Source: an uncultured delta proteobacterium (GTDB lineage: Bacteria; Desulfobacterota; Desulfarculia; JACQYL01; CAWGVV01). Taken from it: DNA of 64,000 nt. The stretch spans positions 513,478 through 577,477 of the forward strand of contig CAWGFI010000006.1 in assembly GCA_963821845.1 (NCBI GenBank), written 5' to 3'. Position 1 is the first letter of the stretch. Every line of letters starts with the position of its first letter. Below, piece by piece: positions 1 to 64,000 of the stretch. The translations under genes were made by a program, and so were the position numbers. Under the pieces are notes generated by a model that worked only from the letters and a program-made list of their open reading frames with translations, did not search any database and had not been told where the DNA came from.

Positions 1-667
1 CGCTTTCCGACGTGTAGGTGCCGCCCACGGACCATTGGTCGTTGATCTGATAGCTCACGCCCAACCGCCCGGCAAAGGTAAAACTGGTCAGGTCTTCCAC
101 CCGTTGCCCCATGGGCAGATTGGGGAGAAAATCGTACTCGAGCGTGGCGTAGCCCGCGAAGAAGCTCGCTCCCACGGTGAACTTGTCGGTCACGTTATAG
201 GCCACGGTGGGCGAAAGTCTGAGGAACCCTACTTCGGACTTCAGATCGTCCTTTACGCCGGGCTGCAATTCCACATCCTGAAAATCGACGCCCATCCCGC
301 CCTGGGCGAACGCGCCGATACCCACGGACCAGCGGCTGGTTCCGATCCGTTGGGCGTACCCCATGAAGGGCAGGGGAAAGAGCTGGAATTCGTTGTCGGT
401 TCCGCTTCCTCCCGGAGGCGTGGCCTTCATGTCGGGCATGAGGAACGCGCCGCCCACTGAAATAACCCGATTACAGGTGGTGGCCAACTGAGCCGGATTT
501 CCGGCGATGGCCGTGCATCCGGCGGGAACCGCCACATCAGCGCCGCCCATGCCCGAAGCGACCGCGCCGGTCCCGATCATGTTCATTCCGTTGGTCGCCC
601 ATGAAGCCACGGGCGCGAGCCACATCAAAACCGCCGCTAGTACAATTTGAACAACCTTCTGTTTCAT
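1..667 (-). CDS. Outer-membrane transport protein, FadL/OmpP1/TodX family (partial; C-terminus lies beyond the window start)
   Basis: Not in the ORF track because it runs off the window. My minus-strand translation from the ATG at 667 gives MKQKVVQIVLAAVLMWLAPVASWATNGMNMIGTGAVASGMGGADVAV...GASFFAGYATLEYDF...SVGGTYTSES. This is a signal peptide followed by a Gly/aromatic-rich beta-barrel pattern. The + ORF 35..460 is its antisense shadow. Confidence 0.6.
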   Translation of the reverse strand, partial: MKQKVVQIVLAAVLMWLAPVASWATNGMNMIGTGAVASGMGGADVAVPAGCTAIAGNPAQLATTCNRVISVGGAFLMPDMKATPPGGSGTDNEFQLFPLPFMGYAQRIGTSRWSVGIGAFAQGGMGVDFQDVELQPGVKDDLKSEVGFLRLSPTVAYNVTDKFTVGASFFAGYATLEYDFLPNLPMGQRVEDLTSFTFAGRLGVSYQINDQWSVGGTYTSES

Positions 668-966
668 ACCCCCTCCTTTTCACGCAGTTCTCCTGTCGTC
701 TTACATCGGACGAGCCTATCCATCCGGACAAACGCGGTCCGTTATTTCTCCTTTATGATGGATAATATGAGCTTACCGAGGCTGAGATGGAGAATCCGAA
801 TCAGCGCATACGAAGATGAAACCGGGTATCCGGCTTTTGTGTCGGCCCGGGAGCGAACGCCGCCTCGGAACGCCCTGCGCCGGAAATCCCCCCTACCGGG
901 ACTTTCCGGGCATAAGGACAAATCTCTCTACAACAAAGGCCGGGAGCGGTCCCGGCCTCTGTCGAA

Positions 967-1515
967 CTAAATGAACAACGTTATATTGCAGTGCGAGGCG
1001 ACTTCGAGGAAAGTCGCGGCCCCCCCGACTTCCATTTCATCGATGAGATCTTCTCTTTTTACACCCATGACGTCCATGGTCATCTGGCAGCCGATAAGCC
1101 GGACTTCCGATTCGATGCACATATCGAGGAGTTCCGGGATGCTGGGGACGTTCTGCGCGCCCATCCATTTGTTCATCATCATGGTGGCCATGGCCGTCAT
1201 GCCCGGAATGGCGCCGATGATGTTGGGCATGGGGACCGGCATGGCCGGGTTGCCCAGTGGCGGAACCTTGAGATTCTTGTTTTTCTTCTTGTTGAGGATG
1301 TCCAGACCGTAGAAGGTGAAAAAGATGGCCGATTCGATGTCCAGAGCGGCGCAGGTCGTGGCCAGGATAAGCGGCGGGTAGGCCATGTCCAAAGTGCCCT
1401 TGGAAGCGATAATCGCCGCGCGCGGCTCCAGTTTTTCCTTCAAAAGAGCTTCAACGCGTTTTTCGACTTCGGCTTGTACGGTTTTTTCGATGTACGCCGC
1501 AATCTCTGTATCCAT
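967..1515 (-). CDS. DsrE/DsrF-like sulfur-relay family protein (COG2210-type, often annotated 'peroxiredoxin family protein')
   Basis: Lies in ORF 967..1599. The likely start is the internal Met (MDTEIAAYIEK...) at 1515. Diagnostic blocks are AAIIASKGTLDMAYPPLILATT, FFTFYGLDIL and RLIGCQMTMDVMG. Confidence 0.65.
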   Translation of the reverse strand: MDTEIAAYIEKTVQAEVEKRVEALLKEKLEPRAAIIASKGTLDMAYPPLILATTCAALDIESAIFFTFYGLDILNKKKNKNLKVPPLGNPAMPVPMPNIIGAIPGMTAMATMMMNKWMGAQNVPSIPELLDMCIESEVRLIGCQMTMDVMGVKREDLIDEMEVGGAATFLEVASHCNITLFI

Positions 1516-1571
1516 GAAAAACCCCTTTCCCTGGAAGGCCCCTTGACCCGCCCGGACCGGCGGATCGAGGT

Positions 1572-1865
1572 TTATTTTTTGCCACTGTCCTGAATGCACT
1601 TTACGATTTTAAACACTTCCGGCCGGATCACCGAATAATAGACACACGTGGCGTCACGGCGGGAACCGAGAATGCCCTTCATTTTCATGGTGTTCAGGTG
1701 TTGGGATGTCGCCGACTGGGAGGCGTCCAAGGCGGTGGAAATTTCTCCCACCGTATGCTCGCCGTTCTGCAGGACCTCCACGATTTTGAGCCGCAGAGGG
1801 TGCCCCATGGTTTTCAACATCGAAGCCGCTTCTTCCAGGATTACTTCATCCATTGCCTTAACCAT
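1572..1865 (-). CDS. ArsR/SmtB-family winged-helix transcriptional regulator
   Basis: 97 aa. Contains LKTMGHPLRLKIVEVLQNGEHTVGEISTALDASQSATSQHLNTMKMKGIL, the canonical ArsR HTH. Two Cys residues (ATCVYY, VKCIQ). Sits directly upstream of the DsrE-like gene on the same strand. Confidence 0.85.
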   Translation of the reverse strand: MVKAMDEVILEEAASMLKTMGHPLRLKIVEVLQNGEHTVGEISTALDASQSATSQHLNTMKMKGILGSRRDATCVYYSVIRPEVFKIVKCIQDSGKK

Positions 1866-1877
1866 AAAAATTTCCTT

Positions 1878-1897
1878 ATATTAAAATATACTAATAT
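1878..1897. promoter_or_regulatory. AT-rich 6-8-6 inverted repeat (ATATTA-n8-TAATAT) just upstream of the arsR-like gene; candidate operator
   Basis: Read directly from the sequence. It lies 13 bp upstream of the ArsR start, in the divergent intergenic region. No experimental or comparative support. Confidence 0.25.
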
Positions 1898-2242
1898 TAT
1901 AATGTCAAGGATTAACTTCCACGCCGGAATTATTTCCGGCCCCGATCTTTGGGACAAGCGATGACGTTAAAGCGGTCGGGCCGTTCTGTCAAGAAAGCGC
2001 CGTTTTTTGACATTTTTTGACAGTGCGATAACAATGAACGCTTGCAAAGCGGTTCGGCAATCTCTATAAAGATGGTTAAATAAAGCAGAAAAATAAAAAA
2101 GGCGGGCATCCTGGCCCCAATTTCTCGTGGTATTGTTTTTGCATTGTCTCTCTTCGCGCAATTGCTCGCTTTTTTACCTTTGTAGTCCTTATCGCATCTC
2201 AGTATCAATACGCGCCATTATAACAATCCTGGGGGATTATTC

Positions 2243-2623
2243 ATGAAATACCGGAAAGTTTTGGTGTTCGGGGGCGTCTTGGCCGCCTTGCTTTTACTCA
2301 TGCTCCAAACCGGCCATGCGGCGTGGTACCAGGTGACCACGAGACTGGTCGATCAGAACGAAAATCCGCTCGTCAGCAAGCGGGCGCAGGTTTACGGGGT
2401 GTTCATTTCAATCATATACCCGGATGAGGATGTTCCGGGTAGAGTTCGCGTACATTGGACGGATAACGGCGGATATTCTTCCCAGACCGTGGAAATACGG
2501 CCCACCGTAATCGTGGAGGAGGCTTACTTGTACGACGGCTTTACCTATCGGCCTCTGGAAATTCTGGAAGTCAAACAGATCGGCGATCTGAGCTACGAAG
2601 TTATGGTGTCGAACCCGGAATAA
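2243..2623 (+). CDS. Hypothetical secreted protein
   Basis: 126 aa. N-terminal signal peptide MKYRKVLVFGGVLAALLLLMLQTGHAAW. A GGGGG/ATTATTC RBS-like stretch lies upstream. No recognisable family. Confidence 0.5.
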   Translation: MKYRKVLVFGGVLAALLLLMLQTGHAAWYQVTTRLVDQNENPLVSKRAQVYGVFISIIYPDEDVPGRVRVHWTDNGGYSSQTVEIRPTVIVEEAYLYDGFTYRPLEILEVKQIGDLSYEVMVSNPE

Positions 2624-2661
2624 CGCTTTCGGGCCGTCATTTTGGATAGGCCGGAAACCGT

Positions 2662-2942
2662 TCACCGTTCCGTCCGGAGCGCCTTTTCGATCTTCGACGA
2701 AAGGTCGCGTATGTCAAAGGGTTTCTGCGGAAAACCGTCACAGCCTCGTTCCAGTATCTTCGACGCCTGACCTTCCACGCTGTACCCGCTGGAAAGGATC
2801 AGCTTTACCCGAGGTTTGATCTTCTTCAACTAGTCATAGGTTTCGCCGCCGCTCAGTCCTATTGGCGATAAGCACGACTTCTTTATCATCCACCAGCAGC
2901 GCAAGTCGCTTCCCGGCGTCAAAACACGTGGAAATCGGCCAT
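2662..2942 (-). pseudogene. Response-regulator receiver domain remnant (internal deletion, frameshift and in-frame TAG)
   Basis: Minus-strand translation gives ...RLALLVDDKEVVLIAN / IGLSGGETYD*LKKIKPRVKLILSSGYSVEGQASKILERGCDGFPQKPFDIRDLSSKIEKALRTER*. The C-terminal REC half is clear. The N-terminal half is collapsed and interrupted. Confidence 0.55.
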
Positions 2943-3103
2943 GGTTTCCGGTATTATCACGGACCATGCTTTGCGCGGAGCGATTCGGGCCGAGATTGCC
3001 GCGCGGTTATTCCGCTCTGCTTCACGCTCCCACGCGCGGGCGTACGCTCAGTCCCGGCTCCTTCCCGAGAAGGAATCCGGAATTCGCCAGAAAGAGGTCC
3101 ATT

Positions 3104-4483
3104 GTGGATGAAACAATCAAAAAGAAACTGAAAGAGATCGTTGGAGAGGAAAATTACACCGACCAACTGATCGATCTGATCTCCTATTCCCGTGACGCTT
3201 CCCAGCATAAGGAACGGCCCTTCGCCGCCGTATGGCCCACGGACGCCGAGCAGGTATCGAAAATACTCATATTGGCCAACGAACAAAACTTCGCCGTCAC
3301 CCCGCGCGGGGCGGGCACCAGCCTGTCGGGTTCCGCGGTTCCGGCGCATGGCGGCGTGGTGCTGGACCTGGCCAAGATGAACAAAATCGTGGACGTTCGC
3401 ATCGCGGACCGGCTCGCGGTGGTCCAGCCCGGCGTGGTCTACGCGGATCTGGACAAGGCGCTCGCGCCGTTCGGCTTCTGTTTTCCCCCGGACCCCGCCA
3501 GCGGCAAGGTGTGCACCATCGGTGGCAACGTGTCCACCAACGCGGGAGGCGTCAAAGGCGCCAAATACGGCGTGACCAGGGATTACGTCATGGGGCTGGA
3601 AGTGGTGTTGCCCGACGGCCGGATCACCCGCACCGGCTCCTATTGCATGAAATCTTCGTCCGGCTACGATCTCACCCGGATTTTCGTGGGCGCCGAAGGC
3701 ACGCTCGGCATCATCACCGAAATAACGCTCAAGATTAATCCCAAGCCGCTGGTAACCAGCACGGGAATGGCCACCTTCGCCGAACTCAAGAACGCCGGCC
3801 GGGCCGTCACCGATATCATGCATTCCGGCGTCATTCCCAGCGTGCTGGAAGTGATGGACGAAAACACCATCCGGGTATTGCGGCAGTATGCGGACTTCGA
3901 TCTGCCCGACGTCATGGCCATCATCCTGGTGGAAACCGACGGTTACACCAAGGAGGAAGCGGCCTTTCAGATGTCCAAGATAGAAGCCATCTTCACCGAC
4001 AACAAGGCCACCGAAATCAAGATGGCCCAGTCCCGCGAAGAAGCCGAAAAGTTGTGGAAGATCAGAAAGAACATCGGCAGCATCGCCTCCCAGATACGCG
4101 CCAACAGCGTGGCCGAGGATGTGACGGTGCCCATGTCCAAAGTACCCGAACTGCTGACCGGAGTGTCGGCCATCGTGAAAAAATACGATCTCCCCTTTGT
4201 GATCTTCGGACACGCCGGAGACGGGAATCTGCATCCGCGCATCATGTACGATCAGAGCGACCCCGACCAGGTGGAACGGCTGCACCGCGCGGTGCGCGAA
4301 ATTTTCGAACTGACCTGTAATCTGGGCGGCACGCTTTCCGGCGAACACGGCATCGGTTTGGCCAAGGCGCCCTACATGGCGTTGGAACATGACGCGGTGT
4401 CCATCGATCTCATGCGGTCGCTGAAAAAACTGTTCGACCCCCACAACATCCTCAACCCCGGCAAGATGTCGCTCGACGGCTGA
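3104..4483 (+). CDS. FAD-linked oxidase, GlcD / D-lactate dehydrogenase-like
   Basis: Lies in ORF 2966..4483. I prefer the GTG at 3104, which is preceded by AAAGAGG. FAD-binding PCMH blocks are FAVTPRGAGTSLSGSAVP and IGGNVSTNAGG. The C-terminal block is GGTLSGEHGIGLAK...FDPHNILNPGK. Confidence 0.85.
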   Translation: MDETIKKKLKEIVGEENYTDQLIDLISYSRDASQHKERPFAAVWPTDAEQVSKILILANEQNFAVTPRGAGTSLSGSAVPAHGGVVLDLAKMNKIVDVRIADRLAVVQPGVVYADLDKALAPFGFCFPPDPASGKVCTIGGNVSTNAGGVKGAKYGVTRDYVMGLEVVLPDGRITRTGSYCMKSSSGYDLTRIFVGAEGTLGIITEITLKINPKPLVTSTGMATFAELKNAGRAVTDIMHSGVIPSVLEVMDENTIRVLRQYADFDLPDVMAIILVETDGYTKEEAAFQMSKIEAIFTDNKATEIKMAQSREEAEKLWKIRKNIGSIASQIRANSVAEDVTVPMSKVPELLTGVSAIVKKYDLPFVIFGHAGDGNLHPRIMYDQSDPDQVERLHRAVREIFELTCNLGGTLSGEHGIGLAKAPYMALEHDAVSIDLMRSLKKLFDPHNILNPGKMSLDG

Positions 4484-4519
4484 AATAACGCGGCGTTCCC
4501 CGCCGCTTGAAAGGAATCC

Positions 4520-5809
4520 ATGTACGCCATACCCTACGGCAAAGATCGACTTGAATTCGAAGCCCCGTCCGGCGCCCGCGTCGACGTGGTGACGTCCAAG
4601 GACATTCCTCCCCTGGCGGACGTGAAGGCGGCGGTGGCCGCGGCCCTGCGCGAACCGGTGGCCTCCCCGCGCCTGCGGGAAATCGCCAAACCCGGCAATT
4701 CCGTCTGTATCGTGTTTACCGACATCACCCGTTCCAGTCCGGACCACATCATGGTCCCGGCGCTCCTGGCCGAACTGGAAGCGGCCGGCGTACGCGACGA
4801 AGACATCACCCTGCTGTGCGGTATCGGCATGCATCGCGACAGCACGCCGGAAGAAAAAATAGTCAAGCTCGGCAGGGAAGTGGTCGACCGCTACCGGGTT
4901 GTGGATCACGAGCCGCAAAATCCGGCCGCCCTGGTCGACCTGGGAACCAGCGAAAGCGGGATTCCACTGTCGGTCAACAAGATCGCCTTTGAGTCGGATC
5001 TGCTTATCGCCACCGGCATCGTGGAACCCCACCAATACGCGGGATACTCCGGCGGACGCAAAACCCTGGCCGTGGGAGCGGCGGGCGAAAAGATGATCGC
5101 CTACACCCACGGTCCGGCCATGATCGACCATCCCGGCGTCCGGCTGGGACAGACCGAAAACAACCCCTTTCATGAAGCCATAACCGAAGCGGCCAAACGG
5201 GCGGGACTGCGCTTTATCATCAACGTGGTGCAGGACGACGACAAACGGCCGGTGGCGGTGTATGCGGGAGCCCCGGAAGCGGCCTTTGAAAAGCTCATCG
5301 CCGTGGCGCGGGACCTCTACGTGGCCCCCATCGAGCGCCAGTACGATATTGCCGTGGCGGGCGTGGGCTTTCCCAAGGACGCCAACATCTATCAGGCCAG
5401 CCGCGCGGCCAGCTACCTGTTCTTCGCCCCCACCAGCGTGGTCAGGGACGGCGGCGTCATTATCATACCCGCGCCCACCGAGGAAGGCGCCGGGCACGGC
5501 GTGGGCGAACAGCGCTTCCTGGAAGTCATGCGCAACGCCGGAGCCATGGGAACGCTGCTGGACGACATGCGCCGCGACGGCTATCCTCCCGGAGTTCAAC
5601 GCGCCTTTATCATGGCCAAAGTGCTGGAAAAAAACGAAGTCATCATCGTGGGCTCGGAAACGCCCGATCTGGTAAGGGACTCCAAGATGATTCCCGCCGC
5701 GACCATGGACGAAGCCTTCGCCCTGGCCTGCAAGACTCTGGGAAAACAGAACCCGGATATCATCATCGTGCCCCACGCCCTGCTGACCTTGCCCATCGTG
5801 CAATCGTAG
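4520..5809 (+). CDS. larA: LarA-like nickel-pincer (NPN) dependent 2-hydroxyacid racemase/epimerase (DUF2088)
   Basis: 429 aa. The motif VEPHQYAGYSGGRKTLAVG matches the LarA H..AG(F/Y)SGG.K active-site block. Sits 37 bp downstream of the GlcD-like gene on the same strand. Confidence 0.75.
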   Translation: MYAIPYGKDRLEFEAPSGARVDVVTSKDIPPLADVKAAVAAALREPVASPRLREIAKPGNSVCIVFTDITRSSPDHIMVPALLAELEAAGVRDEDITLLCGIGMHRDSTPEEKIVKLGREVVDRYRVVDHEPQNPAALVDLGTSESGIPLSVNKIAFESDLLIATGIVEPHQYAGYSGGRKTLAVGAAGEKMIAYTHGPAMIDHPGVRLGQTENNPFHEAITEAAKRAGLRFIINVVQDDDKRPVAVYAGAPEAAFEKLIAVARDLYVAPIERQYDIAVAGVGFPKDANIYQASRAASYLFFAPTSVVRDGGVIIIPAPTEEGAGHGVGEQRFLEVMRNAGAMGTLLDDMRRDGYPPGVQRAFIMAKVLEKNEVIIVGSETPDLVRDSKMIPAATMDEAFALACKTLGKQNPDIIIVPHALLTLPIVQS

Positions 5810-6026
5810 GGGACGAAAGATTAAAGGGCTTTAAGCTTTGTTTAAAGCTTGGCGGGGGAAATTTTTTCGTGAAATCCCGACTTTGTCGGGACCCCGCGTC
5901 CCTTTCAAAAAGCTTTCGATGTTTAACTATGATTTTTCCCTGAACTTCTTGGTAGGATGGCGTAGAGCGGAGCGAAACCCATCATAACTACGGGCTTTGG
6001 CCGATTGTCAATGCGTCGTTAATGTC

Positions 6027-6057
6027 TCGTCATTCCGCGACTTGATCACGGAATCCA
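6027..6057 (+). repeat. 31-nt hairpin-forming repeat (tcgtcattccgcgacttgatcacggaatcca), copy 1
   Basis: Matches the reverse complement of 6252..6282 at 26/31 positions. All five differences fall in the stem; four form two compensated base pairs, and the fifth adds a pair that extends the stem in copy 2. Confidence 0.6.
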
Positions 6058-6251
6058 TCACGCATGAGGTGTCGAAAACGCGGCGCCGCCGCTCTGCCCC
6101 CTGTCGAATCTTTATTTTTGAAAAGCCTGAGATGTATTATTAATTTACGGGACGGCTTCTTTCCAAGGAATTACTGGGATCTCACGCCAAACCCGAAGCT
6201 GAAAAAGGCGGCCGAACGGTACCGGCGATCGAACGAGACGTCTGAAAATAC

Positions 6252-6282
6252 TGGACCCCGCGATCAAGTCGCGGGGTGACGA
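6252..6282 (-). repeat. 31-nt hairpin-forming repeat, copy 2 (inverted orientation)
   Basis: The plus strand reads tggaccccgcgatcaagtcgcggggtgacga. Its reverse complement aligns to 6027..6057. Confidence 0.6.
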
Positions 6283-6469
6283 AATGCGCTTACGTGGTTT
6301 TGTCGATGGTGTCAGGCATTGGCGCGGGCGTTCGCCCCTCACCCAGCTCTCTCCCAAAGGGCGAGGGAGTTCTACAAGGTTCGCTCTCCCGCCGGGAGAG
6401 GGGAACCTTCTTTTTTCTGGACGCCTCGGTCAAGAGACTGGGTCACAATTAATTTTTTGCCATTTTTAG

Positions 6470-6515
6470 CCACAATATATTGAATATCAAATAGTAACTA
6501 CACAGTATATTGTGG
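6470..6515. repeat. Perfect 10-bp inverted repeat CCACAATATA-n26-TATATTGTGG in an AT-rich patch 3' of the efflux operon
   Basis: Read directly. Arms are at 6470-6479 and 6506-6515. Lies about 100 bp downstream of the oprM-like stop codon. Confidence 0.5.
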
Positions 6516-6617
6516 GTAGAGCAGCCATCTTTTTGATTACGACACAGTCGCCAAGCCGGGGCGTGACGAGTGAGGGGACGCGTTGTCATTCGAGGGAAGA
6601 AATTCCCCCGAACTCTT

Positions 6618-8072
6618 TCATTTTTCTACCAGGTTGGCCGTGGTCATGGGCGCGGTATCATTCGATTCGGCGCCGCCGCCCAATACGGCGTAGAGCCGTA
6701 CCTGGTTGGCGAGCATCGCCAGACGGATGGCTATGAGTCCCTGCTGCGCGGCGTAGAGAGAACGCTGCGCGTCCAGCACGTTCAGGTAGATGTCGGTTCC
6801 TTTTTCATACCGGGCGTTGGAAAGACGGTAGGCTTCCGCGTTGGCCGTGACCAGCGATTCCTGCGCCGCCATTTGATCTCCCAGAGTTCCCCGACCGGCG
6901 AGCGCGTCGGCCACTTCCCGGAACGCCGACTGAATGGCCCCCTCGTACTGGGCCACGGCTATTTTCTGTTGCACCTTGGTAGCTTCAAGGGCAGGACGCA
7001 GACGCGCGTCGAAAATGGGCATGGCGATTTGCGGCGCGTAGTTCCAGGCAAAGGAACCGGATTTGAAGAGGCTGCCCAGATCGTCGCTCGCTATTCCGAT
7101 GGCCGTGGTGAGCGAAATGCGGGGAAAGAATGCCGCGCGCGCAACGCCGATATTGGCGTTGGCCGCCTTGAGCAGACTTTCCGCCTGCTGGATATCCGGG
7201 CGGCGCAGCAGCGTCTCTGAAGAAAGCCCTGGTGAAACGTCCGGCAGCGGGGCAACGGAACTCAATCCTTCAGGCAGAAGATCGTCCGGCACGGGCGATC
7301 CCACCAGCAGGTCCAGCGCGTTTTCATCCAGAGCAATGAGTTGCGTATAGCGGACCACGTCCACGCGAGCCGCATCCACGCGCGTTTGAGCCTGTCGGAG
7401 ATCCAGTTGCGAGGTGAGCCCGACCTGTTCGCGGTGTCCGATCAGATCGTAAGCGTCGCGCTGGCTTTGGAGCGTGGACTGAGCCAGTTTGTAATTTTCC
7501 CGATCCGCGGCCAGGGTCAGGTACGCGTTGGCGGTTTCGGAAATCAACAGGATCTGAACGCCCCGGCGAGCCTGCTCCGTGGCCAGGTATTCCTCCAGAG
7601 ACCGCTGTTCCAGGCTTCGAATCCGGCCGAAAAAGTCGATCTCCCAAGCCGTGACGCCCAGGTTGACGCTATACTGATCCACGTTGGTCGCTTTCCCGCT
7701 GTTGGAGATGCCCTCGGGAACGCGTTGACTGATGGCTCTGCCGGTCGCGTCGACAGTCGGGTAAATCTCGGCTCGCTGGATGCGGTACAAGGCTCGGGCC
7801 TGTTCGACATTCAGGGCCGCCAACCGCAGGTCCCGGTTTTGTTCCAGGGCCGTTTCGATAATGGTCTGGAGGCGCTCATCCATGAAGAATTCGCGCCATT
7901 GCAGGTCCGTGGCCAGGGGAGCGCCCTGAAGCGACGAGGTTTCCCGGTAGGCCGGGCCGTTGGGCCATTGTTCCGGGACCGGCGCCGCAGGGCGCGAGTA
8001 TTCCGGAATCATGGTGCAACCGGCGATCAGAACGACGGTCAGCGCCAGAAGTGAAAGCTTCTTTCCCGACAT
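6618..8072 (-). CDS. RND efflux outer-membrane lipoprotein, NodT/OprM family
   Basis: 484 aa, intact. Lipobox LIAGC. Shows the two OEP repeats typical of the TolC/OprM family. Confidence 0.9.
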   Translation of the reverse strand: MSGKKLSLLALTVVLIAGCTMIPEYSRPAAPVPEQWPNGPAYRETSSLQGAPLATDLQWREFFMDERLQTIIETALEQNRDLRLAALNVEQARALYRIQRAEIYPTVDATGRAISQRVPEGISNSGKATNVDQYSVNLGVTAWEIDFFGRIRSLEQRSLEEYLATEQARRGVQILLISETANAYLTLAADRENYKLAQSTLQSQRDAYDLIGHREQVGLTSQLDLRQAQTRVDAARVDVVRYTQLIALDENALDLLVGSPVPDDLLPEGLSSVAPLPDVSPGLSSETLLRRPDIQQAESLLKAANANIGVARAAFFPRISLTTAIGIASDDLGSLFKSGSFAWNYAPQIAMPIFDARLRPALEATKVQQKIAVAQYEGAIQSAFREVADALAGRGTLGDQMAAQESLVTANAEAYRLSNARYEKGTDIYLNVLDAQRSLYAAQQGLIAIRLAMLANQVRLYAVLGGGAESNDTAPMTTANLVEK

Positions 8073-8104
8073 GTCAGCGCGCCTCCGAAAGACGCCCTGC
8101 GTCT

Positions 8105-11100
8105 CTATTTGGCTTGTTTGTCTTGGTCATTTTTTTTCTTTCCGAACAGTTGCGACACCCCTACAAAGGCGAGGGGTATGAAAAAGATCGCCAGGAAGGT
8201 GGCGGTAATCATTCCGCCGAGAACGCCGGTGCCGATGGCCATCTGCGCTCCGGCTCCGGCCCCGTCGGCCAGCGCCAGGGGAAGCACGCCGAACCCGAAG
8301 GCCAGGGAGGTCATGACGATCGGTCGGAACCTCAATTTGGCTCCTTCCAGGGTGGCTTCGATTAACCCCATTCCCTCGCCCACCTTGGCCATGGCGAACT
8401 GGACGATCAGAATGGCGTTCTTGGTGGTGAGCCCCAGCACGGTCAGCAGTCCGATCTGGAAATAGACGTCATTGGACAGCCCCCGCATCGAGGTCGCCAC
8501 CACGCCGCCGATAACGCCCAGCGGCAGCGCCAGCATAATGGTGATGGGAATGGTCCAACTCTCGTACAGAGCGGCCAGACACAGAAAAATGACGATCATG
8601 GAAAAAGCGTAGAGCAGCCCCGTCTGGGATGTGGCCATGCGCTCCTGGTAGGAGAGACCCGCCCAGTCAAAACCGATACCCTTGGGAAGCTTGGAGGTGA
8701 TTTCTTCCATGGCCTGCATGGCCTCCCCCGAACTTCTCCCGGGCGCCGGCTCACCCCAGATGTTCAACGCCGGAAAGGCGTTGAAACGCTCCAGCCTCGG
8801 CGGTCCCAGAAACCAGTGACCCGTGGCGAAAGAAGAGAACGGCGTCATGGTTCCCGATCCGTTCCGAACATAGAGCCGTTCCAGATCCTTGGGCAGCATG
8901 CGGTAGGGCGCGTCGGCCTGGACGTAGACCCGCTTTACGCGGCCGCCCTGGATGAAGTCGTTCACATAGGCGCCGCCAAAGGCCGCCGATATGGTGGTGT
9001 GGATGGCGTCGATGGGAACGCCCAGGGCCCCGGCTTTCTCCCAATCCACGTCGATGCGGTACTGCGACACGTCTTCCAGGCCGTTGGGGCGGACCCGGAT
9101 CAATCGCGGGTCCTTGGAGGCCATGCCGAGCAACTGGTTGCGGGCCTCCATCAGGGCTTCATGGCCCATGCCACCGCGATCCTGCAATTCGAAGTCGAAA
9201 CCGCCCGCGCGTCCGAGTTCCATGACCGCCGGCGGCGGGAACGCGAACACCCGCGCGTTGCGAATCTGGGAGAAGCGTCCCATGGCGCGTCCCAGGAGCG
9301 CGTTTATTTTCAGGTCGGGCCGCTTGCGCAAGTCCCAGTCCTGGAGTTTGACGAACCCCAGACCCACGTTCTGGCCCGCTCCCGAGAAGCCTCTGCCGGC
9401 CAGGGTGAAGCAGGTCGCCACCGTTTCCTTCTCATCCTCCAGAAAGTACTTCCGGACTTGCGTCATGACCTCATCGGTCTGTTCCAGAGTCGATCCGGAG
9501 GGCAGGGTGGCCTGCACGAACACGATGCCCTGGTCCTCGTTGGGCAGATAGGCGGTGGGCATTTTCTGATACAGATATCCCAGGGCTACCACTATCAGAA
9601 GGTACATAACGAGAAAGCGCAGCTTCCGGGAAAGAATTCCGCCCACCATGCCCTGATACCGGTCCCTGACCCAGTTAAAAACCCGGTCGAACAACCGGAA
9701 AAAGGGACGGAACAGAAAGAATCCGCCTTCCGCGGCGCCGTGCTTGCCTTTATGCGCGGGCTTGAGCAGCGACGCGCAGAGCACCGGGGTCAGGATCAGG
9801 GCCACTATCACCGACAGCAGCATGGCCGCGATGACGGTTACGGAGAACTGGCGATAGATGACGCCGGTGGAGCCGCCGAAGAAGGCCATGGGGCCGAACA
9901 CCGCCGCGAGCACGAGACCGATGCCGACCAGGGCGCTGGTGATTTCCTCCATGGATTTGCGGGTCGCTTCCTTGGGCGACAAGCCCCTCCTCGTTCATGA
10001 CCCGCTCCACGTTTTCCACCACCACGATGGCGTCGTCCACCAACAGGCCGATGGCCAGCACCATGGCGAACATGGTCAGCATGTTGATGGAGAACCCGAA
10101 CAACCCCAGCACGGCGAAGGTCCCCAGAATGACCACCGGCACCGCCAGGGTGGGGATCAGCGTGGCCCGGATGTTTCCCAGGAACAGGAACATGACCAGG
10201 AAAACCAGCAGGATCGCCTCGAATAGCGTTTTGACCACTTCGTCGATGGCCACCTTGACGAAGGGTGTCGTGTCGTAGGGATAGATGACCTTCATGCCCG
10301 GGAGGAAAGTAGCTGGGAAAGCTCCGCCATTTTCGCCTTGACCGCGTCGGCGGTGTTCAGCGCGTTGGCGCCGGGGGCCTGCCGAACAGCCAGCGCGGTG
10401 GCGGGGTTGCCGTTGAACAGGGTGTGGGTCCCGTACTGCTCGGTCCCCAGTTCCGTTCGCCCCACGTCCCGCACCCGCACGATGGAGCCGTCGGGGTTGG
10501 TCCGAAGCGGGATGGAGGCGAACTCCTCCGGGCGTCTTGAGCAGGGTCTGCACGATAATGGAAGCGTTCAGGCGTTGGCCTATCCATCGCCGGAGCCCCG
10601 CCGAACTGACCGGCGGAAACTTCCACGTTGTAGGCCTGAAGCGCCTTCATGACATCGGCCATGGTCATGCGATAGTTGGCCAGTTTATCCGGATTCAGCC
10701 ATATCCGCATGGCGTACTGGGAGCCGAAAGTCTCCACTTCGCCCACTCCGGGCACTCGCGCCAGCATCTGCTGGACGCTGGACTGGGCGTAGTCGCCCAG
10801 GTCATACTCATCCATGCTGCCGTCTTCCGAAACAAGTCCCACGATGATCAGCCAGTTTCTGGTGGATTTGCTGACCTTGACGCCCTGATCGTTGCACCAC
10901 GTCGGGCAGGCTGGCCATGGCGAGCTGGAGCTTGTTCTGCACCTGAGCCCAGGCCAGGTCCGGATCGGTTCCCGGAGCAAAGGTGAGCTCGATTCTGCCG
11001 GCGCCCGACGCGTCGCTGGTGGCGGACATGTACAGCAACTTGTCAAAGCCGGTCATCTTCTGCTCGATGATCTGGATAACGCTGTCTTCAACGGTTTGGG

Positions 11101-11262
11101 CGGAAGCCCCGGATAAAAGGCGTCGATGGCGATGGACGGAGGCGCGATGGGCGGATACTGGGAGATGGGCAGATTATAAATCGCCAGCGCGCCCGCCAGC
11201 ATCATGATGATGGCGATGACCCAGGCAAAAACCGGGCGCTCAAGAAAGAAATTCGATAACAT
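8105..11262 (-). pseudogene. RND inner-membrane efflux pump, AcrB/MexB-like, multiply frameshifted
   Basis: The C-terminal 625 aa sit in one frame (8105..9982). The N-terminal half is split collinearly over ORFs 9750..10553, 10292..10480, 10357..11046, 10808..11056 and 11053..11496. Blocks include [24 protein letters not shown] and [17 protein letters not shown]. The ATG at 11262 follows an ACGGAG RBS. Confidence 0.85.
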
Positions 11263-11273
11263 CGCGAACTCCG

Positions 11274-12454
11274 TCAGTTCGATTTCGCGGTGCGGACGGG
11301 GCTGGCGTCTGCGAGGCTTCGCGCCGGCCTTGGAGCTGTTCAAGGGAACGGCCTTCACCGTGGCGCCCGGCCGAACATTCAGCATGCCCTCGACGATCAC
11401 CCGTTCTCCGCCGGATATCCCGGAAGAGACCAGCCACTGTCGCCGATGGCCCGGTTGAGCGTCAGCATCCGCTGCTGGACCACGCCTTTCTGTCATCCAC
11501 GATCAGCGCGAGGGTTCCCCCTTGGGAGTGCGGCTCACGCCCTGTTGAGGAGCCAGGATGGCATGTTCAGCAACGCCTTCCTGTATGAACGGCCCGCACA
11601 AACATTCCCGGCAGGAGCAGATTTTGCGGATTGGGAACCACGATGCGCAGCGTGAACGAACCGGTGGCCGGGTCCACCGTCACGTCGCGGAACTGCAGCG
11701 TTGCCTTCCAGCGGATAGGGTGTTCCGTCTTCCAGGAGTATGCGGACCTTTTTCCCGTTTTTTCCATCGGTGGTGAGTTCGCCGGTTTCCAGGTTGCGTT
11801 TCAGGCGCAGCAGTTCGGCGGACGACTGGGTCACGTCCACATAAATGGGGTCCAGTTGCTGAATGGTCGCACAGGGAGGTCGGCTTGATAGGCCGTCACG
11901 AGCGCCCCATCGGTCACGCTGGACATGCCTATCCGTCCGGAAATGGGAGCGGTGACGCGGGTATAGCCCAAATTGATGCGGGCCGCTTCAACCGCGGCTT
12001 TGCAATATTCGATCTCGGCCTTGGCCTGTTCCACCGCGGCCACCGCGTCCTCGTAATCCTGCGGGCTGACCGCTTTGACGTCAAGCAATTCCTTGTATCG
12101 TTCGGCCCTCGAGCGGATCGACGGCAAATTGGCCTGCGCTTTTCCCAGCGACGCCTTTGCGGAATCATAAGCCACCTGAAAGGGGACGGGATCGATCTGG
12201 TACAGGAGGTCGCCGGCTTTGACATCCGAGCCTTCCCGGAACAACCGCTTTTCTATGATGCCGTTGACCCGCGGCCGGATTTCCGCAATCAGGTAGGCGG
12301 AGGTACGGCCCGGCAATTCGGTGGTCAGCTCGATCTGCCGCGGCTCGATGGTCACCGTGGCCACTTCCGGCACGGGGGGCGGCGGGGCTTCCTTGCTGTG
12401 CCCGTTTTCGCAGCCCCACAGCAAAAGGAGACTCAAAAGAGCCGCCAGAACCAT
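11274..12454 (-). pseudogene. RND periplasmic adaptor (AcrA/MexA-like membrane-fusion lipoprotein), multiply frameshifted
   Basis: The N-terminus with LLWGC lipobox and lipoyl/hairpin domains is in ORF 11831..12568. The beta-barrel/MP domains are split over 11535..11840, 11567..11767 and the 5' part of 11053..11496. The inferred stop TGA is at 11274-11276. Confidence 0.8.
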
Positions 12455-12564
12455 GGCCCATCCGAGTGGCTGAAAATCTATTCCTTGTTCCGTTGCATCA
12501 GAAGACCTCCAGAAGCAAGATGATGAGCGATATTCAGTCGGAAATCCGTGCGAGAATTCATGAG

Positions 12565-13181
12565 TCAATCAGTCCTTTGAAAAAAATATCCAAAATGGTC
12601 GTCCGGGATTCTCCGGAAAGGGATGACCTCGGGCTCGTAAAGCCAAAGGAGAAGATAAGCGTCGAGCGTGCTGTCGAGAGCGACGGCCAGATGAAAGGGG
12701 TCGGCGATCTGCTTGAACCGTTTGTTTTCGATTCCGCTCTCAAGGATCGCGGCGACGTTTTTCAGAAAGGTGAAATACCGCGTTCGCATCTCTTCATCCA
12801 GGCCCGCCTTGATGTTGAAACTGGCCCCTCTGCTCTCGGCGAGAAAGAGCCGAATAAAGGCGATGTGCTTGCGAAACCGTTCGCCCGGGCCCGGATATAA
12901 TTTCGCAGTTTTTCCACCTCATCACCCGGCTCATTGATGGCTCGCGTGATGCTGTCCTCAAACTTTTCGTATTCTTCCAGAACAAGCGCCTTGTAGAGGT
13001 CCTCCTTGTTCTGGAAGAACTTATAGAGCGTTCCGATGGCGAACTCGGCCTTTTCGGCGATCTCGTGCATGGTTACGCTGTGGTACCCCTTCTGGGAGAA
13101 AAGATCGAGCGCGGCGGCGAGCATTTCCTGCCGCTGCCGCAGTTTCTCGCGCTCCCTGCGGGGGAGTTTTTTTGCTTGCAT
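12565..13181 (-). pseudogene. TetR/AcrR-family regulator of the efflux operon, frameshifted
   Basis: The N-terminal HTH (AALDLFSQKGYHSVTMHEIAEKAEFAIGTLYKFF) is in ORF 12762..13181. The C-terminal ligand domain is in ORF 12565..12789, in another frame. The connecting segment is readable only in a third frame. Confidence 0.75.
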
Positions 13182-13221
13182 TGCGTTACCTTTCTCCGCC
13201 CGTCCGATTTTCGTGAACGGC

Positions 13222-13249
13222 GCGTCACATTGTGTAATACTGCGTCACA
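13222..13249. promoter_or_regulatory. Direct repeat GCGTCACA-n12-GCGTCACA upstream of the efflux TetR gene; candidate operator
   Basis: Read directly. Copies are at 13222-13229 and 13242-13249 (20-bp periodicity), 41-68 bp upstream of the TetR start. Confidence 0.25.
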
Positions 13250-13515
13250 GGGTATCCGTCAAGCGGTTGTGAAGGGCGCTTTCGGGCCGCGACGGACCGT
13301 GAAAAAGCGAGCCAAACTCGCGCCCATAAAGCGATTCGCCCGTCCCCGAAGCGTTTGGTGGACTGAATAAACCTTTATCGAAAATTACTGTTATAATAAA
13401 AGGTGTAAAGGCGGGCCATTTGAATGTGGCGAGAAATGATGAAAACATAAAAGCTTGGAGCCTCGGTCGGATTACCATCGCGGCCGGGTCGTCCCAAGAC
13501 GGTGGAGGTGATCGG

Positions 13516-14200
13516 ATGGCGGTGTCCGGGGAAGAAATCATATTCCTTTTCGATGTGGACAATACCCTACTCGACAACGACAGCGTGCAGATCGACCTCA
13601 GAAACCATATCGAACGCGAATTCGGCGTGGAGAGCAGGGACCGGTACTGGGCGATTCTCGAAGAGCTGCGGGAGGAACTCGGGTACGTGGATTATCTCGG
13701 CGCGCTTGCAGCGCTACCGGCTCGAAGACCGCTGCGATCCGCATCTGCTGACCATGTCGTCGTTCCTGCTGGAATACCCCTTCCGCGATCGTCTGTATCC
13801 GGGTTCGCTGGACGTCCTGACGCGCTTCCAGTCCTGGGGGACCACGGTTATTCTGTCCGACGGCGACGTGGTTTTTCAGCCGCGCAAGGTCGAACGTTCG
13901 GGGCTCTGGAAAGCGGTGGAAGGGCGCGTACTCATCTATATTCACAAGGAAGAGATGCTGGAGGAAGTCGAGGAGCGCTATCCCGCCGGCCATTATGTCA
14001 TGGTGGACGACAAGTTGCGTATTCTGGCGGCCATGAAAAAGATTTGGAAAGACCGGCTGACGGCCGTCTGGCCGCGCCAGGGACATTATGCGCTCGACCC
14101 CCACGCGGTCGCCGACTATCCGCCGGCCGATCTCGACATTGCGCGCATCGGCGATCTGCTTACCTACGACCGGTCCGCGTTCCTCGGGACTCCCCGCTGA
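13516..14200 (+). pseudogene. HAD-superfamily hydrolase, one frameshift near 13.70 kb
   Basis: The start has a GGAGG RBS. MAVSGEEIIFLFDVDNTLLDN (HAD motif I, DxD) is in the frame of ORF 13420..14424. The remainder (...TTVILSDGD...VMVDDK...) is in the frame of ORF 13502..14200. Confidence 0.7.
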
Positions 14201-14279
14201 AGAATCACGCCGGGGTGGGATATGAAGAGGGAGACGAGGACGGGGAGCCGACGCTCTCCGTCCCCAACGCTTGCGCGGG

Positions 14280-14462
14280 TTACTTCATGTTTTTCATCAA
14301 CAGATCGTGCGTGTTTTTTCTGGATTCCTTAGCGCTCATTTCAAAGGCTTTGCCGGCGGCCTCGAAGGTTTTGTCCGTGATGGCCTTGCCGTCGGGGTCC
14401 ATTCCCATATGGCCTTTTCCGTGATCGTCACTCGCGCTGCCGCATCCGCAATTGTAACACAT
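14280..14462 (-). CDS. Small Cys/His-rich protein (MCYNCGCGSASDDHGKGHMGMD...), possible metal-binding
   Basis: 60-aa ORF with a GGAGA RBS 7 nt upstream. The N-terminal CxxCxC plus His/Asp cluster is followed by a Lys/Glu-rich helical tail. No family recognised. Confidence 0.45.
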   Translation of the reverse strand: MCYNCGCGSASDDHGKGHMGMDPDGKAITDKTFEAAGKAFEMSAKESRKNTHDLLMKNMK

Positions 14463-14689
14463 GGTGTTCGTCTCCTTTCAGAGCGGATTCGTTCCGCCGT
14501 TGAGTTTCGTTTTATCCGCCGAGCCTGACGCTCCGGCGCATGATACGTCTTATTCTCAACGATAGAGCGTTCCGAGCCTATAAGGAGAAGCCCGTATTGC
14601 GGGGTTTGAAATACCTGATCCGCTCTCCACGTATGGACGTTCCGCGTTCGAAGCGGTTTCCCAAGAGAGCCGCCGGGCGTCGGGTTCGA

Positions 14690-14953
14690 TCAGAAAATGA
14701 TCACGCCGATGATCCCCAGGGCGCCGACCACGATGGCTAACGCGCCGATAATGATCGCCAGCAGGCTGATGATGCCGCCGCCCACGCGAGGAGATGCCGC
14801 GAAGATCATCCCCAGGACTCCCAGGGGAATCGAAACCACACCGGCGATCACTCCCCAAATGGGATGTCCGGTAAAAGTGATAATGAAGCTGCCGATAGCC
14901 GCGATAATCGCAAGAGTCGCCGATGTGCCTGTTTTCTGATCCATAATGTCCAT
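14690..14953 (-). CDS. Small integral membrane protein (about 3 TM helices)
   Basis: Lies in ORF 14690..15142. I prefer the Met at 14953 (MDIMDQK...), preceded by GGAGGAA. Strongly hydrophobic and Gly/Ile-rich: ATLAIIAAIGSFIITF..., GVIAGVVSIPLGVLGMIF, IISLLAIIIGALAIVVGALGIIGVIIF. Confidence 0.5.
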   Translation of the reverse strand: MDIMDQKTGTSATLAIIAAIGSFIITFTGHPIWGVIAGVVSIPLGVLGMIFAASPRVGGGIISLLAIIIGALAIVVGALGIIGVIIF

Positions 14954-15168
14954 TCCTCCGTGGTTATCAATGAAAATAAGTATAAGCCCGAGTACGCGCC
15001 AATGATGAAATTCTGTATTCTCCTTCAACTCATGCTGTATTTTACCGGCCAGGCCATGGCGTTGAAAAGAACCAAACGCTCCCCGGAACGGTTCCTTATG
15101 AAGCAGTTGATTCGATGCGCAAAAATAATAAATAATAACCAAAGAGATTCGAAACCCGAGGAGGATGT

Positions 15169-15966
15169 TTGAGCGACAACACGATTCCCCTGACCATTAT
15201 ACTGCGGGAAGGAAAAGCGGAGACGTCCGCCCGGCTGGACCTGATCCGAGAGGAGCCCCTGTCCATACGGGTTCAGGGCCGCCCCTACGCCGTGGTCATG
15301 CGCACGCCGGGAGACGAACCGGCTCACATCGCCGGGTTTTGTTTGGCCGAAGGCGTTCTGGACAGTCCCGACGACGTCGAAACCATCGCCTCCTGCGACG
15401 GAGAAGCCACCAACGTGGTTACCCTCACCGTCACGCCGGCGCGGTTGCTTTCCATAACCGCCATTCTGGAGCGCCGGGGGTTCGTCAGCCAGACCAGTTG
15501 CGGCATCTGCGGCAAGGAACTGGTCGAGGACCTTTCGCAGATGGTCAAGCCTCTGCCCGACGGCCCCGCCATTGACCTGGAAAAGGCGTACCACCGCCTG
15601 GAAACCCTGAAGGATCGCCAGACCCTCTACAAAAAGACCCGCGCCGCCCACGCGGCGGCCCTTTACAGCGCCGATCTGGAACCGTTGTCGCTGGCCGAGG
15701 ACGTGGGCCGCCACAACGCCCTGGACAAGGCCATCGGAAAACTCTTTCTTGAGCGAACGCTCCATCGCGCCGAAGTGTTGATCCTTTCTTCACGCATCAG
15801 CTATGAGCTGGTGCAGAAAGCGGCTCGCGCCAAGATCCCCTTCATCCTGGCCGCTTCCAGGCCCACGGCCCTGGCGGTCGAATTGGCCGCTTCCCTGAAC
15901 ATGACCCTGGCCTCGCCGTCCAGGGGTGCGGGAATCAACGTCTATTGCGGTTCCGGACGCCTGTAG
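15169..15966 (+). CDS. fdhD: Formate dehydrogenase accessory sulfurtransferase FdhD
   Basis: 265 aa with a TTG start after GAGGAGGA. Blocks are EPLSIRVQG, VVMRTPGDEPAHIAGFCLAEG and RQTLYKKTRAAHAAAL...DVGRHNALDKAIG...LILSSRISYELVQKAA. Confidence 0.85.
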   Translation: MSDNTIPLTIILREGKAETSARLDLIREEPLSIRVQGRPYAVVMRTPGDEPAHIAGFCLAEGVLDSPDDVETIASCDGEATNVVTLTVTPARLLSITAILERRGFVSQTSCGICGKELVEDLSQMVKPLPDGPAIDLEKAYHRLETLKDRQTLYKKTRAAHAAALYSADLEPLSLAEDVGRHNALDKAIGKLFLERTLHRAEVLILSSRISYELVQKAARAKIPFILAASRPTALAVELAASLNMTLASPSRGAGINVYCGSGRL

Positions 15967-15980
15967 GTTAGCAGACTGAA

Positions 15981-16020
15981 ATGGGAGGACCCTTTTTGAA
16001 AAAGGTTCCCCCAAACTCAC
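15981..16020. terminator. Imperfect hairpin element GGGAGGACC-n12-GGTTCCCCC + CAAACTC between convergent fdhD and the AEC permease gene
   Basis: Read directly. Related in sequence to the hairpin at 19149..19182 (…GGTTCC(T/C)C(T/C)CAAACTC…). Confidence 0.4.
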
Positions 16021-16937
16021 GTCAGCAGCGACAACCACAGCGTATAGGTAATCCCGGACAAGAGCGTATTGATGGAAATGGCGGCGGAAGCCTGATCCGG
16101 GTCGCCGGACATGCCCACGGCCATGACATAGGTGAAGGTGGCCGTGGGGGTGGCGATGGCCACGAATCCCGGCAGGTACTGGCTTATTCCCACTCCCAGC
16201 AGAAGGGCCAATCCCAGACCGGCGGCGGGTTCCAGGACCAGTTTGATAAAACCGCTGGCCAGAGCCAGCCGCAGTCCGCGTTTCATTCGCGTGGGGGAAA
16301 GGGACGCCCCGATAATCAACAGGGCCAGAGGCAGCGCCAACCCTTTCACAATGGACAGCCACCGTTCCAGAATGAGCGGAACGCGCAGTCCGCTCAGGGA
16401 AAAGATCATCCCGGCCAGCGTGGACAGAATGGCCGGATGAAGCGCGATGGGGCGGAGAAGATTGGACCATTTCCTGCCGGGCTTACGTTCCTGGAAGGAT
16501 GTCAATACCTCCACGGCGAAGAAATTCTGAATCAGGATCAAGAAACCCGCCAGAATGCTGGCCTGAGCGAACCCCTGGTCGCCGAGAAAATAAAAGGCCA
16601 CGGCCAGCCCCACGTACCCGACGTTACCGTGGAACGAGCAGTGGGTGAAGGTGGCCGCTTCGTTGCGGGGTAGGCGCAAGAGTTTGGCGGTAAGCAGCCC
16701 GCACCCCAGGGCAATGGCCACGGGCACAAAGGTGGCCACGGCCACGAGCGGGTTGAAGGCGGTCGCGAATGAAGTATGCGCCACGGCCAGGAAAATCATG
16801 GCGGGTATGGCCACGTAATAGACCAGGCTGTTGGCCGGGCTGAGAAAGGTGTCCGGCAGAAAACCCACCCGCCGCAAAAGCGCGCCCAGGACGATGACCA
16901 TGAATATGGGGGCGATGGCGCCGACGATGCTGCTCAT
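16017..16937 (-). CDS. AEC-family (auxin efflux carrier) permease
   Basis: 306 aa, polytopic. Starts MSSIVGAIAPIFMVIVLGALLRRVGFL. Its ATG overlaps the stop of the upstream dpaL-like gene (ATGA). Confidence 0.85.
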   Translation of the reverse strand: MSSIVGAIAPIFMVIVLGALLRRVGFLPDTFLSPANSLVYYVAIPAMIFLAVAHTSFATAFNPLVAVATFVPVAIALGCGLLTAKLLRLPRNEAATFTHCSFHGNVGYVGLAVAFYFLGDQGFAQASILAGFLILIQNFFAVEVLTSFQERKPGRKWSNLLRPIALHPAILSTLAGMIFSLSGLRVPLILERWLSIVKGLALPLALLIIGASLSPTRMKRGLRLALASGFIKLVLEPAAGLGLALLLGVGISQYLPGFVAIATPTATFTYVMAVGMSGDPDQASAAISINTLLSGITYTLWLSLLT

Positions 16938-18148
16938 GAAGCTTCCGTCCGCCTGCTCTGTTCGACTTCGCCCGGTTCCTTTCCCACTACTTGGCGATAG
17001 ATGTCCGGATCGGTGGCCCCTTCGGTGCCGAAAACCAGGATATGGGATGATGAATCCAGACCCAGCAGGGTTCGGGCGATTTCGTCGGTTGACGCGGTAA
17101 TAAGCCCGGCCAGCCCGGCCACGCCCGACTCGCCCGCCACCAGCGGCGTATCGCCGCCTTCTCCCCGCGCCAATGTGCGCATGGCGTCCAGGGCCGCGTC
17201 ATCGGGAATGGTCAGAGCGAAATCCGCGCCCGCCGCTATGATTTCCCAGGCCAGTAGAGACACCTCGCCACAGGCCAGACCGGCCATGACGGTGTCCAAT
17301 GTTCCTGTGTCGGACACGGGGCTGCCCGCTTCAAGGCTCTGAAAGATGCAGTCGGCGCGGTCCGGCTCCACGATGACGAAACAGGGGCGCTCCGCGCCGT
17401 AAAGTTCCCACATATGGCCGATGATGGCGGCGGCCAGCGCCCCCACGCCGCCCTGGATAAACACGTGGGTGGGCTTTCCGTCCATGTTCGACAGCGCCTC
17501 GTCCACCATTACCGTGTAGCCCTGCGTCACGTCGCGGGGAATGTCCATATAGCCGGGGTAGGAAGTGTCCGAAATCACGGTTCGTCCCAGCCTGGCCGCG
17601 TCCTCGGCCGCCCGCCGCACCGACTCGTCGTAGGTTTTCCCCCCACGGATGACCGTGGCGCCCAAATCGGCGATGGCCCGTTCCCGCGCCCGGCTCACCC
17701 CTTCATGGAGATAAATCACGCACTCCAGCCCGAACAGGTTCGCGCCCCAGGCTACCGATCGGCCGTGATTGCCGTCGGTGGCGCAGCTTACGGCTATGGC
17801 GGACGTTATGTCGCGAAAGGCGCCGGCTCTCAGTTCGGCGTAACCCACGTCTCCGCGTCCGGTCTTTTCCTCGATGGCTCGTTTCAGGACTTTGAACACG
17901 GCGTACGCGCCGCCCAGAGCCTTGAAACTGCCCAGCCCGAATCTGCCCGATTCGTCCTTATACCACAGGGAACCCACGCCCAGACGCGCGGCCAGCCCGT
18001 TCAGGTTGCGCAAGGGGGTAACCGCGTAACCCGGCCAGGAGGAAATTTCTTTTTGAGCCTCCCGAAACCGGGAAAGATTCACGATCTCCCGCAAATCCGG
18101 CCCGTATTCCCGGCGCCGGTCGCATTCTCCGTTTTTGACGATCTTCAT
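16934..18148 (-). CDS. dpaL: Diaminopropionate ammonia-lyase (PLP-dependent)
   Basis: 404 aa. Contains WYKDESGRFGLGSFKALGGAYAV (PLP-Lys block) and a tryptophan-synthase-beta-like fold pattern. Confidence 0.8.
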   Translation of the reverse strand: MKIVKNGECDRRREYGPDLREIVNLSRFREAQKEISSWPGYAVTPLRNLNGLAARLGVGSLWYKDESGRFGLGSFKALGGAYAVFKVLKRAIEEKTGRGDVGYAELRAGAFRDITSAIAVSCATDGNHGRSVAWGANLFGLECVIYLHEGVSRARERAIADLGATVIRGGKTYDESVRRAAEDAARLGRTVISDTSYPGYMDIPRDVTQGYTVMVDEALSNMDGKPTHVFIQGGVGALAAAIIGHMWELYGAERPCFVIVEPDRADCIFQSLEAGSPVSDTGTLDTVMAGLACGEVSLLAWEIIAAGADFALTIPDDAALDAMRTLARGEGGDTPLVAGESGVAGLAGLITASTDEIARTLLGLDSSSHILVFGTEGATDPDIYRQVVGKEPGEVEQSRRTEAS

Positions 18149-18290
18149 GCTACACCCGCATGTCCGTTGTCATTTCGGCCTCCCGCATTCCCGGCAAAGC
18201 CATGATCGCATCGCCGCTTCCATTGACGGCCCGGAAAGGGAGTATTACATAAATGACACTGAAAAAAAACCGCAAGTAAAGGATGGAAAC

Positions 18291-19139
18291 GTGCCGCTCC
18301 TGGGAGCCCACATGTCGGTGGCGGGGGGATTGGACCTCGCATTTGAACGGATAGCCCGCGTAAAAGGGCAGGCGCTGCAAATTTTTACCCGCAACCAGCG
18401 GCAATGGCGGTCGCCGGAATTGACCGATAAGGCAGTGGAGCTTTTCCGGGCCGCGTGGAAGGAAAACGGCCGCATGCCCGTGGCCGCGCACGCGTCCTAC
18501 CTGGTCAACCTGGCCACGTCGGACAGCGAGTTGGCGGAAAAATCGGTTCAAACCGTGGCCGACGAGCTGGTTCGAGCGGAACGGCTGGGCGCACATTTTC
18601 TGGTTCTGCATCCGGGCTCGTACGGCGACGGCAATCTCCTAGAGGGGATGGACCGGTTCGCGCGTAACCTGGACCGCGCCGTGGCGCTGTCGGGTTCAAA
18701 TAACGTGATGACGCTGCTGGAAAACACGGCCGGCCAGGGGTCCGGTCTGGGCTGGCGGTTTGAACAGCTGGCCTATATCCTGTCCAATTCCGGCTACTCG
18801 CGTCGGCTAGGCGTCTGCTTCGATACCTGCCACGCCTTCGCCGCCGGGTATAATATCGGCTCCCCCGACGAATATCTGCGAACCTTTGAACAATTCGACA
18901 GCTTCATCGGCCTGGACCGCCTCCGTTTTTTCCATGTCAACGATTCCAAACGCGAACTCGGCAGCCATGTGGATCGCCATACTCACATCGGCAAGGGACA
19001 AATCGGCCTGGAAGCCTTCCGCCTGCTGCTCAACGACCCCCGGTTCGCCCGCCATCCCATGACTCTGGAAACGCCCAAGGGAAAAGACCTGGCCGAAGAC
19101 AAGGTCAATCTGAAGACCCTGCGGGGATTGATTGTTTGA
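18291..19139 (+). CDS. nfo: Deoxyribonuclease IV (endonuclease IV)
   Basis: Lies in ORF 18135..19139. I prefer the GTG at 18291 (VPLLGAHMSVAGG...). Metal-site blocks are HASYLVNLA, LVLHPGS, CFDTCHAFAAGY and FHVNDSK...HVDRHTHIG. Confidence 0.9.
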   Translation: MPLLGAHMSVAGGLDLAFERIARVKGQALQIFTRNQRQWRSPELTDKAVELFRAAWKENGRMPVAAHASYLVNLATSDSELAEKSVQTVADELVRAERLGAHFLVLHPGSYGDGNLLEGMDRFARNLDRAVALSGSNNVMTLLENTAGQGSGLGWRFEQLAYILSNSGYSRRLGVCFDTCHAFAAGYNIGSPDEYLRTFEQFDSFIGLDRLRFFHVNDSKRELGSHVDRHTHIGKGQIGLEAFRLLLNDPRFARHPMTLETPKGKDLAEDKVNLKTLRGLIV

Positions 19140-19148
19140 AAATACCTT

Positions 19149-19182
19149 GAGAGGAACCCTTCTTGAAAGAAAGGTTCCTCTC
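19149..19182 (+). terminator. Perfect 10-bp-stem hairpin GAGAGGAACC-n14-GGTTCCTCTC 10 nt after the nfo stop
   Basis: Read directly. There is no strong T-tract, so it could equally be a REP-like element. Confidence 0.45.
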
Positions 19183-19237
19183 AAACTCTCCTCCCAAGAA
19201 CTTTCAATGTTGTGATTGGCGGATGACTAGAAACGTT

Positions 19238-19318
19238 TGTCATTTCTCGCGTAGCGAGAAATCTCCTACAGGGGGCGCGGGGGAAGAAATTCTCCCGCAA
19301 TGTTTTTTTTCTGCCTTT
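19238..19318. repeat. Dispersed repeat of about 80 nt, copy A (tgtcatttctcgcgtagcgagaaatctcct...gggaagaaattc...tttttt)
   Basis: Collinear with 33391..33473. Shared blocks are gcgagaaatctcct, gcgcggg(g)gaagaaatt, ccgc/ctcgc, a T-run and ctttc. Contains the 9-bp stem ATTTCTCGC/GCGAGAAAT. Confidence 0.6.
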
Positions 19319-19358
19319 CTTCAAATTTGTTGACGAAGTATGACTTCAGGTATATGAA

Positions 19359-19376
19359 GGAATGAACGTTCATTCC
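19359..19376. promoter_or_regulatory. 18-bp perfect palindrome GGAATGAACGTTCATTCC; putative TetR operator O1
   Basis: Read directly. Lies 50 bp upstream of the TetR gene at 19426. A near-identical palindrome occurs at 20023..20040. Confidence 0.6.
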
Positions 19377-19425
19377 GCAGGGGAATTCAACGCTCGATTT
19401 CGGTCGAGCCCGAAAACAGGCGAGT

Positions 19426-19983
19426 ATGGATAAACGGGAAGCCATTTTGGACGCGGCGTTGGAACTCTTCGCCGAACGGGGATTTCACGGAACCTCTGTG
19501 GCCTTGATCACCGCGCGGGCTCAGGTGGGCGCCGGGACTATTTACCGGTACTTCAAGGACAAGGAGGCGCTGATCAACGCCTTGTACCGGCATTGGAAAC
19601 AGGCCATGGCCGACGCGGTGCTTATCGGCATTGACCGGAACCTGCCCCCTCGCAGGCTTTTTCATGAGATCTGGCGCCGGTTGATCGGATTCTCTCGAAA
19701 ACATCCTAAGGAGTTAATGTTTCTTGAGTTTCACCATCATTCGCCGTACCTGGATGATGAGAGTCAAAGGCTTGAGAGCCAGCTTAAGTCGGAGTTTCAA
19801 GATTTCTTTGAGACGTGCCGCCGCCAACAGATCACCAAGGAGGTTGCGCCGAAAATCCTGGTGGCATTTGTCACCGGGGCGTTTATCGGCATGGAGAAGG
19901 CTTTCATGGTGGGGGAAATAAAGCCGACGCCGGAAAATGAGGCTTTGGCCGAGGAACTGTGCTGGGAGGCCGTGCGGCGGTGA
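19426..19983 (+). CDS. TetR-family transcriptional regulator
   Basis: 185 aa. HTH block: ILDAALELFAERGFHGTSVALITARAQVGAGTIYRYFKDKEAL. Confidence 0.85.
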   Translation: MDKREAILDAALELFAERGFHGTSVALITARAQVGAGTIYRYFKDKEALINALYRHWKQAMADAVLIGIDRNLPPRRLFHEIWRRLIGFSRKHPKELMFLEFHHHSPYLDDESQRLESQLKSEFQDFFETCRRQQITKEVAPKILVAFVTGAFIGMEKAFMVGEIKPTPENEALAEELCWEAVRR

Positions 19984-20022
19984 GATGATTTCGCGCTATG
20001 GCGAACCTTTTTGCTCTTTAAC

Positions 20023-20040
20023 GGAATGAACATTCATTCC
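20023..20040. promoter_or_regulatory. 18-bp palindrome GGAATGAACATTCATTCC; putative TetR operator O2 in front of iorAB-like genes
   Basis: Read directly. Differs from O1 only at one of the two central positions. Lies 41 bp upstream of the 2Fe-2S subunit start. Confidence 0.6.
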
Positions 20041-20080
20041 TAATGTGTTCTATAGAGATACCATATAAGGAGAACATCCC

Positions 20081-20539
20081 ATGATCAAGCTACGGGTAAA
20101 CGGCCAAACACATGATATCGACGTGGACCCGGATACGCCTCTGCTTTGGGTGCTGCGCGAACAACTGGGGCTCACGGGAACGAAATACAGTTGCGGTATA
20201 GGCGAGTGCGGTTCCTGCACGGTGCATATGGACGGTGAACCGTTTCCTTCGTGCAGCGTTACGGCGGCCGAAGCCGTGGACCGGGAAATCACCACCATCG
20301 AAGGGTTGAAAGGCCGGACGGCGACTGTACTGTTCAAATCCTGGGCGGAAGTGGACGCCCCGCAATGCGGGTATTGTCAGCCGGGGCAGATCATGAACGC
20401 GGCGGCGCTGCTCGAGATCAATCCCAAGCCCACGCGGGAAGAAATCGACCAGGCCATGAGCGCCGTGCTCTGCCGGTGTGGGACCTACCCGGATGTCCGG
20501 CGGGCCGTACAAAAAGCGGCGGAGGAGCTGGAGTCATGA
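20081..20539 (+). CDS. (2Fe-2S)-binding small subunit of a molybdenum hydroxylase (IorA / aldehyde oxidoreductase small subunit-like)
   Basis: 152 aa. Contains CGIGECGSCTV and GYCQPGQIM...CRCGTY, the two [2Fe-2S] motifs. RBS is AAGGAGA. Confidence 0.85.
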   Translation: MIKLRVNGQTHDIDVDPDTPLLWVLREQLGLTGTKYSCGIGECGSCTVHMDGEPFPSCSVTAAEAVDREITTIEGLKGRTATVLFKSWAEVDAPQCGYCQPGQIMNAAALLEINPKPTREEIDQAMSAVLCRCGTYPDVRRAVQKAAEELES

Positions 20540-22770
20540 AAGATACAACCACGGAACTGAGCCGCCGGAGTTTTATCAAGGTCAGTCTGGTCGGCGGAGC
20601 GGGTCTTATGGTCGCGGTTCATGCGCCCGCTACGACCGCCACGGCGGCCCCGATCACGGTCGCCGACAACAGCGGAAAACTCGTTCCCAACGCCTGGATC
20701 AGGATCGCTCCCGACGACACCATCACGGTCATGGTCAAGCACACGGAACTGGGCCAGGGAACCACCACCGCGTCCTGCATGATCGTGGCCGAGGAACTCG
20801 ACGCCGATTGGTCAAAAATGCGCGCCGAAATCGCGCCGGTGGCGGCGGTGTACAAAAACCCGGATTTCGGGGTGCAGGCCACGGGCGGCAGCACGGGCGT
20901 GAAGACTTCCTGGGATTTGCTGCGCCACGCCGGAGCCGCCACGCGGGAACTGTTGATTATGGCCGCCGCCGAAATTATGGACAAGCCGGTGTCCGAATTC
21001 AGCGCCGAAAACAGCGTGGTGACCCATACGCCCAGCGGGAAACGGCTGCGCTACGGGGAACTCCTGGAAAAGGCCGCTACCCTGAAGGCGCCCGAAAAAC
21101 CGCGCCTGAAAAAGCCGGAAGAATTCAAGATCGTCGGACACCCCTACCCGAGATTGGACTCTTTGGACAAGGCCCAGGGTAAGATCAAGTACAGCATGGA
21201 CTTCACCCTGCCCGGAATGCTCACGGCGGCGATGATCCACGCTCCCTATTTCGGCGGCGGTCCCGCGTCGGTTGATGACCGGGAAGCGCGCTCCATGCCC
21301 GGCGTCAAGGACGTGGTGGCCCTGGAATCGGGCGTGGCCGTGGTGGCGCAAACCTATTGGCAGGCGAAAAAAGCCGCGGACGTCCTCAAGATCGAATGGA
21401 AGGGTGGCGCCGCCGATTTGGACAGCGACGCCATCATGAGCGGGTTCGCGCAACGCATCGATGAAAAGGGAAAGCGGGTGCGCAAGGACGGCAAGGTCGA
21501 CCGGGCCATGAAGGATGCGGCCAAGCGCGTGAAGGCGGTATATGAACTGCCGTATCAGGCTCACGCCTGTCCCGAACCAATGAACTGTACGGCTCACGTT
21601 CTTCCCGACCGTTGCGAGGTGTGGGCGCCCACCCAAGGCCAGGAACCGGCCCGCGAAGTGGCGGCTCACGCGGCGGGGCTGCCCCTGGACGCCGTCCAGG
21701 TGCATACGCCCTATGTGGGAGGCGGATTCGGCCGGCGATCCATGCAGGATTATGTGTTCGAGGCGGTTCGGCTTTCCAAAACGGTCAAGGCCCCGGTCAA
21801 GGTGATCTGGTCCCGCGAAGAGGATATGCGCAACGATCATTACCGGCCCGCCTTTTACAATACCATCGAGGCCGGTCTGGACAGCGAGGGCTATCCCGTC
21901 GCCTGGATCCACAAGGCCGTGGGGCAGTCGCAGATGGACCGCCTCCTGGAGATCATGGGTCCTTCCATTCTTCCTCCGTGGATGCCCTCCGCCCTCCGGT
22001 ACCCGCTGGCGAGCGTGATTGTCCCCATCGCCAAGCGGTTCATGGGCGCGAAAGAATCCATGTCCGGTTCGGTGGACATGGCCTATGGGATCGAGAACGT
22101 CCGGATCGAATATGTCCAGGCCGAACTCCCGGTGCCGGTGGGACCCTGGCGGTCGGTGGCGGATTCCCGCAACGCCTTTGTCATCGAGTCATTCATGGAC
22201 GAAATCGCCGTGGAATCAAACAAGGACCCGGTGGAGCTACGGTTGCGGCTGCTGAAAGACGCTCCCAAGCACCGGGCCGTCCTGGAGTTGGCGGCGGAAA
22301 AGGCCGGTTGGGGAAAGAAGCCCGCGGAGGGGATTTACCAGGGCGTGGCGATCCACGCTTTTCATGGGACCCCGGTGGCCATGGTGGCGGAGGTTTCGGT
22401 GGAAAATAACGGCGCGGTCCGTGTCCACCGCATGGTCTGCGCCGTGGACTGCGGCATCGCGGTCAACCCCAAAATGGTCAAGGCCCAGATCGCGGGCGCG
22501 GTCATGTTTGGGCTCTCCGCCACCTTGAAAAGTTCGGTGAGCATCAAGGATGGGCGCGTCCAGCAAAGTAATTTCCATGATTTCCCCATCCTGCGGATGG
22601 ATGAGACGCCCGAGGTGGAGGTGTACATCGTCAAGAGCGAGGAGCCGCCCAACGGGATCGGCGAACCCGGCGTGCCGCCCGTGGCGCCCGCCGTGACCAA
22701 CGCTCTGTTCCGGGCTACCGGGAAGAGAATCCGCAAAATACCCGTGAATCCGGACGACTTGAGGACATAA
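20536..22770 (+). CDS. Molybdopterin-binding large subunit (IorB / membrane-bound aldehyde dehydrogenase-like), Tat-exported
   Basis: Lies in ORF 20251..22770. The true start ATG at 20536 overlaps the iorA-like stop. Twin-arginine signal: LSRRSFIKVSLVGGAGLMVAVHA. Confidence 0.85.
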   Translation: MKDTTTELSRRSFIKVSLVGGAGLMVAVHAPATTATAAPITVADNSGKLVPNAWIRIAPDDTITVMVKHTELGQGTTTASCMIVAEELDADWSKMRAEIAPVAAVYKNPDFGVQATGGSTGVKTSWDLLRHAGAATRELLIMAAAEIMDKPVSEFSAENSVVTHTPSGKRLRYGELLEKAATLKAPEKPRLKKPEEFKIVGHPYPRLDSLDKAQGKIKYSMDFTLPGMLTAAMIHAPYFGGGPASVDDREARSMPGVKDVVALESGVAVVAQTYWQAKKAADVLKIEWKGGAADLDSDAIMSGFAQRIDEKGKRVRKDGKVDRAMKDAAKRVKAVYELPYQAHACPEPMNCTAHVLPDRCEVWAPTQGQEPAREVAAHAAGLPLDAVQVHTPYVGGGFGRRSMQDYVFEAVRLSKTVKAPVKVIWSREEDMRNDHYRPAFYNTIEAGLDSEGYPVAWIHKAVGQSQMDRLLEIMGPSILPPWMPSALRYPLASVIVPIAKRFMGAKESMSGSVDMAYGIENVRIEYVQAELPVPVGPWRSVADSRNAFVIESFMDEIAVESNKDPVELRLRLLKDAPKHRAVLELAAEKAGWGKKPAEGIYQGVAIHAFHGTPVAMVAEVSVENNGAVRVHRMVCAVDCGIAVNPKMVKAQIAGAVMFGLSATLKSSVSIKDGRVQQSNFHDFPILRMDETPEVEVYIVKSEEPPNGIGEPGVPPVAPAVTNALFRATGKRIRKIPVNPDDLRT

Positions 22771-22998
22771 CAGGAAGCATTGGGCGCATGCGTAAAGTGG
22801 CGCCCGGATTGACGTATCCTGGAAAATATGCCGCCAAACATTTCCTTTCTTATCGGCTACTTACGGATGATTCCCCCGGCTTCGCCACCCCCCCTCACTG
22901 AGGGGGGCTTGGGGGAGGCGCCTTTTCGCAGGCGCGGCCGGTCAAGCCGGGCAATGACGAGGCGTCTTCACTTTAGTGGACACGGATTGTCGCCTGCC

Positions 22999-23658
22999 CT
23001 AACCGGCGACTTTTTCCAGGACGATCACCGAACGGGGAATCGACAATTGGGGCAGGGTATAGCGGACGATTTCCCGGACGCGCAGGGAAGGGTCCAGGCC
23101 GCCTAACTCCTCGGTTTCCGCGTGAGGCCCTTTCATGGCCAGGATCACGCCTTGGTCCGCGAGGTGGGGCAGGACCAGGCCGACAACTTCGGAAAGAGGG
23201 CCCACCGCGCGAAAGGCGCCTGCGTCGAAATGGCGCAAGGGAACAGGGGAGGCGGCTTCACCCAGCCGCGTATGGCTGGCGTTCGCTCCCTTAAGCCCCA
23301 GTTCCAGGATGACCTGTTTGAGGAAGTTCACCTTTTTGCGTATGGAATCCACCAGCAGGACCGTCAGGTCGGGTCTGGCCACCTTGAGCGCCAGGCCCGG
23401 AAAACCGGCGCCCGAACCCAGGTCGAGCAGGGTGGCGCGGTCGGGGAGAAACCGCAGCAGAAAGAGCGAATCGGCGAACAGCTTTTCCGCCACGTCCACC
23501 GGGTTGGTCAGGGCGGTGAGGTTGATCTTGGCGTTCCATTCCCGAAGCAGCCGGTAGTAGCGGCCCAGCGCCGCCAGCCGGTCGGGGGGCAGGCTGATAT
23601 CGAGCGCGCTTAGGCTTGTTTCCAGCGCCTGTTCAAATTCAACGTCCATACCGTTCAC
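22999..23658 (-). CDS. rsmG: 16S rRNA (guanine527-N7)-methyltransferase
   Basis: 219 aa. Contains LLDLGSGAGFPGLALKVARPDL and LTVLLVDSIRKKVNFL. Conserved position after mnmE. Confidence 0.9.
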   Translation of the reverse strand: MNGMDVEFEQALETSLSALDISLPPDRLAALGRYYRLLREWNAKINLTALTNPVDVAEKLFADSLFLLRFLPDRATLLDLGSGAGFPGLALKVARPDLTVLLVDSIRKKVNFLKQVILELGLKGANASHTRLGEAASPVPLRHFDAGAFRAVGPLSEVVGLVLPHLADQGVILAMKGPHAETEELGGLDPSLRVREIVRYTLPQLSIPRSVIVLEKVAG

Positions 23659-25043
23659 TTGCCTATGCAGAATTCGCTGAAAATGCGGGACAGAATATCC
23701 TCGCTGGTCACCAGCCCCACCACTTCCCCCAAATCGTCGAGCGCGTCGCGCAGGTCGATGGACAGCCGGTCCAGCAGCATGTCTTCGCGGATGTCGCCAG
23801 CCGCCAGCTCCAGGTGTTGCGCCAGCCGTTCCAGCGCCCGTTTGTGCCGCAAGCGGGTGATCACCGGGCCGCTCAAAACCTCCGAGCCGCCCTTTAACGC
23901 CATTTCGCGCATGGCTTTTTTCAACTCGTCGATTCCGGCGCCGGTGAGGGCCGAAACCGCCAGCAGCGGAACGCCGGGATAGCGTTGGCGCAAAGGTTCC
24001 AACGAAGCGTCCGGCCGGAGGTCGATTTTGTTGGCCGCGGCCATGACGTTTTTATTTTTCAGCAGGCCATGCACGGCGTCGTCCAGTTCGTCCGCGCCCT
24101 CGTTCAGATCCAGCGCCCATAGCGCCAGATCGGCCTGTTCCAGCCGTTCGCGGGTCACCTCCAGGCTGACGCGTTCGATCTCATCCTCGGTTTCCCGGAG
24201 TCCCGCCGTGTCGATCAACCGTATGGGCAGACCGTCCAAAGTGACCTCCGCCTCGATGAAATCGCGGGTAGTTCCGGGGCGCGGCGTGACAATGGCCCTT
24301 TTTTCGCCGAGCAGCCGGTTGAGCAGGCTCGATTTACCCACGTTGGGCTTGCCCACGATGGCGATGGACACGCCTTCGCGATAGAGGCGGCCCGCTTCGA
24401 ATGTGTCCAGCAGGGATTTAATGGACGGCAGCAGGTCCTGTTCGATGAGGTTCAGCGCTTCGGCGGGAGGAATGATGTCCACGTCCTCTTCGGGAAAATC
24501 GATGGCCACTTCCACCTGGGCAAGCAGTCCGGCCACCTTGTCGCGCAGCCGATCGATTTCGCGTTTCAGTGCGCCGCTCAGGAGCCGGTTGGACAGATCC
24601 AGGCCGGCGGCGGAGCGCGAACGGATTACGTCGATGACCGCTTCGGCCTGGGTGAGGTCGATACGGCCGTTCAGGAAAGCTCGTTTGGTGAATTCGCCGG
24701 GTTCGGCCAGGCGGGCGCCCGATCGGAGCGTCAGTTCAAGGATGCGGTTGACGGCGGCGGAGCCCCCATGACATTGGATTTCCAGGACGTCTTCGCGGGT
24801 ATAGGTGGCGGGGGCGCGCATGAAAACCAGCAGGACCTCGTCCACCACCGCGCCGGTTTGCGGGTCGATGACGTGGCCGAGGGTCATGCGGCGGGGTTGA
24901 AGTTTTTCAACCCCGCTTGCGCTACGAAAGAGTCGTTGGGCGATGTCCCCACACAGAGGACCGCTGAGACGTACCACACCGATCGCCGAGTCGCCCACCG
25001 GCGATCCGATGGCGGCTATGGTGTCGGACAGTCGCTCCTCCAT
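23655..25043 (-). CDS. mnmE: tRNA modification GTPase MnmE
   Basis: 462 aa. G-domain blocks GKPNVGKSSLLN and DTAGLR. Ends in the diagnostic C-terminal FCIGK. Confidence 0.95.
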   Translation of the reverse strand: MEERLSDTIAAIGSPVGDSAIGVVRLSGPLCGDIAQRLFRSASGVEKLQPRRMTLGHVIDPQTGAVVDEVLLVFMRAPATYTREDVLEIQCHGGSAAVNRILELTLRSGARLAEPGEFTKRAFLNGRIDLTQAEAVIDVIRSRSAAGLDLSNRLLSGALKREIDRLRDKVAGLLAQVEVAIDFPEEDVDIIPPAEALNLIEQDLLPSIKSLLDTFEAGRLYREGVSIAIVGKPNVGKSSLLNRLLGEKRAIVTPRPGTTRDFIEAEVTLDGLPIRLIDTAGLRETEDEIERVSLEVTRERLEQADLALWALDLNEGADELDDAVHGLLKNKNVMAAANKIDLRPDASLEPLRQRYPGVPLLAVSALTGAGIDELKKAMREMALKGGSEVLSGPVITRLRHKRALERLAQHLELAAGDIREDMLLDRLSIDLRDALDDLGEVVGLVTSEDILSRIFSEFCIGK

Positions 25044-25059
25044 GGTTCACGGGAAGTCC

Positions 25060-25956
25060 CTACGCGTTCGAGTCCGAATTGCGGCGTGACTCGGACGAGG
25101 AGCGTTGCGGAAATATGATGATTTTCTTTAAAACGCCTTCGCCCTTGCTCCGCGTCCGCAAACTCTTGTCGTTTTGCAGCGCCAAGTGCACGATCCTGCG
25201 GTCGGCGGGATTCATGGGGCTGATGGTCACCGGTTTGCCGGATCGTTTCACTTTTTCGCCCAACCGTTTGGCCAGATCTTCCAGGGACTTCCGGTGCCGC
25301 TGGCGGTAGTTCTCCGTATCGACCATGACCTTGATCTTTTTGCTGGACTGCTTGTTCACCACCTTGCTGATGATGTATTGCAGCGCGTCCAGGGTCTTGC
25401 CCTTCTTGCCGATCAGGATGCCGCTGGACTGGCCTTCGATATTGAGCACCACGGCGTTGTCCTTGAGGATCGCCGCCACGTTGGAATTTTCGTCAAGATA
25501 GGTCAATATTTTTTCCAGCGCCGCTTTTCCCGTTTCCATGGCGGCGGTTGTTTCCTCCAGGTCGGCTCCGGCGGGAATCTCTTCTTCCTCGCCCTCTTCG
25601 TCGTCGAAGGCTTCTTCTTCCTCGGCAACCTCTTCCCGCCGAGGTTCTTCCTCCACGGATACTTCCTCGACGGACGCTTCTTCGATGACCGCTTCCTCGG
25701 CGGTTTCCTCGTCCAGTACCCGGTCGAACGATTCTTCCCTGGCCAGCGATTCGGGGAGAGCCTCGGATTTGGGCTCTTCCTTGAGCGTGACGCGCACCTT
25801 GGCCTTTTTACCGCCCACCAGACCGAAGATTCCGGAGGAACCGGTGGTCAGGATCTGTATGTCCAGCTTATCGGGTGAGGCGTTAAAATGCTTGCACGCG
25901 GCCTGTATGGCGTCTTCAGTGGTTTTTCCTTCAAATTCCAGAGTCTCTTTGGACAT
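25060..25956 (-). CDS. jag: Jag/KhpB RNA-binding protein (Jag_N, KH, R3H)
   Basis: 298 aa with an acidic linker. The C-terminal part is KH + R3H (PMNPADRRIVHLALQND). Conserved position after yidC. Confidence 0.85.
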   Translation of the reverse strand: MSKETLEFEGKTTEDAIQAACKHFNASPDKLDIQILTTGSSGIFGLVGGKKAKVRVTLKEEPKSEALPESLAREESFDRVLDEETAEEAVIEEASVEEVSVEEEPRREEVAEEEEAFDDEEGEEEEIPAGADLEETTAAMETGKAALEKILTYLDENSNVAAILKDNAVVLNIEGQSSGILIGKKGKTLDALQYIISKVVNKQSSKKIKVMVDTENYRQRHRKSLEDLAKRLGEKVKRSGKPVTISPMNPADRRIVHLALQNDKSLRTRSKGEGVLKKIIIFPQRSSSESRRNSDSNA

Positions 25957-25979
25957 TCACTCCTCCGATTCGAAAAAGG

Positions 25980-27647
25980 CTATTTGCTCTTGTTAATCAA
26001 GTACTGCTGCCCAATGGAAAGGATGTTATTGGTGAGCCAGTACAGTACCAGACCGGCGGGAAAGTTGATGAACATGAAGGTGAAGACAACGGGCATCATC
26101 AACATGAGTTTCGCCTGGGTGGGGTCGCCGGTCGTGGGAGTCATCTTTTGTTGCATGAACATGCTCGCGCCCATAAGAAGGGTCAACACCGGAAATCCCC
26201 CGGTATAGGGTATCTGGAAACCCACGTTCAAACGGTCGGGCGCTGAAAGGTCGTTGATCCACAGCATGAATGGCGCGTGACGGATGGCTATGGAGTTGGT
26301 CAGAACCCGGTACAGGGCGAAGAATACGGGAATCTGGATAACCATCGGCAGACACCCGCCGAACGGGTTCACCTTGTACGTCTTGTACAGGCCCATCATC
26401 TCCTGATTGAGCTTTTCCTTATTGTCTTTGTATTTTTCCCGCAATTTCGCCATTTGAGGCTGCAACTTCTGCATGGCCTTCATGGATTTGTAGCTTTTTT
26501 GCGTCAGCGGCCAGAAAAGAATTTTTATCAGCACGGTCAGCAGAATAATGGCCACGCCGTAATTGCCCACCAGGCCGTAGATGAAGTTCAGGAACCACAG
26601 CAGCGGCTTGCCGATAACGTCGAACCAGCCGAAATTGATGGCCTTGTCCAGTTCCAACCCCAACGGCCTGAGAATGCCGAGTTTCTTGGGGCCCAGATAG
26701 GATTTGTAATTGATCGAAGCCTTCTGCATGGGATCGAGCTTGAGCGGCGGATTGACCAAGGTGATCTTGGTGACGCCGGGCTGGGGCGCTTCCATGCGCA
26801 GGCTGGTCTGCAACGGTTCCCAGGGGACCAGGGCCTCCAGGAAGTAATTGTCCTGATAACCGAACCAGGTAAACGTGCCGGTTTCGGTTATCTGCTTATC
26901 GATGTCCTTGGCTTCCTTGTGCGTCAGCGACCCGTCCCGGAGCGCCACCATGCCCAGCACGTTGTAATAGCCGGAACCGGTTTCGAACTTGGACCCGAAC
27001 AGGCTGAGCTGGAGATTGTCGTCGAAAGCCTCTTGCGTGCGGTTTTCCACCGTTACGGTCAGATCGAAGACATAGCTCCCGGAATGGAAGGTGTAGGTCT
27101 TGATAAAGACCACGCCGCCGGGGGAGGTCCAGGTGAATTTGACCGCCGCCGTGTCGTTGGCGCCGGTGAGATTGATATGGAACGTATCCGCCTCGTACAC
27201 GGCCCGATCCAATCCGGGAACGGAATTGCGGTACAGGGAAAGTTCTATGTTCGGCTGATGTTCGTTGTTCAGATCCAGGGGCGGCGATCCCGCCTGCACG
27301 CTCTGGCGATAATTTGTCAGTTCGAAACTTCGGAGCGCGGCCAGATTTTCGCTGAACACGGCCCGGTACAGATCGGTTTCCACCACCACGTCGCGGGAAG
27401 CTTTTTTGACGACCGCCGCCGTTTCGGGCGTCGTGGTCGATACGGCTTCTTCTTTAATGGCCGCCGGCGCGGCGGTCTGGGCGGTCTGGGCGGTCTGTTG
27501 TTCGACCTGGCCTTTCTGTTCGGCCTGATCCTGTAGCGCGGCCTGTTCCTGGGGGACGGGTTGCTTCGGGTTCGGCGAGAAGAACAAGCTCCAGGAAATT
27601 AGAACCACCATCGACAGAACAATTGCAATAAGAGCATTCCTATCCAT
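25980..27647 (-). CDS. yidC: Membrane protein insertase YidC
   Basis: 555 aa. Blocks are GWFDVIGKPLLWFL, NYGVAIILLTVLIKILFWPLT and NPFGGCLPMVIQIPVFFALY. Confidence 0.95.
   Translation of the reverse strand: MDRNALIAIVLSMVVLISWSLFFSPNPKQPVPQEQAALQDQAEQKGQVEQQTAQTAQTAAPAAIKEEAVSTTTPETAAVVKKASRDVVVETDLYRAVFSENLAALRSFELTNYRQSVQAGSPPLDLNNEHQPNIELSLYRNSVPGLDRAVYEADTFHINLTGANDTAAVKFTWTSPGGVVFIKTYTFHSGSYVFDLTVTVENRTQEAFDDNLQLSLFGSKFETGSGYYNVLGMVALRDGSLTHKEAKDIDKQITETGTFTWFGYQDNYFLEALVPWEPLQTSLRMEAPQPGVTKITLVNPPLKLDPMQKASINYKSYLGPKKLGILRPLGLELDKAINFGWFDVIGKPLLWFLNFIYGLVGNYGVAIILLTVLIKILFWPLTQKSYKSMKAMQKLQPQMAKLREKYKDNKEKLNQEMMGLYKTYKVNPFGGCLPMVIQIPVFFALYRVLTNSIAIRHAPFMLWINDLSAPDRLNVGFQIPYTGGFPVLTLLMGASMFMQQKMTPTTGDPTQAKLMLMMPVVFTFMFINFPAGLVLYWLTNNILSIGQQYLINKSK
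27471..27497. repeat. In-frame 9-bp x3 tandem repeat (ggcggtctg) inside yidC, encoding QTAQTAQTA
   Basis: Read directly. Lies in the low-complexity periplasmic N-terminal linker of YidC. Confidence 0.8.
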
Positions 27648-27670
27648 TCAAGAACTCCTGACCACTTTGA

Positions 27671-27883
27671 TTAGCGGATCGGGTCGTGTCCGCCCGGATG
27701 AAAAGGATGGCATTTGAGAATGCGAAGGGCGGAATGGTAGCAGCCCTTTACAACGCCATGCTTTTTGATGGACGCGACAGCGTATTCACTGCACGTGGGG
27801 TAAAACCGGCAACATGGGGGAAACAGGGGGGATATACAGTATCGATACACCTGTATACAAAAGATTGCGATATGTTTAAACAT
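27671..27883 (-). CDS. yidD: Membrane protein insertion efficiency factor YidD
   Basis: 70 aa. Contains [19 protein letters not shown]...[15 protein letters not shown]. Confidence 0.9.
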
Positions 27884-27888
27884 GTGCC

Positions 27889-28230
27889 CTACACGTCGAA
27901 GGGCGCGCGCTTGGAAATTTCATTCGCTACCTGGTGATAGGTCAAAGTATGGGCGCCTGGCTTAGCTATTACCACCACATCGTACGACACGGGAAAGAGT
28001 GATTTGTTGAGCCGGAAAAACTCTCGAATCAGACGTTTTACACGGTTTCGATTAACCGCGTTGCCGACTCGCTTGCTGACGATCAGTCCCAGCCGTGTCG
28101 TGATAAATTCAGTCGGGTAAAATACGAGCGCGAAATGTCTGGTATGGATTCGTTTCCCACCCCGAAGCGCTCGTTGATAATCCGAGCGTTTGACGATCCT
28201 CATCGACTTCGGGAATCCATGGGCACCCAT
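27889..28230 (-). CDS. rnpA: Ribonuclease P protein component
   Basis: Lies in ORF 27889..28422. I prefer the Met at 28230 ([19 protein letters not shown]...), because the upstream part of that ORF overlaps rpmH in another frame. Contains [25 protein letters not shown]. Confidence 0.85.
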
Positions 28231-28247
28231 CACCTGTGCGGAATGGG

Positions 28248-28382
28248 CTAGACAGCCAATCGCTTCCTGCCCCTTGACCTCCTCCTGCTTATCACCTGTC
28301 GTCCCGATTTCGTGCGCATTCTTACTAAGAATCCGTGGGTTCGTTTCCGTTTTATATTGCTTGGCTGATATGTACGCTTCAT
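28248..28382 (-). CDS. rpmH: 50S ribosomal protein L34
   Basis: Not in the ORF track (44 aa). My translation is [44 protein letters not shown]. Canonical L34 in its canonical position upstream of rnpA. Confidence 0.9.
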
Positions 28383-28688
28383 TGAAATGCCTCGTTCTTA
28401 AAAATGCGCCTAGTTTACACAAGTAGCCGGGTTTGTCAAGGCTATTTGCCTCCCAAATAAGCTCTTAAGTATAACGCAAAAATGAGGCAAAATAAAAGCA
28501 AAATCGTATCGGCGTCATCTTGCGTGGTAAAATTTGTCCGCTCATCCATCCCGGCGGGCGTGACGCAACCTCTCGGTGGCGCCTCTCATGAGCAGTCCGT
28601 CCCTATATAGCATAAAGCGCGCCGTTTGGCCCTATAAAATGAGCCTCAAAAACGCACGGGCATAATACGGTTTCGCAACTCAAAATCA

Positions 28689-28717
28689 TTGACAACCCAT
28701 CATGGGAATGGTAAACA
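28689..28717 (+). promoter_or_regulatory. Candidate sigma70 promoter for tRNA-Pro (TTGACA-n17-TAAACA)
   Basis: Read directly. The -10 element ends 12 nt before the mature tRNA 5' end. The -10 matches the consensus only weakly. Confidence 0.3.
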
Positions 28718-28729
28718 CAATTTTTCCGA

Positions 28730-28806
28730 CGGGACGTAGCGCAGCCTGGGAGCGCACCTGAATGGGGTTCAGGGGGTCGGAGGTTCAAATCCTCTCGTCC
28801 CGACCA
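28730..28806 (+). tRNA. tRNA-Pro (anticodon GGG), CCA encoded
   Basis: Hand-folded cloverleaf. Acceptor stem CGGGACG/CGTCCCG. D stem GCGC/GCGC. Anticodon stem CCTGA/TCAGG with loop ATGGGGT (GGG at 34-36, G37). T stem GGAGG/CCTCT with loop TTCAAAT. Discriminator A, then CCA. Total 77 nt. Confidence 0.9.
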
Positions 28807-28915
28807 AATAAGACGATTAAAAGAGCAGGTTAGGAAAGCGCCTAATCTGCTCTTTTTTATTGGCTCGGCCGGAATCTACCAAATACCTACCACTCTTAGC
28901 CTGAACGCCGCATTC
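28759..28915 (+). repeat. Left direct repeat (attL-like): 3' 48 nt of tRNA-Pro + terminator hairpin + flank ending ...ctgaacgccgcattc
   Basis: Aligns with 63221..63366. The tRNA part has a single mismatch. Shared blocks are agagcaggtt, ctgctcttttttattggctcggcc and ctgaacgccgcattc. Confidence 0.75.
28822..28859 (+). terminator. Rho-independent terminator after tRNA-Pro
   Basis: Stem AGAGCAGGTTAGG/CCTAATCTGCTCT followed by TTTTTT. Confidence 0.7.
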
Positions 28916-28924
28916 CATCATCAA

Positions 28925-29181
28925 TCAAGGGACTTTGATCATGAGCGTAATGTCGAGCCGGCCTCTCACGTCCGCGTTCGGACCCATCCCCACGCCTGTT
29001 CCTTTGGTGAGAGTGGTCAAAAAGGAGAGAATTGAGTCTGGCGTTATCTGCTCTAATTCAATATCTCCAAAATGGTCTGAAAACTTGGCGAGCGTGTTGC
29101 CATACACCTTTGTCGTATTTTTTCCCCGAGTTCACCTTGTGATAATCCTGGTAATAGCGGATGGCTTGAAACAGCTCCATG
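28925..29181 (-). pseudogene. Tyrosine-recombinase (phage integrase) N-terminal SAM-like domain remnant, frameshifted and truncated
   Basis: The sequence is MELFQAIRYYQDYHKVNSGK(frameshift in an A-run)TTKVYGNTLAKFSDHFGDIELEQITPDSILSFLTTLTKGT..., then unrelated residues and a stop. Only about 85 codons remain and the catalytic domain is absent. It points toward the tRNA, 118 bp away. Confidence 0.55.
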
Positions 29182-29817
29182 GAACACCTCCTTTGGTTTA
29201 AAGGGTTAAGGTACTTGAGAATGTTTTAAGAAATGCTATGCAGAAACGCAATAAAATGAGCGGCTCATCTGGTATAGGTTCTGGAAAGCTTTCTTCAGTG
29301 GTCCGCCAGTACAAGGATGCTAAAATTCAGGTGATCAAGGCAGCGCTAATTGATTTCAGGAATACGGCGCTTTAGTTAACACAAATATGGTCAACGCCCT
29401 CGAGAGTCCCAAAATGCGAATGGACTTTAGACTACCAACGGGCGCTCTTGGTTGTCTCGAACATTCATTGTCTTCTAAGCCTGAACAATCCAAAAGTTCA
29501 TCACCGCACGGCACTGTCCCACGGAGGGTATTTGAGCGCCAGCGAGATTCAAAGAGCTTAGAATCGAAGTCTTTCGGCGTGCTTTTCCATTGAAACAGGG
29601 CGGTTCGGCAGAGAAATTTGCGCCGCGCCAGCTCTTCCTCGGTTTTCGAAGATACCCATGCGTATGACGTCAAACGTCGCGTAATTATAAAATCGCATTT
29701 TAAACGCCTGATTTCGGCAGACATTTACATATCCCGTTTGCAATTAGGCTCCTCGATTGGTACAAGTACGGTTGGCAGAACAAGCATACAATTTCGCCGA
29801 TTTGCCAGCCTCTTATT

Positions 29818-30489
29818 ATGCAGAGTTCCCTTCAATTCTTCCTACATCACCATGACAAGGTGTTCATGTGGGTATCGCAGCATATATGGATCAGCTTTGT
29901 TTCCATCCTGTTGGCATTGATCCTCGGCTTGTCGCTTGGAATCTACATCAGTCTGAACGGTAAGGAACGTCTCGCGGATGTGGTCATCTATCTGGCCGAG
30001 ATTATGATGACCGTGCCGAGTCTGGCCCTGTTCGGTCTGCTGATGTTTATTCTGGCTTACTTCGGTATTACCGCCATCGGCTTTGTTCCCGCCGTCATCA
30101 CGCTGGTCATATACGGTCAGCTACCCATTATCCGCAACACCCATACGGCTTTGTGCGGCGTCGATCCGGGCATCATAGAGGCTGGCAAAGGGATGGGAAT
30201 GACCGAAACGCAGCTCCTGTTCAAGGTAAAACTGCCGGTGGCCACGCCTGTGATCATGGCCGGGGTCCGCAACGCGACGATTCTCATAATAGGGATCGCG
30301 ACCATCGCGGCCCTGATCGGTTCGGGTGGGCTGGGCGCGCCTATTTTCAGAGGTCTGCGGAACGCCCGTATGGACCTTATCATTCTGGGCGGGGTTCTGG
30401 TGTCCCTGCTCGCGGTGTGCGCCGACGCTTTCATGTCCGTTGTTCAGAGGGTTGTGACGCCGAAAGGGATCAGAAAGAGTGCGCTATGA
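29818..30489 (+). CDS. Osmoprotectant (glycine betaine/choline/carnitine-type) ABC transporter permease, OpuBB/OpuCB-like
   Basis: 223 aa. BPD-transporter EAA-type loop: IIEAGKGMGMTETQLLFKVKLPVATPVIMAG. Confidence 0.85.
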   Translation: MQSSLQFFLHHHDKVFMWVSQHIWISFVSILLALILGLSLGIYISLNGKERLADVVIYLAEIMMTVPSLALFGLLMFILAYFGITAIGFVPAVITLVIYGQLPIIRNTHTALCGVDPGIIEAGKGMGMTETQLLFKVKLPVATPVIMAGVRNATILIIGIATIAALIGSGGLGAPIFRGLRNARMDLIILGGVLVSLLAVCADAFMSVVQRVVTPKGIRKSAL

Positions 30490-31592
30490 TCGAACTGGTT
30501 GAGGTGACCAAAACATATCCGAACGGAACCGAGGCGGTGAAACGGCTGAGTTTTACCGTGCGTGACGGCGAAACCTGTGTGCTACTGGGGCCGTCAGGCT
30601 GCGGCAAGACTACGGCCATGAAGCTCATCAACCGGCTCATCCCGGCGACTAGCGGCGGCATATTGATCGACGGTGTGGACAATAAAAAAATCGACGTTAA
30701 CGAGCTGCGAAGAAGCATCGGTTTCGCCATTCAGGATGTGGGGCTTTTTCCGCATATGACGGTGGGTCAGAACATAGCGACAGTCCCGGCGCTCAAGGGA
30801 TGGAGCAAAACCAGGCGGCGCGAGCGGGCTCTGGAATTACTGAACCTGCTGCGGCTGGATCCGAAAAAATTCATCGACAAGTACCCACATGAGCTGTCCG
30901 GAGGACAACGCCAGCGAGTGGGCGTGGCGCGGGCGCTGGGCGCGGACCCGCCCATCCTGTTGATGGATGAGCCCTTCGGCGCGATCGATCCCATCACCCG
31001 TATGGAGTTGCAGAACGAATTTCTGAAGATACAAGAACAGATCAAGAAGACGGTCATCTTTGTTACCCACGATATTTCGGAGGCCATAAAAATAGGAGAC
31101 CAAGTGGCGCTGATGAAAGCGGGCGAACTCGTCCAATTCGGTCCGCCCGTGGACCTGATATTCAATCCAAACACGGATTTCGCGAAATCGTTTACAGGAG
31201 TAGACAGCCCGCTCAAGGGGTTCAGGCGCTGCCGGTGGATACCGCCCTGTCCAATGAAACTCCCGCCGCCAAACCTCACGACAAATCGGACGCCGTCCGG
31301 TAAGCTTATGGACAAGGAAGACCTCCAATGGCTTCCGGTCATTGACGACGAGAACAAATATCTGGGCATGATATTCAGGCGGAATCTGCGCAAGGCCGAA
31401 ATCGTCTCCAAGATTCTCAGCAACAACATGGCCTACGCCACCAAGAACATGACCCTTGATCAGGCCCTTTCCCTACTGCTCACCAGCGGACAAAATTCCC
31501 TGGCGGTGGTGGACGAAGAAAGCGGGAATTTCGAAGGCGTGATCACCTTTGAAAAGCTGCAAAAGGAGCTTTCGGCTCTTTATAGGAAATAA
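30486..31592 (+). CDS. Osmoprotectant ABC transporter ATP-binding protein with C-terminal CBS pair (OpuBA/OpuCA-like); two internal compensating frameshifts
   Basis: Lies in ORF 30153..31592. The start ATG at 30486 overlaps the permease stop. Walker A is GPSGCGKTT, signature LSGGQRQRVGVARAL, Walker B ILLMDEPF. Between about 31205 and about 31300 the family-like sequence (VQALPVDTALSNETPAAKPHDKSDAVR) is in a different frame from the open one. Confidence 0.85.
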   Translation: MIELVEVTKTYPNGTEAVKRLSFTVRDGETCVLLGPSGCGKTTAMKLINRLIPATSGGILIDGVDNKKIDVNELRRSIGFAIQDVGLFPHMTVGQNIATVPALKGWSKTRRRERALELLNLLRLDPKKFIDKYPHELSGGQRQRVGVARALGADPPILLMDEPFGAIDPITRMELQNEFLKIQEQIKKTVIFVTHDISEAIKIGDQVALMKAGELVQFGPPVDLIFNPNTDFAKSFTGVDSPLKGFRRCRWIPPCPMKLPPPNLTTNRTPSGKLMDKEDLQWLPVIDDENKYLGMIFRRNLRKAEIVSKILSNNMAYATKNMTLDQALSLLLTSGQNSLAVVDEESGNFEGVITFEKLQKELSALYRK

Positions 31593-31601
31593 CCCCGATC
31601 A

Positions 31602-32396
31602 ATGAAACATTCCGTGGTTTTCATATGTTTGCTGACCGCGCTGCTCGGCCTCACGGCCTGGATCACCAGTTTGGGATCGATTGGCGGCGTGTACAGCGCT
31701 TTCTCGGCGGCGGACGTGACGCACAACGCTTGGGTCCACTTCAAGATGGTCTTTTTCTCGGTGGCCTTGGCCTCGTTAATCGGGGTTCCCGCCGGAATAC
31801 TGATCAGCCGGCCCGGTTTCAGCCGATTCGCCTGGATCGTTATCGGCGGGGCGGGTATCGGGCAAACCATCCCCAGCCTGGCCATCATTTCCATCATGGC
31901 CCCGATTCTGGGTTTCGGCCTGCAATCGGCCATTGCGGCGCTGGTCATTTACGGCCTGCTTCCCATCGTGCGGAACACATACGCGGGGATAAAAAGCATA
32001 GATCCGTCCATCATCGAAGCCGCCCAGGGCATGGGAATGGACAAGGCGCAGATCGCCTGGAAGATCGAAGCGCCCTTGTCCAAAAAGGTGATACTGGCCG
32101 GAATACGTGTTTCCACTGTTATCACCGTGGGCACGGCCGAACTGGCGGTGCTGGTGGGCGGCGAAGGGCTGGGGAAAATCACACTAACGGGCGTGTACGC
32201 GCGGGAGCCGCTTTTGATCCTGCAAGGCGCCGCGCCTACGGCCGCCATGGCCATAATCCTGGGATACCTGCTCGCGCATTTTGAAAATTGGCTGACACCG
32301 CAAGGGCTCAGGGGTAAACAAACGGCGCAGTGGGAGATTACCTGGAGTGCGAGATGCGAAGATCATTACCGGCCGTCATCTTGGCGGTTTTGCTGA
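31602..32396 (+). CDS. Osmoprotectant ABC transporter permease, OpuBD/OpuCD-like
   Basis: 264 aa. Contains IIEAAQGMGMDKAQIAWKIEAPLSKKVILAG. The last ~20 codons overlap the SBP start and may be out of frame. Confidence 0.8.
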   Translation: MKHSVVFICLLTALLGLTAWITSLGSIGGVYSAFSAADVTHNAWVHFKMVFFSVALASLIGVPAGILISRPGFSRFAWIVIGGAGIGQTIPSLAIISIMAPILGFGLQSAIAALVIYGLLPIVRNTYAGIKSIDPSIIEAAQGMGMDKAQIAWKIEAPLSKKVILAGIRVSTVITVGTAELAVLVGGEGLGKITLTGVYAREPLLILQGAAPTAAMAIILGYLLAHFENWLTPQGLRGKQTAQWEITWSARCEDHYRPSSWRFC

Positions 32397-33313
32397 CAGC
32401 TATTTTTTCCTTTCACCCAACATGGCGCGGGCTTCGGATAAGGAAATCGTTGTCGGCGCGAAAAACTTTACGGAGCAATACCTCATCGGCCAGATGATGA
32501 AGCAGCTTTTGGAAGATCGCGGTTTCAAGGTGTCCTTGCTGTCCGATCTTACCAGCGCGGCTTTGCGGGCGGGTATGGAAAGCGGCGACATCGACCTGTG
32601 CGCCGAATACATCGGGACCGCCTGGATGATTCACCTCAAACACGCGTATGAACCGGGCGTTTCCAATAAAGAACTCTATGAAAAAGTCAAGAAGCTGGAC
32701 GCTCAAAATGGGTTTCATTGGTTTCAGCCTATCTGGAACAACAACACCTTTGCGTTCGCTTCCTGGAACTCGTTCGCAAAGGAAAACAAGCTGAAAACCA
32801 TCTCCGATCTGGCGGCTCTATATAACGCAAAGGATGGGAACATCCCGACCTTTATCGATTTCGAATTCTCGGCGCGTCCCGACGGGTTGCCCGCGCTCGA
32901 ACAATTCTACGATTTCAAGGTCGCGCATTTCGGCGCTGAAGACCAGCGCGCCGGGGATATCACTATTGGGATTGAAGGATCACAAAGCGGAAGTGGTCAT
33001 GATTTTCGCCACCGACGCGTCGCTGACCAAATACGACTGGTACGTTTATCAAGACGATAAATCGTTTTTCCCGCCGTATGACCTGACTCCGTATATAAGA
33101 AAAGAGACGCTCGACAAGTATCCTGAAATCAAGGAAATTATCCGGGAACTCGTGGGTTCTTTTCCCGGAGGAAAAGGAGCCGCCGACGCCAAGGCGGTCG
33201 CGGAATGCCGGAAGGTATGGAGAACGCTCAACGCGCAGGTTGATATCGATCTGGAAGAGCCATCGGACGTGGCGCGAGCGTATTTGATTCGTAAAGGCCT
33301 TATAAAAAATTGA
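32354..33313 (+). pseudogene. Glycine betaine-type substrate-binding protein (OpuBC/OpuCC-like), frameshifted
   Basis: The signal peptide MRRSLPAVILAVLLTAIF is in one frame, with a shift in a T-run about 32405. The body (EIVVGAKNFTEQYLIGQMMKQLLEDRGF...) is in ORF 32347..33060. The C-terminus (VVMIFATDASLTKYDWYVYQDDKSFFPPYDLTPYIRKE...) is in ORF 32834..33313. Confidence 0.8.
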
Positions 33314-33390
33314 TAGTTTCTCGCGGACTACCTCGGCGGCCTATTTCCCTCGAAACGACAAACTGGACAACGTACGAGGAGAGCAACGCC

Positions 33391-33473
33391 TGTCCATTTC
33401 GAGCGCAGCGAGAAATCTCCTGCGGGGAGCGCGCGGGAAGAAATTCCCTCGCGAAGATTTTTTTGCGCTTTCC
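33391..33473. repeat. Dispersed repeat of about 80 nt, copy B
   Basis: Sequence is tgtccatttcgagcgcagcgagaaatctcctgcggggagcgcgcgggaagaaattccctcgcgaagatttttttgcgctttcc. Collinear with 19238..19318. Confidence 0.6.
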
Positions 33474-33481
33474 TTGGACTT

Positions 33482-34997
33482 TTACGCGCAGTTAATTATT
33501 TTAGGCGGCCTTTCGGACCAGCGGCCGATGTTGGCTAGTATCAGGTCCGGACTTTCGTAGGCGTCCACCAGCAGCCGATGATAGTAGCATTCTTCCGCGC
33601 TTCTCAGATTGTCGTCGCGGTGGCTGGCGGAATATTTTCGCGCCTCTTCCTCGCTGTAGTTTTCAAAAAGACCCGACAATAGATCCACCGTCCCGCTGCC
33701 CTCATCGAACTGCTCTTTTTTGCGCCAGACGATCTCATCGGGCAGAAGATCCTCAACCGCCTTGCGCAGAATCCATTTTTCAACGGGGGGCGATCCGACA
33801 AGCTTATATTTGGCGGGAACCAGCATACCCATCTCGATCATCTTCAAATCCAGGAACGGCACGCGACCTTCTATAGAATGCGCCATGGTCATTCTGTCCA
33901 CGCGCTGAAGATTGATGTTATGCAGCGAACTCACCGACCGGCGCAATTCATCCTGGAGGATGTCCGGGTCCTTGATATCCTTGTAATAGGTGTAGCCGCC
34001 AAACAGTTCATCGGCCCCTTCCCCGGTCAGGATAACCTTCACATATTCCGCGGCGAGCCGTGAGGTGAAATAGCAGGGGATGGCGCTCCGCACCAGGTCC
34101 TGGTCGAAGGATTCCAGATAGTAGATGATTGTGGGGAGATCTTTTTTCACTTCCTCGGGCGTGATCACATACTCATGATGAATCGAGTCGATATGCCGGG
34201 CGACGATACGCGCGGCTTCGAGATCCTTGCTGCCCTCGATCCCCACGGAAAAAGTGTGCAGCGACCCCATGCTTCTCTTGACCAGAGCCGCGATAACGCT
34301 GCTGTCCAAACCTCCGGACAGAAACGCGCCCAGCGGCACGTCGCTCATGAGACGTTTCTCGACCGATTCCTCCAGCGTGGTTCGGATCTTTTTACAGTAC
34401 CTCGTCCGCGGAACCCTCCCGGCTTTTCAGGTTGGGCACGCTGTAAAAGGTGGAAAACCCTCGCTCGGAATGAAAACAGGAGCCTGGAGGAAATTCGTGG
34501 ATATCACGGCAGTTGGAAGGGAACGCCTTCAACTCGGACGCGAAAACCATGGAGTCATCCAGGTAACCGTAATAGAGCGGCTTGATGCCGATGGGATCGC
34601 GCGCCGCAAAGAAAGCGTTCCGGTCCGAAATGATAAAACTGAACATACCGTCCAGATGTTCGACGACGTCCGAAGCGCTGTCTTCATACTGGTGCAGTAT
34701 GGCTTCGGAGTCGCTAGTGGTTGAAAACCGGTGGCTGCGCGCCAGTTCGTCTTTCAGCCGTGGGAAATTATAGATTTCGCCATTGGCGATTATCGCTTTG
34801 GATCTGTTTTCGTTAAATATGGGCTGGTTTCCTCCTTGCGGGTCCATGATGCTGAGCCGCCGATGACCGAGGACGGTCTGGTCGTCGGAGGAAACAAAGG
34901 CGCCGTGCGCGTCCGGGCCTCGATGAACCATCGAATCGTTCATCCGTTCGATAACCGAGACGTCACTGCCTCCCCATATTGCCGATATGCCACACAT
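33482..34997 (-). pseudogene. Asparagine synthase (glutamine-hydrolysing) family amidotransferase, one frameshift near 34.37 kb
   Basis: The N-terminal Ntn-GATase domain starts MCGISAIWG (catalytic Cys2) in ORF 34392..34997. The synthetase domain, with PP-loop SDVPLGAFLSGGLDSS, is in ORF 33482..34348. Confidence 0.8.
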
Positions 34998-35097
34998 GCC
35001 TAACTCCCTTGGAACTCTGCGCTTGAAACGTACATCCGTTTGTCGGAACGCGCCGGTTGAATTCGAATTGCAGGATAAACGATAAAGAGCGTCCGCG

Positions 35098-36342
35098 CTA
35101 TTTCCTGATCTGGAATATGCCCACCAACCCGTGGCCTACGCCGGTACCGGGCTGAAGCTCCATTTCGAGCTTTCTTAAGCAATAACCGAGCATGGGCTCC
35201 AAAAAGTCCGCTCGGGCGTCAACCCAGTTGACCTCGCTCATATTGTCGGCGGTCGCGATCATGGTTTTCATGGCCTCCGCGAGCGACTCGTTTTCCCGGG
35301 CGTCCCGAGCCATTTGTTCGGCTTCGCTTTTCCGGCCTTCAAACAGCAGGGAAGCGCAATCAACCGCGTCGTTCACCGAGGAAAAAAAGTAGTCGAAAAA
35401 GCTGTTGAGCTTTTCATAGCCTTCGCGGGGCGTATGATCGATCTTCAGGCTCGACAGATCGGTGCGCATATGCGGTTCAAACAGAGAGTTCACATTGACG
35501 CGCATCTTTGGACAATTTGCGTTGTAATCGCCCGTGTCCATGTGCCGGCCGATAAGAATTGATCTATCGAAAAAAGACAACGGTTCTATGGTTACCCCGG
35601 ATCGCCGCGCGGCCGTGTCGATCACCGCGAGGATCTCCTGCTGAGTCATGAGCCGCAACGGGAACGAGGCGATATCGGCGTCTTGCCGCTCCTCTTCCGA
35701 GTAAATATAGGAAATGCGGTAATCCATGAAGTATTCCCGGTCCGGCGGGTTTCCCCACAGGTCCTGCCATTCGTAGGAATACCGCCCCAGCCAGTCGCCG
35801 ACAAATATCGAACCGTCAGCCGCGTGTTCGGCGACATCCGCAATAAGCGCCGCGTTTTGTTCGTCATGGAAGTGCGAAAGCGTTCCGTAGGTGGTGGAAT
35901 ACAGATCGAACGATTCTTCTCCCGTTATTTCCGCGGGCAGTCCATGGGTCAGATCAGCTTCCACGAATTTGTGCGTGGGAAGCTCCCCATAGATACCTTC
36001 GGCCATATCCAGCAGGTCCCGATTGATATCGAGGCCCACATATTCTTCCAAGACACCGGGTTTGATCACGTAGCCGTTGTTGACGGTGTTTTCTTCGGGA
36101 GACGGCACGGAAAGAAGCAATTCATAGCCGTCGGCGCTTCCGCAACCCATGTCGAGGACCCGGAGCTTCTGGCCGGCCGCGGTTTTACGGCCGGTAGCTT
36201 CGCTTAAAAATGGAGCAAGAAACAATGCGGTAGTCGCGTCCTCCCAGCACCGGCGCACGTTATCGTACTTGCCGAGCAACCGTGAGGACTTGTCATATTT
36301 CCCTGTGTTGACAGCCTGGGAATAAGCCGTTTTTTCAGCCAT
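35098..36342 (-). CDS. Class I SAM-dependent methyltransferase with a C-terminal extension of about 200 aa, substrate unknown
   Basis: 414 aa, intact. Motif I is RVLDMGCGSADG, post-I is YVGLDINRDLLDMA, followed by FVEADL and FDLYSTTYGTLSHF. The C-terminal half has no recognisable domain. Confidence 0.7.
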   Translation of the reverse strand: MAEKTAYSQAVNTGKYDKSSRLLGKYDNVRRCWEDATTALFLAPFLSEATGRKTAAGQKLRVLDMGCGSADGYELLLSVPSPEENTVNNGYVIKPGVLEEYVGLDINRDLLDMAEGIYGELPTHKFVEADLTHGLPAEITGEESFDLYSTTYGTLSHFHDEQNAALIADVAEHAADGSIFVGDWLGRYSYEWQDLWGNPPDREYFMDYRISYIYSEEERQDADIASFPLRLMTQQEILAVIDTAARRSGVTIEPLSFFDRSILIGRHMDTGDYNANCPKMRVNVNSLFEPHMRTDLSSLKIDHTPREGYEKLNSFFDYFFSSVNDAVDCASLLFEGRKSEAEQMARDARENESLAEAMKTMIATADNMSEVNWVDARADFLEPMLGYCLRKLEMELQPGTGVGHGLVGIFQIRK

Positions 36343-36371
36343 ATCGATACATCACCTAGTATGAGTTTAGG

Positions 36372-37056
36372 TTACGCGTTCAGCTCTTTTAGATAATCGA
36401 TCGCCTGGAACGCGTCCTTGCAGTGTTTGTCCGCGCCTATTTCATCGGCGAACTTGGAGGAAGTCGGCGCGCCGCCGATCAGGATTTTCACCTTGTCGCG
36501 AACATCGGCTTCTTTCAAAGCCGAGACGATTTCGCCCATTTCCCGCATGGTGGTCGTCAGAAGCGCCGACAGGCCAAGATACTGGGCGCCGTTGTTTTTC
36601 ACTTCCTCGACGATGGTCTTGGTGGCCACGTTGTTGCCTAGATCGATGACCTCATATCCCGCGCCCTTGAGAAGAATGGACACGATGTTCTTGCCGATGT
36701 CGTGCAAATCGTCCGCAGACGGTGGCTATGACGAATTTACCCTTGGGTTCCACGCCGTCTCTCAGCAGGTGGGGGCTCAATATATCCATCGCCGCGCCCA
36801 CGCATTCGGCCGAAGCGAGCATGTCGGGGATAAGGTATTCGCCTTTTTCGAATTTCTCGCCAACCTGTTCCATGGGAGTGGTAAGGGCGTCGACAACGAT
36901 TTCCTTGGCGTCTATGCTTTCCTCGATGGCCTGTTCCACCAGTTCCGTAACCGCGGGCTGCCCTTCAAGACCCTCGTCGATTCCTTCATCTTCCGCTTCC
37001 ACGCGTCCTTGAACTACATTAAATGCGATTTTTTCCAAATATTCCTGTTTATTCAT
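36372..37056 (-). pseudogene. Corrinoid (cobalamin-binding) methyl-carrier protein, MtgC/MtbC-like, one frameshift near 36.71 kb
   Basis: The N-terminal B12-binding_2 cap domain is in ORF 36652..37056. The Rossmann B12 domain, with DxHxxG (DDLHDIGKNIV), is in the frame of ORF 36372..36707. Confidence 0.8.
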
Positions 37057-37097
37057 AATGTTGACCTCTCTTATAGCTTTCCCGCGAAGGGCTTCAG

Positions 37098-38692
37098 TTA
37101 AGCGTTATTGTTCCGCAAGCTTGGCAATAAACCGGGAATCTCCCGGTAAATCCGGTCGATCTTGGCTTCTTCAATATGGCGTCCGGGCAGCGCCTCCAGA
37201 CGATCCAACTCCTCGAGTCCCCTTTCCAGTGTCCGGTCCTCAAGGTCCTTGCTTTCGAACAGATACGGATCGGATACGTAGCCGCTGTGCATGGCCTTGC
37301 GCGCGTGTCGGGCAAAGAGCCACGTTTTGGAATCGATCACCTTTCGCACCATCTTCAGCGCGTCCTCAATCTGACCGCTGTCCATTTCAGGCTCCATCAG
37401 GCAATGTTTCACCTTGCCAATCTGCTCATTGTCCAGAACGGCCTGCAACGGGCAAAAGGTATTGGTGCGGTTGAGCAGCCCGAACGCATAATGGATGTAC
37501 TGGGCGCCGCTCATGGCCATGTAGAGATGGGTGAACAGTTTTTCGAAAACTAGCCTGGCTCCCGGCGCCTTGGCGTCCCCCACGCCCGCCGTGGAGTAGC
37601 AGGGATATTGTAGAATCGGGCCAACTGGACACAGTCGATATTGTATTGGTTGAACTCCGGACAGCCGTACAGGTCGTGCAGATCATCCATGCGCGCCCGC
37701 ACCGGAACGCTGCCGTACAGCACCGGCGCTCCTTCTTTGATCAGTTGGGTGAGCGTAATGCCGGCCAAAATTTCGGCGTTGATTTGCGCCACCATGCCCG
37801 CTTCCTGGATGGGCGCCGTGGATCCGCCCTGCGGCGAAGAGGACATGACCAGCGGCAAACCGGCTTCCACGATGGCAAACACTTTCTCGGCGGTATCGTC
37901 GACAATCTGCAGCGGCGATTTAAAGAGACAGGTGATAAAGGAAATGATGGGGTTTTTCCTGAGCTCCTCGGGGCCGCCCGCGATGATTTCCGCCATGCGT
38001 GATAACATGGCCAGACTGTCAAGATTGGTCAGCCCGGCCTCCACATGCTTGGTTATGTTGTTGAGGCTGGCGAAAAATTTGTTCACATCATGATTTTCGA
38101 CCGTAATTTCCGGATCTTGTATATTCAGCGGCCGAATAAAGAAATCCAGATGCTCCAGCCGGTCGCATAATCGGGCCGCCCGGGCCAGCAAGCCGGCGGT
38201 TCCCCGTTTCTCCTGATGCTGCGGATATTTGATTTTAATCGAATCATCATCCGCCCGCACGAATTCCTGCATGCTGGTTTCCAGCCAAACGTTGCTTTCC
38301 GAACCGGAGCCGAAATAGACCCGAGGCACATCCGCTTCCAGTTTCAGGGAATTCTCGGTATTTCGCGCCCCCAACGTGACGGTCGAAGGCGCTTTTTTCA
38401 TGGCTTCCCGTACCAGGCCTGACGGCAATCGCACCCGCCAGCAGGGATGATTGAATCTTTTTTCCTCGGAAACATCCGCGCCATGGTCTTTATAGAGTTT
38501 GGCCGCCCGTTCGTTGAACGAAAATACGCCGGGATCGGAAAGAATATCCATGGAAGCGCGATCAAGCGTTTTAAGGGCTCGTTCGTCCAGCCGTTCGTAT
38601 GGTTTTACCAGCACGCCCTCTCGATAGGTCGTTGTCAAAATTGCCTCCCTTGTCTGTTCAAAAAATCCGCGAGTGGGTTTCGCGTTGAGCAT
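37098..38692 (-). pseudogene. MttB-superfamily methyltransferase paralogue 1 (long, about 541 aa, no amber codon), one frameshift at a C-run near 37.59 kb
   Basis: ORF 37550..38692 and ORF 37098..37583 join as ...ARFYNIP|CYSTAGVGDAKAPGA... if one C is added to CCC at about 37590. The TIM-barrel MttB pattern runs throughout. Confidence 0.75.
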
Positions 38693-38695
38693 TTC

Positions 38696-39490
38696 TCAGC
38701 CTCTGAATTGCCGCGTATACCGCTTACAGCGTTTGTCGCGACCGACCAGGACTTCAGCCGTCTTGACGGCGCTCATGAATTCCGCGTCCAATGGATCGGC
38801 GATGGCCGCGTCCAATCCGGCGTAGATCGCCATCTGAAGAAATCCTATGTTGAGCTTTTTTCGGGCCGGCAGGCCGTAGGAAACATTGGACAGGCCCAAA
38901 ACAGTGTGCGCTTCGGGAATGTTCGTTTTGAGCGCTTCCAGCGTTTTCAGCGTTGTCAGACCCTGGGTAACGTCGGCGCTGATGGGGAGCGTCAACGGGT
39001 CGAAATAGATCTTGTTCAGTTCGACGCCGCTCCGGGAGCAGAAAGACGCTATCTTTTCGCAAGCCTTCAACCGTTCATCAACGGTTTGAGGAATTCCTTT
39101 TTCGTTCATGGCCAGGGCGATGACTTCGCAGTCGTAGCCTTGGACAAGTTCCATCACCGCATCAAGCGTCTTATCCTCCGCTTTCACGGAATTGATCATG
39201 GCCTTCATGCCGTTCAGCGCTTTCAGCCCGGCTTCGAGCACGCCCGGATCGGCGCTGTCCACACTGATGGTCGCATCGACCGATTCCGAAACAAGCTTCA
39301 CGGCCCAATCCATGGCGGCGATCTCATCGTCCCGCGTTCCATCGCCGGTTCCCACGTTTACATCGATATAAACCGCCCCGGCTTCGGCCTGACCACGGGC
39401 CAGTGCGAGCAGATCGCTGTCATCGCGCTCGCCTATGATCCGCCTCACGTCCTTGATCGTGGCGTTTATTTTTTCTCCGATTATCTTCAT
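38696..39490 (-). CDS. Pterin-binding methyltransferase (methyl-corrinoid:tetrahydrofolate methyltransferase, MtgA/AcsE/MeTr-like)
   Basis: 264 aa, intact. Starts MKIIGEKINAT..., then YIDVNVG, ISVDSADPGVLEAGLK, INSV, LGLSNVSYGLP. This is the dihydropteroate-synthase-like fold pattern. Confidence 0.8.
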   Translation of the reverse strand: MKIIGEKINATIKDVRRIIGERDDSDLLALARGQAEAGAVYIDVNVGTGDGTRDDEIAAMDWAVKLVSESVDATISVDSADPGVLEAGLKALNGMKAMINSVKAEDKTLDAVMELVQGYDCEVIALAMNEKGIPQTVDERLKACEKIASFCSRSGVELNKIYFDPLTLPISADVTQGLTTLKTLEALKTNIPEAHTVLGLSNVSYGLPARKKLNIGFLQMAIYAGLDAAIADPLDAEFMSAVKTAEVLVGRDKRCKRYTRQFRG

Positions 39491-39503
39491 AAGACGCTTC
39501 CTT

Positions 39504-40967
39504 TTAACCGGCCAATATCGACTTTTCGATTCCGGGAACTTCCTTCAGAATCGCTTCCCGCAAGGACGCCGGCAAGACCGGTTTGTTTCCATTGTTCAGG
39601 ATCTCGTGGGCTTTCTCGGACGCTCTTTGCAGGGTGTCCTTCGCGCCCTCGGCGCTCCACCGTTCCCGGTCGAGTCTGTCGCTCAGCGTCGGTTGATAAT
39701 GTTCCCGGCGCATATAGCGGCGCGTGTGCCGGTTGGAAACAAAATGGCCGCCCGGCCCGGTTTGTTTAATCAGGTCATAGGCCAGGGTTTCCTCGTTGAC
39801 CTCGATCCCCGACACCGCTCTCATCAGCATGCCGTTGATTTCGTTATCGATGACCAGCTTGTCGTAAGAAGCGGTCAGACAGAATTCCAGGAACCCGGCG
39901 GCGTCGTGGATGCAGTTGCCTCCGGCCAGCGCCACCAGGGCGCTGGTGATGGCCGATTCGTAGCCGGATTGGGCGTCGTTGATTTTCGAGTCGGACATAC
40001 CCGCCGTGGTGTACACGGGAAGATTGTAGAATTGAGCCATTTGGGCGGCGCCCGCGTTCAGCAGCCCCATTTCGACCGCGCCCGAGAGATATTTCATATC
40101 CCGCAAATCCACGCTCGAAGCCACGCATCCCATAAGCGTCGGAGAGCCGGGATTTACCAGCTGTGCCAACATGACTCCGGCCAGGGTGTCCACGATCTGG
40201 ACCACCAGGTTTCCGGCCAATGTTACGGGCGCCGTGGCGCCGCACAGGGGCTCGGACGGCACGACCAGTGGTAAACCATTACGAACCACCTCCATGGCCA
40301 GCCGTCCGTACTGTTCGTCCAGCTTGAAAGGGCTGATGGAGCAGGTGACGAAGGAAACAAATGGTTTTTCCCGCAGCTTCTCCGGGGAGCCGGCTATCAT
40401 TTCGGCCATCTTGACAACGTCCCGCACGCCTTCAATGGTGTAGACGCCGCCCATGACGTGTTTGCGCGTGTTGTTGAGCGCCGCCGCGAAGCGATTGGCG
40501 TCAATGCGTTCCACGGGCAGTTCGTTGGGATACACATTGAGCATATAGAAATGGATGTTGTCCAAATGCTGAACCATCCGGGCCATGTTGGCGATATCGT
40601 CCAGACGCGCCGGACGGGCCTCGTCGGACCCCGCTTCCTGAACATTGAGCGCCGTGCCTCCGGTTCCCAGATAGACGCTGGCGCCGCCGATCTCGCAATC
40701 GTACTCCCCATTGTCGCCCCTGCCACAAAGCGTGACCGTGGACGGCGCCTTCGCGATCAATTCCTGCGCGAGCTCTGGCGAGACTTTGACCGTACGCGCC
40801 ACGTCATCCACCTCGGCGCCGGCTTTCTTGAAAAGTTGTCTCGCTTCATCGAAGTTGACTTCAACGCCGACTTCCGCCAGCACGCGAAACGTGGTTTCGT
40901 GAATGAGCCTGATGTCTTTATCGTTCAGCGGTTTATAATGGCCCGCCGCGCCATTTTTGTTTTCCAT
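39504..40967 (-). CDS. MttB-superfamily methyltransferase paralogue 2 (487 aa, non-pyrrolysine; glycine betaine/quaternary amine:corrinoid methyltransferase-like)
   Basis: Uninterrupted ORF. Contains IHETTFRVLAEVGVEV, PSTVTLCGR, FVTCSISPF...LPLVVPSEPLCGATAPVTLAG and YNLPVYTTAGMSDSK. There is no in-frame TAG. Confidence 0.8.
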   Translation of the reverse strand: MENKNGAAGHYKPLNDKDIRLIHETTFRVLAEVGVEVNFDEARQLFKKAGAEVDDVARTVKVSPELAQELIAKAPSTVTLCGRGDNGEYDCEIGGASVYLGTGGTALNVQEAGSDEARPARLDDIANMARMVQHLDNIHFYMLNVYPNELPVERIDANRFAAALNNTRKHVMGGVYTIEGVRDVVKMAEMIAGSPEKLREKPFVSFVTCSISPFKLDEQYGRLAMEVVRNGLPLVVPSEPLCGATAPVTLAGNLVVQIVDTLAGVMLAQLVNPGSPTLMGCVASSVDLRDMKYLSGAVEMGLLNAGAAQMAQFYNLPVYTTAGMSDSKINDAQSGYESAITSALVALAGGNCIHDAAGFLEFCLTASYDKLVIDNEINGMLMRAVSGIEVNEETLAYDLIKQTGPGGHFVSNRHTRRYMRREHYQPTLSDRLDRERWSAEGAKDTLQRASEKAHEILNNGNKPVLPASLREAILKEVPGIEKSILAG

Positions 40968-41012
40968 GGTCTGCGTTACCTTATGTTTTGGTGATTTTAG
41001 TTCGGGAGGTCT

Positions 41013-41771
41013 TTAAGCGTGCGCGGTTTGCCGGTGAGACGCCCGCCGGTACGAACAATCTTTGTTCGCGCAATGATCGCAGGGGTTGTAGGCGACTGTG
41101 GGACCCGGTCTATCCGTGACGCCAAAGACGCCGGATATGGATTTGCGGGGCGCCATGAGTCCGCCGGTATTGAGCGACACTCCGATTTCACCGGAATCCA
41201 TGGACGAAAAGAGCTTCTTCTGTTCCATCACGTTCCAGTCGCAATAGCCCGGCGAAAAGGGCAGGGTGGTCCCTTTCCTGATTAGTTTGAGATATGACCC
41301 GTATTGTGAGTGAAACTGCTCGATCATATTTTCGATGGCCACCGAGCCCAGAGATTCGACGATATACGCTTCCGACAACCGGTTCCGCTCAGTCAGTTTC
41401 CTGACCTCTTTTTCGATTTTTGACCCGATGGTTCCCACATACACCACGGCCCGTTTGCAGGAGCTGAACGCCTTGGCCAGCTTGTGACTGCGCCAGGTGG
41501 TTCCGTCAAAAAGACTTACCGCGGTTTTGGAAACGCCGGCGATCGGCTTAACGGAAAACAGCAGTCGAGGGTCGATCACCTGATCGACCCGCTCCATCCA
41601 GACTCCTACTTTGCGCTGAAGCCTGGCGGAAAGGCCGTTTTCGCCCGAACCCCCAAGCATTCTCAGAACTTCGGCTTTGGTATATTTGGGCGCAATACTG
41701 ACCATATTGCTTTCTCCGGGGAGTAGGCATTCATCAGGTTCAAAATCATTAAATTCCCGCAATGCGCGCAT
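41013..41771 (-). CDS. Stand-alone vitamin-B12-dependent methionine synthase activation-domain (Met_synt_B12-like) protein with a C-terminal Cys cluster
   Basis: 252 aa; the start may instead be Met23 at 41705. Contains LPFSPGYCDWNVMEQKKLFSSMD and GGLMAPRKSISGVFG, which resemble the MetH AdoMet-binding reactivation module. The tail is NPCDHCANKDC. Confidence 0.65.
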   Translation of the reverse strand: MRALREFNDFEPDECLLPGESNMVSIAPKYTKAEVLRMLGGSGENGLSARLQRKVGVWMERVDQVIDPRLLFSVKPIAGVSKTAVSLFDGTTWRSHKLAKAFSSCKRAVVYVGTIGSKIEKEVRKLTERNRLSEAYIVESLGSVAIENMIEQFHSQYGSYLKLIRKGTTLPFSPGYCDWNVMEQKKLFSSMDSGEIGVSLNTGGLMAPRKSISGVFGVTDRPGPTVAYNPCDHCANKDCSYRRASHRQTAHA

Positions 41772-41865
41772 TCGTTCCTCCAGTGAGAGACATGAATCTC
41801 CCTCAAGTCCAGGTTTGTCGCGGGCGTCTTAAGAAGATGCTCAGGAAGCGCAAGCGCCTTAGGCG

Positions 41866-42384
41866 CTATGGCTGTTCGGTTATCAAGGAGTCCATGAACC
41901 GAAATACCTCAACGACTCGTTCCAGTTTTTCATTCGACAATCCGGACAACCCCTCGATAATTGACTTCTGCACGGGAGCGGGGGCCTTCTCGGCAAAAGA
42001 GCGGCCGCTGCCCGTCAATTCAATCGTGACCACTCTTCGATCCGTGGAGCTGCGTTTTCTGGTAGCCAGCCCTTTGGCTTCCAGCCGATCGATGATGCCG
42101 GTAATGGTTCCCGGCTTCACCAGTATTCTCTCCGCAAGCTTTGAAAGAGGAGCCGGCCCATATCGATACAACGCCAGCAGACAGCTCAACTGGCCCTGGC
42201 TGATGTCGTATTCCTTTTGCAGCTTTTTGCTGAAGAGTTCGTCCGCCTGCACAAAGCGTCGCAAGTACCAGATTATCCAGAGGACGGAATCCGATAGCTC
42301 TCCTGGCGCCAAACCGCCAACATCAGCGCTACTCCTGTCGAGCGCAAGCCGGTTGCCCTTGTCCGTCTTGTCTTCTCGACTCAT
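41866..42384 (-). CDS. MarR-family transcriptional regulator (paralogue 1)
   Basis: 172 aa. Contains ISQGQLSCLLALYRYGPAPLSKLAERILVKPGTITGIIDRLEAKGLATRKRSSTDRRVV. Confidence 0.85.
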   Translation of the reverse strand: MSREDKTDKGNRLALDRSSADVGGLAPGELSDSVLWIIWYLRRFVQADELFSKKLQKEYDISQGQLSCLLALYRYGPAPLSKLAERILVKPGTITGIIDRLEAKGLATRKRSSTDRRVVTIELTGSGRSFAEKAPAPVQKSIIEGLSGLSNEKLERVVEVFRFMDSLITEQP

Positions 42385-42700
42385 ATGATTGCCGATTGCG
42401 CTCCCCGCTCTAATGAGTTTCTGAGCTTTATTATTTAATTATAGTTAAGATTGTCACATCTAAAATAATTTCAGTTCAAACTATATAGTCAGCCGCGAGT
42501 CTTGTCAAATGTCGTTGCGGCTCCTTATCTGATTATGAGGGAATTAAGACGCGGCAGTTCGGTCATGCGCCGCGCCAGGGCGCGAGTTCCATAAAAACCG
42601 CCGGTCACGCGTCCTGGCGCTCAGCAAAGGAATTTAGCCTAAAACTAACATCGCCGATCCGGGGAAGGCCCGAGAAAAAGCAGCGTGTCTCACGTCCGTT

Positions 42701-44148
42701 TCAATACCGGTAATAATCGGGTTTGTACGGCCCATCCGCGGGAACGCCAATATACCCCGCCTGCTTTTCACTCAGCCTGGTCAATTTTCCTCCCAGTTTG
42801 CCCAGGTGGAGACGCGCCACTTCCTCGTCAAGTTCTTTCGGCAGGGTGTGCACGCCCAGCTCATATTCCTTGGTCCACAGTTCTATCTGAGCCAAGGTCT
42901 GATTGGTAAAGGAATTGGACATGACAAAGCTCGGGTGGCCGGTGGCGCACCCCAGATTGACCAGCCTGCCTTCGGCCAGCATGTACACACTGTGACCGTC
43001 CGGGAAGGTGTAGCGATCCACCTGCGGTTTTATGGAGGTCTTCTCGATATCCGGCCAATCATTCAGCGCGTCTACCTGTATCTCGTTATCGAAGTGGCCG
43101 ATATTGCAGACGATAGCCTGATCCTTCATGCCGGCCATATGCTCGGCGGTAATGACATCGCAATTTCCGGTGGCAGTGACGTAAATGTCGGCGAACTCCA
43201 GCGCGTCCTCCATCGTCACCACTTTAAATCCGGCCATGTAGGCCTGCAGCGCGCAGATGGGATCGACCTCTGTCACGAACACCCGAGCCCGATGCGCGGC
43301 CAGCGCCTCGGCGCATCCCTTGCCCACGTCGCCGTATCCGCACACCAGCGCGGTCTTGCCCGCGACCATGACGTCGGTGGCCCGCTTGATGCCGTCAACC
43401 AGCGATTCCCTGCACCCGTAAATGTTGTCGAACTTGCTTTTGGTCACGGAATCGTTGACGTTTATGGCCGGAAACAGCAGCTCTTTGCTCTTATGCATCT
43501 GATACAGACGATGCACGCCGGTGGTGGTTTCCTCGGAAACGCCCTTCAACCCGTTTACCACGTTGGTCCAGAATCCCGGTTCTTTTTGCAGCGTCTCCTT
43601 GAGCAACGCGTTGATGATTCTGAGCTCCTTGTTATCGGTGGGCTCGTCCAGGATGGAGGGATCTTTTTCCGCGGCGTACCCGCGGTGAGCGAGCAGTGTG
43701 GCGTCTCCGCCGTCATCCACGATCAGGTTCGGCCCCCCGCCGTCCGGCCAGGTAACGGCCTGTTTGGTACACCACCAGTATTCTTCCAGGGTTTCACCCT
43801 TCCAGGCGAAAACCGGAACTCCTGCCTTGGCGATGGCCGCCGCGGCGTGGTCCTGCGTGGAAAATATGTTGCACGAAGCCCATCTGACATCGCGCTCCCA
43901 ACTCCACAAGCGTTTCTATGAGCACGGCCGTCTGAATGGTCATGTGGAGGCTTCCGCTGATCCGCGCCCCTTGCAGCGGTTTTTGAGGCCCGTATTTCTC
44001 TCGCGTGGCCAGAAGCCCGGGCATCTCCTTTTCGGCTATCTCGAATTTCTTTTCTTCCGAAATCGGCTTGATTGATATCCTTGACTTTATAGGGAAGTGA
44101 GGTATCCAATCCTTCCGCGTTTGCCTGTGAAGCCGCGTTCGCTCTCAT
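42701..44148 (-). pseudogene. ahcY: Adenosylhomocysteinase, split over three frames
   Basis: The N-terminus [16 protein letters not shown] is in ORF 43723..44148. The segment [44 protein letters not shown] is in ORF 43794..44024. The rest ([40 protein letters not shown]...) is in ORF 42701..43909. Confidence 0.85.
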
Positions 44149-45356
44149 GCCGCAACCCTTGTTCCTTTCTTGGCGAAGCTCGCCAAAGCTTCCGCTTTAT
44201 CGGTCTTTTCCCAGGGGAAAATATCCCGCCCGAAATGGCCATAGGTGGACGAATCCCGATAGGACCATCCGTCGGGCCGCAGCAGGTTCAATTCCTTGAT
44301 AATGGCGGCGGGGCGAAAGTCGAAAATGTTCTCATGTTCCAGAATTTTCTGAAGGTCGGTGTCTTCCAGCGAACCGGTGCCGTAGGTGTCCACATTGATG
44401 CTGAGAGGCTTGGCCACGCCGATGGCGTAGGCGACCTGAATTTCGCATTTGTCGGCAAGACCCGCGGCCACGATATTCTTGGCGGCGTAGCGACCGTAAT
44501 ATGCGGCGGAGCGGTCGACCTTCGAGGGGTCTTTGCCGGAAAACGCGCCGCCCCCGTGGCTCCCGACTCCTCCATAGGTGTCGACGATGATTTTTCTACC
44601 CGTCACGCCCGAATCCGCATAAGGGCCGCCCAAGTATGAACGAGCCGGTCGGGATTGACGTAAAATTCGGTTTCGTCGCTCAGCATGTCCGTGGGGCCAA
44701 GGAGGTCGCGCGTCGCGTCCATAAGGTCTTTGCGGATGGTATTCCGAGCGGTACTTCATCGGTCTGATGGGAGATCACCACGGTGGTGATATGTTGGGGT
44801 TTACCGTTTTCGATATTGCACCGATATCTGCGATTTGGAATCGGGCCGGAGATAGTCCAAGTCCCTGTTTTTGCGTACGTCCTCCAGATGCTGCAGCAAG
44901 CGGTGGGCGTAGGCGATGGGGGCGGGCATGAGTTCGCGGCGTCTCATTGGTGGCGTACCCGAACATCATTCCCTGGTCCCCGGCGCCCTGTTCCTGGAAC
45001 AGGCCTTCTCCCTCTGATACGCCACAGGCTATGTCCGGTGACTGGGGATGTATTCGGGAGATGTACTCAAAGGAATTATGCCAGAAGTGATATTTTTCAT
45101 GATCGTACCCGATATCATTCACGATCTCGCGGGTAATGACTTCCGTATCGATATCATCCCAACCGCAGCAGGTTACTTCACCCGCATTGACGATCAGGTC
45201 ATGAGCCACCAGCGTCTCGACGGCCACCCGGCTTTTTGCGTCTGCCGCCAGGCAGGCGTCCAGAATCGAGTCGGATACTTGATCGCATATTTTATCCGGA
45301 TGTCCCTCGCTGACTGATTCAGAGGTGAAAACATGATCGGCCGAAATTTTGCTCAT
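44145..45356 (-). pseudogene. metK: S-adenosylmethionine synthetase, several frameshifts between about 44.64 and 44.94 kb
   Basis: The N-terminus [25 protein letters not shown]...[12 protein letters not shown] is in ORF 44775..45356. The C-terminus [11 protein letters not shown]...[19 protein letters not shown] is in ORF 44145..44759. The middle is readable only by frame hopping. Confidence 0.85.
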
Positions 45357-45597
45357 TAAAAAACCTCCTCGGTTTGCGTCTGAATGAATCTGGCCCGGCG
45401 TGTTCCCATTTTCCGCGGCAAACCAGTTTGAGGGTCATAAATAAAGAAGCGCTTATGATAAGCGCCGTGATGTTTTTCCTGTTGAAAAATTATCAGTTGA
45501 AAGTATTTAAAAAAAACGCGGCTGTCAAGCGCAGTACCGGAATTTGTGGGGCAGGGGCGCCGGGGAACGATACTGAACGCCTCGCTGAAAGGCTTGA

Positions 45598-46131
45598 TCA
45601 GCTTTCCTCATCGAGCATGGCCACGAGCTTTTCCAGGCTCTTGACCACTTCCAGATTTTCCCGCTCGGAGAGGCTTTTGAGGCCGTTTATGATCGATTTT
45701 TGGATAGGCGGGGGAGCTTTCTTAACCAGTTCATTACCGGCGCTCGTCATTTGGATATTCACAATTCGCCGGTCGCGCGCGCTTCGCTCTCTTACCACCA
45801 AACTTTTCTGTTCGAGCCGGTCGATGATCCCCGTGATCGTGCTCGGTTTGACCAGGATGGTTTGCGCAAGTTTGGACTGCGGCAGGGGGCCGCTGTCAAA
45901 GAGCGCCAAAAGACACGCCAGTTGATGCTGGGTAACGTCGTAATTTTTTTGCAGATATTTGCTGTACAACTCACCGGCCTGAACCAGTTTGCGGAGAAGC
46001 CAGATTACTCTTCTCGTGGATTCGGGTAGGACTTCATCGACAAGAGGCTGGGGTGGCGCAGCGCAGTCAATTGACGCTTGCTGCTCGATAACCGGTTCAT
46101 CTGGAGTGGAACGCAAATTTTTTCGATTCAT
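45598..46131 (-). CDS. MarR-family transcriptional regulator (paralogue 2)
   Basis: 177 aa. Clearly alignable to the MarR at 41866..42384 over the whole wHTH (VTQHQLACLLALFDSGPLPQSKLAQTILVKPSTITGIIDRLEQKSLVVRERSARDRRIV). Confidence 0.85.
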   Translation of the reverse strand: MNRKNLRSTPDEPVIEQQASIDCAAPPQPLVDEVLPESTRRVIWLLRKLVQAGELYSKYLQKNYDVTQHQLACLLALFDSGPLPQSKLAQTILVKPSTITGIIDRLEQKSLVVRERSARDRRIVNIQMTSAGNELVKKAPPPIQKSIINGLKSLSERENLEVVKSLEKLVAMLDEES

Positions 46132-46387
46132 GGATTCAAGCTAACTATGGCGGAACAGTTATTTTAAAAAAACACCTCGCAGTGTATGAGACCGTGAAAA
46201 CTCATCTCCGGTTAAATACCAAATATATCGTAACATATCTACCATTAACGTACCCTGTCGTCATCTTGAAGTCTTCTGCTTAAAAGTTGGCGGAATTTCG
46301 GAGCCGGTTACGATTGGCTGGTTTCATGGGCAAAATTCGAGGAGCTTCGGCTTTATTTCCTTTTACTTCTGGCGCCAGGCGGTTTGG

Positions 46388-46990
46388 TCATTCGCAGAGT
46401 AACAATCCACTGATTCCTCTTACAATCATTTCAATTGAAATAGCTCCTATTATCAGGCCATTTATTCTGGATAATATATTAACATAAATATCGAAAATCT
46501 TTATGTTTTGATCCGTTATTCTATCTCTGATCTGTTTGAATACCAGAACGAACAAAGTGCTGATAGCGACCGCAAGCAGCAAAATAATTACCGATGTTAT
46601 AGAATTTGTCTTTTTGCCAATCAAAATAGATTGAGTAATGGTTCCAGCGCCAATCATAAAAGGAACCGCAATTTGAGAAGGAAGCTCTTCTATGTCCCCT
46701 CTTAGAACAATGGCAGCCTTCGATCCTTTTGTAACGTAATTATAGGCGACAATAAGAAATACTATACCGCCAAAGCACCGTAGGGCTTCGGTTCTGACGG
46801 AAAAAACCGTAATGAGTAGTTTGTCCCCGAATAAGGAGAAAACGGCAAACACAATATACGATATGAGCGAAGCAATGCTTAATACCCTAAGGAAGTTTTT
46901 TGAGTCCAGCTCTTCAATGATACCGGCCAGATACAGGCATAATGCGAACGGATTGAGGATTACTATAAAGCTTAAGAGGAGTTCGATCAT
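46388..46990 (-). CDS. MarC-family (UPF0056) integral membrane protein
   Basis: 200 aa, polytopic. Contains ILNPFALCLYL and VPFMIGAGTIT. Codon usage is markedly AT-rich compared with the flanks. Confidence 0.7.
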   Translation of the reverse strand: MIELLLSFIVILNPFALCLYLAGIIEELDSKNFLRVLSIASLISYIVFAVFSLFGDKLLITVFSVRTEALRCFGGIVFLIVAYNYVTKGSKAAIVLRGDIEELPSQIAVPFMIGAGTITQSILIGKKTNSITSVIILLLAVAISTLFVLVFKQIRDRITDQNIKIFDIYVNILSRINGLIIGAISIEMIVRGISGLLLCE

Positions 46991-48215
46991 GAGTCATTCT
47001 TTTCTTTTGAGACCTCAAAAAATATATCTTCATCCAAAGATACATTATTATAAATATAAATATCCGACCCCAGAGGGACTGGTTTTGAAATAACCCTGAA
47101 GGGGGATAAACTGCTTTGCCGCCGGAGGGGGGGCAAAGAAAGAGTTGTCCCGATTTTTCCTGTTCAATACCTGGGTTGTTCTTCTTTACGCTCTTTGGTC
47201 TCTTACTTCCTAATCATTTCGGAATCCAGGCCTACCGTGTCAGCACAGTACCCTCGGGACCAAAAATGATCACCCCGATAAGGGTTTTTGCTTCAGATCG
47301 CGAAATTAGAATATGATGCCAACGCGTATGGCCGCGACATGTAAGGAAAGTTAGTAGGATCGGCCTATAATGTCAATGAATAGTGAATTCTGTGGTAAAA
47401 GGTCCGCTAGATAAGGAATAAGGCTTAGCGTCACAACGATAGGCGTTGAAGAAGGTAATTTATGGTCGAACCCCGAATGACGTCTGCTTCCAACTCAGTC
47501 TCGCTTTCGTAGGGCTTGCCTCAATTTTTCAAATTCTAAAATATGGGCGCTCAAAGCTTCATTTTTCAATCCATAAGACCACTGGTCACTATTCTCCAAA
47601 ATCGATAACTCTGCTATGAAGCGAAACTTTTTGGAGATTCAAAATTTTCAGGTCTTCGAATCATTTCTACAAAATCCATCCCTGCCTTTCGGGTTGAGGT
47701 CTTGGCAAGCTACCATAAATCGAGCGTATTTAATGGCCGGAAGAATCGAGCAGATAAGCTTCGGCCGCCGCCGTCTCACTCCAGCCCCGCCTTGCGTAAG
47801 ACTTCGAAAAAACGCCTTCGATCAGCTTGATTTTTATAGAGCGAGCGTTTCGAATACTGTTCAACGGCAATGATCTCCCTGGCGGATAAGTACCTTTTTT
47901 TCTGGCTAACGGCGCGCGCATCACTATTCCCCGCCCAAAATTGACTGCAAGTGCAAAGCTGAAAGACAAATAGCGACCTGAAAGGGTGTTTCAATCGGCC
48001 AAATAGACCTTTCCGTATCAGGCGTATGAATTAACTAGGCTATCCCAGGTTCAACTCGGAAAGCGTCCTCCAAAATTGACTTATAGCCAAGATGGAAGTT
48101 TCAGGCGGCCCTGGTGAACCCTTGGGTTTATAACGATACTTATTCGCCGTATATGTCGACCGCCTTTGGCGCGCTTTGGGTTGATTCTGTTCAAGAAGTT
48201 GTAAAAAAGTAAAAT

Positions 48216-50261
48216 TTATCTAACGGCCCCGCTTTTTATATGAACGTCCCGCTGCGGAAAAGGAATCTCTATGCCGGCCTTTTTAAATTGTTCAAAAATG
48301 GCAAAATAGAGGGCGCTTTTTACATTCCGACGAGGAACTTTCCTTACATCAATCCAGATGAGCAGCTCAAAGTTGATCGAGCTGTCCCCATATTCGACAA
48401 ATCGTACCACCGGAGCCCTATATTTCTCAACGAGAGGTTCTTTTTCGGCCACATCCAGCAATATGCGCGCAACCTGCTGTGGGTCGGCGTTATACGATAC
48501 GCCCACCGGTACAGCCATCCGTATCAGGGCAGATGATAACGAGTAATTCACTATGGTGGTCGAAATAAGTTCAGCGTTAGGTATGAGATATTCGATATTA
48601 TCTCTGGTCCGAACGTTAGTCGCTCGGAGATAGATACCGGTTACAGCGCCAAGTTTGCCGGAGACTTCGATCCAGTCACCCCTTCGAATCTTCCCCCCGA
48701 AAATAATAGTGAAGCCGCTGATAATATTGGCCGCTATGTTTTGCAGGCCAAAACCAATGCCTATACCGAGGGCGCCGGCAAAAACCAGCAGGAACTTCAG
48801 ATCCAATCCTACTATGTTCAATGAGACGACGAAACCGATGGCCAGCAGAATATATTTAAAAAACATATTAAGGGCATAACCGAGTCCGGGATCAATCCCC
48901 AATGACGGGTATACCTTGTATTCGAAATAGTCCTGAAGCAACCGGGAGACAAAAAAGAAGCCTAGAAGAATTATTATGGCTTTGAGAATAATCCACAACG
49001 TGACCTGGGTATCCCTCAATTGAAGTATGGGAAAAGAAATTAGACGTTGAGTTACACTCAACAAACCCAGAGTATTGAGTGTGATCAAGATGGTGGCGAG
49101 TATCGTGGCAAACAACAACGCCGACCTAATAGAACGAGCGAGGGAGAGCGCTGATTCGTTTTTGATATCCAGATGCTGGGAACACTTATTCACCAGCTCG
49201 TTAAGCATATGATACACGAGAGAAACGACTAGGAAAGCGGATATAGTGAACCAAATCTTTGACAAAACCGCGCTGCCAAGGGCGGAATAGCCCAGGAGCC
49301 AGAGAAGCGCGGCCAGAAAAGAAACGCACAACAGAGTATGGTAGTATTTCTTAAGAATCCCGACAATAATCAGGTAGCTGGAATAAGGCCGTACCGGAAA
49401 GAATGATATGAACGCGTTCTTCTTGAGGAAAAGAAAAAAAGTGGATATCAGGACGATTAGATAAATGATGAATTTAAAGAGCGCAAGCACGTCTGTGCGG
49501 ACCTGAAATGCTTTCACTGTCCAGAACGTCGCAATGGCGATGAGCGCGTACAACGAGATCGCGCTTGCCCATCGAAACAAACTCAGGCCTTGAGTCGTTG
49601 TGACCGGTAAATAGTTCCGAGTCAGCGCTTCTCTCAAAGCGCTCAGGATCAAAGCGCCCACTGTCCAAAGCTCCAACAAGCGGCCGATCAGGTGAAACCA
49701 TACGGCGTCATAAGTGATCATGGCGTAAAGAAGTTTATAAAGACCCAATAAGAAAAGGGGAATAAGAATGTGAGTAACCACGGTGAGAAATGACATGAAG
49801 ATGGGGTAATACTTCTGTGGCAGGCTTTCAACTAACGGTCGGGCTTTCCCTTCAACCCATTGCATAACGCGCTTGTGACCAAGGAGGCCGTAGAGAACCG
49901 CAGAGATAAATATTAGAACGAGCAGAGAACCGAGGAACCCCAAGAGCCTGCTGTGTTCCAGGATCAATTTGGTAAGCGCCGGGATCTCTTGGGGAATTTC
50001 GATGAGCTCTCTATATATGTAATGAAAAGTGGCGCCGTCCCAACCGAGCGGCTCACGTTTGAACAAGGAGCGAGTTCTCTGCGCCAGATCCTCCTTTACC
50101 AGAGCGGCCTCCCGCCGTATGGCTTCACCCACATCTTCCTGCACCGAAATGGTCGGCTTCTCCTTCTTGTCGGGCGGTTTTTCTATATCCGCCGCGCTCG
50201 CCGTACAGGCGAAGGAAAAACAAAGAAGGAGCGTCAATAAGAGGAGCGCTCGTTTCGCCAT
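48216..50261 (-). CDS. Large mechanosensitive channel, MscS family (MscK/KefA-like architecture)
   Basis: Lies in ORF 48216..50297. I prefer the Met at 50261 (MAKRALLLLTLLLCFSFACTASA signal). Multi-TM N-terminal region, then the MscS core FAGALGIGIGFGLQNIAANIISGFTIIFGGKIRRGDWIEV...NIEYLIPNAELISTTIVNYS. AT-rich. Confidence 0.85.
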   Translation of the reverse strand: MAKRALLLLTLLLCFSFACTASAADIEKPPDKKEKPTISVQEDVGEAIRREAALVKEDLAQRTRSLFKREPLGWDGATFHYIYRELIEIPQEIPALTKLILEHSRLLGFLGSLLVLIFISAVLYGLLGHKRVMQWVEGKARPLVESLPQKYYPIFMSFLTVVTHILIPLFLLGLYKLLYAMITYDAVWFHLIGRLLELWTVGALILSALREALTRNYLPVTTTQGLSLFRWASAISLYALIAIATFWTVKAFQVRTDVLALFKFIIYLIVLISTFFLFLKKNAFISFFPVRPYSSYLIIVGILKKYYHTLLCVSFLAALLWLLGYSALGSAVLSKIWFTISAFLVVSLVYHMLNELVNKCSQHLDIKNESALSLARSIRSALLFATILATILITLNTLGLLSVTQRLISFPILQLRDTQVTLWIILKAIIILLGFFFVSRLLQDYFEYKVYPSLGIDPGLGYALNMFFKYILLAIGFVVSLNIVGLDLKFLLVFAGALGIGIGFGLQNIAANIISGFTIIFGGKIRRGDWIEVSGKLGAVTGIYLRATNVRTRDNIEYLIPNAELISTTIVNYSLSSALIRMAVPVGVSYNADPQQVARILLDVAEKEPLVEKYRAPVVRFVEYGDSSINFELLIWIDVRKVPRRNVKSALYFAIFEQFKKAGIEIPFPQRDVHIKSGAVR

Positions 50262-50944
50262 ATGGGGGTCTTTTCTCCATCGAATCGCGTTAGCCACGCC
50301 AGAGCGGACTTTAGGTCCCGGCAGCGCACGAGAACCGTGAGACGCTGTAATCAGTTAACCACCGCGTGGTTCGTAGCCTCATCCCTGTGCAACGGCGAAC
50401 TCACCTGGATGTGCGCGACAGGTTATGGCAGATAACATATCCGCCAGCCAGATGGGTGTGTTCTACACTATTGTTTCCACTAACAAAATCCAAGGACAAA
50501 ACACACCATTATGAAACCAGTCTGCCACAAACAACCCAGTTTTGATAGGCTTTTTGGTAAAGAAATCATTGCCCCCAGCACATGGACCACCTACTGTTGA
50601 TTTTTGTCGGCCTCGATGGTTTCCCTCTTGCCGCGACTAGTCGCCAAAACAATTCCATAAAATTCATTCTCGCCTTTCATGTGGAGGTTCTGGCAAGCTG
50701 ACCTAATAATGACTGGCACTATTGCTATATACCGCGTCATTCGGCGAAATCATCTTAAGCATGTACGAATTATGACATGATATTTACTGACACTTAACCA
50801 GGAATCGCGGGCGGCATCCATACACCTGATTCGCAAACCGTACCACCCTGCCACCGCTAGTTTATCTCTGGGTGACCACCTGGACCAAATATGGATTAAG
50901 CAAAACATGGAGGAGTGGATCAAAGCCAAATCGTTTACGTATAT

Positions 50945-51406
50945 AAGAGGCTTTCTAAAGACGTTGCTATCTTGGCGCTGGTAGACCATCAGGCATGCCT
51001 GATTTCAATCGTTCAGTACCTTTTCGCCCAGTGAGTTCAAGAACAACGTCCTGGCCGTGGCTGCCTGTGGCAAGTACTTCAATCTGCCCACCATTCTGAC
51101 CCAGTTTCGAGAATGGTCCTAATGGCCCAGTCGTCCCGGAACTGAAGGAAACATTTCTTGATGCGCCGTAAATTGCGCGCCCCGGCCAGATCAACGCCTG
51201 GGATAATGAAGACTTTGTCAATGCAGTCAAAAATACTGGACACACGCAACTCATCATCGCAGAAGTGGTGACTGAAGTCTGTGTGGCCTTCCCGGCCCTG
51301 TCCGCCCTCCAGGAACGATACGAGGTGTGTTCGTGATCACCGACGCCTCGGGAACCTTTTATACGAGGTCAGCCGTCACAGCGCCTGGTTGCGTATGCAG
51401 GCCGCT
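50945..51406 (+). pseudogene. Isochorismatase-family hydrolase (YcaC-like), multiply frameshifted and 3'-truncated
   Basis: Frame-hopping translation gives RLSKDVAILALVDHQA.., EFKNNVLAVAACGKYFNLPTILTQ, GPNGPVVPELKE, RPGQINAWDNEDFVNAVKNTGHTQLIIAEVVTEVCVAFPALSAL, FVITDASGTF and EVSRHSAWLRMQAA. Confidence 0.65.
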
Positions 51407-51562
51407 GACCAGTATACAGCCGTGGAGGATTGTTCCCGCTGCATGGTCCTTGGTCTTTATCCCCGCCGCACAGCGGCCTATACCCTTGACTTCCTGGACA
51501 GGGTCGTCGAGGAAATGCCCTTCCCAATTCAACGTATTCAGACAGATAGAGGCCAGCTATGA
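51407..51562 (+). mobile_element. IS481-family (DDE/rve) transposase internal fragment of about 52 codons
   Basis: Within ORF 51281..51562, QYTAVEDCSRCMVLGLYPRRTAAYTLDFLDRVVEEMPFPIQRIQTDRGQ matches the conserved integrase-core stretch of IS481-type transposases. It is fused in frame to the isochorismatase remnant. No terminal inverted repeats were identified. Confidence 0.6.
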
Positions 51563-51895
51563 CCCCTCCAAAGAACCCATGACAGAGGCAAATTATTCAC
51601 TTGACCTAAGGCTGGCTAAACTGAAAGGATGTCCGTGAATTGTACATCGAAAGAGATTAATCGCGGTGACGCCGACCATTTACGTCCTTTCTTCATTACG
51701 CGCTAACCATTCGCCTCTATACTCTTCCATAACCGCCGCAAAAATGTAACCGTAATTCTCCGCGCCATGGACTCCGATATGATTCACTTTGTCACTTTTC
51801 TATCGTATGGTGACGCGGGAAATTGATAAAAAACGCGTTTGTATCGATCCGGGTAGGCCTGGGAACCGAGCATTATCGCGCCCAAGGAGATCGTC

Positions 51896-53113
51896 TTGAG
51901 AATAGGGATATTGACTAAGGAATTTCCGCCCCATATTTACGGCGGAGCCGGAGTCCACGTTGAAAATCTGGTCAGAGAGCTGGCCAATCTGGAACAAGGC
52001 CGTAACACCATTGAAGTTCGCTGTTTCGGCGAACAGAAGGAAACCGTCGCCAATAAAAATGTGATCGGCGCTGACGCCGATCTTTGCATACCTGTTCAGG
52101 ACCCCCGTCACCGGATTTTGCTGGACACGCTTTTAAGGGATATCCTGATTGTCGGAAGTCTCAAGGACGTTGACATCATCCATTGCCACACCTGGTATAC
52201 CCACCTGGCGGGATGCCTGCTCAAATCCATGCTTGACGTTCCCCTGGTTCTGACCACTCACTCCCTGGAACCGAACCGGACCTGGAAGCGGGATCAACTG
52301 GGGAACGGCTACCACGCTTCTAGCTGGCTGGAAAAAACCGCCTACCAAAACGCGGACGGCGTTATCGCGGTGTCCGAGTCAATGCGCGAGGATGTTCATC
52401 GCGCCTACGGCGTGCCACTGGAAAGGATCGAGGTCATCCACAACGGAATCGATCCCGACGTGTACAAGCCCCAACAGAACCCGGATATCATCGCGTCTTA
52501 CGGAATCGACCTGGACAAGCCGTTTGCGCTCATGGTCAGCCGCATAACCCGGCAGAAAGGGATCACTCATTTTCTCGATTCCGTGAAGTATATGGACCCT
52601 GAAATCCAGGCTGTCCTGTGCGCCAGCTCCCCGGATACGGAGGAGCTGATGCGGGAGGTCGGACAAAAAATAGATGCGCTCCAACAGGAGCGGCCGGGCC
52701 GGGTAATCTGGATTCCCGAAATTGCGCCGCTTGATACGCTTATCACCCTGTACACGCAAGCCTCCGTGTTTGTCTGTCCTTCGATCTATGAACCGTTCGG
52801 TCTGATCAACCTGGAAGCCATGGCTTGCGGAACGCCGGTGGTCGCTTCGGCGGTAGGGGGGATACCCGAAATCATCGTGGATGGCCAAACCGGTATTCTG
52901 GCGCGCTTTAGGCCCATCGGGGCGCAAAACGCCGAACCTGAAGATCCCGACGGATTCGCTCGAACTTTGGCGGGGGCGGTAAACAAGCTGATTGCTGACC
53001 CGCAACGGCTGGAAGAGATGGGCCGTCTGGGTCGAAAACGGGTGGAGGACCACTTTACCTGGAAAGCCGTGGCGGCAAAAACGCTCGACTTTTATAGTAC
53101 GCTTATGAAATGA
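51896..53113 (+). CDS. glgM: GT4 glycogen synthase of the Corynebacterium/Mycobacterium type (GlgM-like alpha-maltose-1-phosphate synthase)
   Basis: 405 aa with a TTG start after AAGGAG. Contains MRIGILTKEFPPHIYGGAGVHVENLVRELA and the C-terminal EPFGLINLEAMACGTPVVASAVGGIPEII. Confidence 0.75.
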   Translation: MRIGILTKEFPPHIYGGAGVHVENLVRELANLEQGRNTIEVRCFGEQKETVANKNVIGADADLCIPVQDPRHRILLDTLLRDILIVGSLKDVDIIHCHTWYTHLAGCLLKSMLDVPLVLTTHSLEPNRTWKRDQLGNGYHASSWLEKTAYQNADGVIAVSESMREDVHRAYGVPLERIEVIHNGIDPDVYKPQQNPDIIASYGIDLDKPFALMVSRITRQKGITHFLDSVKYMDPEIQAVLCASSPDTEELMREVGQKIDALQQERPGRVIWIPEIAPLDTLITLYTQASVFVCPSIYEPFGLINLEAMACGTPVVASAVGGIPEIIVDGQTGILARFRPIGAQNAEPEDPDGFARTLAGAVNKLIADPQRLEEMGRLGRKRVEDHFTWKAVAAKTLDFYSTLMK

Positions 53114-53117
53114 CCCT

Positions 53118-55089
53118 TTATGGCGTATCCTGTTTGAAAAATACCGCCGCCAGGGGGGGCAGCGTCATATTTAACGAAAAGCGGTGACCGTGATAGGGGA
53201 TCGGCGCCGACTCCAGACCGCCAAGGTTTCCCTGGCCGCTGCCTCCATAAAGCGTCGCGTCGCTGTTCATCGCTTCCTTCCAAAAGCCGTCTCTGGGCAC
53301 GCCCACGCGGTAATTGGGCCGGGGCACGGGCGTAAAATTGAAGACCACGACCATCCGGTCGTTCATATCCCGGCCCTTGCGCATCAGACTCAGCGTGCTT
53401 TGTGTCGCGTCGTTGCAATCGATCCATGAAAATCCCGCCGGATCGAAATCCAGTTCGTGAAGCGCCGGTTCGTTCCGATAAAAGTGATTGAGGTCCTGCG
53501 TCCATCGATGCAGTCCGCTGTGAAGCGGATGGTCCAGCAGACCCCAGGCGAGGCTCGCCTCATGGTACCATTCGTCCCATTGGCCGATTTCACCGCCCAT
53601 GAACAGGAGCTTCTTTGCCGGTTGCGCGTACATGTAGCCGAACAGAAGCCGCAGATTGGCGAATTTCTGCCAGTCGTCGCCGGGCATTTTGCGCATGCAG
53701 CGATCCTTTGCCGTGCACCACTTCATCGTGGGACAGCGGGAGCACGAAATTTTCCTGAAGGCGTACACCATGCGGAAGGTCAGCTTGTTGTGATGGTAAG
53801 TCCGGTGGACCGGATCTTTGGACATGTATTCCAGCGTATCATGCATCCATCCCATGTCCCATTTCATGCCGAAACCGAGCCCTCCCACATAGGTGGGCCG
53901 CGAAACCATGGGCCAGGCGGTTGATTCTTCCGCAATGGTTTGCACATCGGGATAGCTTTTATAAATCTCTTCATTAAAGCGCCTCAAAAAAGAGATCGCC
54001 TCCAGATTTTCGTTGCCGCCATACTTGTTCGGTATCCACTCCCCTGCTTGCGTCCGTAGTCCAGATACAAGCATGGACGCCACCGCGTCCACCCGCAGGC
54101 CATCGGCGTGATACCGATCCAGCCAGCACATGGCGCTGCTCAGAAGGTAGCTCTGCACTTCCGTACGCCCGTAATTGAAAATCAGACTATCCCAGTCCGG
54201 GTGGACTCTCTGCCGTGGATCGGCGTGCTCAAACAGGTAGGTTCCGTCGAAATATCCCAGACTGTGCTCATCCTTGGGAAAGTGGGACGGCACCCAGTCC
54301 AGGATAACTCCGATCCCGTTCTGGTGTAGTTGGTCGACCAGATACATAAAATCCTGGGGCGTTCCGAAACGGCTGGAAGGAGTGAAATAGCCCGTGGTCT
54401 GGTATCCCCAGGAACCGTAAAAGGGATGCTCCATGATCGGTAGGAATTCCACATGGGTAAATCCCATGTCCCGGAGGTACCCGGTGAGGCGGGGCGCCAG
54501 TTCCCGGTAGGTCAGGAATCGATTTCCTTCCTCGGGCGCGCGCATCCATGAACCCAAATGCGCTTCATAAATGGCGAAAGGAGCGTCGGGAGCGTTTCGC
54601 GCCGCCCGCTGCTCCATCCATTCCCCGTCTCCCCATGTATAGTCCAGATCCCATATGATGGAGCCTGTGCGCGGAGGGACTTCGCTGTAGAGCGCGAACG
54701 GGTCCGCCTTGTCCACGCGGTATCCGCGCACTCTGGACGATACATGGTACTTATAATTCGGCGCCTTTTCCCACACCGGGAATAAAGCCCTGCCAGATCC
54801 CCGAGTTCCCCCTGGGCCGCAGGGCATGGCTCTCTTTATTCCAGCCGTTAAAATCTCCCATGACACAGACTTTTTCCGCGTTCGGCGCCCACACGGCAAA
54901 ACAGGCGCCCTCCAAGCCTTGAAAGTTCACGGGGTGGGCTCCGAGTTTTTCATACAGTCGAAAATGGCTGCCTTCATTGAATAAATAGAGGTCGTCATCG
55001 GTGAGCAGGGAGTGTTCATACAGCATCGCGTCCTTACTCGTTGCTCCCTTCATCTTAGACATGGAAACCTTCCTTTTTCGCGGGGCCAT
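53118..55089 (-). pseudogene. glgB: 1,4-alpha-glucan branching enzyme, at least three frameshifts
   Basis: The N-terminus ([21 protein letters not shown]) is in ORF 54751..55089. The GH13 core is in ORF 53118..54899. The segment ...[28 protein letters not shown] replaces the expected ...[20 protein letters not shown], which indicates two further shifts near 53.70-53.76 kb. Confidence 0.85.
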
Positions 55090-55133
55090 CCCCGTTCATG
55101 GCTTACAAATTTCTTGCCTTGGCGGTCCGATCG

Positions 55134-56795
55134 TTATGTGTTCCCGCCTTCTCTCATCAATTGCCAGACACCCCTGAGCGGAATCCTTATCCAGGTCGGC
55201 CGGTTGTTGATTTCATAGGCCAGCTCGTACACGGCCTTTTCCAGCAAATGGACGTCCAGCAGCAGTCGGCGCTCATCGGCGCTTTCAGGCAGAAACCCGC
55301 CTGCGCTAGCGCTGTCCAGATATGACCCGGTAAAGGCGGCGCACACCCAGGTGGACCAGCAGAGCGCCCATGACTCAAACAGTGGGGACTGTTCCTGGCC
55401 CGGTTGCGCGAGCAGGGTAGCGTACGCGGCGTAGTGGAACGACCGCAGCATGCCCGCCACATCCGTCATGGGCGAACGCTTTACCCGCCGCTCGCCGATG
55501 GGGCGGGCCGGTTCTCCTTCGAAGTCGATAATCAGAAAGTCATCGCCCGTATGGAGTACCTGGCCCAGATGGTAATCCCCGTGGCAGCGGATGCGCATGG
55601 CGGTAATACGCTTCTTCAGGAGGTCTTCAACGCGCCGGAGTATATCCGCTTCGCCGCTCAGAAGCGCCTCCGCCTCGCTTCGGACATCCTCCGGCAGTTC
55701 GTTCACACGCCGCCGCAGGAGCGCAAACGCCTGTTCGAGCAGCTTGGCTATTGATTGATAAAGCGCGCTCAGCGACTGATCGGAGTAGGGTTCAGGCGCG
55801 AAGTCGGGATTTGAGGGATCGGAAGCCAGCGCGGTGTGAAGCTCGGCGGTGCGTCTGCCCAACAGCTTCGCGTCGTTCAGATAGGACCCGATCAAATCGG
55901 CCACGTCATCGGGCGGCTCTTTTCCGGCCAGATCCAGGAGCCTGACGTCGCGAATCTCGCCGGGATCGTAGTTCTTCACCCACACTTTGACGCGCTCAAA
56001 AAAGGCGTCCAGCGCTCCCAGCGTATACTTCCACGCGTCGCCCTGGTTGGGAACGTAGCCCTGCAACGTGGCCAGAGTCATCTTCTCGTCGCCCTTCAGA
56101 TATTCCATGGAGCCCGCCAGGGGAGGGATGTGCTTAAATCCGCGCCGCATAAGAAAACGGCTGATCTCCAAATCCGGATTGACGCCTGGTTGCAGACGCC
56201 GAAACAGCTTGAGTATGAACTGTTTTCCGAAAATTACAGACGTGTTGCTCTGCTCACCGCTCGCCAGCGAAGGCTCAACCCGGTCATCAAGCGCCCGCCT
56301 CAGTTCCGGAAACACCGAAGTGGAAGTGGCCGCCAACTCTCCGATCATTCCTTTGATTCGATGGTCAGTGGCCATGAGGCGCAACAGGGTGTAACAGAAA
56401 TCCTGGTCCGTCATGGCGTCATAAAGAACGCCTCCTTCAACGTTTCGCTCCTTCGGCTTCAGGCGGGCCACCACGCTCGCCGGACGCTCTTCCACCAACC
56501 GATCCGCCCGCGCCTCCGTCGCGTAAGCCAAGGGAAGAACGTAGACCTCGTCCCCCTGGTCCGCGTAGCGGATCCTAACCAAGGTGATGAACGCCGGCAG
56601 CGGCGCTTCCTCGACAACGATCACTTCCTCGATTTTCGCGGACCCGATCCCGCGGGCCTTTGCGCCGAACCAGCGGCAGGCCCGCAGGTACTCGGGAAGC
56701 GCCGCTTCGAGTACGGCTTTGGCCGATCCTGACAGACACGCTTCGGGGCCGGGCACATCTTCGAGTATCGGGATTTGAATCGTGTGAGCGTTCAT
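55134..56795 (-). CDS. mak: Maltokinase (Mak/Pep2-like), stand-alone
   Basis: 553 aa, intact. Contains LPEYLRACRWFGAKAR and the kinase core RCHGDYHLGQVLHTGDDFLIIDFEGEPARPIGERRVKRSPMTDVAGMLRSFHYA. Confidence 0.75.
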   Translation of the reverse strand: MNAHTIQIPILEDVPGPEACLSGSAKAVLEAALPEYLRACRWFGAKARGIGSAKIEEVIVVEEAPLPAFITLVRIRYADQGDEVYVLPLAYATEARADRLVEERPASVVARLKPKERNVEGGVLYDAMTDQDFCYTLLRLMATDHRIKGMIGELAATSTSVFPELRRALDDRVEPSLASGEQSNTSVIFGKQFILKLFRRLQPGVNPDLEISRFLMRRGFKHIPPLAGSMEYLKGDEKMTLATLQGYVPNQGDAWKYTLGALDAFFERVKVWVKNYDPGEIRDVRLLDLAGKEPPDDVADLIGSYLNDAKLLGRRTAELHTALASDPSNPDFAPEPYSDQSLSALYQSIAKLLEQAFALLRRRVNELPEDVRSEAEALLSGEADILRRVEDLLKKRITAMRIRCHGDYHLGQVLHTGDDFLIIDFEGEPARPIGERRVKRSPMTDVAGMLRSFHYAAYATLLAQPGQEQSPLFESWALCWSTWVCAAFTGSYLDSASAGGFLPESADERRLLLDVHLLEKAVYELAYEINNRPTWIRIPLRGVWQLMREGGNT

Positions 56796-56830
56796 AGATG
56801 TCGTTCCTGAAATACCCCGCGGCGCAAGGG

Positions 56831-58822
56831 TTACATGAAGTAGTCGAAATCGCGTTCAGTGCGTACGCGGCGTCTGAGCCGGAAGATATGGGCCGGCATA
56901 ATCCGTGGATCTATTTCCACATAGTTTCCGGCGCCGTGCCAGAGATACCGGGCGTCGCTCAACAAGTCATGGACCTGGAAAGTCTTGGTCGGCTCCAGTC
57001 CCCATTCATCGAGGGGAAGTTCCAGCCAGCCCGAGTGCGTATAATGCAGATCAAGGTTTACGATCACCAGGATGATATTGGAATAATCCTCGGAGTGTTT
57101 GCTGTAGCAGATGAGCTGTTCATTATCGATGGAGTGGAATTGCAGGCTCAAGTCACCCTGAAGCGCCGAATTTTCCTTGCGTATCCGATTTATTCGCCCG
57201 ATGAGCGCCTTGAGGTTGTCCGGGCTCTTGATATTCCATTGCTTGATTTCGTATTTTTCGGAATTCAGGTATTCCTCGCTCCCGAATTCCTTGGGCAGGT
57301 TGTCCCCCAACTCAAAGGCAGGGCCGTAAATACCATAATTGGCGCCCAGCGTGGCCGCCAGAACCAGCCTGGTGACAAAGGCCGGCCGGCCTCCTATCTG
57401 GAGGAATTCGGTCAGGATGTCCGGCGTGTTCGGCCACAGGTTGGCCCGGAAAAACTCGCGCGCCTCCCCAAGATAGAGTTCAGTGAAGTATTCGGTGATC
57501 TCCCATTTGGTGTTGCGCCACGCGAAATATGTGTACGACTGCGTGAATCCGAGCTTGGCCAGCCGGTACATAACCTTGGGCCGGGTAAAGGCCTCGGCCA
57601 GAAAAATAACGTCGGGATAATCCCGTTTTACTTCCCCGATCACCCACTCCCAAAAGCTGAAAGACTTGGTATGAGGATTGTCCACCCGGAATATCCGCAC
57701 TCCCTGATCGATCCAGAACAGAAAAATGGATTTCAGTTCTTGCCACAGTTCCCGCCACTGATCGGTCTCAAAATTGATGGGATAGATGTCCTGGTATTTC
57801 TTGGGGGGATTTTCGGCGTATTGAATGGCGCCATCGGGCCGCTTGCGGAACCATTCGGGATGCTCCTTCACATATGGATGATCCGGCGTACACTGAAAAG
57901 CGATGTCCAACGCCACCTCAATACCGCTCTCCGCGGCTTTGGCGACTAGATTGCGGAAATCATCGAGCGTTCCGAGTTGCGGAAGGACCGATTTGTGGCC
58001 TCCCTCATCCGAACCGATGGCCCAGGGGCTGCCGGGATCCTCGGGAGACGCCTGCGCGGAATTGTTTTTTCCCTTGCGGAAGGTGTGGCCTATGGGATGG
58101 ATGGGCGGCAGATAGAGCACGTCGAAACCCATCTGAGCGATATAGGGCAACCTGGCTTCGCAATCCTTGAAATCGCCATGCTTGCCGGTCTCTTTTGCGC
58201 AGGATCGGGGGAACATCTCGTACCAGGCGCTGCAGCGGGCTTTGGGCCGGTCCACGACCACCTGCAGCTCTTTTTCATACAGCGTGGCGAACCGTCTGTC
58301 CGGGTAGCGGGCCATCAGCAAAATCAGCGCTTCGTCCTGGACGACACTCGCCGCGCCTTCGGCGGTTTGAGCGTTTTTTAACTCTATCGCCCATTCCTCC
58401 AGCTTTTTGGCGTCCGCCCTCGATGCCCGCAACAGGGCGTCTTCGATGAGACCCGCTCCGATCAGGATATCCACGGCTACGTCCTGACCGGCGTCCACTT
58501 TTTTGATCAGGTCGCCCCGCCAGGTTTTGAAATGATCCACCCACGCTTGAAGCGTATACACGTAGCGTCCGATTTCGCGCGCCACGAACGAACCCGCCCA
58601 GCGATCATTGAGGAGAAATTTCAGGGGCGTTTCGGTCCATTCGGGCTCGTCCTCCCTGCGGTATAAAAGCGACGCGGAGAGAGAATCGTGGCTATCGGCG
58701 AAGATATCCGCTTCAACCGTGATTTTTTCACCGGTTGTGCGCTTAATGGGATAGCGGCCGCCGTCGATCTCCGGCTTTACCCGCTCGATAATGACTCGTT
58801 TTCTGTCTTCCAAAGGCAGCAT
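56831..58822 (-). CDS. glgE: Alpha-1,4-glucan:maltose-1-phosphate maltosyltransferase
   Basis: 663 aa, intact. Starts with RVIIERVKPEIDGGRYPIKRTTGE (GlgE domain N). GH13_3 core blocks are GFDVLYLPPIHPIG, GIRIFRVDNPHTK and IFLAEAFTRP. Confidence 0.9.
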   Translation of the reverse strand: MLPLEDRKRVIIERVKPEIDGGRYPIKRTTGEKITVEADIFADSHDSLSASLLYRREDEPEWTETPLKFLLNDRWAGSFVAREIGRYVYTLQAWVDHFKTWRGDLIKKVDAGQDVAVDILIGAGLIEDALLRASRADAKKLEEWAIELKNAQTAEGAASVVQDEALILLMARYPDRRFATLYEKELQVVVDRPKARCSAWYEMFPRSCAKETGKHGDFKDCEARLPYIAQMGFDVLYLPPIHPIGHTFRKGKNNSAQASPEDPGSPWAIGSDEGGHKSVLPQLGTLDDFRNLVAKAAESGIEVALDIAFQCTPDHPYVKEHPEWFRKRPDGAIQYAENPPKKYQDIYPINFETDQWRELWQELKSIFLFWIDQGVRIFRVDNPHTKSFSFWEWVIGEVKRDYPDVIFLAEAFTRPKVMYRLAKLGFTQSYTYFAWRNTKWEITEYFTELYLGEAREFFRANLWPNTPDILTEFLQIGGRPAFVTRLVLAATLGANYGIYGPAFELGDNLPKEFGSEEYLNSEKYEIKQWNIKSPDNLKALIGRINRIRKENSALQGDLSLQFHSIDNEQLICYSKHSEDYSNIILVIVNLDLHYTHSGWLELPLDEWGLEPTKTFQVHDLLSDARYLWHGAGNYVEIDPRIMPAHIFRLRRRVRTERDFDYFM

Positions 58823-58865
58823 CGGCTCCGGCCCCTCTCGATGTTTCTCGTGCTTGCTTCAGACG

Positions 58866-61800
58866 TTAATATCCCAGAAGGCGCTGGATCCCCGTTAAAG
58901 GAATGACAATCCAGTCCGGACGGTTGTTCAGGTCGTAATCGAGTTCGTAAATTGCCTTTTCCAGCATAAAAGCTTTCAAAAGCACATCCAGATCCTCCCG
59001 TTTCCTGGGGAAATAATCCGCCCCATTCGCCGCATCCAGATAAGCCTTGAGGTAGATTCCTCCCACATACTTGTACCAGAGGTCTCCGGCCTGCTCCAAC
59101 CACTGGAGCGCTTCCGGCCTGAGCGAAACACGGTTGGAAACGGCCTGGAGCGCCCGGTGAATGGCGTAATGAAAGGATCTGATCATTCCGGCCACGTCCC
59201 TGAGAGGCGATAACTTCAGCCTCCGTTCGCTCAGTGAGCGTAAGGGTTCTCCCTCAAAATCGAAAATGACAAAATCATTCCCGGTGTACAGCACCTGATC
59301 CAGATGAAAATCCCCATGGATTCTGGTTCGGAGCGCGGATATCTTTCTTCCCAGAAGCCCTTTGAATTTCGCCAGAATCTCCTGCTGAAGTCCCAGAATT
59401 TCCAGAGACTGTTCCCGAGCGTTCTCCGGCAGGGATTTGACGCTTTTTCGAAGCGTACCGAAGACCCGTTTGGTCAGGCTCTGCATGGACTGGTACAGAG
59501 ATCGCTGGTACAGCAGCGAAAACGGCTCCGGCGTGAACTTCCGGTTTCCTCCTGCCGACGTGAGCGCCCTATGAAGCTCCGCTGTCCGCTTCCCCAGGAT
59601 GGTGATCATCTCCAGATATAATCCCCCGGTCAGCTCCTGAAAAAGCTCGGGCGTTTCCTCGATATCCATGGCCATGAAAGACGAGTATGCGTCGGGTTCG
59701 CCAAGCTCTTCCGCGTCGGGTTCCGTAGTGTCGGCGCCCGTGCCCGCGAAATCCGGCAGCTCCCGCATCTCGTCTTTTCGCTCCAGCACGCGCTCGAAGT
59801 ACCTGTTCCGCCGTATTGACGGTGTAGTTCCACGCGGTCCCCTGGTTGGGCACGTAGGCCTGCAGAATGCCTAACCCCATGGGATCGGCTCCGGGACGCC
59901 GGTACTGGACCGCTCCCGCGAATCGTGGCACGGCGTCGAATGAAATCTCCTCGGTGAGGAACCTCCCCAGCTCTATGTCCGGGTTTTCCCCCTCGTCGAC
60001 TCGCCTGAACAGTTTGAAATGGAGGTCCCTTCCATACACAAAGGAGGTGTTTCGCTGTGTTGATTCAAGAACTTCCGACTTTTCCATCAGCGCGTTCTTG
60101 TCCTTGACTCCTTTCAGAAAAGGCCCCGCGTAGCCGCTCACCTGTCCCTGCGGACCGGATAGGGTTTTGCGGCCCATAACGAGCTGGAGCAGAAGCTTAC
60201 GGAATTCTTCATCATAGGCGGAATCATAGAGCACGCCGTGCTCCTGGCCTTTCAGATTGGCCACAATGGATTGGGGATACGTCTCTGCGACCGCGGCGGC
60301 CTGTACACCAGAAACCAGGGAAAGCGGCAATAGATAGATCTTGGGAAGCCCCTCGAAGAAATTGACGTTCAGAACAAGCAGATGGATGTGGCCGTCCCTG
60401 CCCATGGGAATATCTTCCGAAATCTGGCAGTTTCTTATTCTGCGGGTGGTATGAAGGAACCATTTGCATCGCTTGATAAAAGCGGGGAGTAGCTCCTTTT
60501 CCAGTTTCTCCTTCTGGGTCTTCTGCATAACCCGGTCCCACCGGCTGTCGGCGTACAAGTCCCGCGTGTCTCGCGCTTTATCGGTCGAAACCGTCTCGTC
60601 TTCCTTCTGAATCAAAAGCCAGAAGTAGTCGTAAAAGCCCAGCGTGAACACATAGGGGGCTTCCGTGATGAGAGGGAAACGGTTCTTGCCGAACACATCC
60701 TCCAGGAAGCGTCCCGCGTAGGGGGAAAGATCCAGTTCCGCCACCTGGGAGTAGCGGGAAAGATTAACCAGGACCAGTATTTCTTCGTTTTCGTAACTCC
60801 GCACAAACGCCAGAACGCGAGGATTTTCCGGGTGCAGGAAGGTGATTTGCCCCCTGCCGAAGGCCTTGAAATTTTTTCGCATGGCGATCAGCCGTTTCAT
60901 CCACCACAGAAAAGAGCCGCTGTTGCGCTCCATATTGGCGACATTGACCGCCTCATACCGATATTCCGGATCGGTGATCACCGGCAGATAAAGCTTTTGC
61001 GGGTTGGCCTTGGAAAACCCGGCGTTCAGGTCCGCCGACCACTGCATGGGCGTCCGGACACCGTTTCTGTCGCCTAGATAGTAATTGTCGCCCATCCCGA
61101 TTTCGTCCCCGTAGTAAATTACCGGAGTTCCCGGCAGGGATAACAGGAGGATGTTCATCAGCTCCATTTTTCTGCGGTGATTCCCCAATAAGGGCGCCAG
61201 ACGCCTGCGTATGCCCAAGTTGATTTTGGCCACAGGGTCCCGAGCGTACACCCGGTACATGTAGTCCCGTTCCTCATCGCTCACCATTTCCAGGGTCAGT
61301 TCGTCATGATTCCGCAAAAAAAGAGCCCATTGGCAGCCATCGGGTATGGCGGGAGTCTGATCCAGTATGTCGATGATCGGGTAGCGGTCTTCCATCCAGC
61401 AGGCCATGAATATCCGCGGCATCAGCGGAAAATGAAACGCCATGTGGCATTCGTCGCCTTTGCCGAAATAGGCCACCGCGTCCTCCGGCCACTGGTTGGC
61501 TTCCGCCAGGAACATCCGGTTCTGGAACTTGTTGTCCACATGGGACCGGAGTTTTTTCAGGAACTCATGGGTCTGGGGCAAGTTCTCGCAGTTGGTTCCT
61601 TCCCGCTCGAAAAGGTAGGGGATCGCGTCCAGCCGCAATCCGTCCACGCCCATATTGAGCCAGTGGTCGAGGACCTTGAAAAGAGCCTTCTGCATCTGAG
61701 GGCTGTCAAAGTTCAGGTCAGGCTGATGGGAATAGAACCGGTGCCAATAATAGGCCTTGGCCACGGGGTCCCAGGTCCAGTTGGAGGCCTCGAAATCCTG

Positions 61801-62265
61801 GAAGATGATTCGGGTGTCCTGGTACTTGTCCGGAGAATCGCTCCAGACATAGAAATCCCTGGCCTTGGTACCGGGCCCGGCCTGCCTGGCTGTTTGAAAC
61901 CAGAGGTGCTGGTCGGAAGTATGGTTTATCACCAGTTCCGTGATGACCCTGATTCCTCTGGCGTGGGCTTCCCGCAGAAACTCCTTGAAATCGTTCAACT
62001 GACCGAACGCGGCGTGCACCCCGGTATAATCGGCGATATCGTAACCGTCGTCCTTCAAGGGAGAAGGATAAAAGGGCAGGAGCCAGATGACGGTGATACC
62101 CAAGTCTTCTAGATAGTCCAGCTTTTGGGTCAGCCCCTTGAAATCACCAATCCCGTCCCCGTTACTGTCGAAAAAGGTCTTTACATGGAGTTCGTAAACG
62201 ATAGCGTCCTTGTACCAAAACGGATCATCATCCAATACGGCGCCTCCGTCTCTACGCTTTATCAT
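58866..62265 (-). pseudogene. treS: Trehalose synthase-maltokinase fusion (TreS-Mak), one frameshift near 59.79 kb
   Basis: The TreS GH13 domain (FWYKDAIVYELHVKTFFDSNGDGIGDFKGL..., GVDGLRLDAIPYLFE) plus the Mak N-domain are in ORF 59569..62265. The Mak kinase core (RIHGDFHLDQVLYTGNDFVIFDFEGEP) is in ORF 58866..59789. Confidence 0.85.
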
Positions 62266-62712
62266 GATTGAAATCCTCTTGAATCCAGGCCAATAAGCTC
62301 CTCACTCGAAAATCGATTGGCGCGCATCATGATCGCGATCCGCTCAATTCGCATAATTATAGATTAACACATTTTCCGGTCATTCAACGCCAATCATGAC
62401 CTTAACTCAATAAGGAGACGTATATAAGCCCCCTATCGTTTTGATATTTTTAAAGATATAAGGAATCATTTTCTTGATTGCCCGACCTTGAGCCTCTGCG
62501 GCGGCTCTACTATCTCTACTAAGGGAAGGGCAGACTAGACCGGATATTCTAATCATGTCCTGATATCTTAATATAAATTAATACTCGAGGATCGGACCAT
62601 TGGGTCTTTCATGTATTGGGTTAGGAAAAAAGCGGTATGAATCGGATATATTTGAGGTAAATGTTCAATTTCGCGCTTACATGGTTTCTGGGAGTTCCCA
62701 GACCTGAAATCC

Positions 62713-62925
62713 CTAATTTATTGTGAAAACGTTTCTATACCCCCCAATCTTCGGGATTACTTCTCTCAACCTCATTTTTTGGCCGAATAGCGTTGATGCG
62801 AGCTCATTTAGATAATTAAGATCTATTATTGAATAAGTACGCTGTTTGGTCCAACTTTTGCCCCTTTTCTGACCACAAAGTCTTTCGTATACTATCTCGC
62901 CTTTGATGATGTGGGCATAAGTCAA
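62713..62925 (-). CDS. Hypothetical small protein in the AT-rich island edge (possibly a frameshifted remnant)
   Basis: 70-aa ORF. An overlapping 41-codon ORF (MKTIVIDLCPHH...) begins at about 62950 in another frame. No family recognised. Confidence 0.25.
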   Translation of the reverse strand: MTYAHIIKGEIVYERLCGQKRGKSWTKQRTYSIIDLNYLNELASTLFGQKMRLREVIPKIGGYRNVFTIN

Positions 62926-63220
62926 TGACGATAGTTTTCATTTTTGTCATACAGTGGGGTCAACCGTCCCTGGCTGTATCGGAGCGGTGCGGATCGCGGT
63001 CGGAGAGCGCTGTCAGAAATTTGACTCGAGAAATTTGAACTGTTGGCGCCCCACTCGAGAAAATTGTTCATCGGTAAAAGCTATGGGTTTTAGGTACAAA
63101 CTCAACCCCGAATGAAGTCCTTAGCTCTGCACACTCTGCACAGATGAATTATAAAATCTGGTGGATGGTAAACGATCGTAATTTCAGTACGTTACAGTTA
63201 AATATTTCTTCTGGAAATTA

Positions 63221-63366
63221 TGAATGGGGTTCAGGGGGGCGGAGGTTCAAATCCTCTCGTCCCGACCAAATTTTAAAATGACAAGAGCAGGTTCGGAATA
63301 GCCGGACCTGCTCTTTTTTTATTGGCTCGGCCTAAAGGTAGCCTACTTAGGCTGAACGCCGCATTC
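63221..63366 (+). repeat. Right direct repeat (attR-like): orphan 3' 48 nt of tRNA-Pro + terminator hairpin + flank
   Basis: tgaatggggttcaggggGgcggaggttcaaatcctctcgtcccgacca matches tRNA positions 30-77 with one mismatch. It is followed by the hairpin AGAGCAGGTTCGG/CCGGACCTGCTCT + T7, then attggctcggcc...ctgaacgccgcattc. No 5' tRNA half precedes it. Confidence 0.75.
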
Positions 63367-63384
63367 AATGCGCCCACGATCTTA

Positions 63385-63783
63385 TTACGCCGTGGGAGTG
63401 GATACCTCGCCATCCTTGATGGTTATGTCCTGTCCTGTCTTTATGGCCTTGACTGGACTCTCGTCAAAGGAATCCAGTATGGGGATATCGATGACCAAGG
63501 CGCATTCACACAAAATAGGGTCGGCGGTTTCGCACAGAATCGCCGCGGGCGCCTTACCCGCCTGCATGGCCTGGTAGGCGATAAACGGCGCGATGGTCCC
63601 GCCTTTCCCGGTGGGGATCACCAGGATTTTTCCGGCGACGCCGGTTCCGTTCAGGGGGTGGCCGTCCATTACCAGAGTCCCGGTGGCGGCGTCGAAATCA
63701 CCGATAAAAGAAAAAGGAGTTTCCAGAACCACGACCGTTCCGGCCGCCGCTCCCCCGTTGATGATACGTCCCTTGAGTTTCAT
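63385..63783 (-). CDS. Aconitase X swivel-domain protein (DUF126, AcnXS)
   Basis: Lies in ORF 63385..63825. I prefer the Met at 63783 ([11 protein letters not shown]...), which overlaps the upstream stop (ATGA). Contains PFSFIGDFDAATGTLV, GKILVIPTGKGGTIAP and APAAILCETADPIL. Confidence 0.75.
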   Translation of the reverse strand: MKLKGRIINGGAAAGTVVVLETPFSFIGDFDAATGTLVMDGHPLNGTGVAGKILVIPTGKGGTIAPFIAYQAMQAGKAPAAILCETADPILCECALVIDIPILDSFDESPVKAIKTGQDITIKDGEVSTPTA

Positions 63784-64000
63784 GCCCGGTCCTCCCATTT
63801 TCCTCCGGTGATAACGTCCACGCACTGTTCCATGTCGCCCACGAGCACTTTCACCGCTCCCTTGGTGAGCCGGGAACAGCCTTCGTTTCTATTTTCTCGG
63901 TTCCAATTGGAGACGGCGAGTGGAGCACGTCGGCGCCAAGGAATCCCTGGATCAGGAAGGGCCTCTTGTTGTGTAGGGTTAGTGCGCGAACCCCGAGCGA
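63780..64000 (-). CDS. Aconitase X catalytic-domain protein (DUF521, AcnXL), C-terminal part only (gene continues beyond the window; possible frameshift)
   Basis: Minus-strand translation ends ...[33 protein letters not shown], with the stop overlapping the DUF126 start. The assignment rests mainly on the conserved DUF521-DUF126 gene pairing. Confidence 0.45.

Follow-up and report, generated by a model that had tools for sequence, protein, structure and literature searches.

The 64,000-nucleotide stretch of DNA analysed here (the window) raises the question of how the 3' part of a tRNA-Pro(GGG) gene came to lie about 34.5 kb from an intact copy of that gene, and whether the interval in between is a mobile, now fixed, island as an earlier note on this DNA had proposed. 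A search of the window with ARAGORN revealed one tRNA in all, the intact tRNA-Pro(GGG), for which a σ70-like promoter (TTGACA-17-TAAACA, ~28690-28717) was read by eye. The features marking the two ends of the interval are:

28730-28806, plus strand: intact tRNA-Pro(GGG) (ARAGORN; Rfam tRNA, 58.5 bits)
28759-28806, plus strand: left identity block (attL core), tRNA nt 30-77
28822-28853, plus strand: left terminator hairpin, 13-bp stem AGAGCAGGTTAGG / CCTAATCTGCTCT, then a T-run
28857-28915, plus strand: left arm blocks, ATTGGCTCGGCC, spacer, CTGAACGCCGCATTC
28916-28967, minus strand: 3' end (last ~50 nt) of an integrase gene of the type found in the related strain L081 (blastn against L081)
29005-29190, minus strand: N-terminal SAM-like domain (~60 codons) of a different tyrosine integrase, MELFQAIRYYQDYHK...ITPDSILSFLTTLTKGT
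63221-63268, plus strand: displaced tRNA-Pro 3' fragment (attR core), nt 30-77, in direct orientation
63284-63314, plus strand: right terminator hairpin AGAGCAGGTTCGG / CCGGACCTGCTCT, then a T-run (fold and terminator scan)
63319-63366, plus strand: right copy of the blocks
63385-63783, minus strand: AcnX swivel-domain subunit, taken as the right chromosomal flank (Pfam AcnX_swivel_put)

The intact tRNA was borne out by ARAGORN and Rfam, and the orphan copy of tRNA nt 30-77 with its one mismatch, pointed out in the earlier note, by an identity of 47/48 to the intact tRNA, the sole mismatch being a T to G change in the variable loop. A 28-nt T-arm/acceptor piece occurs in exactly two copies in the window where none is expected by chance, and the tRNA-Pro repeat (family D1) is the longest direct repeat within the interval. 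The recurrence of hairpin and flank on the right, also claimed earlier, was found as well, the similarity running past the tRNA to 28915 and 63366, and pairwise alignment of the repeats of about 150 bp gave lengths of 157 and 146 nt with 126 identities (87.5% over ungapped columns). In the post-tRNA part 79 of 111 aligned columns are identical. The earlier description of the right copy as a diverged homologue and not a recent duplicate is supported. Both edges of the repeat are sharp; it starts at tRNA nt 30, within the anticodon stem, and the local alignment score upstream of this point was reached by 67 of 1000 shuffles, that past the last block by 755 of 1000.

Folding of the two hairpins gave -23.3 kcal/mol (z = -6.9) for the left and -24.8 kcal/mol (z = -7.4) for the right, which points at the convergent AcnX operon, and in both cases none of 200 shuffles was as good. 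The stems differ in 3 of 13 pairs, all three of which keep pairing, so that the co-variation noticed earlier is correct, but its support is a single compensatory pair (A-T to C-G) since the other two changes, G.T to G-C and T-A to T.G, are one-sided. The blocks ATTGGCTCGGCC and CTGAACGCCGCATTC are present in exactly two copies each in the window. On the left their spacer contains two CTACC direct repeats ~11 nt apart, whereas the right spacer is 11 nt shorter and without one of these repeats, and the right copy stops 19 nt short of the AcnX stop codon.

When relatives were compared, a ~98% identical strain (L081, an ENA contig) showed 97-99% identity to the window from rsmG to rpmH. It shares the tRNA, hairpin and blocks; immediately after them comes an intact 339-aa tyrosine integrase (PF00589) that is transcribed towards the tRNA, with an IS3/IS4/IS3 cluster beyond. 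Identity between this strain and the window is 100% in the tRNA and 86.4% in 28807-28967, and there is none past 28967. In the more distant L082-L085 (82% YidC identity) the same tRNA, hairpin and blocks are followed by a differently decayed 149-aa integrase fragment and then by IS3 scraps and unrelated metabolic genes, the contig of L084 ending exactly at tRNA nt 30, while in L086 (80%) an unrelated terminator follows the tRNA and there is no integrase. Because the left hairpin is identical in L081 and near-identical in L082, it was assigned to the element's integrase-proximal arm, and because the blocks in both separate the hairpin from the int stop codon they count as candidate arm-type integrase sites. 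The relatives confirm the tRNA-Pro as an integration site. The empty site that the earlier note proposed to look for, with tRNA-Pro directly beside AcnX, is absent from all relatives searched, which tells against an insertion; in the available relatives other genes adjoin AcnX. The AcnX swivel subunit, 100% identical to P0121 over 132 aa, is the last gene of an operon conserved in an 82% relative (L087), and there a block-2-like motif, TTGAACCCCG, is situated 11 nt from the AcnX stop codon, suggesting that the right repeat copy is native spacer.

The truncated, frameshifted integrase described in the earlier note does lie at the expected att-proximal place, but it is a chimera of two integrases. 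The N-terminal part changes frame once, at an A6 run, and breaks off after TKGT, its homologues carry the motif ITPDEILSFLT.LTEGTKQSTKR, and it matches Pfam Phage_int_SAM_5/1/3/4 (E = 5e-4 to 9e-3, below cut-offs) and the phrog_1 integrase (E = 1.8e-4, sub-threshold). The remnant scores under every curated cut-off, a point against the insertion; the integrase of this locus is of a generic XerC/D-like tyrosine recombinase kind (NCBIfam). Its frameshift is uninformative as evidence of decay since split genes occur in both flanks too, in AcrB (at least three pieces, 8.1-11.5 kb) on the left and in the AcnX large subunit on the right. The split genes throughout the window are probably assembly indels and the window itself is probably a product of long-read metagenome assembly, in which indel errors make frameshift-level detail unreliable.

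Between the two ends the following features were identified:

28968-29800: AT-rich stretch at the left inner edge without a recognisable gene (GC 0.459)
29818-33313, plus strand: OpuC-type quaternary-amine ABC importer (Pfam BPD_transp_1, ABC_tran+CBS, OpuAC)
33482-36342, minus strand: asparagine-synthase-like gene (split) and 414-aa SAM-dependent methyltransferase (Pfam Asn_synthase, GATase_7, Methyltransf_25)
36372-41771, minus strand: corrinoid methyl-transfer module (Pfam B12-binding, B12-binding_2, MTTB, Pterin_bind)
41866-46131, minus strand: MarR, SAH hydrolase (ahcY), SAM synthetase (metK, split), MarR (Pfam MarR, AdoHcyase, S-AdoMet_synt_N/M/C)
46388-50297, minus strand: AT-rich module (GC 0.41-0.50), MarC-family membrane protein and 693-aa MscS/MscK-like channel (Pfam MarC, MS_channel)
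51172-51333, plus strand: isochorismatase fragment, junction debris (Pfam Isochorismatase, E = 8.9e-6, below cut-off)
51272-51559, plus strand: DDE transposase (rve) fragment, junction debris (Pfam rve, E = 2.7e-4, below cut-off)
51896-62265, minus strand except GlgM: trehalose-to-alpha-glucan (GlgE) pathway (Pfam, NCBIfam)
51896-53113, plus strand: GlgM-type GT4
53118-55089, minus strand: GlgB, split
55134-56795, minus strand: maltokinase
56831-58822, minus strand: GlgE
58866-62265, minus strand: TreS-maltokinase fusion, split
62266-63220: AT-rich stretch at the right inner edge without a recognisable gene (GC 0.441), presumed to be P arm and treS promoter region

The functions named for this cargo in the earlier note (transport, demethylation, SAM cycle, channels, GlgE pathway) were matched by Pfam and NCBIfam. 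The importer is ordered permease, ATPase with CBS domains, permease and OpuAC binding protein, the last split over two frames. The corrinoid module consists of a split corrinoid protein, an MttB-family gene (gene 2) with a 1-nt frame break seen in frame analysis, a methyl-THF:corrinoid methyltransferase, an intact non-Pyl MttB-family gene (gene 1), in which a sense codon for Gly occupies the pyrrolysine position, and a 252-aa protein that matches Met_synt_B12 weakly; within the module NCBIfam NF005719 matches above and trimeth_pyl below cut-off. The 693-aa channel has partial NCBIfam matches to MscK/MscM, and in the GlgE pathway glgA_Coryne, TreS_Cterm and treS_nterm are all above their cut-offs. 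All named enzymes of GlgE clusters and of MttB-superfamily quaternary-amine:corrinoid systems are present (Pfam, NCBIfam), but the order TreS-Mak, GlgE, second Mak, GlgB with a divergent GlgM differs from the order GlgE, TreS-Mak, GlgB that is common in the metagenome loci fetched. The ORFs of 28968-29800 gave no Pfam or PHROG matches and 62266-63220 no Pfam matches; there are no mobility genes in the interval other than the remnants, and Pfam and PHROG revealed no conjugation, phage, replication or excision genes within the segment. The view of the cargo as one coherent unit did not hold, there being transposase and isochorismatase scraps at 51172-51559 and at least three compositional modules, and the osmoadaptation label is interpretation, the MttB/corrinoid/MeTHF methyltransferase module being equally readable as catabolic demethylation. 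The transposase scrap sits at a module junction, which favours an insertion, while ahcY and metK, usually single-copy core genes, are on board, which speaks against it.

The composition of the interval is foreign only in part. The AT-rich DNA reported just inside both repeats was found again, GC falling to 0.459 at 29-30 kb and to 0.441 at 62-63 kb, compared with 0.53-0.63 elsewhere, and GC3 is modestly lower all through the island (0.65 vs 0.74, p = 3.6e-5). Only 46.9-52.6 kb is clearly atypical, the MarC/MscS block being the most atypical part of the window with a tetranucleotide correlation of 0.772 against a flank baseline of 0.871, but 29.8-41.2 kb (0.865-0.881) is indistinguishable from the flank and may be long-resident, derived from a close relative or native. 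These flank-like tetranucleotides count against an insertion; the AT-rich inner edges and the lower GC3 count for it, as do the best TreS relatives, only ~60% identical among the JGI metagenome matches listed, none of which comes from samples holding the 82% relative, an absence that weighs little.

pSAM2 and similar actinomycete integrative elements, like other elements with long att identity segments, have an identity segment (~50-60 nt) that begins at the anticodon loop and takes in the rest of the gene up to its 3' end, with tRNA-Pro as target and int adjacent to att; the present segment shares target, identity segment and int position but lies in an unrelated host phylum and lacks replication and transfer genes. 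The Mesorhizobium symbiosis island at tRNA-Phe, a metabolic/fitness island, is likewise tRNA-anchored with a short tRNA 3'-end direct repeat and metabolic, not viral, cargo, but it is an ICE with transfer genes and an active integrase, whereas here transfer machinery is absent and mobility lost. Among the islands collected in Islander, 2083 of 3919 have an anticodon-centred attP and 3760 a 3' fragment, the anticodon-centred class with a 3' fragment being the commonest kind (PMC4383910). As in those islands, one end has a regenerated intact tRNA and the other its displaced cognate 3' fragment, directly oriented, the fragment begins in the anticodon stem, an integrase (here a remnant) adjoins the tDNA and 34.5 kb is a typical size (PMC4383910). 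The segment differs in lacking phage and conjugation genes, in an end-to-end similarity that extends ~100 nt past the tRNA with a diverged, co-varying terminator, and in a mosaic content of mostly host-like composition; as its integrase is destroyed, it would fail the integrase filter of Islander.

The pair of tRNA and 3' fragment supports the attL/attR anatomy of a tyrosine-integrase insertion, and the ~34.5-kb interval is likely to be the scar of such a site-specific integration in tRNA-Pro(GGG), with a crossover that would be centred on the anticodon loop. A related, less probable history would make the right copy the integrase-proximal arm of an older related element instead of native flank, the int and body of that element having been deleted up to AcnX and the 34.5 kb built up at a hotspot by several insertions, IS events and deletions. 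It largely coincides with the integration-scar reading, the two diverging solely over where the right copy came from and how many events there were. The hairpin and blocks do form the arm before the int stop in L081, L082 and the left copy of the window, arm-site function would explain why the blocks are conserved in the right copy, and the two different integrase remnants fused at 28967-29005 already imply at least two elements; the IS debris at 51.2-51.6 kb, the three compositional modules and the 125 tandem arrays at tDNAs in Islander (PMC4383910) agree with such a history. However, it requires a deletion ending within a few nt of the would-be int stop codon, the right copy lacks one CTACC repeat kept by all int-adjacent copies, and a block-2-like motif without a tRNA-Pro piece at AcnX in the 82% relative makes native spacer simpler.

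That the right end is instead a decayed second tRNA-Pro(GGG) gene, left by an old segmental duplication with homologous terminators and ordinary chromosome in between, is very improbable. Two old functional copies would fit the post-tRNA divergence (79/111) with its structure-preserving changes, the host-like tetranucleotides at 29.8-41.2 kb and the lack of an empty site in the relatives searched, but this gene would have lost its 5' part such that 48 nt of the 3' end remained 98% identical while the upstream 29 nt show no significant similarity. Such an identity step is not expected from neutral decay and falls in the anticodon stem, as do crossovers of the commonest integrase class (PMC4383910); moreover, integrase genes adjoin tRNA-Pro in three genomes, sequence identity with the 98% strain breaks down at the 3' end of the tRNA and the contig of one relative (L084) breaks at nt 30. 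It is just as hard to credit that an assembler working on long metagenome reads fused DNA of different strains or loci where they share the tRNA 3' segment, giving an arrangement that would exist in no single genome. Many indel-type gene breaks occur in the window, consistent with the inferred long-read assembly, the related ENA contigs L081 and L086 carry names of the form contig_NNNNN, and the 98% strain with its different site structure belongs to the same ENA assembly series, but a repeat of 48-150 nt is far below typical long-read length, the att anatomy at each junction is as expected, with the correct direct orientation, and GC3 and gene orientation are continuous through the segment.

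According to the integration-scar reading, the incoming DNA would have brought tRNA nt 30-77 in a copy of its own, together with an intrinsic terminator and ~65 nt of arm sequence, all lying just downstream of the int 3' end, so that insertion would have rebuilt a complete tRNA with a terminator at the left end (attL) and displaced the original tRNA 3' half with its own terminator by 34.5 kb, to beside the AcnX operon (attR). A later deletion of ~0.8-1 kb would have destroyed the integrase by joining the end (~50 nt) of one int gene to the start (~60 codons) of another, most simply as a single deletion within a tandem array of two elements, leaving a segment that can no longer excise. We infer that all 34.5 kb entered via the tRNA-Pro site. 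The DNA between the att scars is a patchwork of importer, corrinoid module, ahcY/metK, MarC/MscS block, IS debris and GlgE cluster. The proposal of a mobile, now fixed island is partly supported: it stands as far as att anatomy, integrase remnant and relatives are concerned, and is weakened by the missing empty site, the mosaic content and the partial support from composition. The interval is a tDNA-anchored, anticodon-centred island or integration hotspot, old, patchwork and immobilised: a tRNA-anchored island scar of a well-documented, ordinary kind, at a tRNA-Pro site that acts as a hotspot, its content varying between strains, within this uncultured Desulfobacterota-like lineage.

With a tRNA-Pro gene at one end and an orphan copy of its 3' half at the other, the 34.5-kb segment belongs to the commonest anatomical class of tDNA-anchored genomic islands or integration hotspots. 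When the window was scanned with ARAGORN a single tRNA was found, tRNA-Pro(GGG) at 28730-28806 (+), in agreement with Rfam (58.5 bits). At 63221-63268, 34.46 kb away and in direct orientation, nt 30-77 of this tRNA recur with 47 of 48 positions identical, the sole mismatch being a T to G change in the variable loop, and the 28-nt T-arm/acceptor piece is present in exactly two copies in the 64 kb and in none of the shuffled sequences. The repeat reaches past the tRNA through a hairpin and the two blocks ATTGGCTCGGCC and CTGAACGCCGCATTC, to 28915 on the left and 63366 on the right, and this post-tRNA part shows 79 identities in 111 aligned columns, including an 11-nt gap. It is the longest direct repeat within the interval and its edges are sharp, since neither the 150 nt preceding nt 30 nor the 200 nt past the last block score above shuffled sequence when aligned. 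The orphan copy with one mismatch, the hairpin and the flanking blocks described in the earlier note are thus present. The anticodon lies at nt 35-37 according to ARAGORN, and the first repeated position, nt 30, therefore belongs to the 5' strand of the anticodon stem, which fits the anticodon-centred class of tDNA islands. A weak likeness between the two upstream sides, ATGGTAAAC, was considered as a decayed promoter and 5' tRNA half and rejected, as 67 of 1000 shuffles matched its score.

In the Islander survey a 3' fragment was found in 3760 of 3919 islands and an anticodon-centred attP in 2083 (PMC4383910). The tDNA, the fragment, its orientation and its sublocation are here those of such an island, but in place of an intact tyrosine-recombinase integrase the interval holds remnants only, an intact one being found at the same place in a closely related strain. 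The long, diverged extension of the repeat past the tRNA is a known kind of variation.

Both hairpins fold strongly, the left one at -23.3 kcal/mol (z = -6.9) and the right one at -24.8 kcal/mol (z = -7.4), and differ in 3 of 13 stem pairs, with pairing kept in all three by one double change (A-T to C-G) and two one-sided changes via G.U. Their description as co-varying was correct, although a single compensatory pair carries it, and the structure-preserving differences fit two homologous terminators, each kept under selection.

Relatives were found by a YidC search of a large protein collection; the GTDB representatives included no close one (best YidC identity 66%) and none with a tRNA-Pro near rpmH, and exact look-ups with RnpA, AcnX and GlgE of the window and with the protein P0121 gave no match in a contig index. 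In L081, an ENA contig (ERZ25039495) of a strain about 98% identical, the DNA from rsmG to rpmH is 97-99% identical to the window, intergenic DNA included, and the tRNA 100%, while identity falls to 86.4% in 28807-28967 and no similarity is seen past 28967. The tRNA, hairpin and blocks of L081 are as in the window and are followed by an intact tyrosine integrase gene (339 aa), which is read towards the tRNA and has its stop codon 2-3 nt past the last block. Beyond the integrase, L081 (1-6257) carries two inverted IS3-family copies (HTH_Tnp_1 and rve) flanking an IS4-family transposase, where the contig ends. A search of IMG/VR gave no relative of this integrase and therefore no sign of a phage. 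Four JGI and Logan contigs of a relative with 82% YidC identity (L082-L085) show the same tRNA, hairpin and blocks, then a 149-aa internal integrase fragment homologous to the L081 integrase, and past it IS3 scraps, IclR, 2-oxoacid:ferredoxin oxidoreductase, isochorismatase and other unrelated metabolic genes. Position 1 of one of these contigs (L084, Logan SRR5506727_17121) is nt 30 of tRNA-Pro, exactly the start of the repeat in the window. Assemblers break contigs at the edge of a repeat or variable junction, and this end suggests that there is one in that population as well. In L086 (80% YidC identity) the tRNA lies ahead of a terminator of unrelated sequence and a gene with a metallo-beta-lactamase fold, and there is no integrase.

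Across the window and its relatives the integrase locus occurs in three independent states, one of them intact and the other two each decayed in its own way. The integrases and alternative contents make the tRNA-Pro by rpmH an integration site in the whole clade, and the loss of identity in L081 together with these other contents suggests that the DNA past the tRNA is not inherited together with the flank, even between 98%-identical strains. An empty site, in which tRNA-Pro would directly adjoin AcnX as expected from the earlier note, appeared in none of the relatives, whose contigs end within 7-10 kb. Two further AcnX-side contigs (L172 and L173) have different neighbours and no empty site, and a DNA pattern search of JGI metagenomes for the tRNA 3' end joined to ATTGGCTCGGCC gave no match. 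In another contig of the 82% relative (L087 10400-20399, JGI 3300005252) the AcnX operon adjoins a different mobile element, whose limits are an IS3 transposase scrap and the 3' piece of a tRNA with a long variable arm (about L087 11135-11180). Its genes, HTH_3, AAA_25, HTH_17, a reverse transcriptase (RVT_1) and a PRTase-CE protein, are retron-like defence cargo.

Next to the left copy of the repeat two pieces of integrase were identified.

Integrase pieces at the left end of the interval
28916-28967 (-), 3' end of an L081-type int, last ~50 nt, by homology to the L081 integrase gene
about 29005-29190 (-), N-terminal SAM-like domain of ~60 codons, MELFQAIRYYQDYHK...ITPDSILSFLTTLTKGT, by Pfam and PHROG

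The N-terminal piece matches four Phage_int_SAM Pfam families (E = 5e-4 to 9e-3) and the phrog_1 integrase (E = 1.8e-4), in each case below the curated cut-offs, and is dissimilar to the N-terminus of the L081 integrase. The remnant is thus a fusion of pieces of two integrases that have the same orientation. It would most simply be accounted for by one deletion within two elements in tandem, the alternative being that a mosaic int gene suffered a deletion inside it. The remnant expected at the att-proximal place is accordingly there as far as its N-terminal piece is concerned, but it is a chimera. A word-index search with it gave no match, while a full HMMER scan of 1.8 billion representatives gave 16 hits, 11 of which are short ORFs (53-126 aa) with the common motif ITPDEILSFLT.LTEGTKQSTKR, one of these 11 (P0256) running into the C-terminus of an IS3-type transposase. 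This type of integrase seems to exist mostly as wreckage, or only on short contigs. The close homologues P0245-P0257, matching 28928-29131 (-), are all short ORFs of 53-126 aa with no full-length integrase among them.

Since the hairpin and blocks form the integrase-proximal arm in three genomes, the right copy could be either native tRNA-Pro/AcnX spacer or the arm of an older element. Two observations favour the native spacer: in the 82% relative TTGGTTTGAACCCCG is still present 11 nt from the AcnX stop codon, a sequence equal to block 2 of that relative's own integrase arm at 13 of 15 positions, and the right copy in the window lacks one of the two CTACC repeats kept by every integrase-adjacent copy. 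No tRNA-Pro piece remains beside TTGGTTTGAACCCCG in the relative. The right copy could otherwise represent an arm left by an older element that has since been deleted. Within the window, left and right copy agree fully in both blocks (28859-28870 and 63321-63332; 28901-28915 and 63352-63366), whereas in L081 and in L082 each block differs from them at 2-3 positions. The hairpins show the opposite pattern, that of the left copy being identical to the L081 hairpin. Gene conversion between the repeats, or a constraint on the blocks as protein-binding sites, are possible explanations of this pattern.

The gene list proposed for the island was borne out by Pfam and NCBIfam.

Gene modules of the interval in order, by Pfam and NCBIfam
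29.8-33.3 kb, OpuC-type ABC importer
between the importer and the corrinoid genes, asparagine-synthase-like gene and methyltransferase
36.4-41.8 kb, corrinoid protein, two MttB-family genes and methyl-THF:corrinoid methyltransferase
between the corrinoid module and the AT-rich block, MarR, ahcY, metK and a second MarR
46.4-50.3 kb, AT-rich block with MarC and an MscS/MscK-like channel
51.9-62.3 kb, GlgM, GlgB, maltokinase, GlgE and a TreS-maltokinase fusion

The GlgE pathway is complete (TreS, maltokinase, GlgE, GlgB and GlgM), with frame breaks in GlgB and TreS-Mak. NCBIfam scores exceed their cut-offs for treS_nterm (883.8 bits against 678), the TreS_Cterm maltokinase (450.9 against 375) and glgA_Coryne (469.5 against 302), and Pfam added GlgE_dom_N_S, GLGE_C and CBM_48 with Alpha-amylase_C. 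The order in the window, TreS-Mak, GlgE, Mak, GlgB, differs from GlgE, TreS-Mak, GlgB in most metagenome loci. Among the matches listed in JGI metagenomes the best TreS is ~60% identical, and none comes from the samples with the 82% relative. The maltokinase is found both free-standing (55134-56795) and fused to TreS (58866-59789), the two copies sharing nucleotide stretches that are 71-84% identical (families D2 and D5).

The MttB-family ORF 39504-40967 scores 444.6 against TIGR02369, below the cut-off of 525. Within it Rfam reported PYLIS_3, the model of the mttB pyrrolysine insertion element, at 39899-39998 (-), with 47.7 bits against a gathering score of 38; homology of the coding sequence, and not a working PYLIS, is the probable reason for this match. 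A pyrrolysine MttB was rejected for this ORF, which is open and has GGT (Gly), not UAG, just before the match, and likewise for the split second mttB, in which the break is a 1-nt frame shift with no in-frame UAG.

A module junction at 51172-51559, between the AT-rich block and the glucan cluster, holds scraps of two genes, an isochorismatase (E = 8.9e-6) and a DDE transposase, the latter seen by its rve domain (E = 2.7e-4), and the segment is mosaic in its make-up. When translated in six frames, the four AT-rich stretches gave no match in any of the loci retrieved and only the rve and isochorismatase scraps with Pfam. When the ORFs of 28.8-63.4 kb were searched with Pfam and PHROG no conjugation (relaxase, T4SS), phage structural or replication, or excision genes were found; the interval thus differs from an ICE or prophage in the absence of their conjugation or phage genes. 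To call it an osmoadaptation island is reasonable as a hypothesis where the importer, the channel and the trehalose genes are concerned, whereas the corrinoid module reads equally as catabolism.

The mean GC3 is lower in the island genes (0.65) than in the flank genes (0.74; Mann-Whitney p = 3.6e-5). Tetranucleotide usage was compared with 28.7 kb of flank, 5.7-kb pieces of which correlate mutually at 0.85-0.89 (mean 0.871).

Tetranucleotide correlation of island segments to the flank
29.8-35.5 kb, 0.881
35.5-41.2 kb, 0.865
41.2-46.9 kb, 0.832
46.9-52.6 kb, 0.772
52.6-58.3 kb, 0.838

The atypical composition looked for is thus seen in the lower GC3 and at 46.9-52.6 kb (0.772 against 0.871), but 29.8-41.2 kb is at baseline; the MarC/MscS block alone is clearly foreign, and the modules for import and methyl transfer are indistinguishable from the host. 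Such a composition fits DNA that was acquired long ago and has since ameliorated, or that came from a close relative, and is compatible with native DNA trapped at a hotspot as well. A maximum of the cumulative GC skew falls at about 30-33 kb, the skew being positive from 7 to 33 kb and negative thereafter. The genes rpmH-rnpA-yidC are usually near the replication origin. The window contains no dnaA gene and its DnaA boxes are unclustered; an oriC within the AT-rich stretches was rejected, as these show no perfect DnaA box and no clustering.

At least eight island genes are split by frame breaks, opuAC, asnB, the gene of the corrinoid protein, mttB, metK, glgB and treS-mak among them. In the left flank AcrB lies in at least three pieces (8105-11496, -), and in the right flank the AcnX large subunit is split (63800-64000, -), while the genes of 16-28.7 kb appear intact. 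With flank genes split too, and with a homopolymer density equal in island and flank, the idea that decay had enriched the island in frameshifts was rejected, and the breaks are best read as assembly indels, probably errors of a long-read assembly, which makes any pseudogene call in the window provisional. The frame change for which the earlier note called the integrase remnant frameshifted lies at an A6 run and carries little weight for the same reason. A 948-aa ORF in the left flank (2957-5803, -) has no Pfam match and overlaps the plus-strand ORFs 2966-4483 and 4520-5809.

As to mechanism, a tyrosine integrase probably recombined attP with the tRNA-Pro gene, the putative crossover lying at the anticodon loop. 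The attP brought tRNA nt 30-77, the terminator and ~65 nt of arm, and the element's own copy today completes and terminates the tRNA. The far end is marked by the displaced tRNA half and its terminator, which also closes the convergent AcnX operon, and the segment has since been fixed at its site by deletions in which the integrase was lost. That the blocks serve as arm sites, and how many insertions there were, is what we infer from this arrangement. A more far-reaching reading, which we consider improbable, would be that the Desulfobacterota-like lineage hosts still-active tRNA-Pro(GGG)-specific elements, whose attP is a complete replacement cassette consisting of the tRNA 3' half, an intrinsic terminator of its own that co-evolves, and arm sites that were copied from the native spacer between tRNA-Pro and AcnX. 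Such elements would swap alleles by rpmH between 98%-identical strains and, without transfer genes of their own, move large core-like metabolic blocks, among them the entire GlgE pathway, ahcY/metK and the genes to take up and demethylate betaine. The segment of 34.5 kb would be one such transferable solute-handling module just after the loss of its integrase.

The understanding of how genomic islands work is unchanged by this island, which is a clean and well-bounded example of a hotspot by rpmH-rnpA-yidC in a poorly known anaerobic lineage. It may be of use in mapping strain-level variation in the metagenomes of this group, in defining the att site of the L081-type integrase and in checking if the quaternary-amine and trehalose/glucan modules are accessory traits in the lineage.

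Follow-up and report, generated by a model that had tools for sequence, protein, structure and literature searches.

A methyltransferase and an asparagine synthetase-like enzyme at the end of a conserved corrinoid operon of anaerobes

Background

The locus described here shares parts with several known systems. In halophiles that make glycine betaine de novo, the GSMT and SDMT genes cluster with metK and ahcY. The likeness to our locus lies in the combination of a SAM methyltransferase, extra metK and ahcY copies and a betaine transporter. However, our locus has a single methyltransferase of 414 aa (hereafter MT), which apparently belongs to a different family (no NCBIfam match), carries a helical insertion, and is paired with a predicted amide synthetase inside a corrinoid demethylation operon. 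A second likeness is found in the NAGGN pathway (Ngg and AsnO), where an AsnB-family enzyme amidates the carboxylate of an osmolyte and removes its charge; the partner of the AsnB-like enzyme is here a methyltransferase instead.

The Mtg system of Desulfitobacterium hafniense (MtgB/MtgC/MtgA; 2QNE, 9YCE) encodes an MttB-family protein, a corrinoid protein and a pterin-binding methyltransferase in one operon, as does our locus, in which the MttB paralogue MttBa scores 265 bits against D. hafniense MtgB (DhMtgB). Yet the operon described here has two MttB paralogues, a MetH-type activation protein in place of the RamA-type activase, and two appended genes, for the SAM methyltransferase and the predicted amide synthetase. 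To our knowledge, no described Mtg system includes these two enzymes. In DhMtgB, R312 binds the acid group of the substrate, and this residue is reportedly conserved in all characterised MttB members that use acidic quaternary amines (PMC13080624). A full-text search of the literature retrieved no paper on this MT, on this AsnB clade or on their link to MttB.

The locus and its neighbourhood

The window, that is, the whole stretch of DNA analysed (64,000 nucleotides), contains the following features around the pair.

33482..34348, minus strand: AsnB-like protein, C-terminal part, PP-loop synthetase domain (288 aa, SGGLDSS, Asn_synthase)
34392..34997, minus strand: AsnB-like protein, N-terminal part, class II glutaminase (201 aa, starts MCGI, GATase_7)
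34395..34405, minus strand: frameshift site of the AsnB-like gene, one extra base at about 34403 (DNA alignment with the intact relative L001)
35098..36342, minus strand: MT, intact class I SAM methyltransferase of 414 aa (ORF and Pfam)
36372..37056, minus strand: corrinoid protein (B12-binding_2 and B12-binding), split by one extra base, directly upstream of MT
37098..38692, minus strand: MttB paralogue MttBb, frameshifted, with Tyr at DhMtgB R312 and Tyr at H348
38696..39490, minus strand: pterin-binding methyl-corrinoid:THF methyltransferase (annotation)
39504..40967, minus strand: MttB paralogue MttBa, without in-frame TAG, with Tyr at DhMtgB R312 and Asp at H348
41013..41771, minus strand: MetH-activation-like protein, 41% identical to the PF02965 protein that opens the operon of relatives
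41866..42384, minus strand: MarR regulator preceding the corrinoid operon (annotation)
42701..45356, minus strand: extra copies of ahcY and metK, both with indels; the genome has further copies at other places
46388..46990, minus strand: MarC/NAAT-family transporter, of a family that also adjoins AsnB-MT fusions
29818..33313, plus strand: Opu-type ABC importer, with permeases, a CBS-domain ATPase and an OpuAC binding protein (frameshift), convergent with the pair

An earlier note on this DNA described the MT/AsnB-like pair as an orphan at the end of a co-directional run (marR-metK-ahcY-marR-...-corrinoid protein) that faces the Opu-type importer. ORF calls and Pfam reproduce the coordinates and features of the pair: the MT is intact at 414 aa, and the Cys2 glutaminase and the SGGLDSS PP-loop are each present in one of the two fragments of the AsnB-like gene. 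The run is real and spans 12.65 kb, and the importer is indeed convergent with the pair. The label "orphan" was wrong, since the pair is conserved in many species. The MetH-activation-like protein of the window itself has no Pfam or NCBIfam match. A riboswitch search from 28 to 48 kb of the window returned no riboswitch family, its matches being tRNA and a PYLIS_3 inside MttBa.

Conservation across genomes

The MT and AsnB-like genes are the final genes of a widely conserved and hitherto undescribed operon of anaerobes, with the order MarR, MetH-activation-like, MttBa, pterin methyltransferase, MttBb, corrinoid protein, MT, AsnB-like. In the 80 loci from related species, MT always comes directly after the series MetH-activation-like/MttB/pterin methyltransferase/MttB/corrinoid protein (80/80), with the corrinoid protein directly upstream of MT in every related locus. 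The AsnB-like gene lies downstream of MT, at a median gap of 66 nt, in 64 of the 72 loci with sufficient downstream DNA, and together with the existence of AsnB-MT fusion proteins this settles the question, raised earlier, of whether the pair recurs in other genomes. A module composed of ProA, a GCS2 ligase and an Fe-S protein replaces the AsnB-like gene at the same place in 4 loci. No locus has both, and the relation between the two is either/or. The adjacency of MT and the corrinoid protein persists in lineages that lack AsnB, and it is also seen in loci L089, L090, L093 and L094. Opu importers are found at 10 kb or less in at least 28 of the loci retrieved. The ties that the earlier note proposed with the MttB system and Opu transporters are confirmed, and are far tighter than it supposed. 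Double "MttBa MttBa" matches downstream in relatives were considered as a pyrrolysine gene split by TAG; this is wrong, each being a tandem pair of full-length paralogues.

Of 400 genomes sampled evenly across the phylum, 17 have MT, and all of these also have MttBb (17/17). The ligase module is AsnB2 in 8 of these and GCS2-like in 6, and none has both. The other 3 belong to a single genus, and AsnB1 accompanies metK and ahcY, as in the window, in the one that we inspected. Every one of the 17 would then have one ligase module, which we infer in part. The cassette is present in about 4% of the sampled genomes of this phylum of sulfate reducers, and it extends to Actinomycetota, Aminicenantes and further anaerobes.

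The fusion proteins are 901-949 aa long, start with MCGI and run from an AsnB domain through a short linker into MT. Opu ABC genes, encoding a binding domain similar to ProX of A. fulgidus, are co-transcribed with the fusion genes, and MarC and Usp genes adjoin them. No MttB occurs within 10 kb on either side of the fusion loci. Hence the pair can function without MttB, which counts against our main reading of its function (see below).

The methyltransferase

MT belongs to a narrow, unnamed family whose members measure about 419 aa. Full-length homologues number more than 1500 (53-89% identity), and a search of 1.8 billion representative proteins gave just 283 clusters at 50% identity. Its Pfam matches are to generic class I models alone (Methyltransf_25/12/31) and are confined to residues 59-179, that of Methyltransf_25 covering residues 99-175, and no NCBIfam family matches it at E <= 0.01. 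The best PDB match by sequence, an unnamed methyltransferase of P. horikoshii (E 5e-6), covers residues 101-188 only, and the C-terminal half has no PDB relative by sequence. The class I SAM fold is apparent from the motif LDMGCGSADG, which corresponds to GxGxG, and from the alternating strands and helices of the AF2 model (pLDDT 85). The model combines a Rossmann core with a beta-hairpin lid, an insertion of four helices (~280-396) and a last beta-strand (405-413). Foldseek returned 612 class I methyltransferase matches at E <= 0.001, which are generic and limited to the core domain, with a TM, relative to the query, of about 0.3. For the C-terminal half, then, no known structure emerged by sequence, and by fold the matches were to the core alone, in line with the earlier remark that this region resembles nothing recognisable.

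By NCBIfam, PDB and Foldseek, MT appears to fall outside the characterised families, membership of which had been put forward as an argument against the earlier proposal. MT is most likely an N-methyltransferase and a member of a new family. Methylation would thus take place on nitrogen, although the Foldseek matches do not distinguish N- from O- or C-methylation, a point that counts against the main reading.

The AsnB-like enzyme

The AsnB-like protein has the two-domain build of AsnB (E. coli 1CT9; human ASNS 6GQ3), and its intact relative scores 320 bits against E. coli AsnB 1CT9. In the window protein, the glutaminase residues (Cys2, R49, N74, G75, E76, D98) and the synthetase residues (SGGLDSS, E348, D351, E352, K449) are all kept, and it shares with AsnB the Cys nucleophile, R49, N74, D98 and the whole of the synthetase set. 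The Cys nucleophile, R49, N74 and D98 are also present in 25/25 AsnB1-type proteins, and the PP-loop, E348, D351, E352 and K449 are retained by all MT-linked AsnBs.

The substrate pocket differs. We compared 25 AsnB1 (including that of the window), 5 fusions and 53 AsnB2 with 9 canonical AsnBs, using E. coli numbering. Every MT-linked AsnB shows changes relative to canonical AsnB at T321, T322, A325, M329, K376, D384, N389 and K390, the first seven of which are aspartate-site residues that are invariant in AsnB. In the window protein T321, T322, A325, K376, D384 and N389 are replaced, with D, L, S, N and D at T321, T322, K376, D384 and N389, respectively. E. coli D384 corresponds to human D400, which is part of the lining of the alpha-amino group pocket (PMC6748925). 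MT-linked AsnBs have a derived acyl-substrate pocket. They also lie, with the window protein, outside the clade formed by the canonical AsnBs, which has 9 rows and a support of 100%.

The two fragments of the AsnB-like protein score 210 and 323 bits against NF006949, and their sum (533, for a cut-off of 499) is borderline if the score is taken alone. Their scores against TIGR03104 (AsnO) are 132 and 127 bits, for a cut-off of 570. Identification as the AsnO of NAGGN synthesis, as a lasso-peptide cyclase or as an XrtA amidotransferase was rejected, all being well under the cut-offs. The annotated neighbours of the pair include no Ngg-type partner (GNAT/ATP-grasp), which, with the low TIGR03104 scores, agrees with the earlier statement that Ngg is absent. 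Judged by its sequence, the AsnB-like protein is neither an ordinary AsnB nor an AsnO, and belongs to a clade of its own in which the substrate pocket is altered. We predict that it is most likely a specialised ATP- and glutamine-dependent amide synthetase.

AsnB2, the commoner partner in the operon, departs further from AsnB, having lost the ExRVPFLD motif along with the entire glutaminase site. A Cys-less AsnB2 stands alone amid housekeeping genes in at least 2 genomes, which counts against the main reading. The neighbours of these stand-alone genes are of housekeeping type and uninformative.

The MttB paralogues

The position of R312 in DhMtgB is occupied by Tyr or Trp in all MttBs of the operon (150/150, i.e. 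73/73 MttBa and 77/77 MttBb). Among the four glycine betaine contacts of DhMtgB, three are changed (Y97, R312 and H348) and the fourth, F356, is also not conserved. The Tyr at 312 is common to MttBa, MttBb and the pyrrolysine-containing MttB 7xcl. However, Arg or Lys is conserved at position 355 of MttBb, and a non-acidic substrate is therefore unproven for this paralogue.

Possible functions of the pair

Our main reading, to which we give about an even chance, is that the pair makes or tailors an undescribed, betaine-like, N-methylated amide solute, and that the B12-dependent enzymes of the operon demethylate the product. More precisely, the pair would start from an acidic precursor resembling an amino acid and turn it into a quaternary-ammonium solute that is methylated and bears an amide. 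The AsnB-like enzyme would remove the negative charge by amidation, MT would add methyl groups from SAM, and regeneration of SAM would fall to the extra copies of metK and ahcY. Transporters of the Opu type would carry the solute, and upon its consumption or recycling MttBa and MttBb would strip its methyls and pass them to the corrinoid protein and then to tetrahydrofolate. We infer the substrate class, the order of the steps and the choice between synthesis and tailoring. An amidated and/or N-methylated small molecule had been proposed earlier; the genetic links hold, and the product may be a compatible solute or a tailored MttB substrate. Two further points run against the main reading: making and demethylating one solute in a single operon seems futile unless activity is regulated, and MT could serve the corrinoid system itself, given their adjacency in lineages without AsnB.

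It is rather unlikely, in our view, that the pair acts in catabolism, where the AsnB-like enzyme would amidate a betaine imported in acidic or partly methylated form and MT would methylate it to the quaternary state, so that it fits the Arg-less MttBa and MttBb. The Opu importers near the loci, one of which faces the pair in the window, and the loss of R312 from both MttBs are consistent with this. There is also a precedent for ATP-dependent tailoring, as the substrate of MthB is phosphocholine (PMC13080624) and the choline kinase MthK prepares choline for MthB in Eubacterium limosum (PMC12155760). Both cases would have an ATP-using step ahead of an MttB-family demethylase, but in E. limosum an acidic phosphate is added for an Arg-bearing pocket, whereas here an acid group would be removed for a Tyr-bearing one, and a SAM methyltransferase is also involved. 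However, spending two ATP equivalents and SAM on a methyl harvest is a bad trade for sulfate reducers, nothing is gained by removing a SAM-derived methyl again, and the fusion loci associate the pair with an Opu transporter in the absence of a nearby MttB.

Alternatively, MT might serve the corrinoid system, e.g., by SAM-dependent re-methylation or repair, the AsnB-like protein being simply the asparagine synthetase of the lineage encoded next door, which we find improbable. The adjacency of MT and the corrinoid protein is the most constant feature of the loci (80/80, and also L089, L090, L093 and L094), we saw no other AsnB-type asparagine synthetase in the window genome, the summed NF006949 score exceeds the cut-off, and AsnB2 can stand alone in housekeeping contexts. 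On the other hand, fusions occur without corrinoid genes nearby, the MT-linked AsnBs share changes at residues invariant in AsnB and lie outside its clade, and the operon comes with a MetH-type activation protein of its own. The ProA/GCS2 module at the AsnB position is also hard to square with chance placement.

A decaying locus, with real indels and a non-functional pair in this genome, is more doubtful still. Over about 16 kb, the island carries at least 7 lesions (affecting OpuAC, AsnB, the corrinoid protein, MttBb, ahcY and metK), whereas the yidC-mnmE block of the same window is intact. Yet the essential genes rpoB and rpoC are worse broken in the same assembly (3 pieces and at least 6, respectively), AcrB, which lies outside the island, is truncated, and the assembly is just 71% complete. 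All lesions inspected in the island are single-base indels, and MT and every catalytic residue of AsnB are intact. DNA alignment with an 87%-identical relative, whose AsnB gene is intact, shows that the frameshift of the AsnB-like gene is a single extra base. This shift is probably an assembly artefact, given the fragmented rpoB and rpoC and the intact gene of the relative. We thus rejected gene death, which the earlier note had raised as a danger to its proposal.

Finally, it is very improbable that MT with the AsnB-like enzyme or ProA/GCS2 makes, in less than bulk amounts, a small molecule of amide or pyrroline type, or modifies a protein residue, needed by the pyrrolysine-less MttBa and MttBb: MttBb is present in every MT-bearing genome of the sample, ProA leads to pyrroline-5-carboxylate (the desmethyl form of the pyrrolysine head-group), amide formation is common to AsnB-like and GCS2 enzymes, Tyr 312 is as in 7xcl and cofactor quantities would make the energy cost irrelevant, but fusions are co-transcribed with Opu transporters with no MttB nearby, the extra metK and ahcY suggest bulk use of SAM, and ProA is missing from AsnB-type loci. 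We know of no such cofactor chemistry for MttB. Equally improbable is the bolder idea that the product of MT and the AsnB-like enzyme or ProA/GCS2/Fe-S module, of amide or pyrroline-carboxamide type, replaces pyrrolysine as a diffusible or attached cofactor, with which the Arg-less MttBa and MttBb would demethylate amines other than acidic betaines. In a milder version, the operon may serve to make, transport and, in a B12-dependent way, recycle amidated betaine osmolytes of a new class that is widespread in anoxic sediments.

Significance

Quaternary amines are major sources of carbon, nitrogen and methyl groups in anoxic marine sediments, and are among the precursors of methane and trimethylamine. 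The cassette joins a B12-dependent demethylation system with unusual substrate pockets, a methyltransferase of a new family and a re-tooled asparagine synthetase. If its metabolite were identified, more than 1000 proteins annotated as "class I SAM-dependent methyltransferase" would gain a function, and probably erroneous "asparagine synthase" annotations would be corrected. The biogeochemistry of sediments would also gain either a new solute or a new route of methyl cycling.

Gene pair and surroundings

The earlier note described an asparagine-synthase-type amidotransferase gene (AsnB-like) beside that of a class I SAM-dependent methyltransferase (MT), in a co-directional gene run, the pair facing a convergent betaine-type ABC importer. 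This description is correct, as judged from ORFs, Pfam and NCBIfam, and the importer is of the Opu type. The AsnB-like gene follows MT after 100 nt and lies in two frames:

35098-36342, minus strand: MT, intact ORF, 414 aa
34392-34997, minus strand: AsnB-like, N-terminal fragment, 201 aa, start MCGIS
33482-34348, minus strand: AsnB-like, C-terminal fragment, 288 aa, with SGGLDSS

The Pfam matches of MT are limited to generic class I methyltransferase models (residues 59-179), and the NCBIfam profile search gave no family match. The AsnB-like fragments match Pfam GATase_7, GATase_6 and Asn_synthase, and in NCBIfam they score highest with the asparagine synthase B model (210 and 323 bits, for a cut-off of 499). 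The NAGGN, XrtA and lasso-cyclase types scored far below this model and were rejected. Upstream of MT, the same strand encodes a corrinoid protein, an MttB, a pterin-binding methyltransferase, another MttB and a homologue of PF02965 (MetH activation domain) proteins, and further MarR, ahcY, metK, MarR and MarC. The metK and ahcY of this island are extra copies, since apparently intact second copies of ahcY and metK lie elsewhere in the genome (G000:C6:387624-389036 and G000:C2:223440-224585). The surroundings are rich in osmotic-stress genes (window 46388-62265), with a MarC/NAAT transporter, a 693-aa MscS-type channel and the TreS/Mak/GlgE/GlgB alpha-glucan and trehalose genes.

Alignment to an intact relative, 87% identical, traced the frameshift of the AsnB-like gene to a single added base in the region of 34402-34404, some 8 nt ahead of the TAA stop. 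Single-base lesions also affect the corrinoid protein, MttBb (one of the two MttB paralogues, the other being MttBa), ahcY, metK and OpuAC genes, as well as AcrB outside the island. The AcrB gene (window 8105-9982) lacks the first 417 profile positions. In the same assembly, rpoB is broken into 3 pieces and rpoC into at least 6 (G000:C17:22595-30867). Because both genes are essential, the indels are many and the estimated completeness is 71% (CheckM-type), we read the lesions as probable indel errors of the assembly and not as gene death; that the locus is truly decaying in this genome, with real lesions, is highly improbable. Any "pseudogene" call for this assembly requires read support.

A narrow methyltransferase family

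We found more than 1500 full-length MT homologues (about 419 aa), mostly in metagenome-assembled Desulfobacterota genomes and 53-57% identical to the window protein, with a few at 84-89%. Searched exhaustively, 1.8 billion representative proteins yielded only 283 clusters, and the family is thus narrow. Invariant motifs occur along the full length (e.g. DWLGRYSYEWQ, EYFMDYRISY, DRSxxxGRHxDT). The C-terminal 200 or so residues had been called unrecognisable, but the AF2 model (mean pLDDT 85) indicates that they are not a separate domain: the C-terminal half runs through a beta-hairpin lid, a helix, a strand and a four-helix insertion (about 280-396) to the final core strand (405-413). In the PDB, Foldseek aligns nothing beyond the Rossmann core (TM about 0.3 on the query). 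The best hits include several N-methyltransferases of small molecules and peptides, which is not enough to assign the chemistry.

Conservation of the pairing

In all 80 species-representative loci, MT follows, on the same strand, genes for the MetH-activation-like protein (MSB12), MttBa, the pterin methyltransferase (Pter), MttBb and the corrinoid protein (Corr). The pairing, for which the earlier note proposed a neighbourhood survey, is conserved: an AsnB-like gene comes next in 64 of the 72 loci that extend at least 1.2 kb past MT (median gap 66 nt). Many relatives have a second block downstream, absent from the window, with Pter, Corr and two more tandem full-length MttB paralogues (about 3-7 kb after MT in L007, L022, L027, L059, L081, L082 and L084).

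In five fusion proteins of 901-949 aa, a short linker joins a Cys-bearing AsnB domain to the MT that follows. The fusion genes overlap an Opu ABC operon at its start and adjoin MarC/NAAT and Usp genes, with no MttB within 10 kb on either side. The binding domain of this Opu system is most similar to ProX of A. fulgidus (a glycine betaine/proline betaine protein). The fusions and their Opu linkage therefore suggest that MT and AsnB share one pathway, acting on a putative small molecule of a betaine-type carrier.

A divergent AsnB pocket

We aligned 25 MT-linked AsnBs of the Cys-bearing type (AsnB1, including the window's), the 5 fusion domains and 53 of the Cys-less type (AsnB2) with 9 canonical AsnBs, including E. 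coli 1CT9. All three MT-linked groups keep the PP-loop, E348, D351, E352, R387 and K449, and all three differ from the canonical AsnBs at eight positions that do not vary among the latter. Human D400, equivalent to E. coli D384, lines the alpha-amino-group pocket (PMC6748925).

Residues replaced in MT-linked AsnBs (E. coli numbering)
T321: D, A or S
T322: L
A325: S
M329: C or N
K376: S, L or C
D384: N or A
N389: D
K390: R

AsnB2 additionally lacks Cys1, R49, N74, D98 and the ExRVPFLD motif. Maximum-likelihood analysis groups the canonical AsnBs in a clade with 100% support that contains no MT-linked protein, and places the window protein in an 18-member AsnB1 clade. Judging by sequence, the MT-linked partner is not an ordinary AsnB. 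The window genome has only long EPS-type paralogues and no other AsnB-type asparagine synthetase, which at 71% completeness carries little weight. AsnB2-type genes also occur alone, with no MT or MttB nearby, in two sampled genomes (L096:9319-10887 and L097:10617-12155), one of them adjoining class I/II aminotransferase and cytidylyltransferase genes.

Exchange of AsnB for a ProA/GCS2 module

At four loci (L044 at 11263-16714, L048, L051 and L063) the position after MT is taken by ProA, a divergent GCS2-type carboxylate-amine ligase and a DUF362/4Fe-4S protein, with a PutP-like symporter in two. This ProA is bona fide (519 bits, cut-off 289). No locus has both the AsnB-like gene and the module. 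Distant lineages, including one Actinomycetota, likewise combine the ProA/GCS2 version with MT, MttBs, a corrinoid protein and OpuA genes; the module was seen also at L089, L091, L092 and L093. At an Actinomycetota locus (L089:11434-14109), the gene directly after MT was called as an 891-aa product that matches no Pfam family and is interrupted by one in-frame stop codon, which may be recoding or error.

An even sampling of the phylum (400 genomes), searched for MT, MttBb and ligase modules, shows the same either/or. MT occurs in 17, all of which have MttBb; 8 have AsnB2, 6 a GCS2-like ligase and none both. The 3 with neither belong to one genus, and the single one examined combines a Cys-bearing AsnB1 with metK and ahcY, as in the window. 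The exchange links the pathway, in some manner, to Asp/Asn or Glu/Pro chemistry.

Substrate pockets of the MttB paralogues

The MtgB of D. hafniense binds the trimethylammonium group through Y97 and F356 and the carboxylate through R312 and H348; R312 is reported to be shared by every characterised member, and the substrates of these members are all acidic quaternary amines (PMC13080624). Among 73 MttBa and 77 MttBb of these operons, Tyr (rarely Trp) stands at position 312, and position 348 has Asp in MttBa but Tyr in MttBb; ProA/GCS2-type loci have the same residues. The pyrrolysine enzyme 7xcl also has Tyr at position 312. With this Arg replaced, glycine betaine-like acids are unlikely substrates as far as pocket residues tell, a reading that is weaker for MttBb because it keeps a conserved Arg/Lys at position 355. 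The Arg-less pockets fit a solute that bears an amide in place of its original carboxylate. The MttBa gene contains a match to Rfam PYLIS_3, the mttB pyrrolysine insertion sequence (window 39899-39998, minus strand, 47.7 bits, above the gathering score), and its ORF has no in-frame TAG; the match is probably plain coding-sequence homology to pyrrolysine-type mttB.

Proposed role

We give about even chances to a reading in which MT and the AsnB-like enzyme work as a dedicated pair and either make or complete a quaternary-ammonium solute that is methylated and bears an amide. Transport of this solute would fall to Opu-type carriers, its methyl groups would go by way of MttBa and MttBb to the corrinoid protein and then to folate, and the extra metK and ahcY would match bulk use of SAM. 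The pair might instead tailor an imported betaine before its demethylation, a reading that we find unlikely. It is more doubtful still that MT serves the corrinoid system itself, with AsnB a bystander; the strict replacement of AsnB by ProA/GCS2 speaks against a bystander role. Synthesis by the pair of a cofactor for the pyrrolysine-less MttBs is the least probable account.

A full-text literature search returned no account of the MT family, the AsnB clade or their link to MttB, and the cassette appears to be unpublished. Newly established here are the evidence that the window frameshift is artefactual, the pocket signature common to MT-linked AsnBs, the change from Arg to Tyr in both MttBs, and the genome-level either/or between AsnB and the ProA/GCS2 module.

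Follow-up and report, generated by a model that had tools for sequence, protein, structure and literature searches.

In the 64-kb stretch of DNA analysed here (the window), which comes from an uncultured bacterium of the sulfate-reducer type, a minus-strand operon for vitamin-B12-dependent methyl transfer encodes two MttB-family methyltransferases, a corrinoid protein (CoP), a tetrahydrofolate (THF) methyltransferase and ActD, a stand-alone protein which resembles the activation domain of MetH. The explanation which we prefer, and which we hold as a whole with slightly better than even confidence, is that this locus represents a corrinoid methyl-transfer operon widespread in Desulfobacterota and Nitrospirota, in which ActD would be the system's dedicated repair factor.

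Gene content and conservation of the operon

The core genes all lie co-directionally on the minus strand at the positions given in the original prediction, which counted six genes where there are five and ended the module too early. The full unit is larger and runs in the order MarR-ActD-MttB_a-MeTr-MttB_b-CoP-SAM methyltransferase-AsnB, with an OpuC-type importer beside it. Its first gene codes for a MarR-family regulator (41866..42384, minus strand; PF01047, 62.6 bits), and this gene is conserved in 47 loci, where it precedes ActD; a promoter-like site for the MarR-led unit is found at 42508-42480 (11/12 match). MeTr (38696..39490, minus strand, 264 aa) is a methyl-THF:corrinoid protein methyltransferase of the AcsE/MeTr-like MT2 type, with 93.5 bits to PF00809, 278 bits to PRK07535 (cutoff 259) and MeTr structures as best PDB matches (2yci, 178 bits; 2e7f, 158 bits). 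CoP (36372..37056, minus strand) combines a B12-binding_2 cap with a B12-binding domain (PF02607 and PF02310, on two pieces). The corrected protein of 227 aa carries the DxHxxG motif as DDLHDIGK. The scores of CoP with the NCBIfam corrinoid-protein families lie under their equivalog cutoffs. Together with the MttB proteins all parts of the three-component module first proposed (MttB, corrinoid protein and THF methyltransferase) are present, which supports this assignment.

The gene order of the full unit is kept in nearly all of the 80 species-level genomes that were retrieved, from Desulfobacterota and Nitrospirota, out of at least 580 genomes with a match. Intact orthologous operons are found in independent assemblies, at 80% identity in L001-L003 and at about 41% ActD identity in L004 and L005, and the cultured Desulfoferrobacter suflitae has the operon too.

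In the window several genes are interrupted by single-nucleotide indels. MttB_b consists of two ORFs in different frames with a missing base near 37605 (read-through 531 aa); these two ORFs were what had been described as one protein of about 541 aa with insertions. CoP is split by an extra base near 36716 and asnB by an extra base near 34401. If these frameshifts were real the window copy would be a decaying pseudogene cluster, in which three genes carry uncompensated 1-nt indels relative to L001. We consider such decay quite unlikely, since metK and ahcY, which are housekeeping genes, are frameshifted within the same 16 kb, as is the gene of the transporter's OpuAC binding protein, and since the locus, indels aside, has 84% nucleotide and 80-90% protein identity to L001. 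The indels in MttB_b and CoP are probably assembly errors, because metK, ahcY, asnB and the transporter gene are split too while relatives are intact. That two of the five core genes are frameshifted in the window has been counted against the preferred explanation.

The MttB paralogues and the proposed direction of methyl flow

MttB_a (39504..40967, minus strand, 487 aa) scores 371 bits with PF06253 and 445 bits with TIGR02369, below the cutoff of 525, and its PDB matches are MtgB (265 bits) and MttB of M. barkeri (247 bits). MttB_b (37098..38692, minus strand) matches PF06253 on both ORF pieces and has intact orthologues of 505-513 aa in L001 and L005. Neither gene has an in-frame amber codon, as originally stated, and both enzymes are of the non-pyrrolysine kind: the pyrrolysine (Pyl) position is Met324 (AUG) in MttB_a and Val (GTG) in MttB_b. 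An Rfam PYLIS_3 match in MttB_a (39899..39998, minus strand; 47.7 bits, gathering score 38) was rejected as a functional element, the model positions 1-3 (UAG) being aligned to AUG; judged from the alignment, the match reflects coding-sequence homology to Pyl-type mttB. The two MttB proteins are as distantly similar as had been suspected. They are 30% identical and fall into separate orthologue groups, each with 50-72% identity across two phyla, which supports the view that they are anciently diverged paralogues.

The characterised quaternary-amine enzymes all have Arg312, which binds the substrate carboxylate, whereas MttB_a and MttB_b have a Tyr at this position (Tyr319 in MttB_a). The Tyr/Met pair of MttB_a is invariant (72/72 orthologues), the Tyr/Val pair of MttB_b occurs in 44/45, and all four glycine-betaine-binding residues of MtgB are absent from MttB_a. 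This does not support the earlier placement of both proteins in the quaternary-amine clade of MtgB, MtcB, MtpB and MtyB, and the substrates are probably not the acidic betaines of the characterised enzymes. It is only from the transporter that we infer a quaternary-amine-like substrate class. This OpuC/OpuA-type ABC importer (29818..33313, plus strand) is composed of a permease, an ATPase with CBS domains, a second permease and an OpuAC binding protein (PF00528, PF00005+PF00571, PF04069); it is convergent with asnB, and the same transporter type adjoins the cluster in about 35/80 related loci.

The preferred explanation proposes that the products of the operon carry methyl groups via CoP to THF, the donors being imported cationic compounds. 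The importer would take up one or more quaternary-amine-like compounds, MttB_a and MttB_b would each demethylate a substrate of their own, with transfer of the methyl group to the Co(I) of the shared CoP, and the AcsE-like methyltransferase would hand it to THF. The methyl-THF could then be oxidised or feed methionine and SAM. In favour of this import and direction we count the importer, the MetF inserted into the operon in a Syntrophales variant, and related operons with a homocysteine methyltransferase.

A simple catabolic model does not account for three features: the SAM methyltransferase conserved in the operon, the AsnB-like genes and the linkage to metK/ahcY. MT414 (35098..36342, minus strand, 414 aa) is a class I SAM-dependent methyltransferase-like protein with a weak Methyltransf_25 match, more than 1500 homologues and Foldseek matches to generic class I methyltransferases only; in 43 loci its gene comes after that of the corrinoid protein. 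The conserved cluster ends with asnB (33482..34997, minus strand), which codes for a type 1 asparagine synthase B homologue with an N-terminal Cys (its pieces score 210 and 323 bits with PRK09431); 49 loci have AsnB-like genes after the cluster. The genes metK (44145-45356) and ahcY (42701-about 44148), recognised by AdoHcyase domains and translations, occupy 42701..45356 on the minus strand. They do lie upstream on the same strand, but they do not continue directly into the operon as had been thought: the MarR gene and the promoter-like site set them apart, and they have a paralogous MarR of their own upstream of metK (45598..46131, minus strand; PF01047, 59.4 bits), 51% identical to the cluster MarR of L001 (tblastn). 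In D. suflitae metK/ahcY are directly downstream of the cluster, and metK is near it in L018, L055 and L066. The SAM methyltransferase conserved in the operon explains this linkage at least as well as a rare use of SAM in repair does.

The same genes could be taken to mean that the operon has a mainly anabolic role, as a methionine-synthase-like cycle in split form. MeTr would load CoP from methyl-THF, and the methyl group would be transferred to homocysteine by an unlinked PF02574 protein or, more speculatively, by an MttB paralogue, and so feed MetK, MT414 and AhcY; ActD would play the exact role it has in MetH. Such a cycle fits the presence of three of the four MetH modules in the cluster (pterin-binding, B12-binding and activation), the linkage of metK and ahcY in the window, in D. 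suflitae and in the three loci just named, the conserved SAM-dependent methyltransferase, the MetF inserted within the operon of a Syntrophales variant, and the homocysteine methyltransferase of related ActD operons, which are ordered MttB-ActD-CoP-homocysteine methyltransferase. There is also a precedent in Ruegeria, where betaine demethylation and methionine synthesis share a single corrinoid protein and a single pterin methyltransferase (PMC12478193). We find the anabolic cycle unlikely all the same. A homocysteine-binding (PF02574) gene is found in this cluster at none of the 87 loci, and no zinc-site signature specific to MttB_a/MttB_b was found, their conserved His and Cys being shared with M. 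barkeri MttB. The presence of the OpuAC importer speaks for a methyl donor taken up from outside. To our knowledge all characterised MttB-family enzymes are methyl-donor modules, and from the gene order MttB can have no other role in the operons which contain a homocysteine methyltransferase.

ActD and its proposed role in reactivation of the corrinoid protein

ActD (41013..41771, minus strand) is a MetH-activation-domain-like protein of 252 aa, the true start of which may be Met22. The expected family match is not reached by the window protein itself, which scores 18.2 bits with PF02965, under the Pfam gathering threshold of 25; relatives at about 40% identity do carry PF02965. Membership of the family is therefore deduced from these relatives, from the PDB sequence match to 1j6r (TM0269; E = 3e-4) and from the predicted fold. 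Foldseek with the AF2 model (pLDDT = 84.5) gives TM0269 as the top match (TMt 0.84), and each of the first 19 matches is either TM0269 or a MetH reactivation domain. The modelled fold is thus of the TM0269/MetH reactivation type, and it supports the original prediction that ActD is a genuine stand-alone homologue of the MetH activation domain.

The residues were compared with the list of SAM contacts of MetH (PMC1282579). In hhalign FSPGY of ActD aligns with PAPGY of MetH; Tyr176 (= MetH Tyr1139) is found in 83/83 sequences, as is Glu/Asp147. An Arg at the position of MetH Arg1134 (the RxxxGY SAM motif) is present in 64/83 relatives and replaced by Pro in the window ActD. SAM-dependent repair, as first suggested, is consistent with the invariant Tyr176 and the fold, less so with this Pro, and must be called plausible but unproven. 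The CxxCxxxxC tail is real and family-wide: Cys177 and C231-x2-C234-x4-C239 are all four present in 82/83 sequences and probably bind a metal centre. In AcsC and CdhE, which are corrinoid iron-sulfur proteins, cysteines of the same CX2CX4C spacing hold the [4Fe-4S] cluster (PMC4023990), and by analogy our guess would be that ActD has a [4Fe-4S] cluster as electron entry point.

ActD is the least conserved protein of the operon (34-45% identity vs 55-74% for its neighbours), and its gene is nevertheless the first structural gene in essentially every related genome, across two phyla. It is also found inside other MttB/corrinoid operons and with other corrinoid methyltransferase systems, always operon-internal; in Zixibacteria it sits between MttB and the corrinoid protein. 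These positions tie ActD functionally to the corrinoid protein. They also make very improbable another reading, in which ActD would be the separated activation domain of a shortened MetH from another part of the genome (as with TM0269 and TM0268) and would lie next to MttB by chance. TM0269 is indeed the closest solved relative, and MetH proteins without PF02965 are known from Desulfovibrio (PMC5764234), but a MetH gene is near the ActD cluster at no locus.

The preferred explanation hypothesizes instead that ActD would bind CoP once its cobalt has been oxidised to Co(II), in the manner of TM0269 and the C-terminal domain of MetH, and trap the transiently reduced Co(I) via methylation from SAM. 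It was originally claimed that ActD takes the place of RamA. No RamA/RACo homologue is present in the operon or in the 64-kb window (best E of 3 in tblastn with an authentic RACo protein as query), and 84/87 loci are without a RACo gene within about 10 kb, 3/87 having one. The claim does not extend to whole genomes, since at least 6 of the 80 cluster-carrying genomes have RACo-type genes outside the operon, within a few kb in L050 and L073. In addition there is a natural 839-aa fusion of an ActD-like domain with Fer2 and the RACo linker, middle and C-terminal domains, the gene of which adjoins a corrinoid protein and a URO-D methyltransferase. The fusion ties the domain to corrinoid reactivation and suggests that the two activities can cooperate. 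It is thus possible that ActD works with an ATP-dependent activase and does not replace it: as an accessory to a RamA/RACo-type enzyme encoded elsewhere, it might dock on or uncap CoP, or add a SAM-methylation trap. In the genome of the window the search for RACo covered 64 kb of a 586-kb contig, and we hold this accessory role to be a possibility, although a doubtful one. Where the RACo genes can be placed, they are part of a conventional module of their own (in L073 pterin methyltransferase-CoP-MttB-MttB-DUF1638-RamA) and not of the ActD operon, most loci have no RACo gene nearby, and the ActD-like part of the fusion is divergent, without the GY Tyr and Cys177. The SAM-dependent activation domain of MetH needs no ATP-dependent partner.

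An MttB operon together with a MetH-type activator appears to be a combination undescribed so far. Its putative repair protein matches TM0269 and the MetH domain in predicted fold, adds to it an invariant Cys...CxxCxxxxC motif, and resembles the SAM-using reactivation domain of MetH and not the usual ATP-driven activase.

Gene content and extent of the operon

The span 36372-41771 on the minus strand holds five genes. These are ActD, a 252-aa protein resembling the activation domain of MetH (41013-41771); MttB_a, a non-pyrrolysine MttB paralogue of 487 aa (39504-40967; PF06253, 371 bits); a pterin-binding methyltransferase of 264 aa (38696-39490); the second paralogue, MttB_b (37098-38692; PF06253, 144 + 21 bits on two pieces); and the corrinoid protein, CoP (36372-37056; PF02607 and PF02310). 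CoP has the cap and Rossmann B12 domains with the DxHxxG motif. The pterin-binding protein scores 278 bits with PRK07535 (cutoff 259), and its best PDB matches are AcsE/MeTr structures. The observation of a corrinoid module at this place is real, with corrections: the genes lie where they were originally placed, five in number and not six, and the unit is larger and runs over eight genes from a MarR gene (41866-42384, minus strand) to asnB (33482-34997, minus strand).

The extent of the unit is seen in L001, a relative from a metagenome with an ActD 80% identical to that of the window. Here the string is intact and consists of MarR, ActD (258 aa), MttB (487 aa), pterin methyltransferase (263 aa), MttB (505 aa), CoP (227 aa), a SAM methyltransferase (414 aa) and AsnB (505 aa). 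The same eight genes are found in the window, where the class I SAM methyltransferase, MT414, lies at 35098-36342 on the minus strand. The intergenic gaps are short, and the top promoter-like match lies just upstream of the MarR gene at 41866-42384. Convergent with asnB is an ABC importer of the OpuC/OpuA type (29818-33313) with two permeases, an ATPase carrying CBS domains and an OpuAC binding protein. The metK and ahcY genes lie upstream of the operon's MarR and are headed by a paralogous MarR of their own (45598-46131, minus strand), which is 51% identical to the cluster MarR of L001; for the MarR at 41866-42384 the value is 78%. The presence of two MarR paralogues suggests related ligands or coordinated control. 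The flank (48216-50297 and 53118-62265) contains an MscS-type mechanosensitive channel, GlgE, a maltokinase-like gene and several alpha-amylase-family genes; the last three belong to a trehalose/alpha-glucan pathway, and the flank has a flavour of osmoadaptation.

Several of the reading frames are broken. MttB_b and CoP are each found as two ORFs in different frames, and a DNA alignment with the intact L001 (84% nucleotide identity) located single uncompensated 1-nt indels: a missing base at ~37605 in MttB_b, an extra G at ~36716 in CoP and another indel at ~34401 in asnB. Correcting one base gives a read-through MttB_b of 531 aa, and removing one base gives a CoP of 227 aa in which the DxHxxG motif is restored as DDLHDIGK; CoP orthologues of 227 aa are unbroken in other assemblies. 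The metK, ahcY and OpuAC binding-protein (32347-33313) genes are likewise frameshifted. At least six genes (within 33400-45400 and 32347-33313) are thus split by 1-nt indels while their orthologues in other assemblies are intact. Since six genes are broken within ~16 kb and two of them are housekeeping genes, assembly error is most likely the cause rather than decay. The window probably comes from an error-prone, perhaps long-read, assembly, and ORF-based annotation of the contig is therefore fragmentary.

By the similarity of its MnmE (best match 65% identical, next 53%), the window comes from an uncultured lineage of Thermodesulfobacteriota. The operon is widespread. A scan with the ActD profile, covering a single genome for each species of Bacteria and Archaea, gave at least 580 matching loci; the best 80 of these are almost all from Desulfobacterota (Desulfobacterales, Syntrophales, Desulfomonilaceae) and Nitrospirota. 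The gene order, determined by tblastn and ORF clustering, is kept in nearly every locus long enough to judge. ActD has the lowest identity of the cluster (34-45%, against 54-72% for MttB_a, 47-72% for MttB_b and 53-74% for CoP). Among 1.84 billion representative proteins, a search by profile gave 1,928 ActD-family clusters at E <= 1e-30. In a Syntrophales-type variant MetF (PF02219) is inserted between ActD and MttB_a and the SAM methyltransferase is absent (L087:10645-11565 and eight other loci of this type). A few loci have two short MttB-like genes in place of MttB_b, and an OpuAC-type importer is divergent from MarR in about 35 of the best 80 loci.

Two further partners are conserved. MT414 has a mean column identity of 70% and more than 1,500 homologues; proteins of its type, 414-420 aa with a helical C-terminal half, follow CoP in 43 related loci. 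Structure searches with its AlphaFold2 model (pLDDT 74) returned generic class I methyltransferases only (TMq <= 0.38). In 49 loci the cluster is followed by AsnB-like genes (L087:16159-17649 and L071:16809-18344 among others), which are of two types. The gene of the window is of type 1, with a Cys at the N-terminus (MCGI). Members of type 2 are less than 40% identical, and 37 of 39 have Ala, Ser or Gly instead of this Cys; with the catalytic Cys replaced, these cannot hydrolyse glutamine and may make a different amide. In Ruegeria a single corrinoid protein and a single pterin methyltransferase are used for betaine demethylation as well as for methionine synthesis (PMC12478193). A plain catabolic model fails to explain MT414, AsnB, metK/ahcY and the MetF of one variant, and together these genes hint at a tie to the methionine/SAM cycle.

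The linkage to metK and ahcY, which was noticed originally, is recurrent but not universal. In the cultured Desulfoferrobacter suflitae (L089, SCVX01000092.1, 3663-17261) the full cluster is followed by two co-directional AsnB-like genes, metK and ahcY, and metK lies beside the cluster also in L018, L055 and L066. The D. suflitae cluster is flanked by an MscS/BON gene and TrkAH genes. With D. suflitae as a cultured carrier the operon is open to experiment, and this organism is a ready model.

The probable activation protein and the RamA question

Corrinoid methyltransferases stall once their cobalt is oxidised. Methylamine, methanol, betaine and acetyl-CoA-pathway systems use ATP-driven reduction by RamA/RACo for repair. 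A second known route, SAM-driven reductive methylation, is to our knowledge so far described for methionine synthase alone.

The original prediction that ActD is a stand-alone homologue of the MetH activation domain is borne out by the predicted structure, and the Pfam model proposed as a check gave a score below its threshold. With PF02965 the window ActD scores 18.2 bits, under the gathering score of 25; PF02965 is annotated in ActD relatives at ~40% identity. By phmmer ActD matches TM0269 of Thermotoga maritima (PDB 1j6r, E = 3e-4). The AlphaFold2 model of ActD (pLDDT 84.5, pTM 0.82) finds the same protein first in Foldseek (E = 1e-11, TMt 0.84), followed at ranks 2-19 by nothing but MetH reactivation domains, those of Thermus, E. 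coli and human; the next fold comes at E = 2e-3. The predicted fold is thus that of the activation domain.

The SAM contacts in MetH are Asp946, Glu1101, Tyr1130, Arg1134, Tyr1139, Tyr1189 and Tyr1190 (PMC1282579). The hhalign alignment pairs LPFSPGY of ActD with IRPAPGY of MetH, and the equivalent of Tyr1139 is found in all 83 ActD-family sequences. The position of Arg1134, in the RxxxGY motif, is more variable: 64 of the 83 have Arg, 13 have Cys and 6 have Pro, which is the residue of the window clade. These variants show no correlation with the presence of MT414 or MetF. An acidic residue is found at or near Glu1101 (position 147, also 151), and the N-terminal contacts (Asp946) are not alignable. 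We find it slightly favoured that ActD uses SAM in the manner of MetH.

ActD has two features of its own, a Cys directly after GY (FSPGYCDW) and a C-terminal tail of the form YNPCxxCxxxxCxxRR. The extra CxxCxxxxC tail had been noticed before, and it is indeed a property of the family, as all four Cys are present in 82 of the 83 sequences. CX2CX4C is the spacing of the [4Fe-4S] motif in the corrinoid iron-sulfur proteins AcsC and CdhE (PMC4023990). Judged by its conservation and spacing, the Cys4 motif of ActD may be a metal site.

Members of the ActD family are found also in other operons. On a Zixibacteria contig the order is MttB, ActD, CoP and a homocysteine S-methyltransferase, PF02574 (L090:5544-9276), and on another contig it is PF02574, ActD, MttB. 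On a third contig PF02574 adjoins ActD, with CoP and a URO-D methyltransferase nearby. The family is regularly embedded in split MetH-like corrinoid systems, some of them with MttB as the methyl source. This recurrence supports a role together with CoP and speaks against a chance location. A homocysteine domain acts solely as a methyl acceptor, which suggests that MttB is the methyl-donor module in those systems. The operons of L090 and L091 (L091:685-3746), which read MttB-ActD-CoP-homocysteine S-methyltransferase, resemble a B12-dependent methionine synthase fed by an MttB substrate, a corrinoid analogue of betaine-homocysteine methyltransferase.

P0304 (839 aa, L172:1551-4070) is a naturally occurring protein in which an ActD-like domain is fused to a complete RACo. 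Its gene adjoins those of a corrinoid protein and a URO-D methyltransferase, and its ActD-like part keeps CxxCxxxxC and lacks the Cys after GY. The fusion adds weight to a role of ActD in corrinoid reactivation and indicates that the ActD and RACo devices can cooperate. We consider it probable that ActD acts in reactivating the CoP of the operon. A literature search, whose coverage was incomplete, found no work linking PF02965/TM0269-like proteins with MttB systems.

Whether ActD stands in for RamA, as the original prediction had it, is another matter. In favour of this, no match to the RACo of L073, a bona fide RACo/RamA protein with Fer2, RACo_linker, Raco_middle and RACo_C_ter domains, was found within the 64-kb window (of a 586-kb contig), so that no activase of this type is encoded together with the system there, and only 3 of 87 related loci have a RACo-type gene within ~10 kb of ActD. 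The precedents known go in the reverse direction, with RamA-like proteins reactivating MetH that lacks PF02965 in Desulfovibrio and Phaeobacter (PMC5764234). Against a stand-in role, a scan with a RACo alignment found close RACo genes in the same assemblies as the ActD cluster in at least 6 of 80 (L009, L010, L019, L050, L073, L086), and together with the P0304 fusion this weakens the idea of a replacement. The RACo gene of L073 is the end of a separate conventional module with the order pterin methyltransferase, CoP, MttB, MttB, DUF1638, RamA (L073:480-7660). Modules of this kind, pterin methyltransferase-CoP-MttB(-MttB)-DUF1638-RamA, adjoin the ActD operon also in L015, L039, L050, L051 and L071, downstream of asnB, so that two activation systems coexist side by side. 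We regard it as rather doubtful that ActD makes RamA unnecessary.

The two MttB paralogues and their possible methyl donor

MttB_a and MttB_b are 30% identical and belong to two orthologue groups that separated long ago. MttB_a scores 265 bits with MtgB of D. hafniense and 247 bits with MttB of M. barkeri; MttB_b scores 149 bits with M. barkeri MttB and 119 bits with MtgB. Both have the PF06253 TIM barrel and no in-frame UAG, and both stay below the cutoff of 525 of TIGR02369, the Pyl-type equivalog (444.6 bits for MttB_a, 202 + 34 bits for MttB_b). The original claim that neither contains pyrrolysine is confirmed by the residues at the Pyl position, which are Met in MttB_a and Val in MttB_b.

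Two observations pointing to pyrrolysine were considered and rejected. The Rfam model PYLIS_3 matches within MttB_a (39899-39998, minus strand, 47.7 bits, over the gathering threshold), and an AUG stands where the model has its UAG; the match is thus due to coding homology only. It should be noted that PYLIS_3 can fire on coding homology alone. A UAG as the cause of the break in MttB_b was also rejected, as the missing base lies ~15 nt upstream of the Pyl position and the codon itself is GTG.

The placing of both proteins in the quaternary-amine clade is not supported. The glycine-betaine site of MtgB consists of Y97, F356, R312 and H348 (Picking et al., 2026, PMC13080624), where Arg312 (MtgB numbering) forms a salt bridge to the acidic group of the substrate. 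Every member with a known function (MtgB, MtcB, MtyB, MtpB and MthB) has R312, and the substrates of these enzymes are all acidic (PMC13080624). We read the R312 and Pyl residues from an ungapped motif between FYxxP and D(S/A)K in those orthologues where the motif was readable. In MttB_a the R312 position is Tyr319, and it is Tyr in all 72 orthologues; in MttB_b it is Tyr in 45 of 45, with Val at the Pyl position in 44 of these 45. MttB of M. barkeri also has Tyr at the R312 position, together with Pyl334. The one hallmark shared by the characterised clade is thus missing from both paralogues. MttB_a has in addition Gly104, Cys363 and Asp355 at the positions of Y97, F356 and H348, while MttB_b has Tyr at the H348 position and keeps the equivalent of Tyr364 of MttB (PMC9842639). 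From their residues both proteins look more like a Pyl-less MttB than like the characterised quaternary-amine clade.

His170, Cys209 and His354 of MttB_a and their equivalents in MttB_b do not vary within either paralogue group, and MtgB lacks the set. We considered it as a zinc or thiol-activating site, as in a methionine-synthase scheme. As its His and Cys are also found in M. barkeri MttB, we draw no conclusion about a metal site.

With neither pyrrolysine nor the Arg of the acidic-betaine enzymes, the two MttBs may act on non-acidic onium compounds, and a non-acidic methyl donor is our guess. The transporter suggests onium-type compatible solutes as substrates. In their active sites, the two large MttB subfamilies defined here differ from the pyrrolysine enzymes as well as from the characterised betaine enzymes, a point of importance when the turnover of quaternary amines and methylamines, and hence of methane precursors, is predicted from metagenomes.

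A working scheme and its relation to known systems

In the scheme we propose, the operon is linked to the importer, and the methyl group of an onium-type donor would pass via the MttB proteins to CoP and from there to THF. CoP would be serviced by ActD, a TM0269-like activation protein bearing the Cys4 motif. If the operon uses the SAM route, this route would not be confined to MetH and would be found in a large group of sulfate reducers, syntrophs and Nitrospirota acting on sediment onium compounds; the Cys4 motif would then be a new built-in entry point for electrons.

A much bolder version of the scheme can be formulated. It hypothesizes that ActD is a self-sufficient, ATP-independent reactivase in which a [4Fe-4S] cluster on the Cys4 motif takes an electron from ferredoxin and a MetH-type pocket gives the methyl group of SAM, and that it replaces RamA for an entire class of corrinoid methyltransferase systems in anaerobes (~1,900 protein clusters at 50% identity). 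Both MttBs would be new substrate classes, with non-acidic onium compounds (for example choline, tetramethylammonium or sulfonium donors) as possible substrates, and the operon would be wired to a dedicated SAM cycle consisting of MetK, AhcY and MT414. We consider this version, taken as a whole, speculative and unlikely.

The nearest known relatives of ActD are TM0269 (PDB 1j6r), described as a stand-alone MetH activation protein by Huang et al. (2007) as cited in PMC7857596, and the C-terminal reactivation domain of MetH (1msk, 8ssd). The predicted fold is the same, and ActD too is a stand-alone protein of ~200-250 aa. They have in common the xFSPGY/RPAPGY loop with the adenine-stacking Tyr and the PRKSISG/PGASVSG strand, and ActD, like TM0269, is encoded beside a B12-binding partner. 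This partner is MetH in the case of TM0269, whereas for ActD it is CoP with its MttB-family and AcsE-like methyltransferases. TM0269 and MetH lack the Cys after GY and the NPCxxCxxxxCxxRR tail, both of which ActD has. The window ActD differs further in having Pro for the Arg of the RxxxGY motif and in falling under the Pfam threshold.

As a whole the operon has the same arrangement as MtgABC of D. hafniense (glycine betaine:THF) and the MtcB, MtpB, MtyB and MthB systems of Eubacterium limosum, namely a non-Pyl MT1, a corrinoid protein and an MT2 methylating THF, with a link to betaine-type transport. It deviates from these in having Tyr for Arg312 in both MttBs (MttB_a also lacks Y97, H348 and F356), an AcsE/MeTr-like MT2, two MT1 paralogues per operon, and additional conserved genes for a SAM methyltransferase and an AsnB-like protein. 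Its activator is of the MetH type, while the D. hafniense and E. limosum systems rely on RamA-type activation.

The Tyr at the Arg312 position is shared by both paralogues with the Pyl MttB of Methanosarcina barkeri (7xcl); MttB_a keeps the cis-peptide Gly-Thr of this enzyme and MttB_b its Tyr364. Unlike it, they have no UAG or pyrrolysine, score under the TIGR02369 cutoff, and the downstream methyl acceptor is THF and not CoM.

The MtgBCD(E) system of Ruegeria pomeroyi (Mausz et al., 2025, PMC12478193) is similar in that it ties an MttB-family protein, together with a corrinoid protein and a pterin methyltransferase, to the methionine/SAM cycle. It belongs to aerobic Alphaproteobacteria and has dispersed genes; its reactivation is attributed to RamA + DUF1638, and it includes the homocysteine module MtgE, which is absent from the cluster of the window.

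With RamA/RACo, finally, ActD shares the presumed task of bringing Co(II) corrinoid proteins back into the catalytic cycle, and both are encoded in corrinoid methyltransferase operons. The folds are unrelated, ActD having neither the ASKHA ATPase nor the 2Fe-2S domain, and the energy for the repair would come from SAM methylation in the case of ActD and comes from ATP in the case of RamA/RACo.
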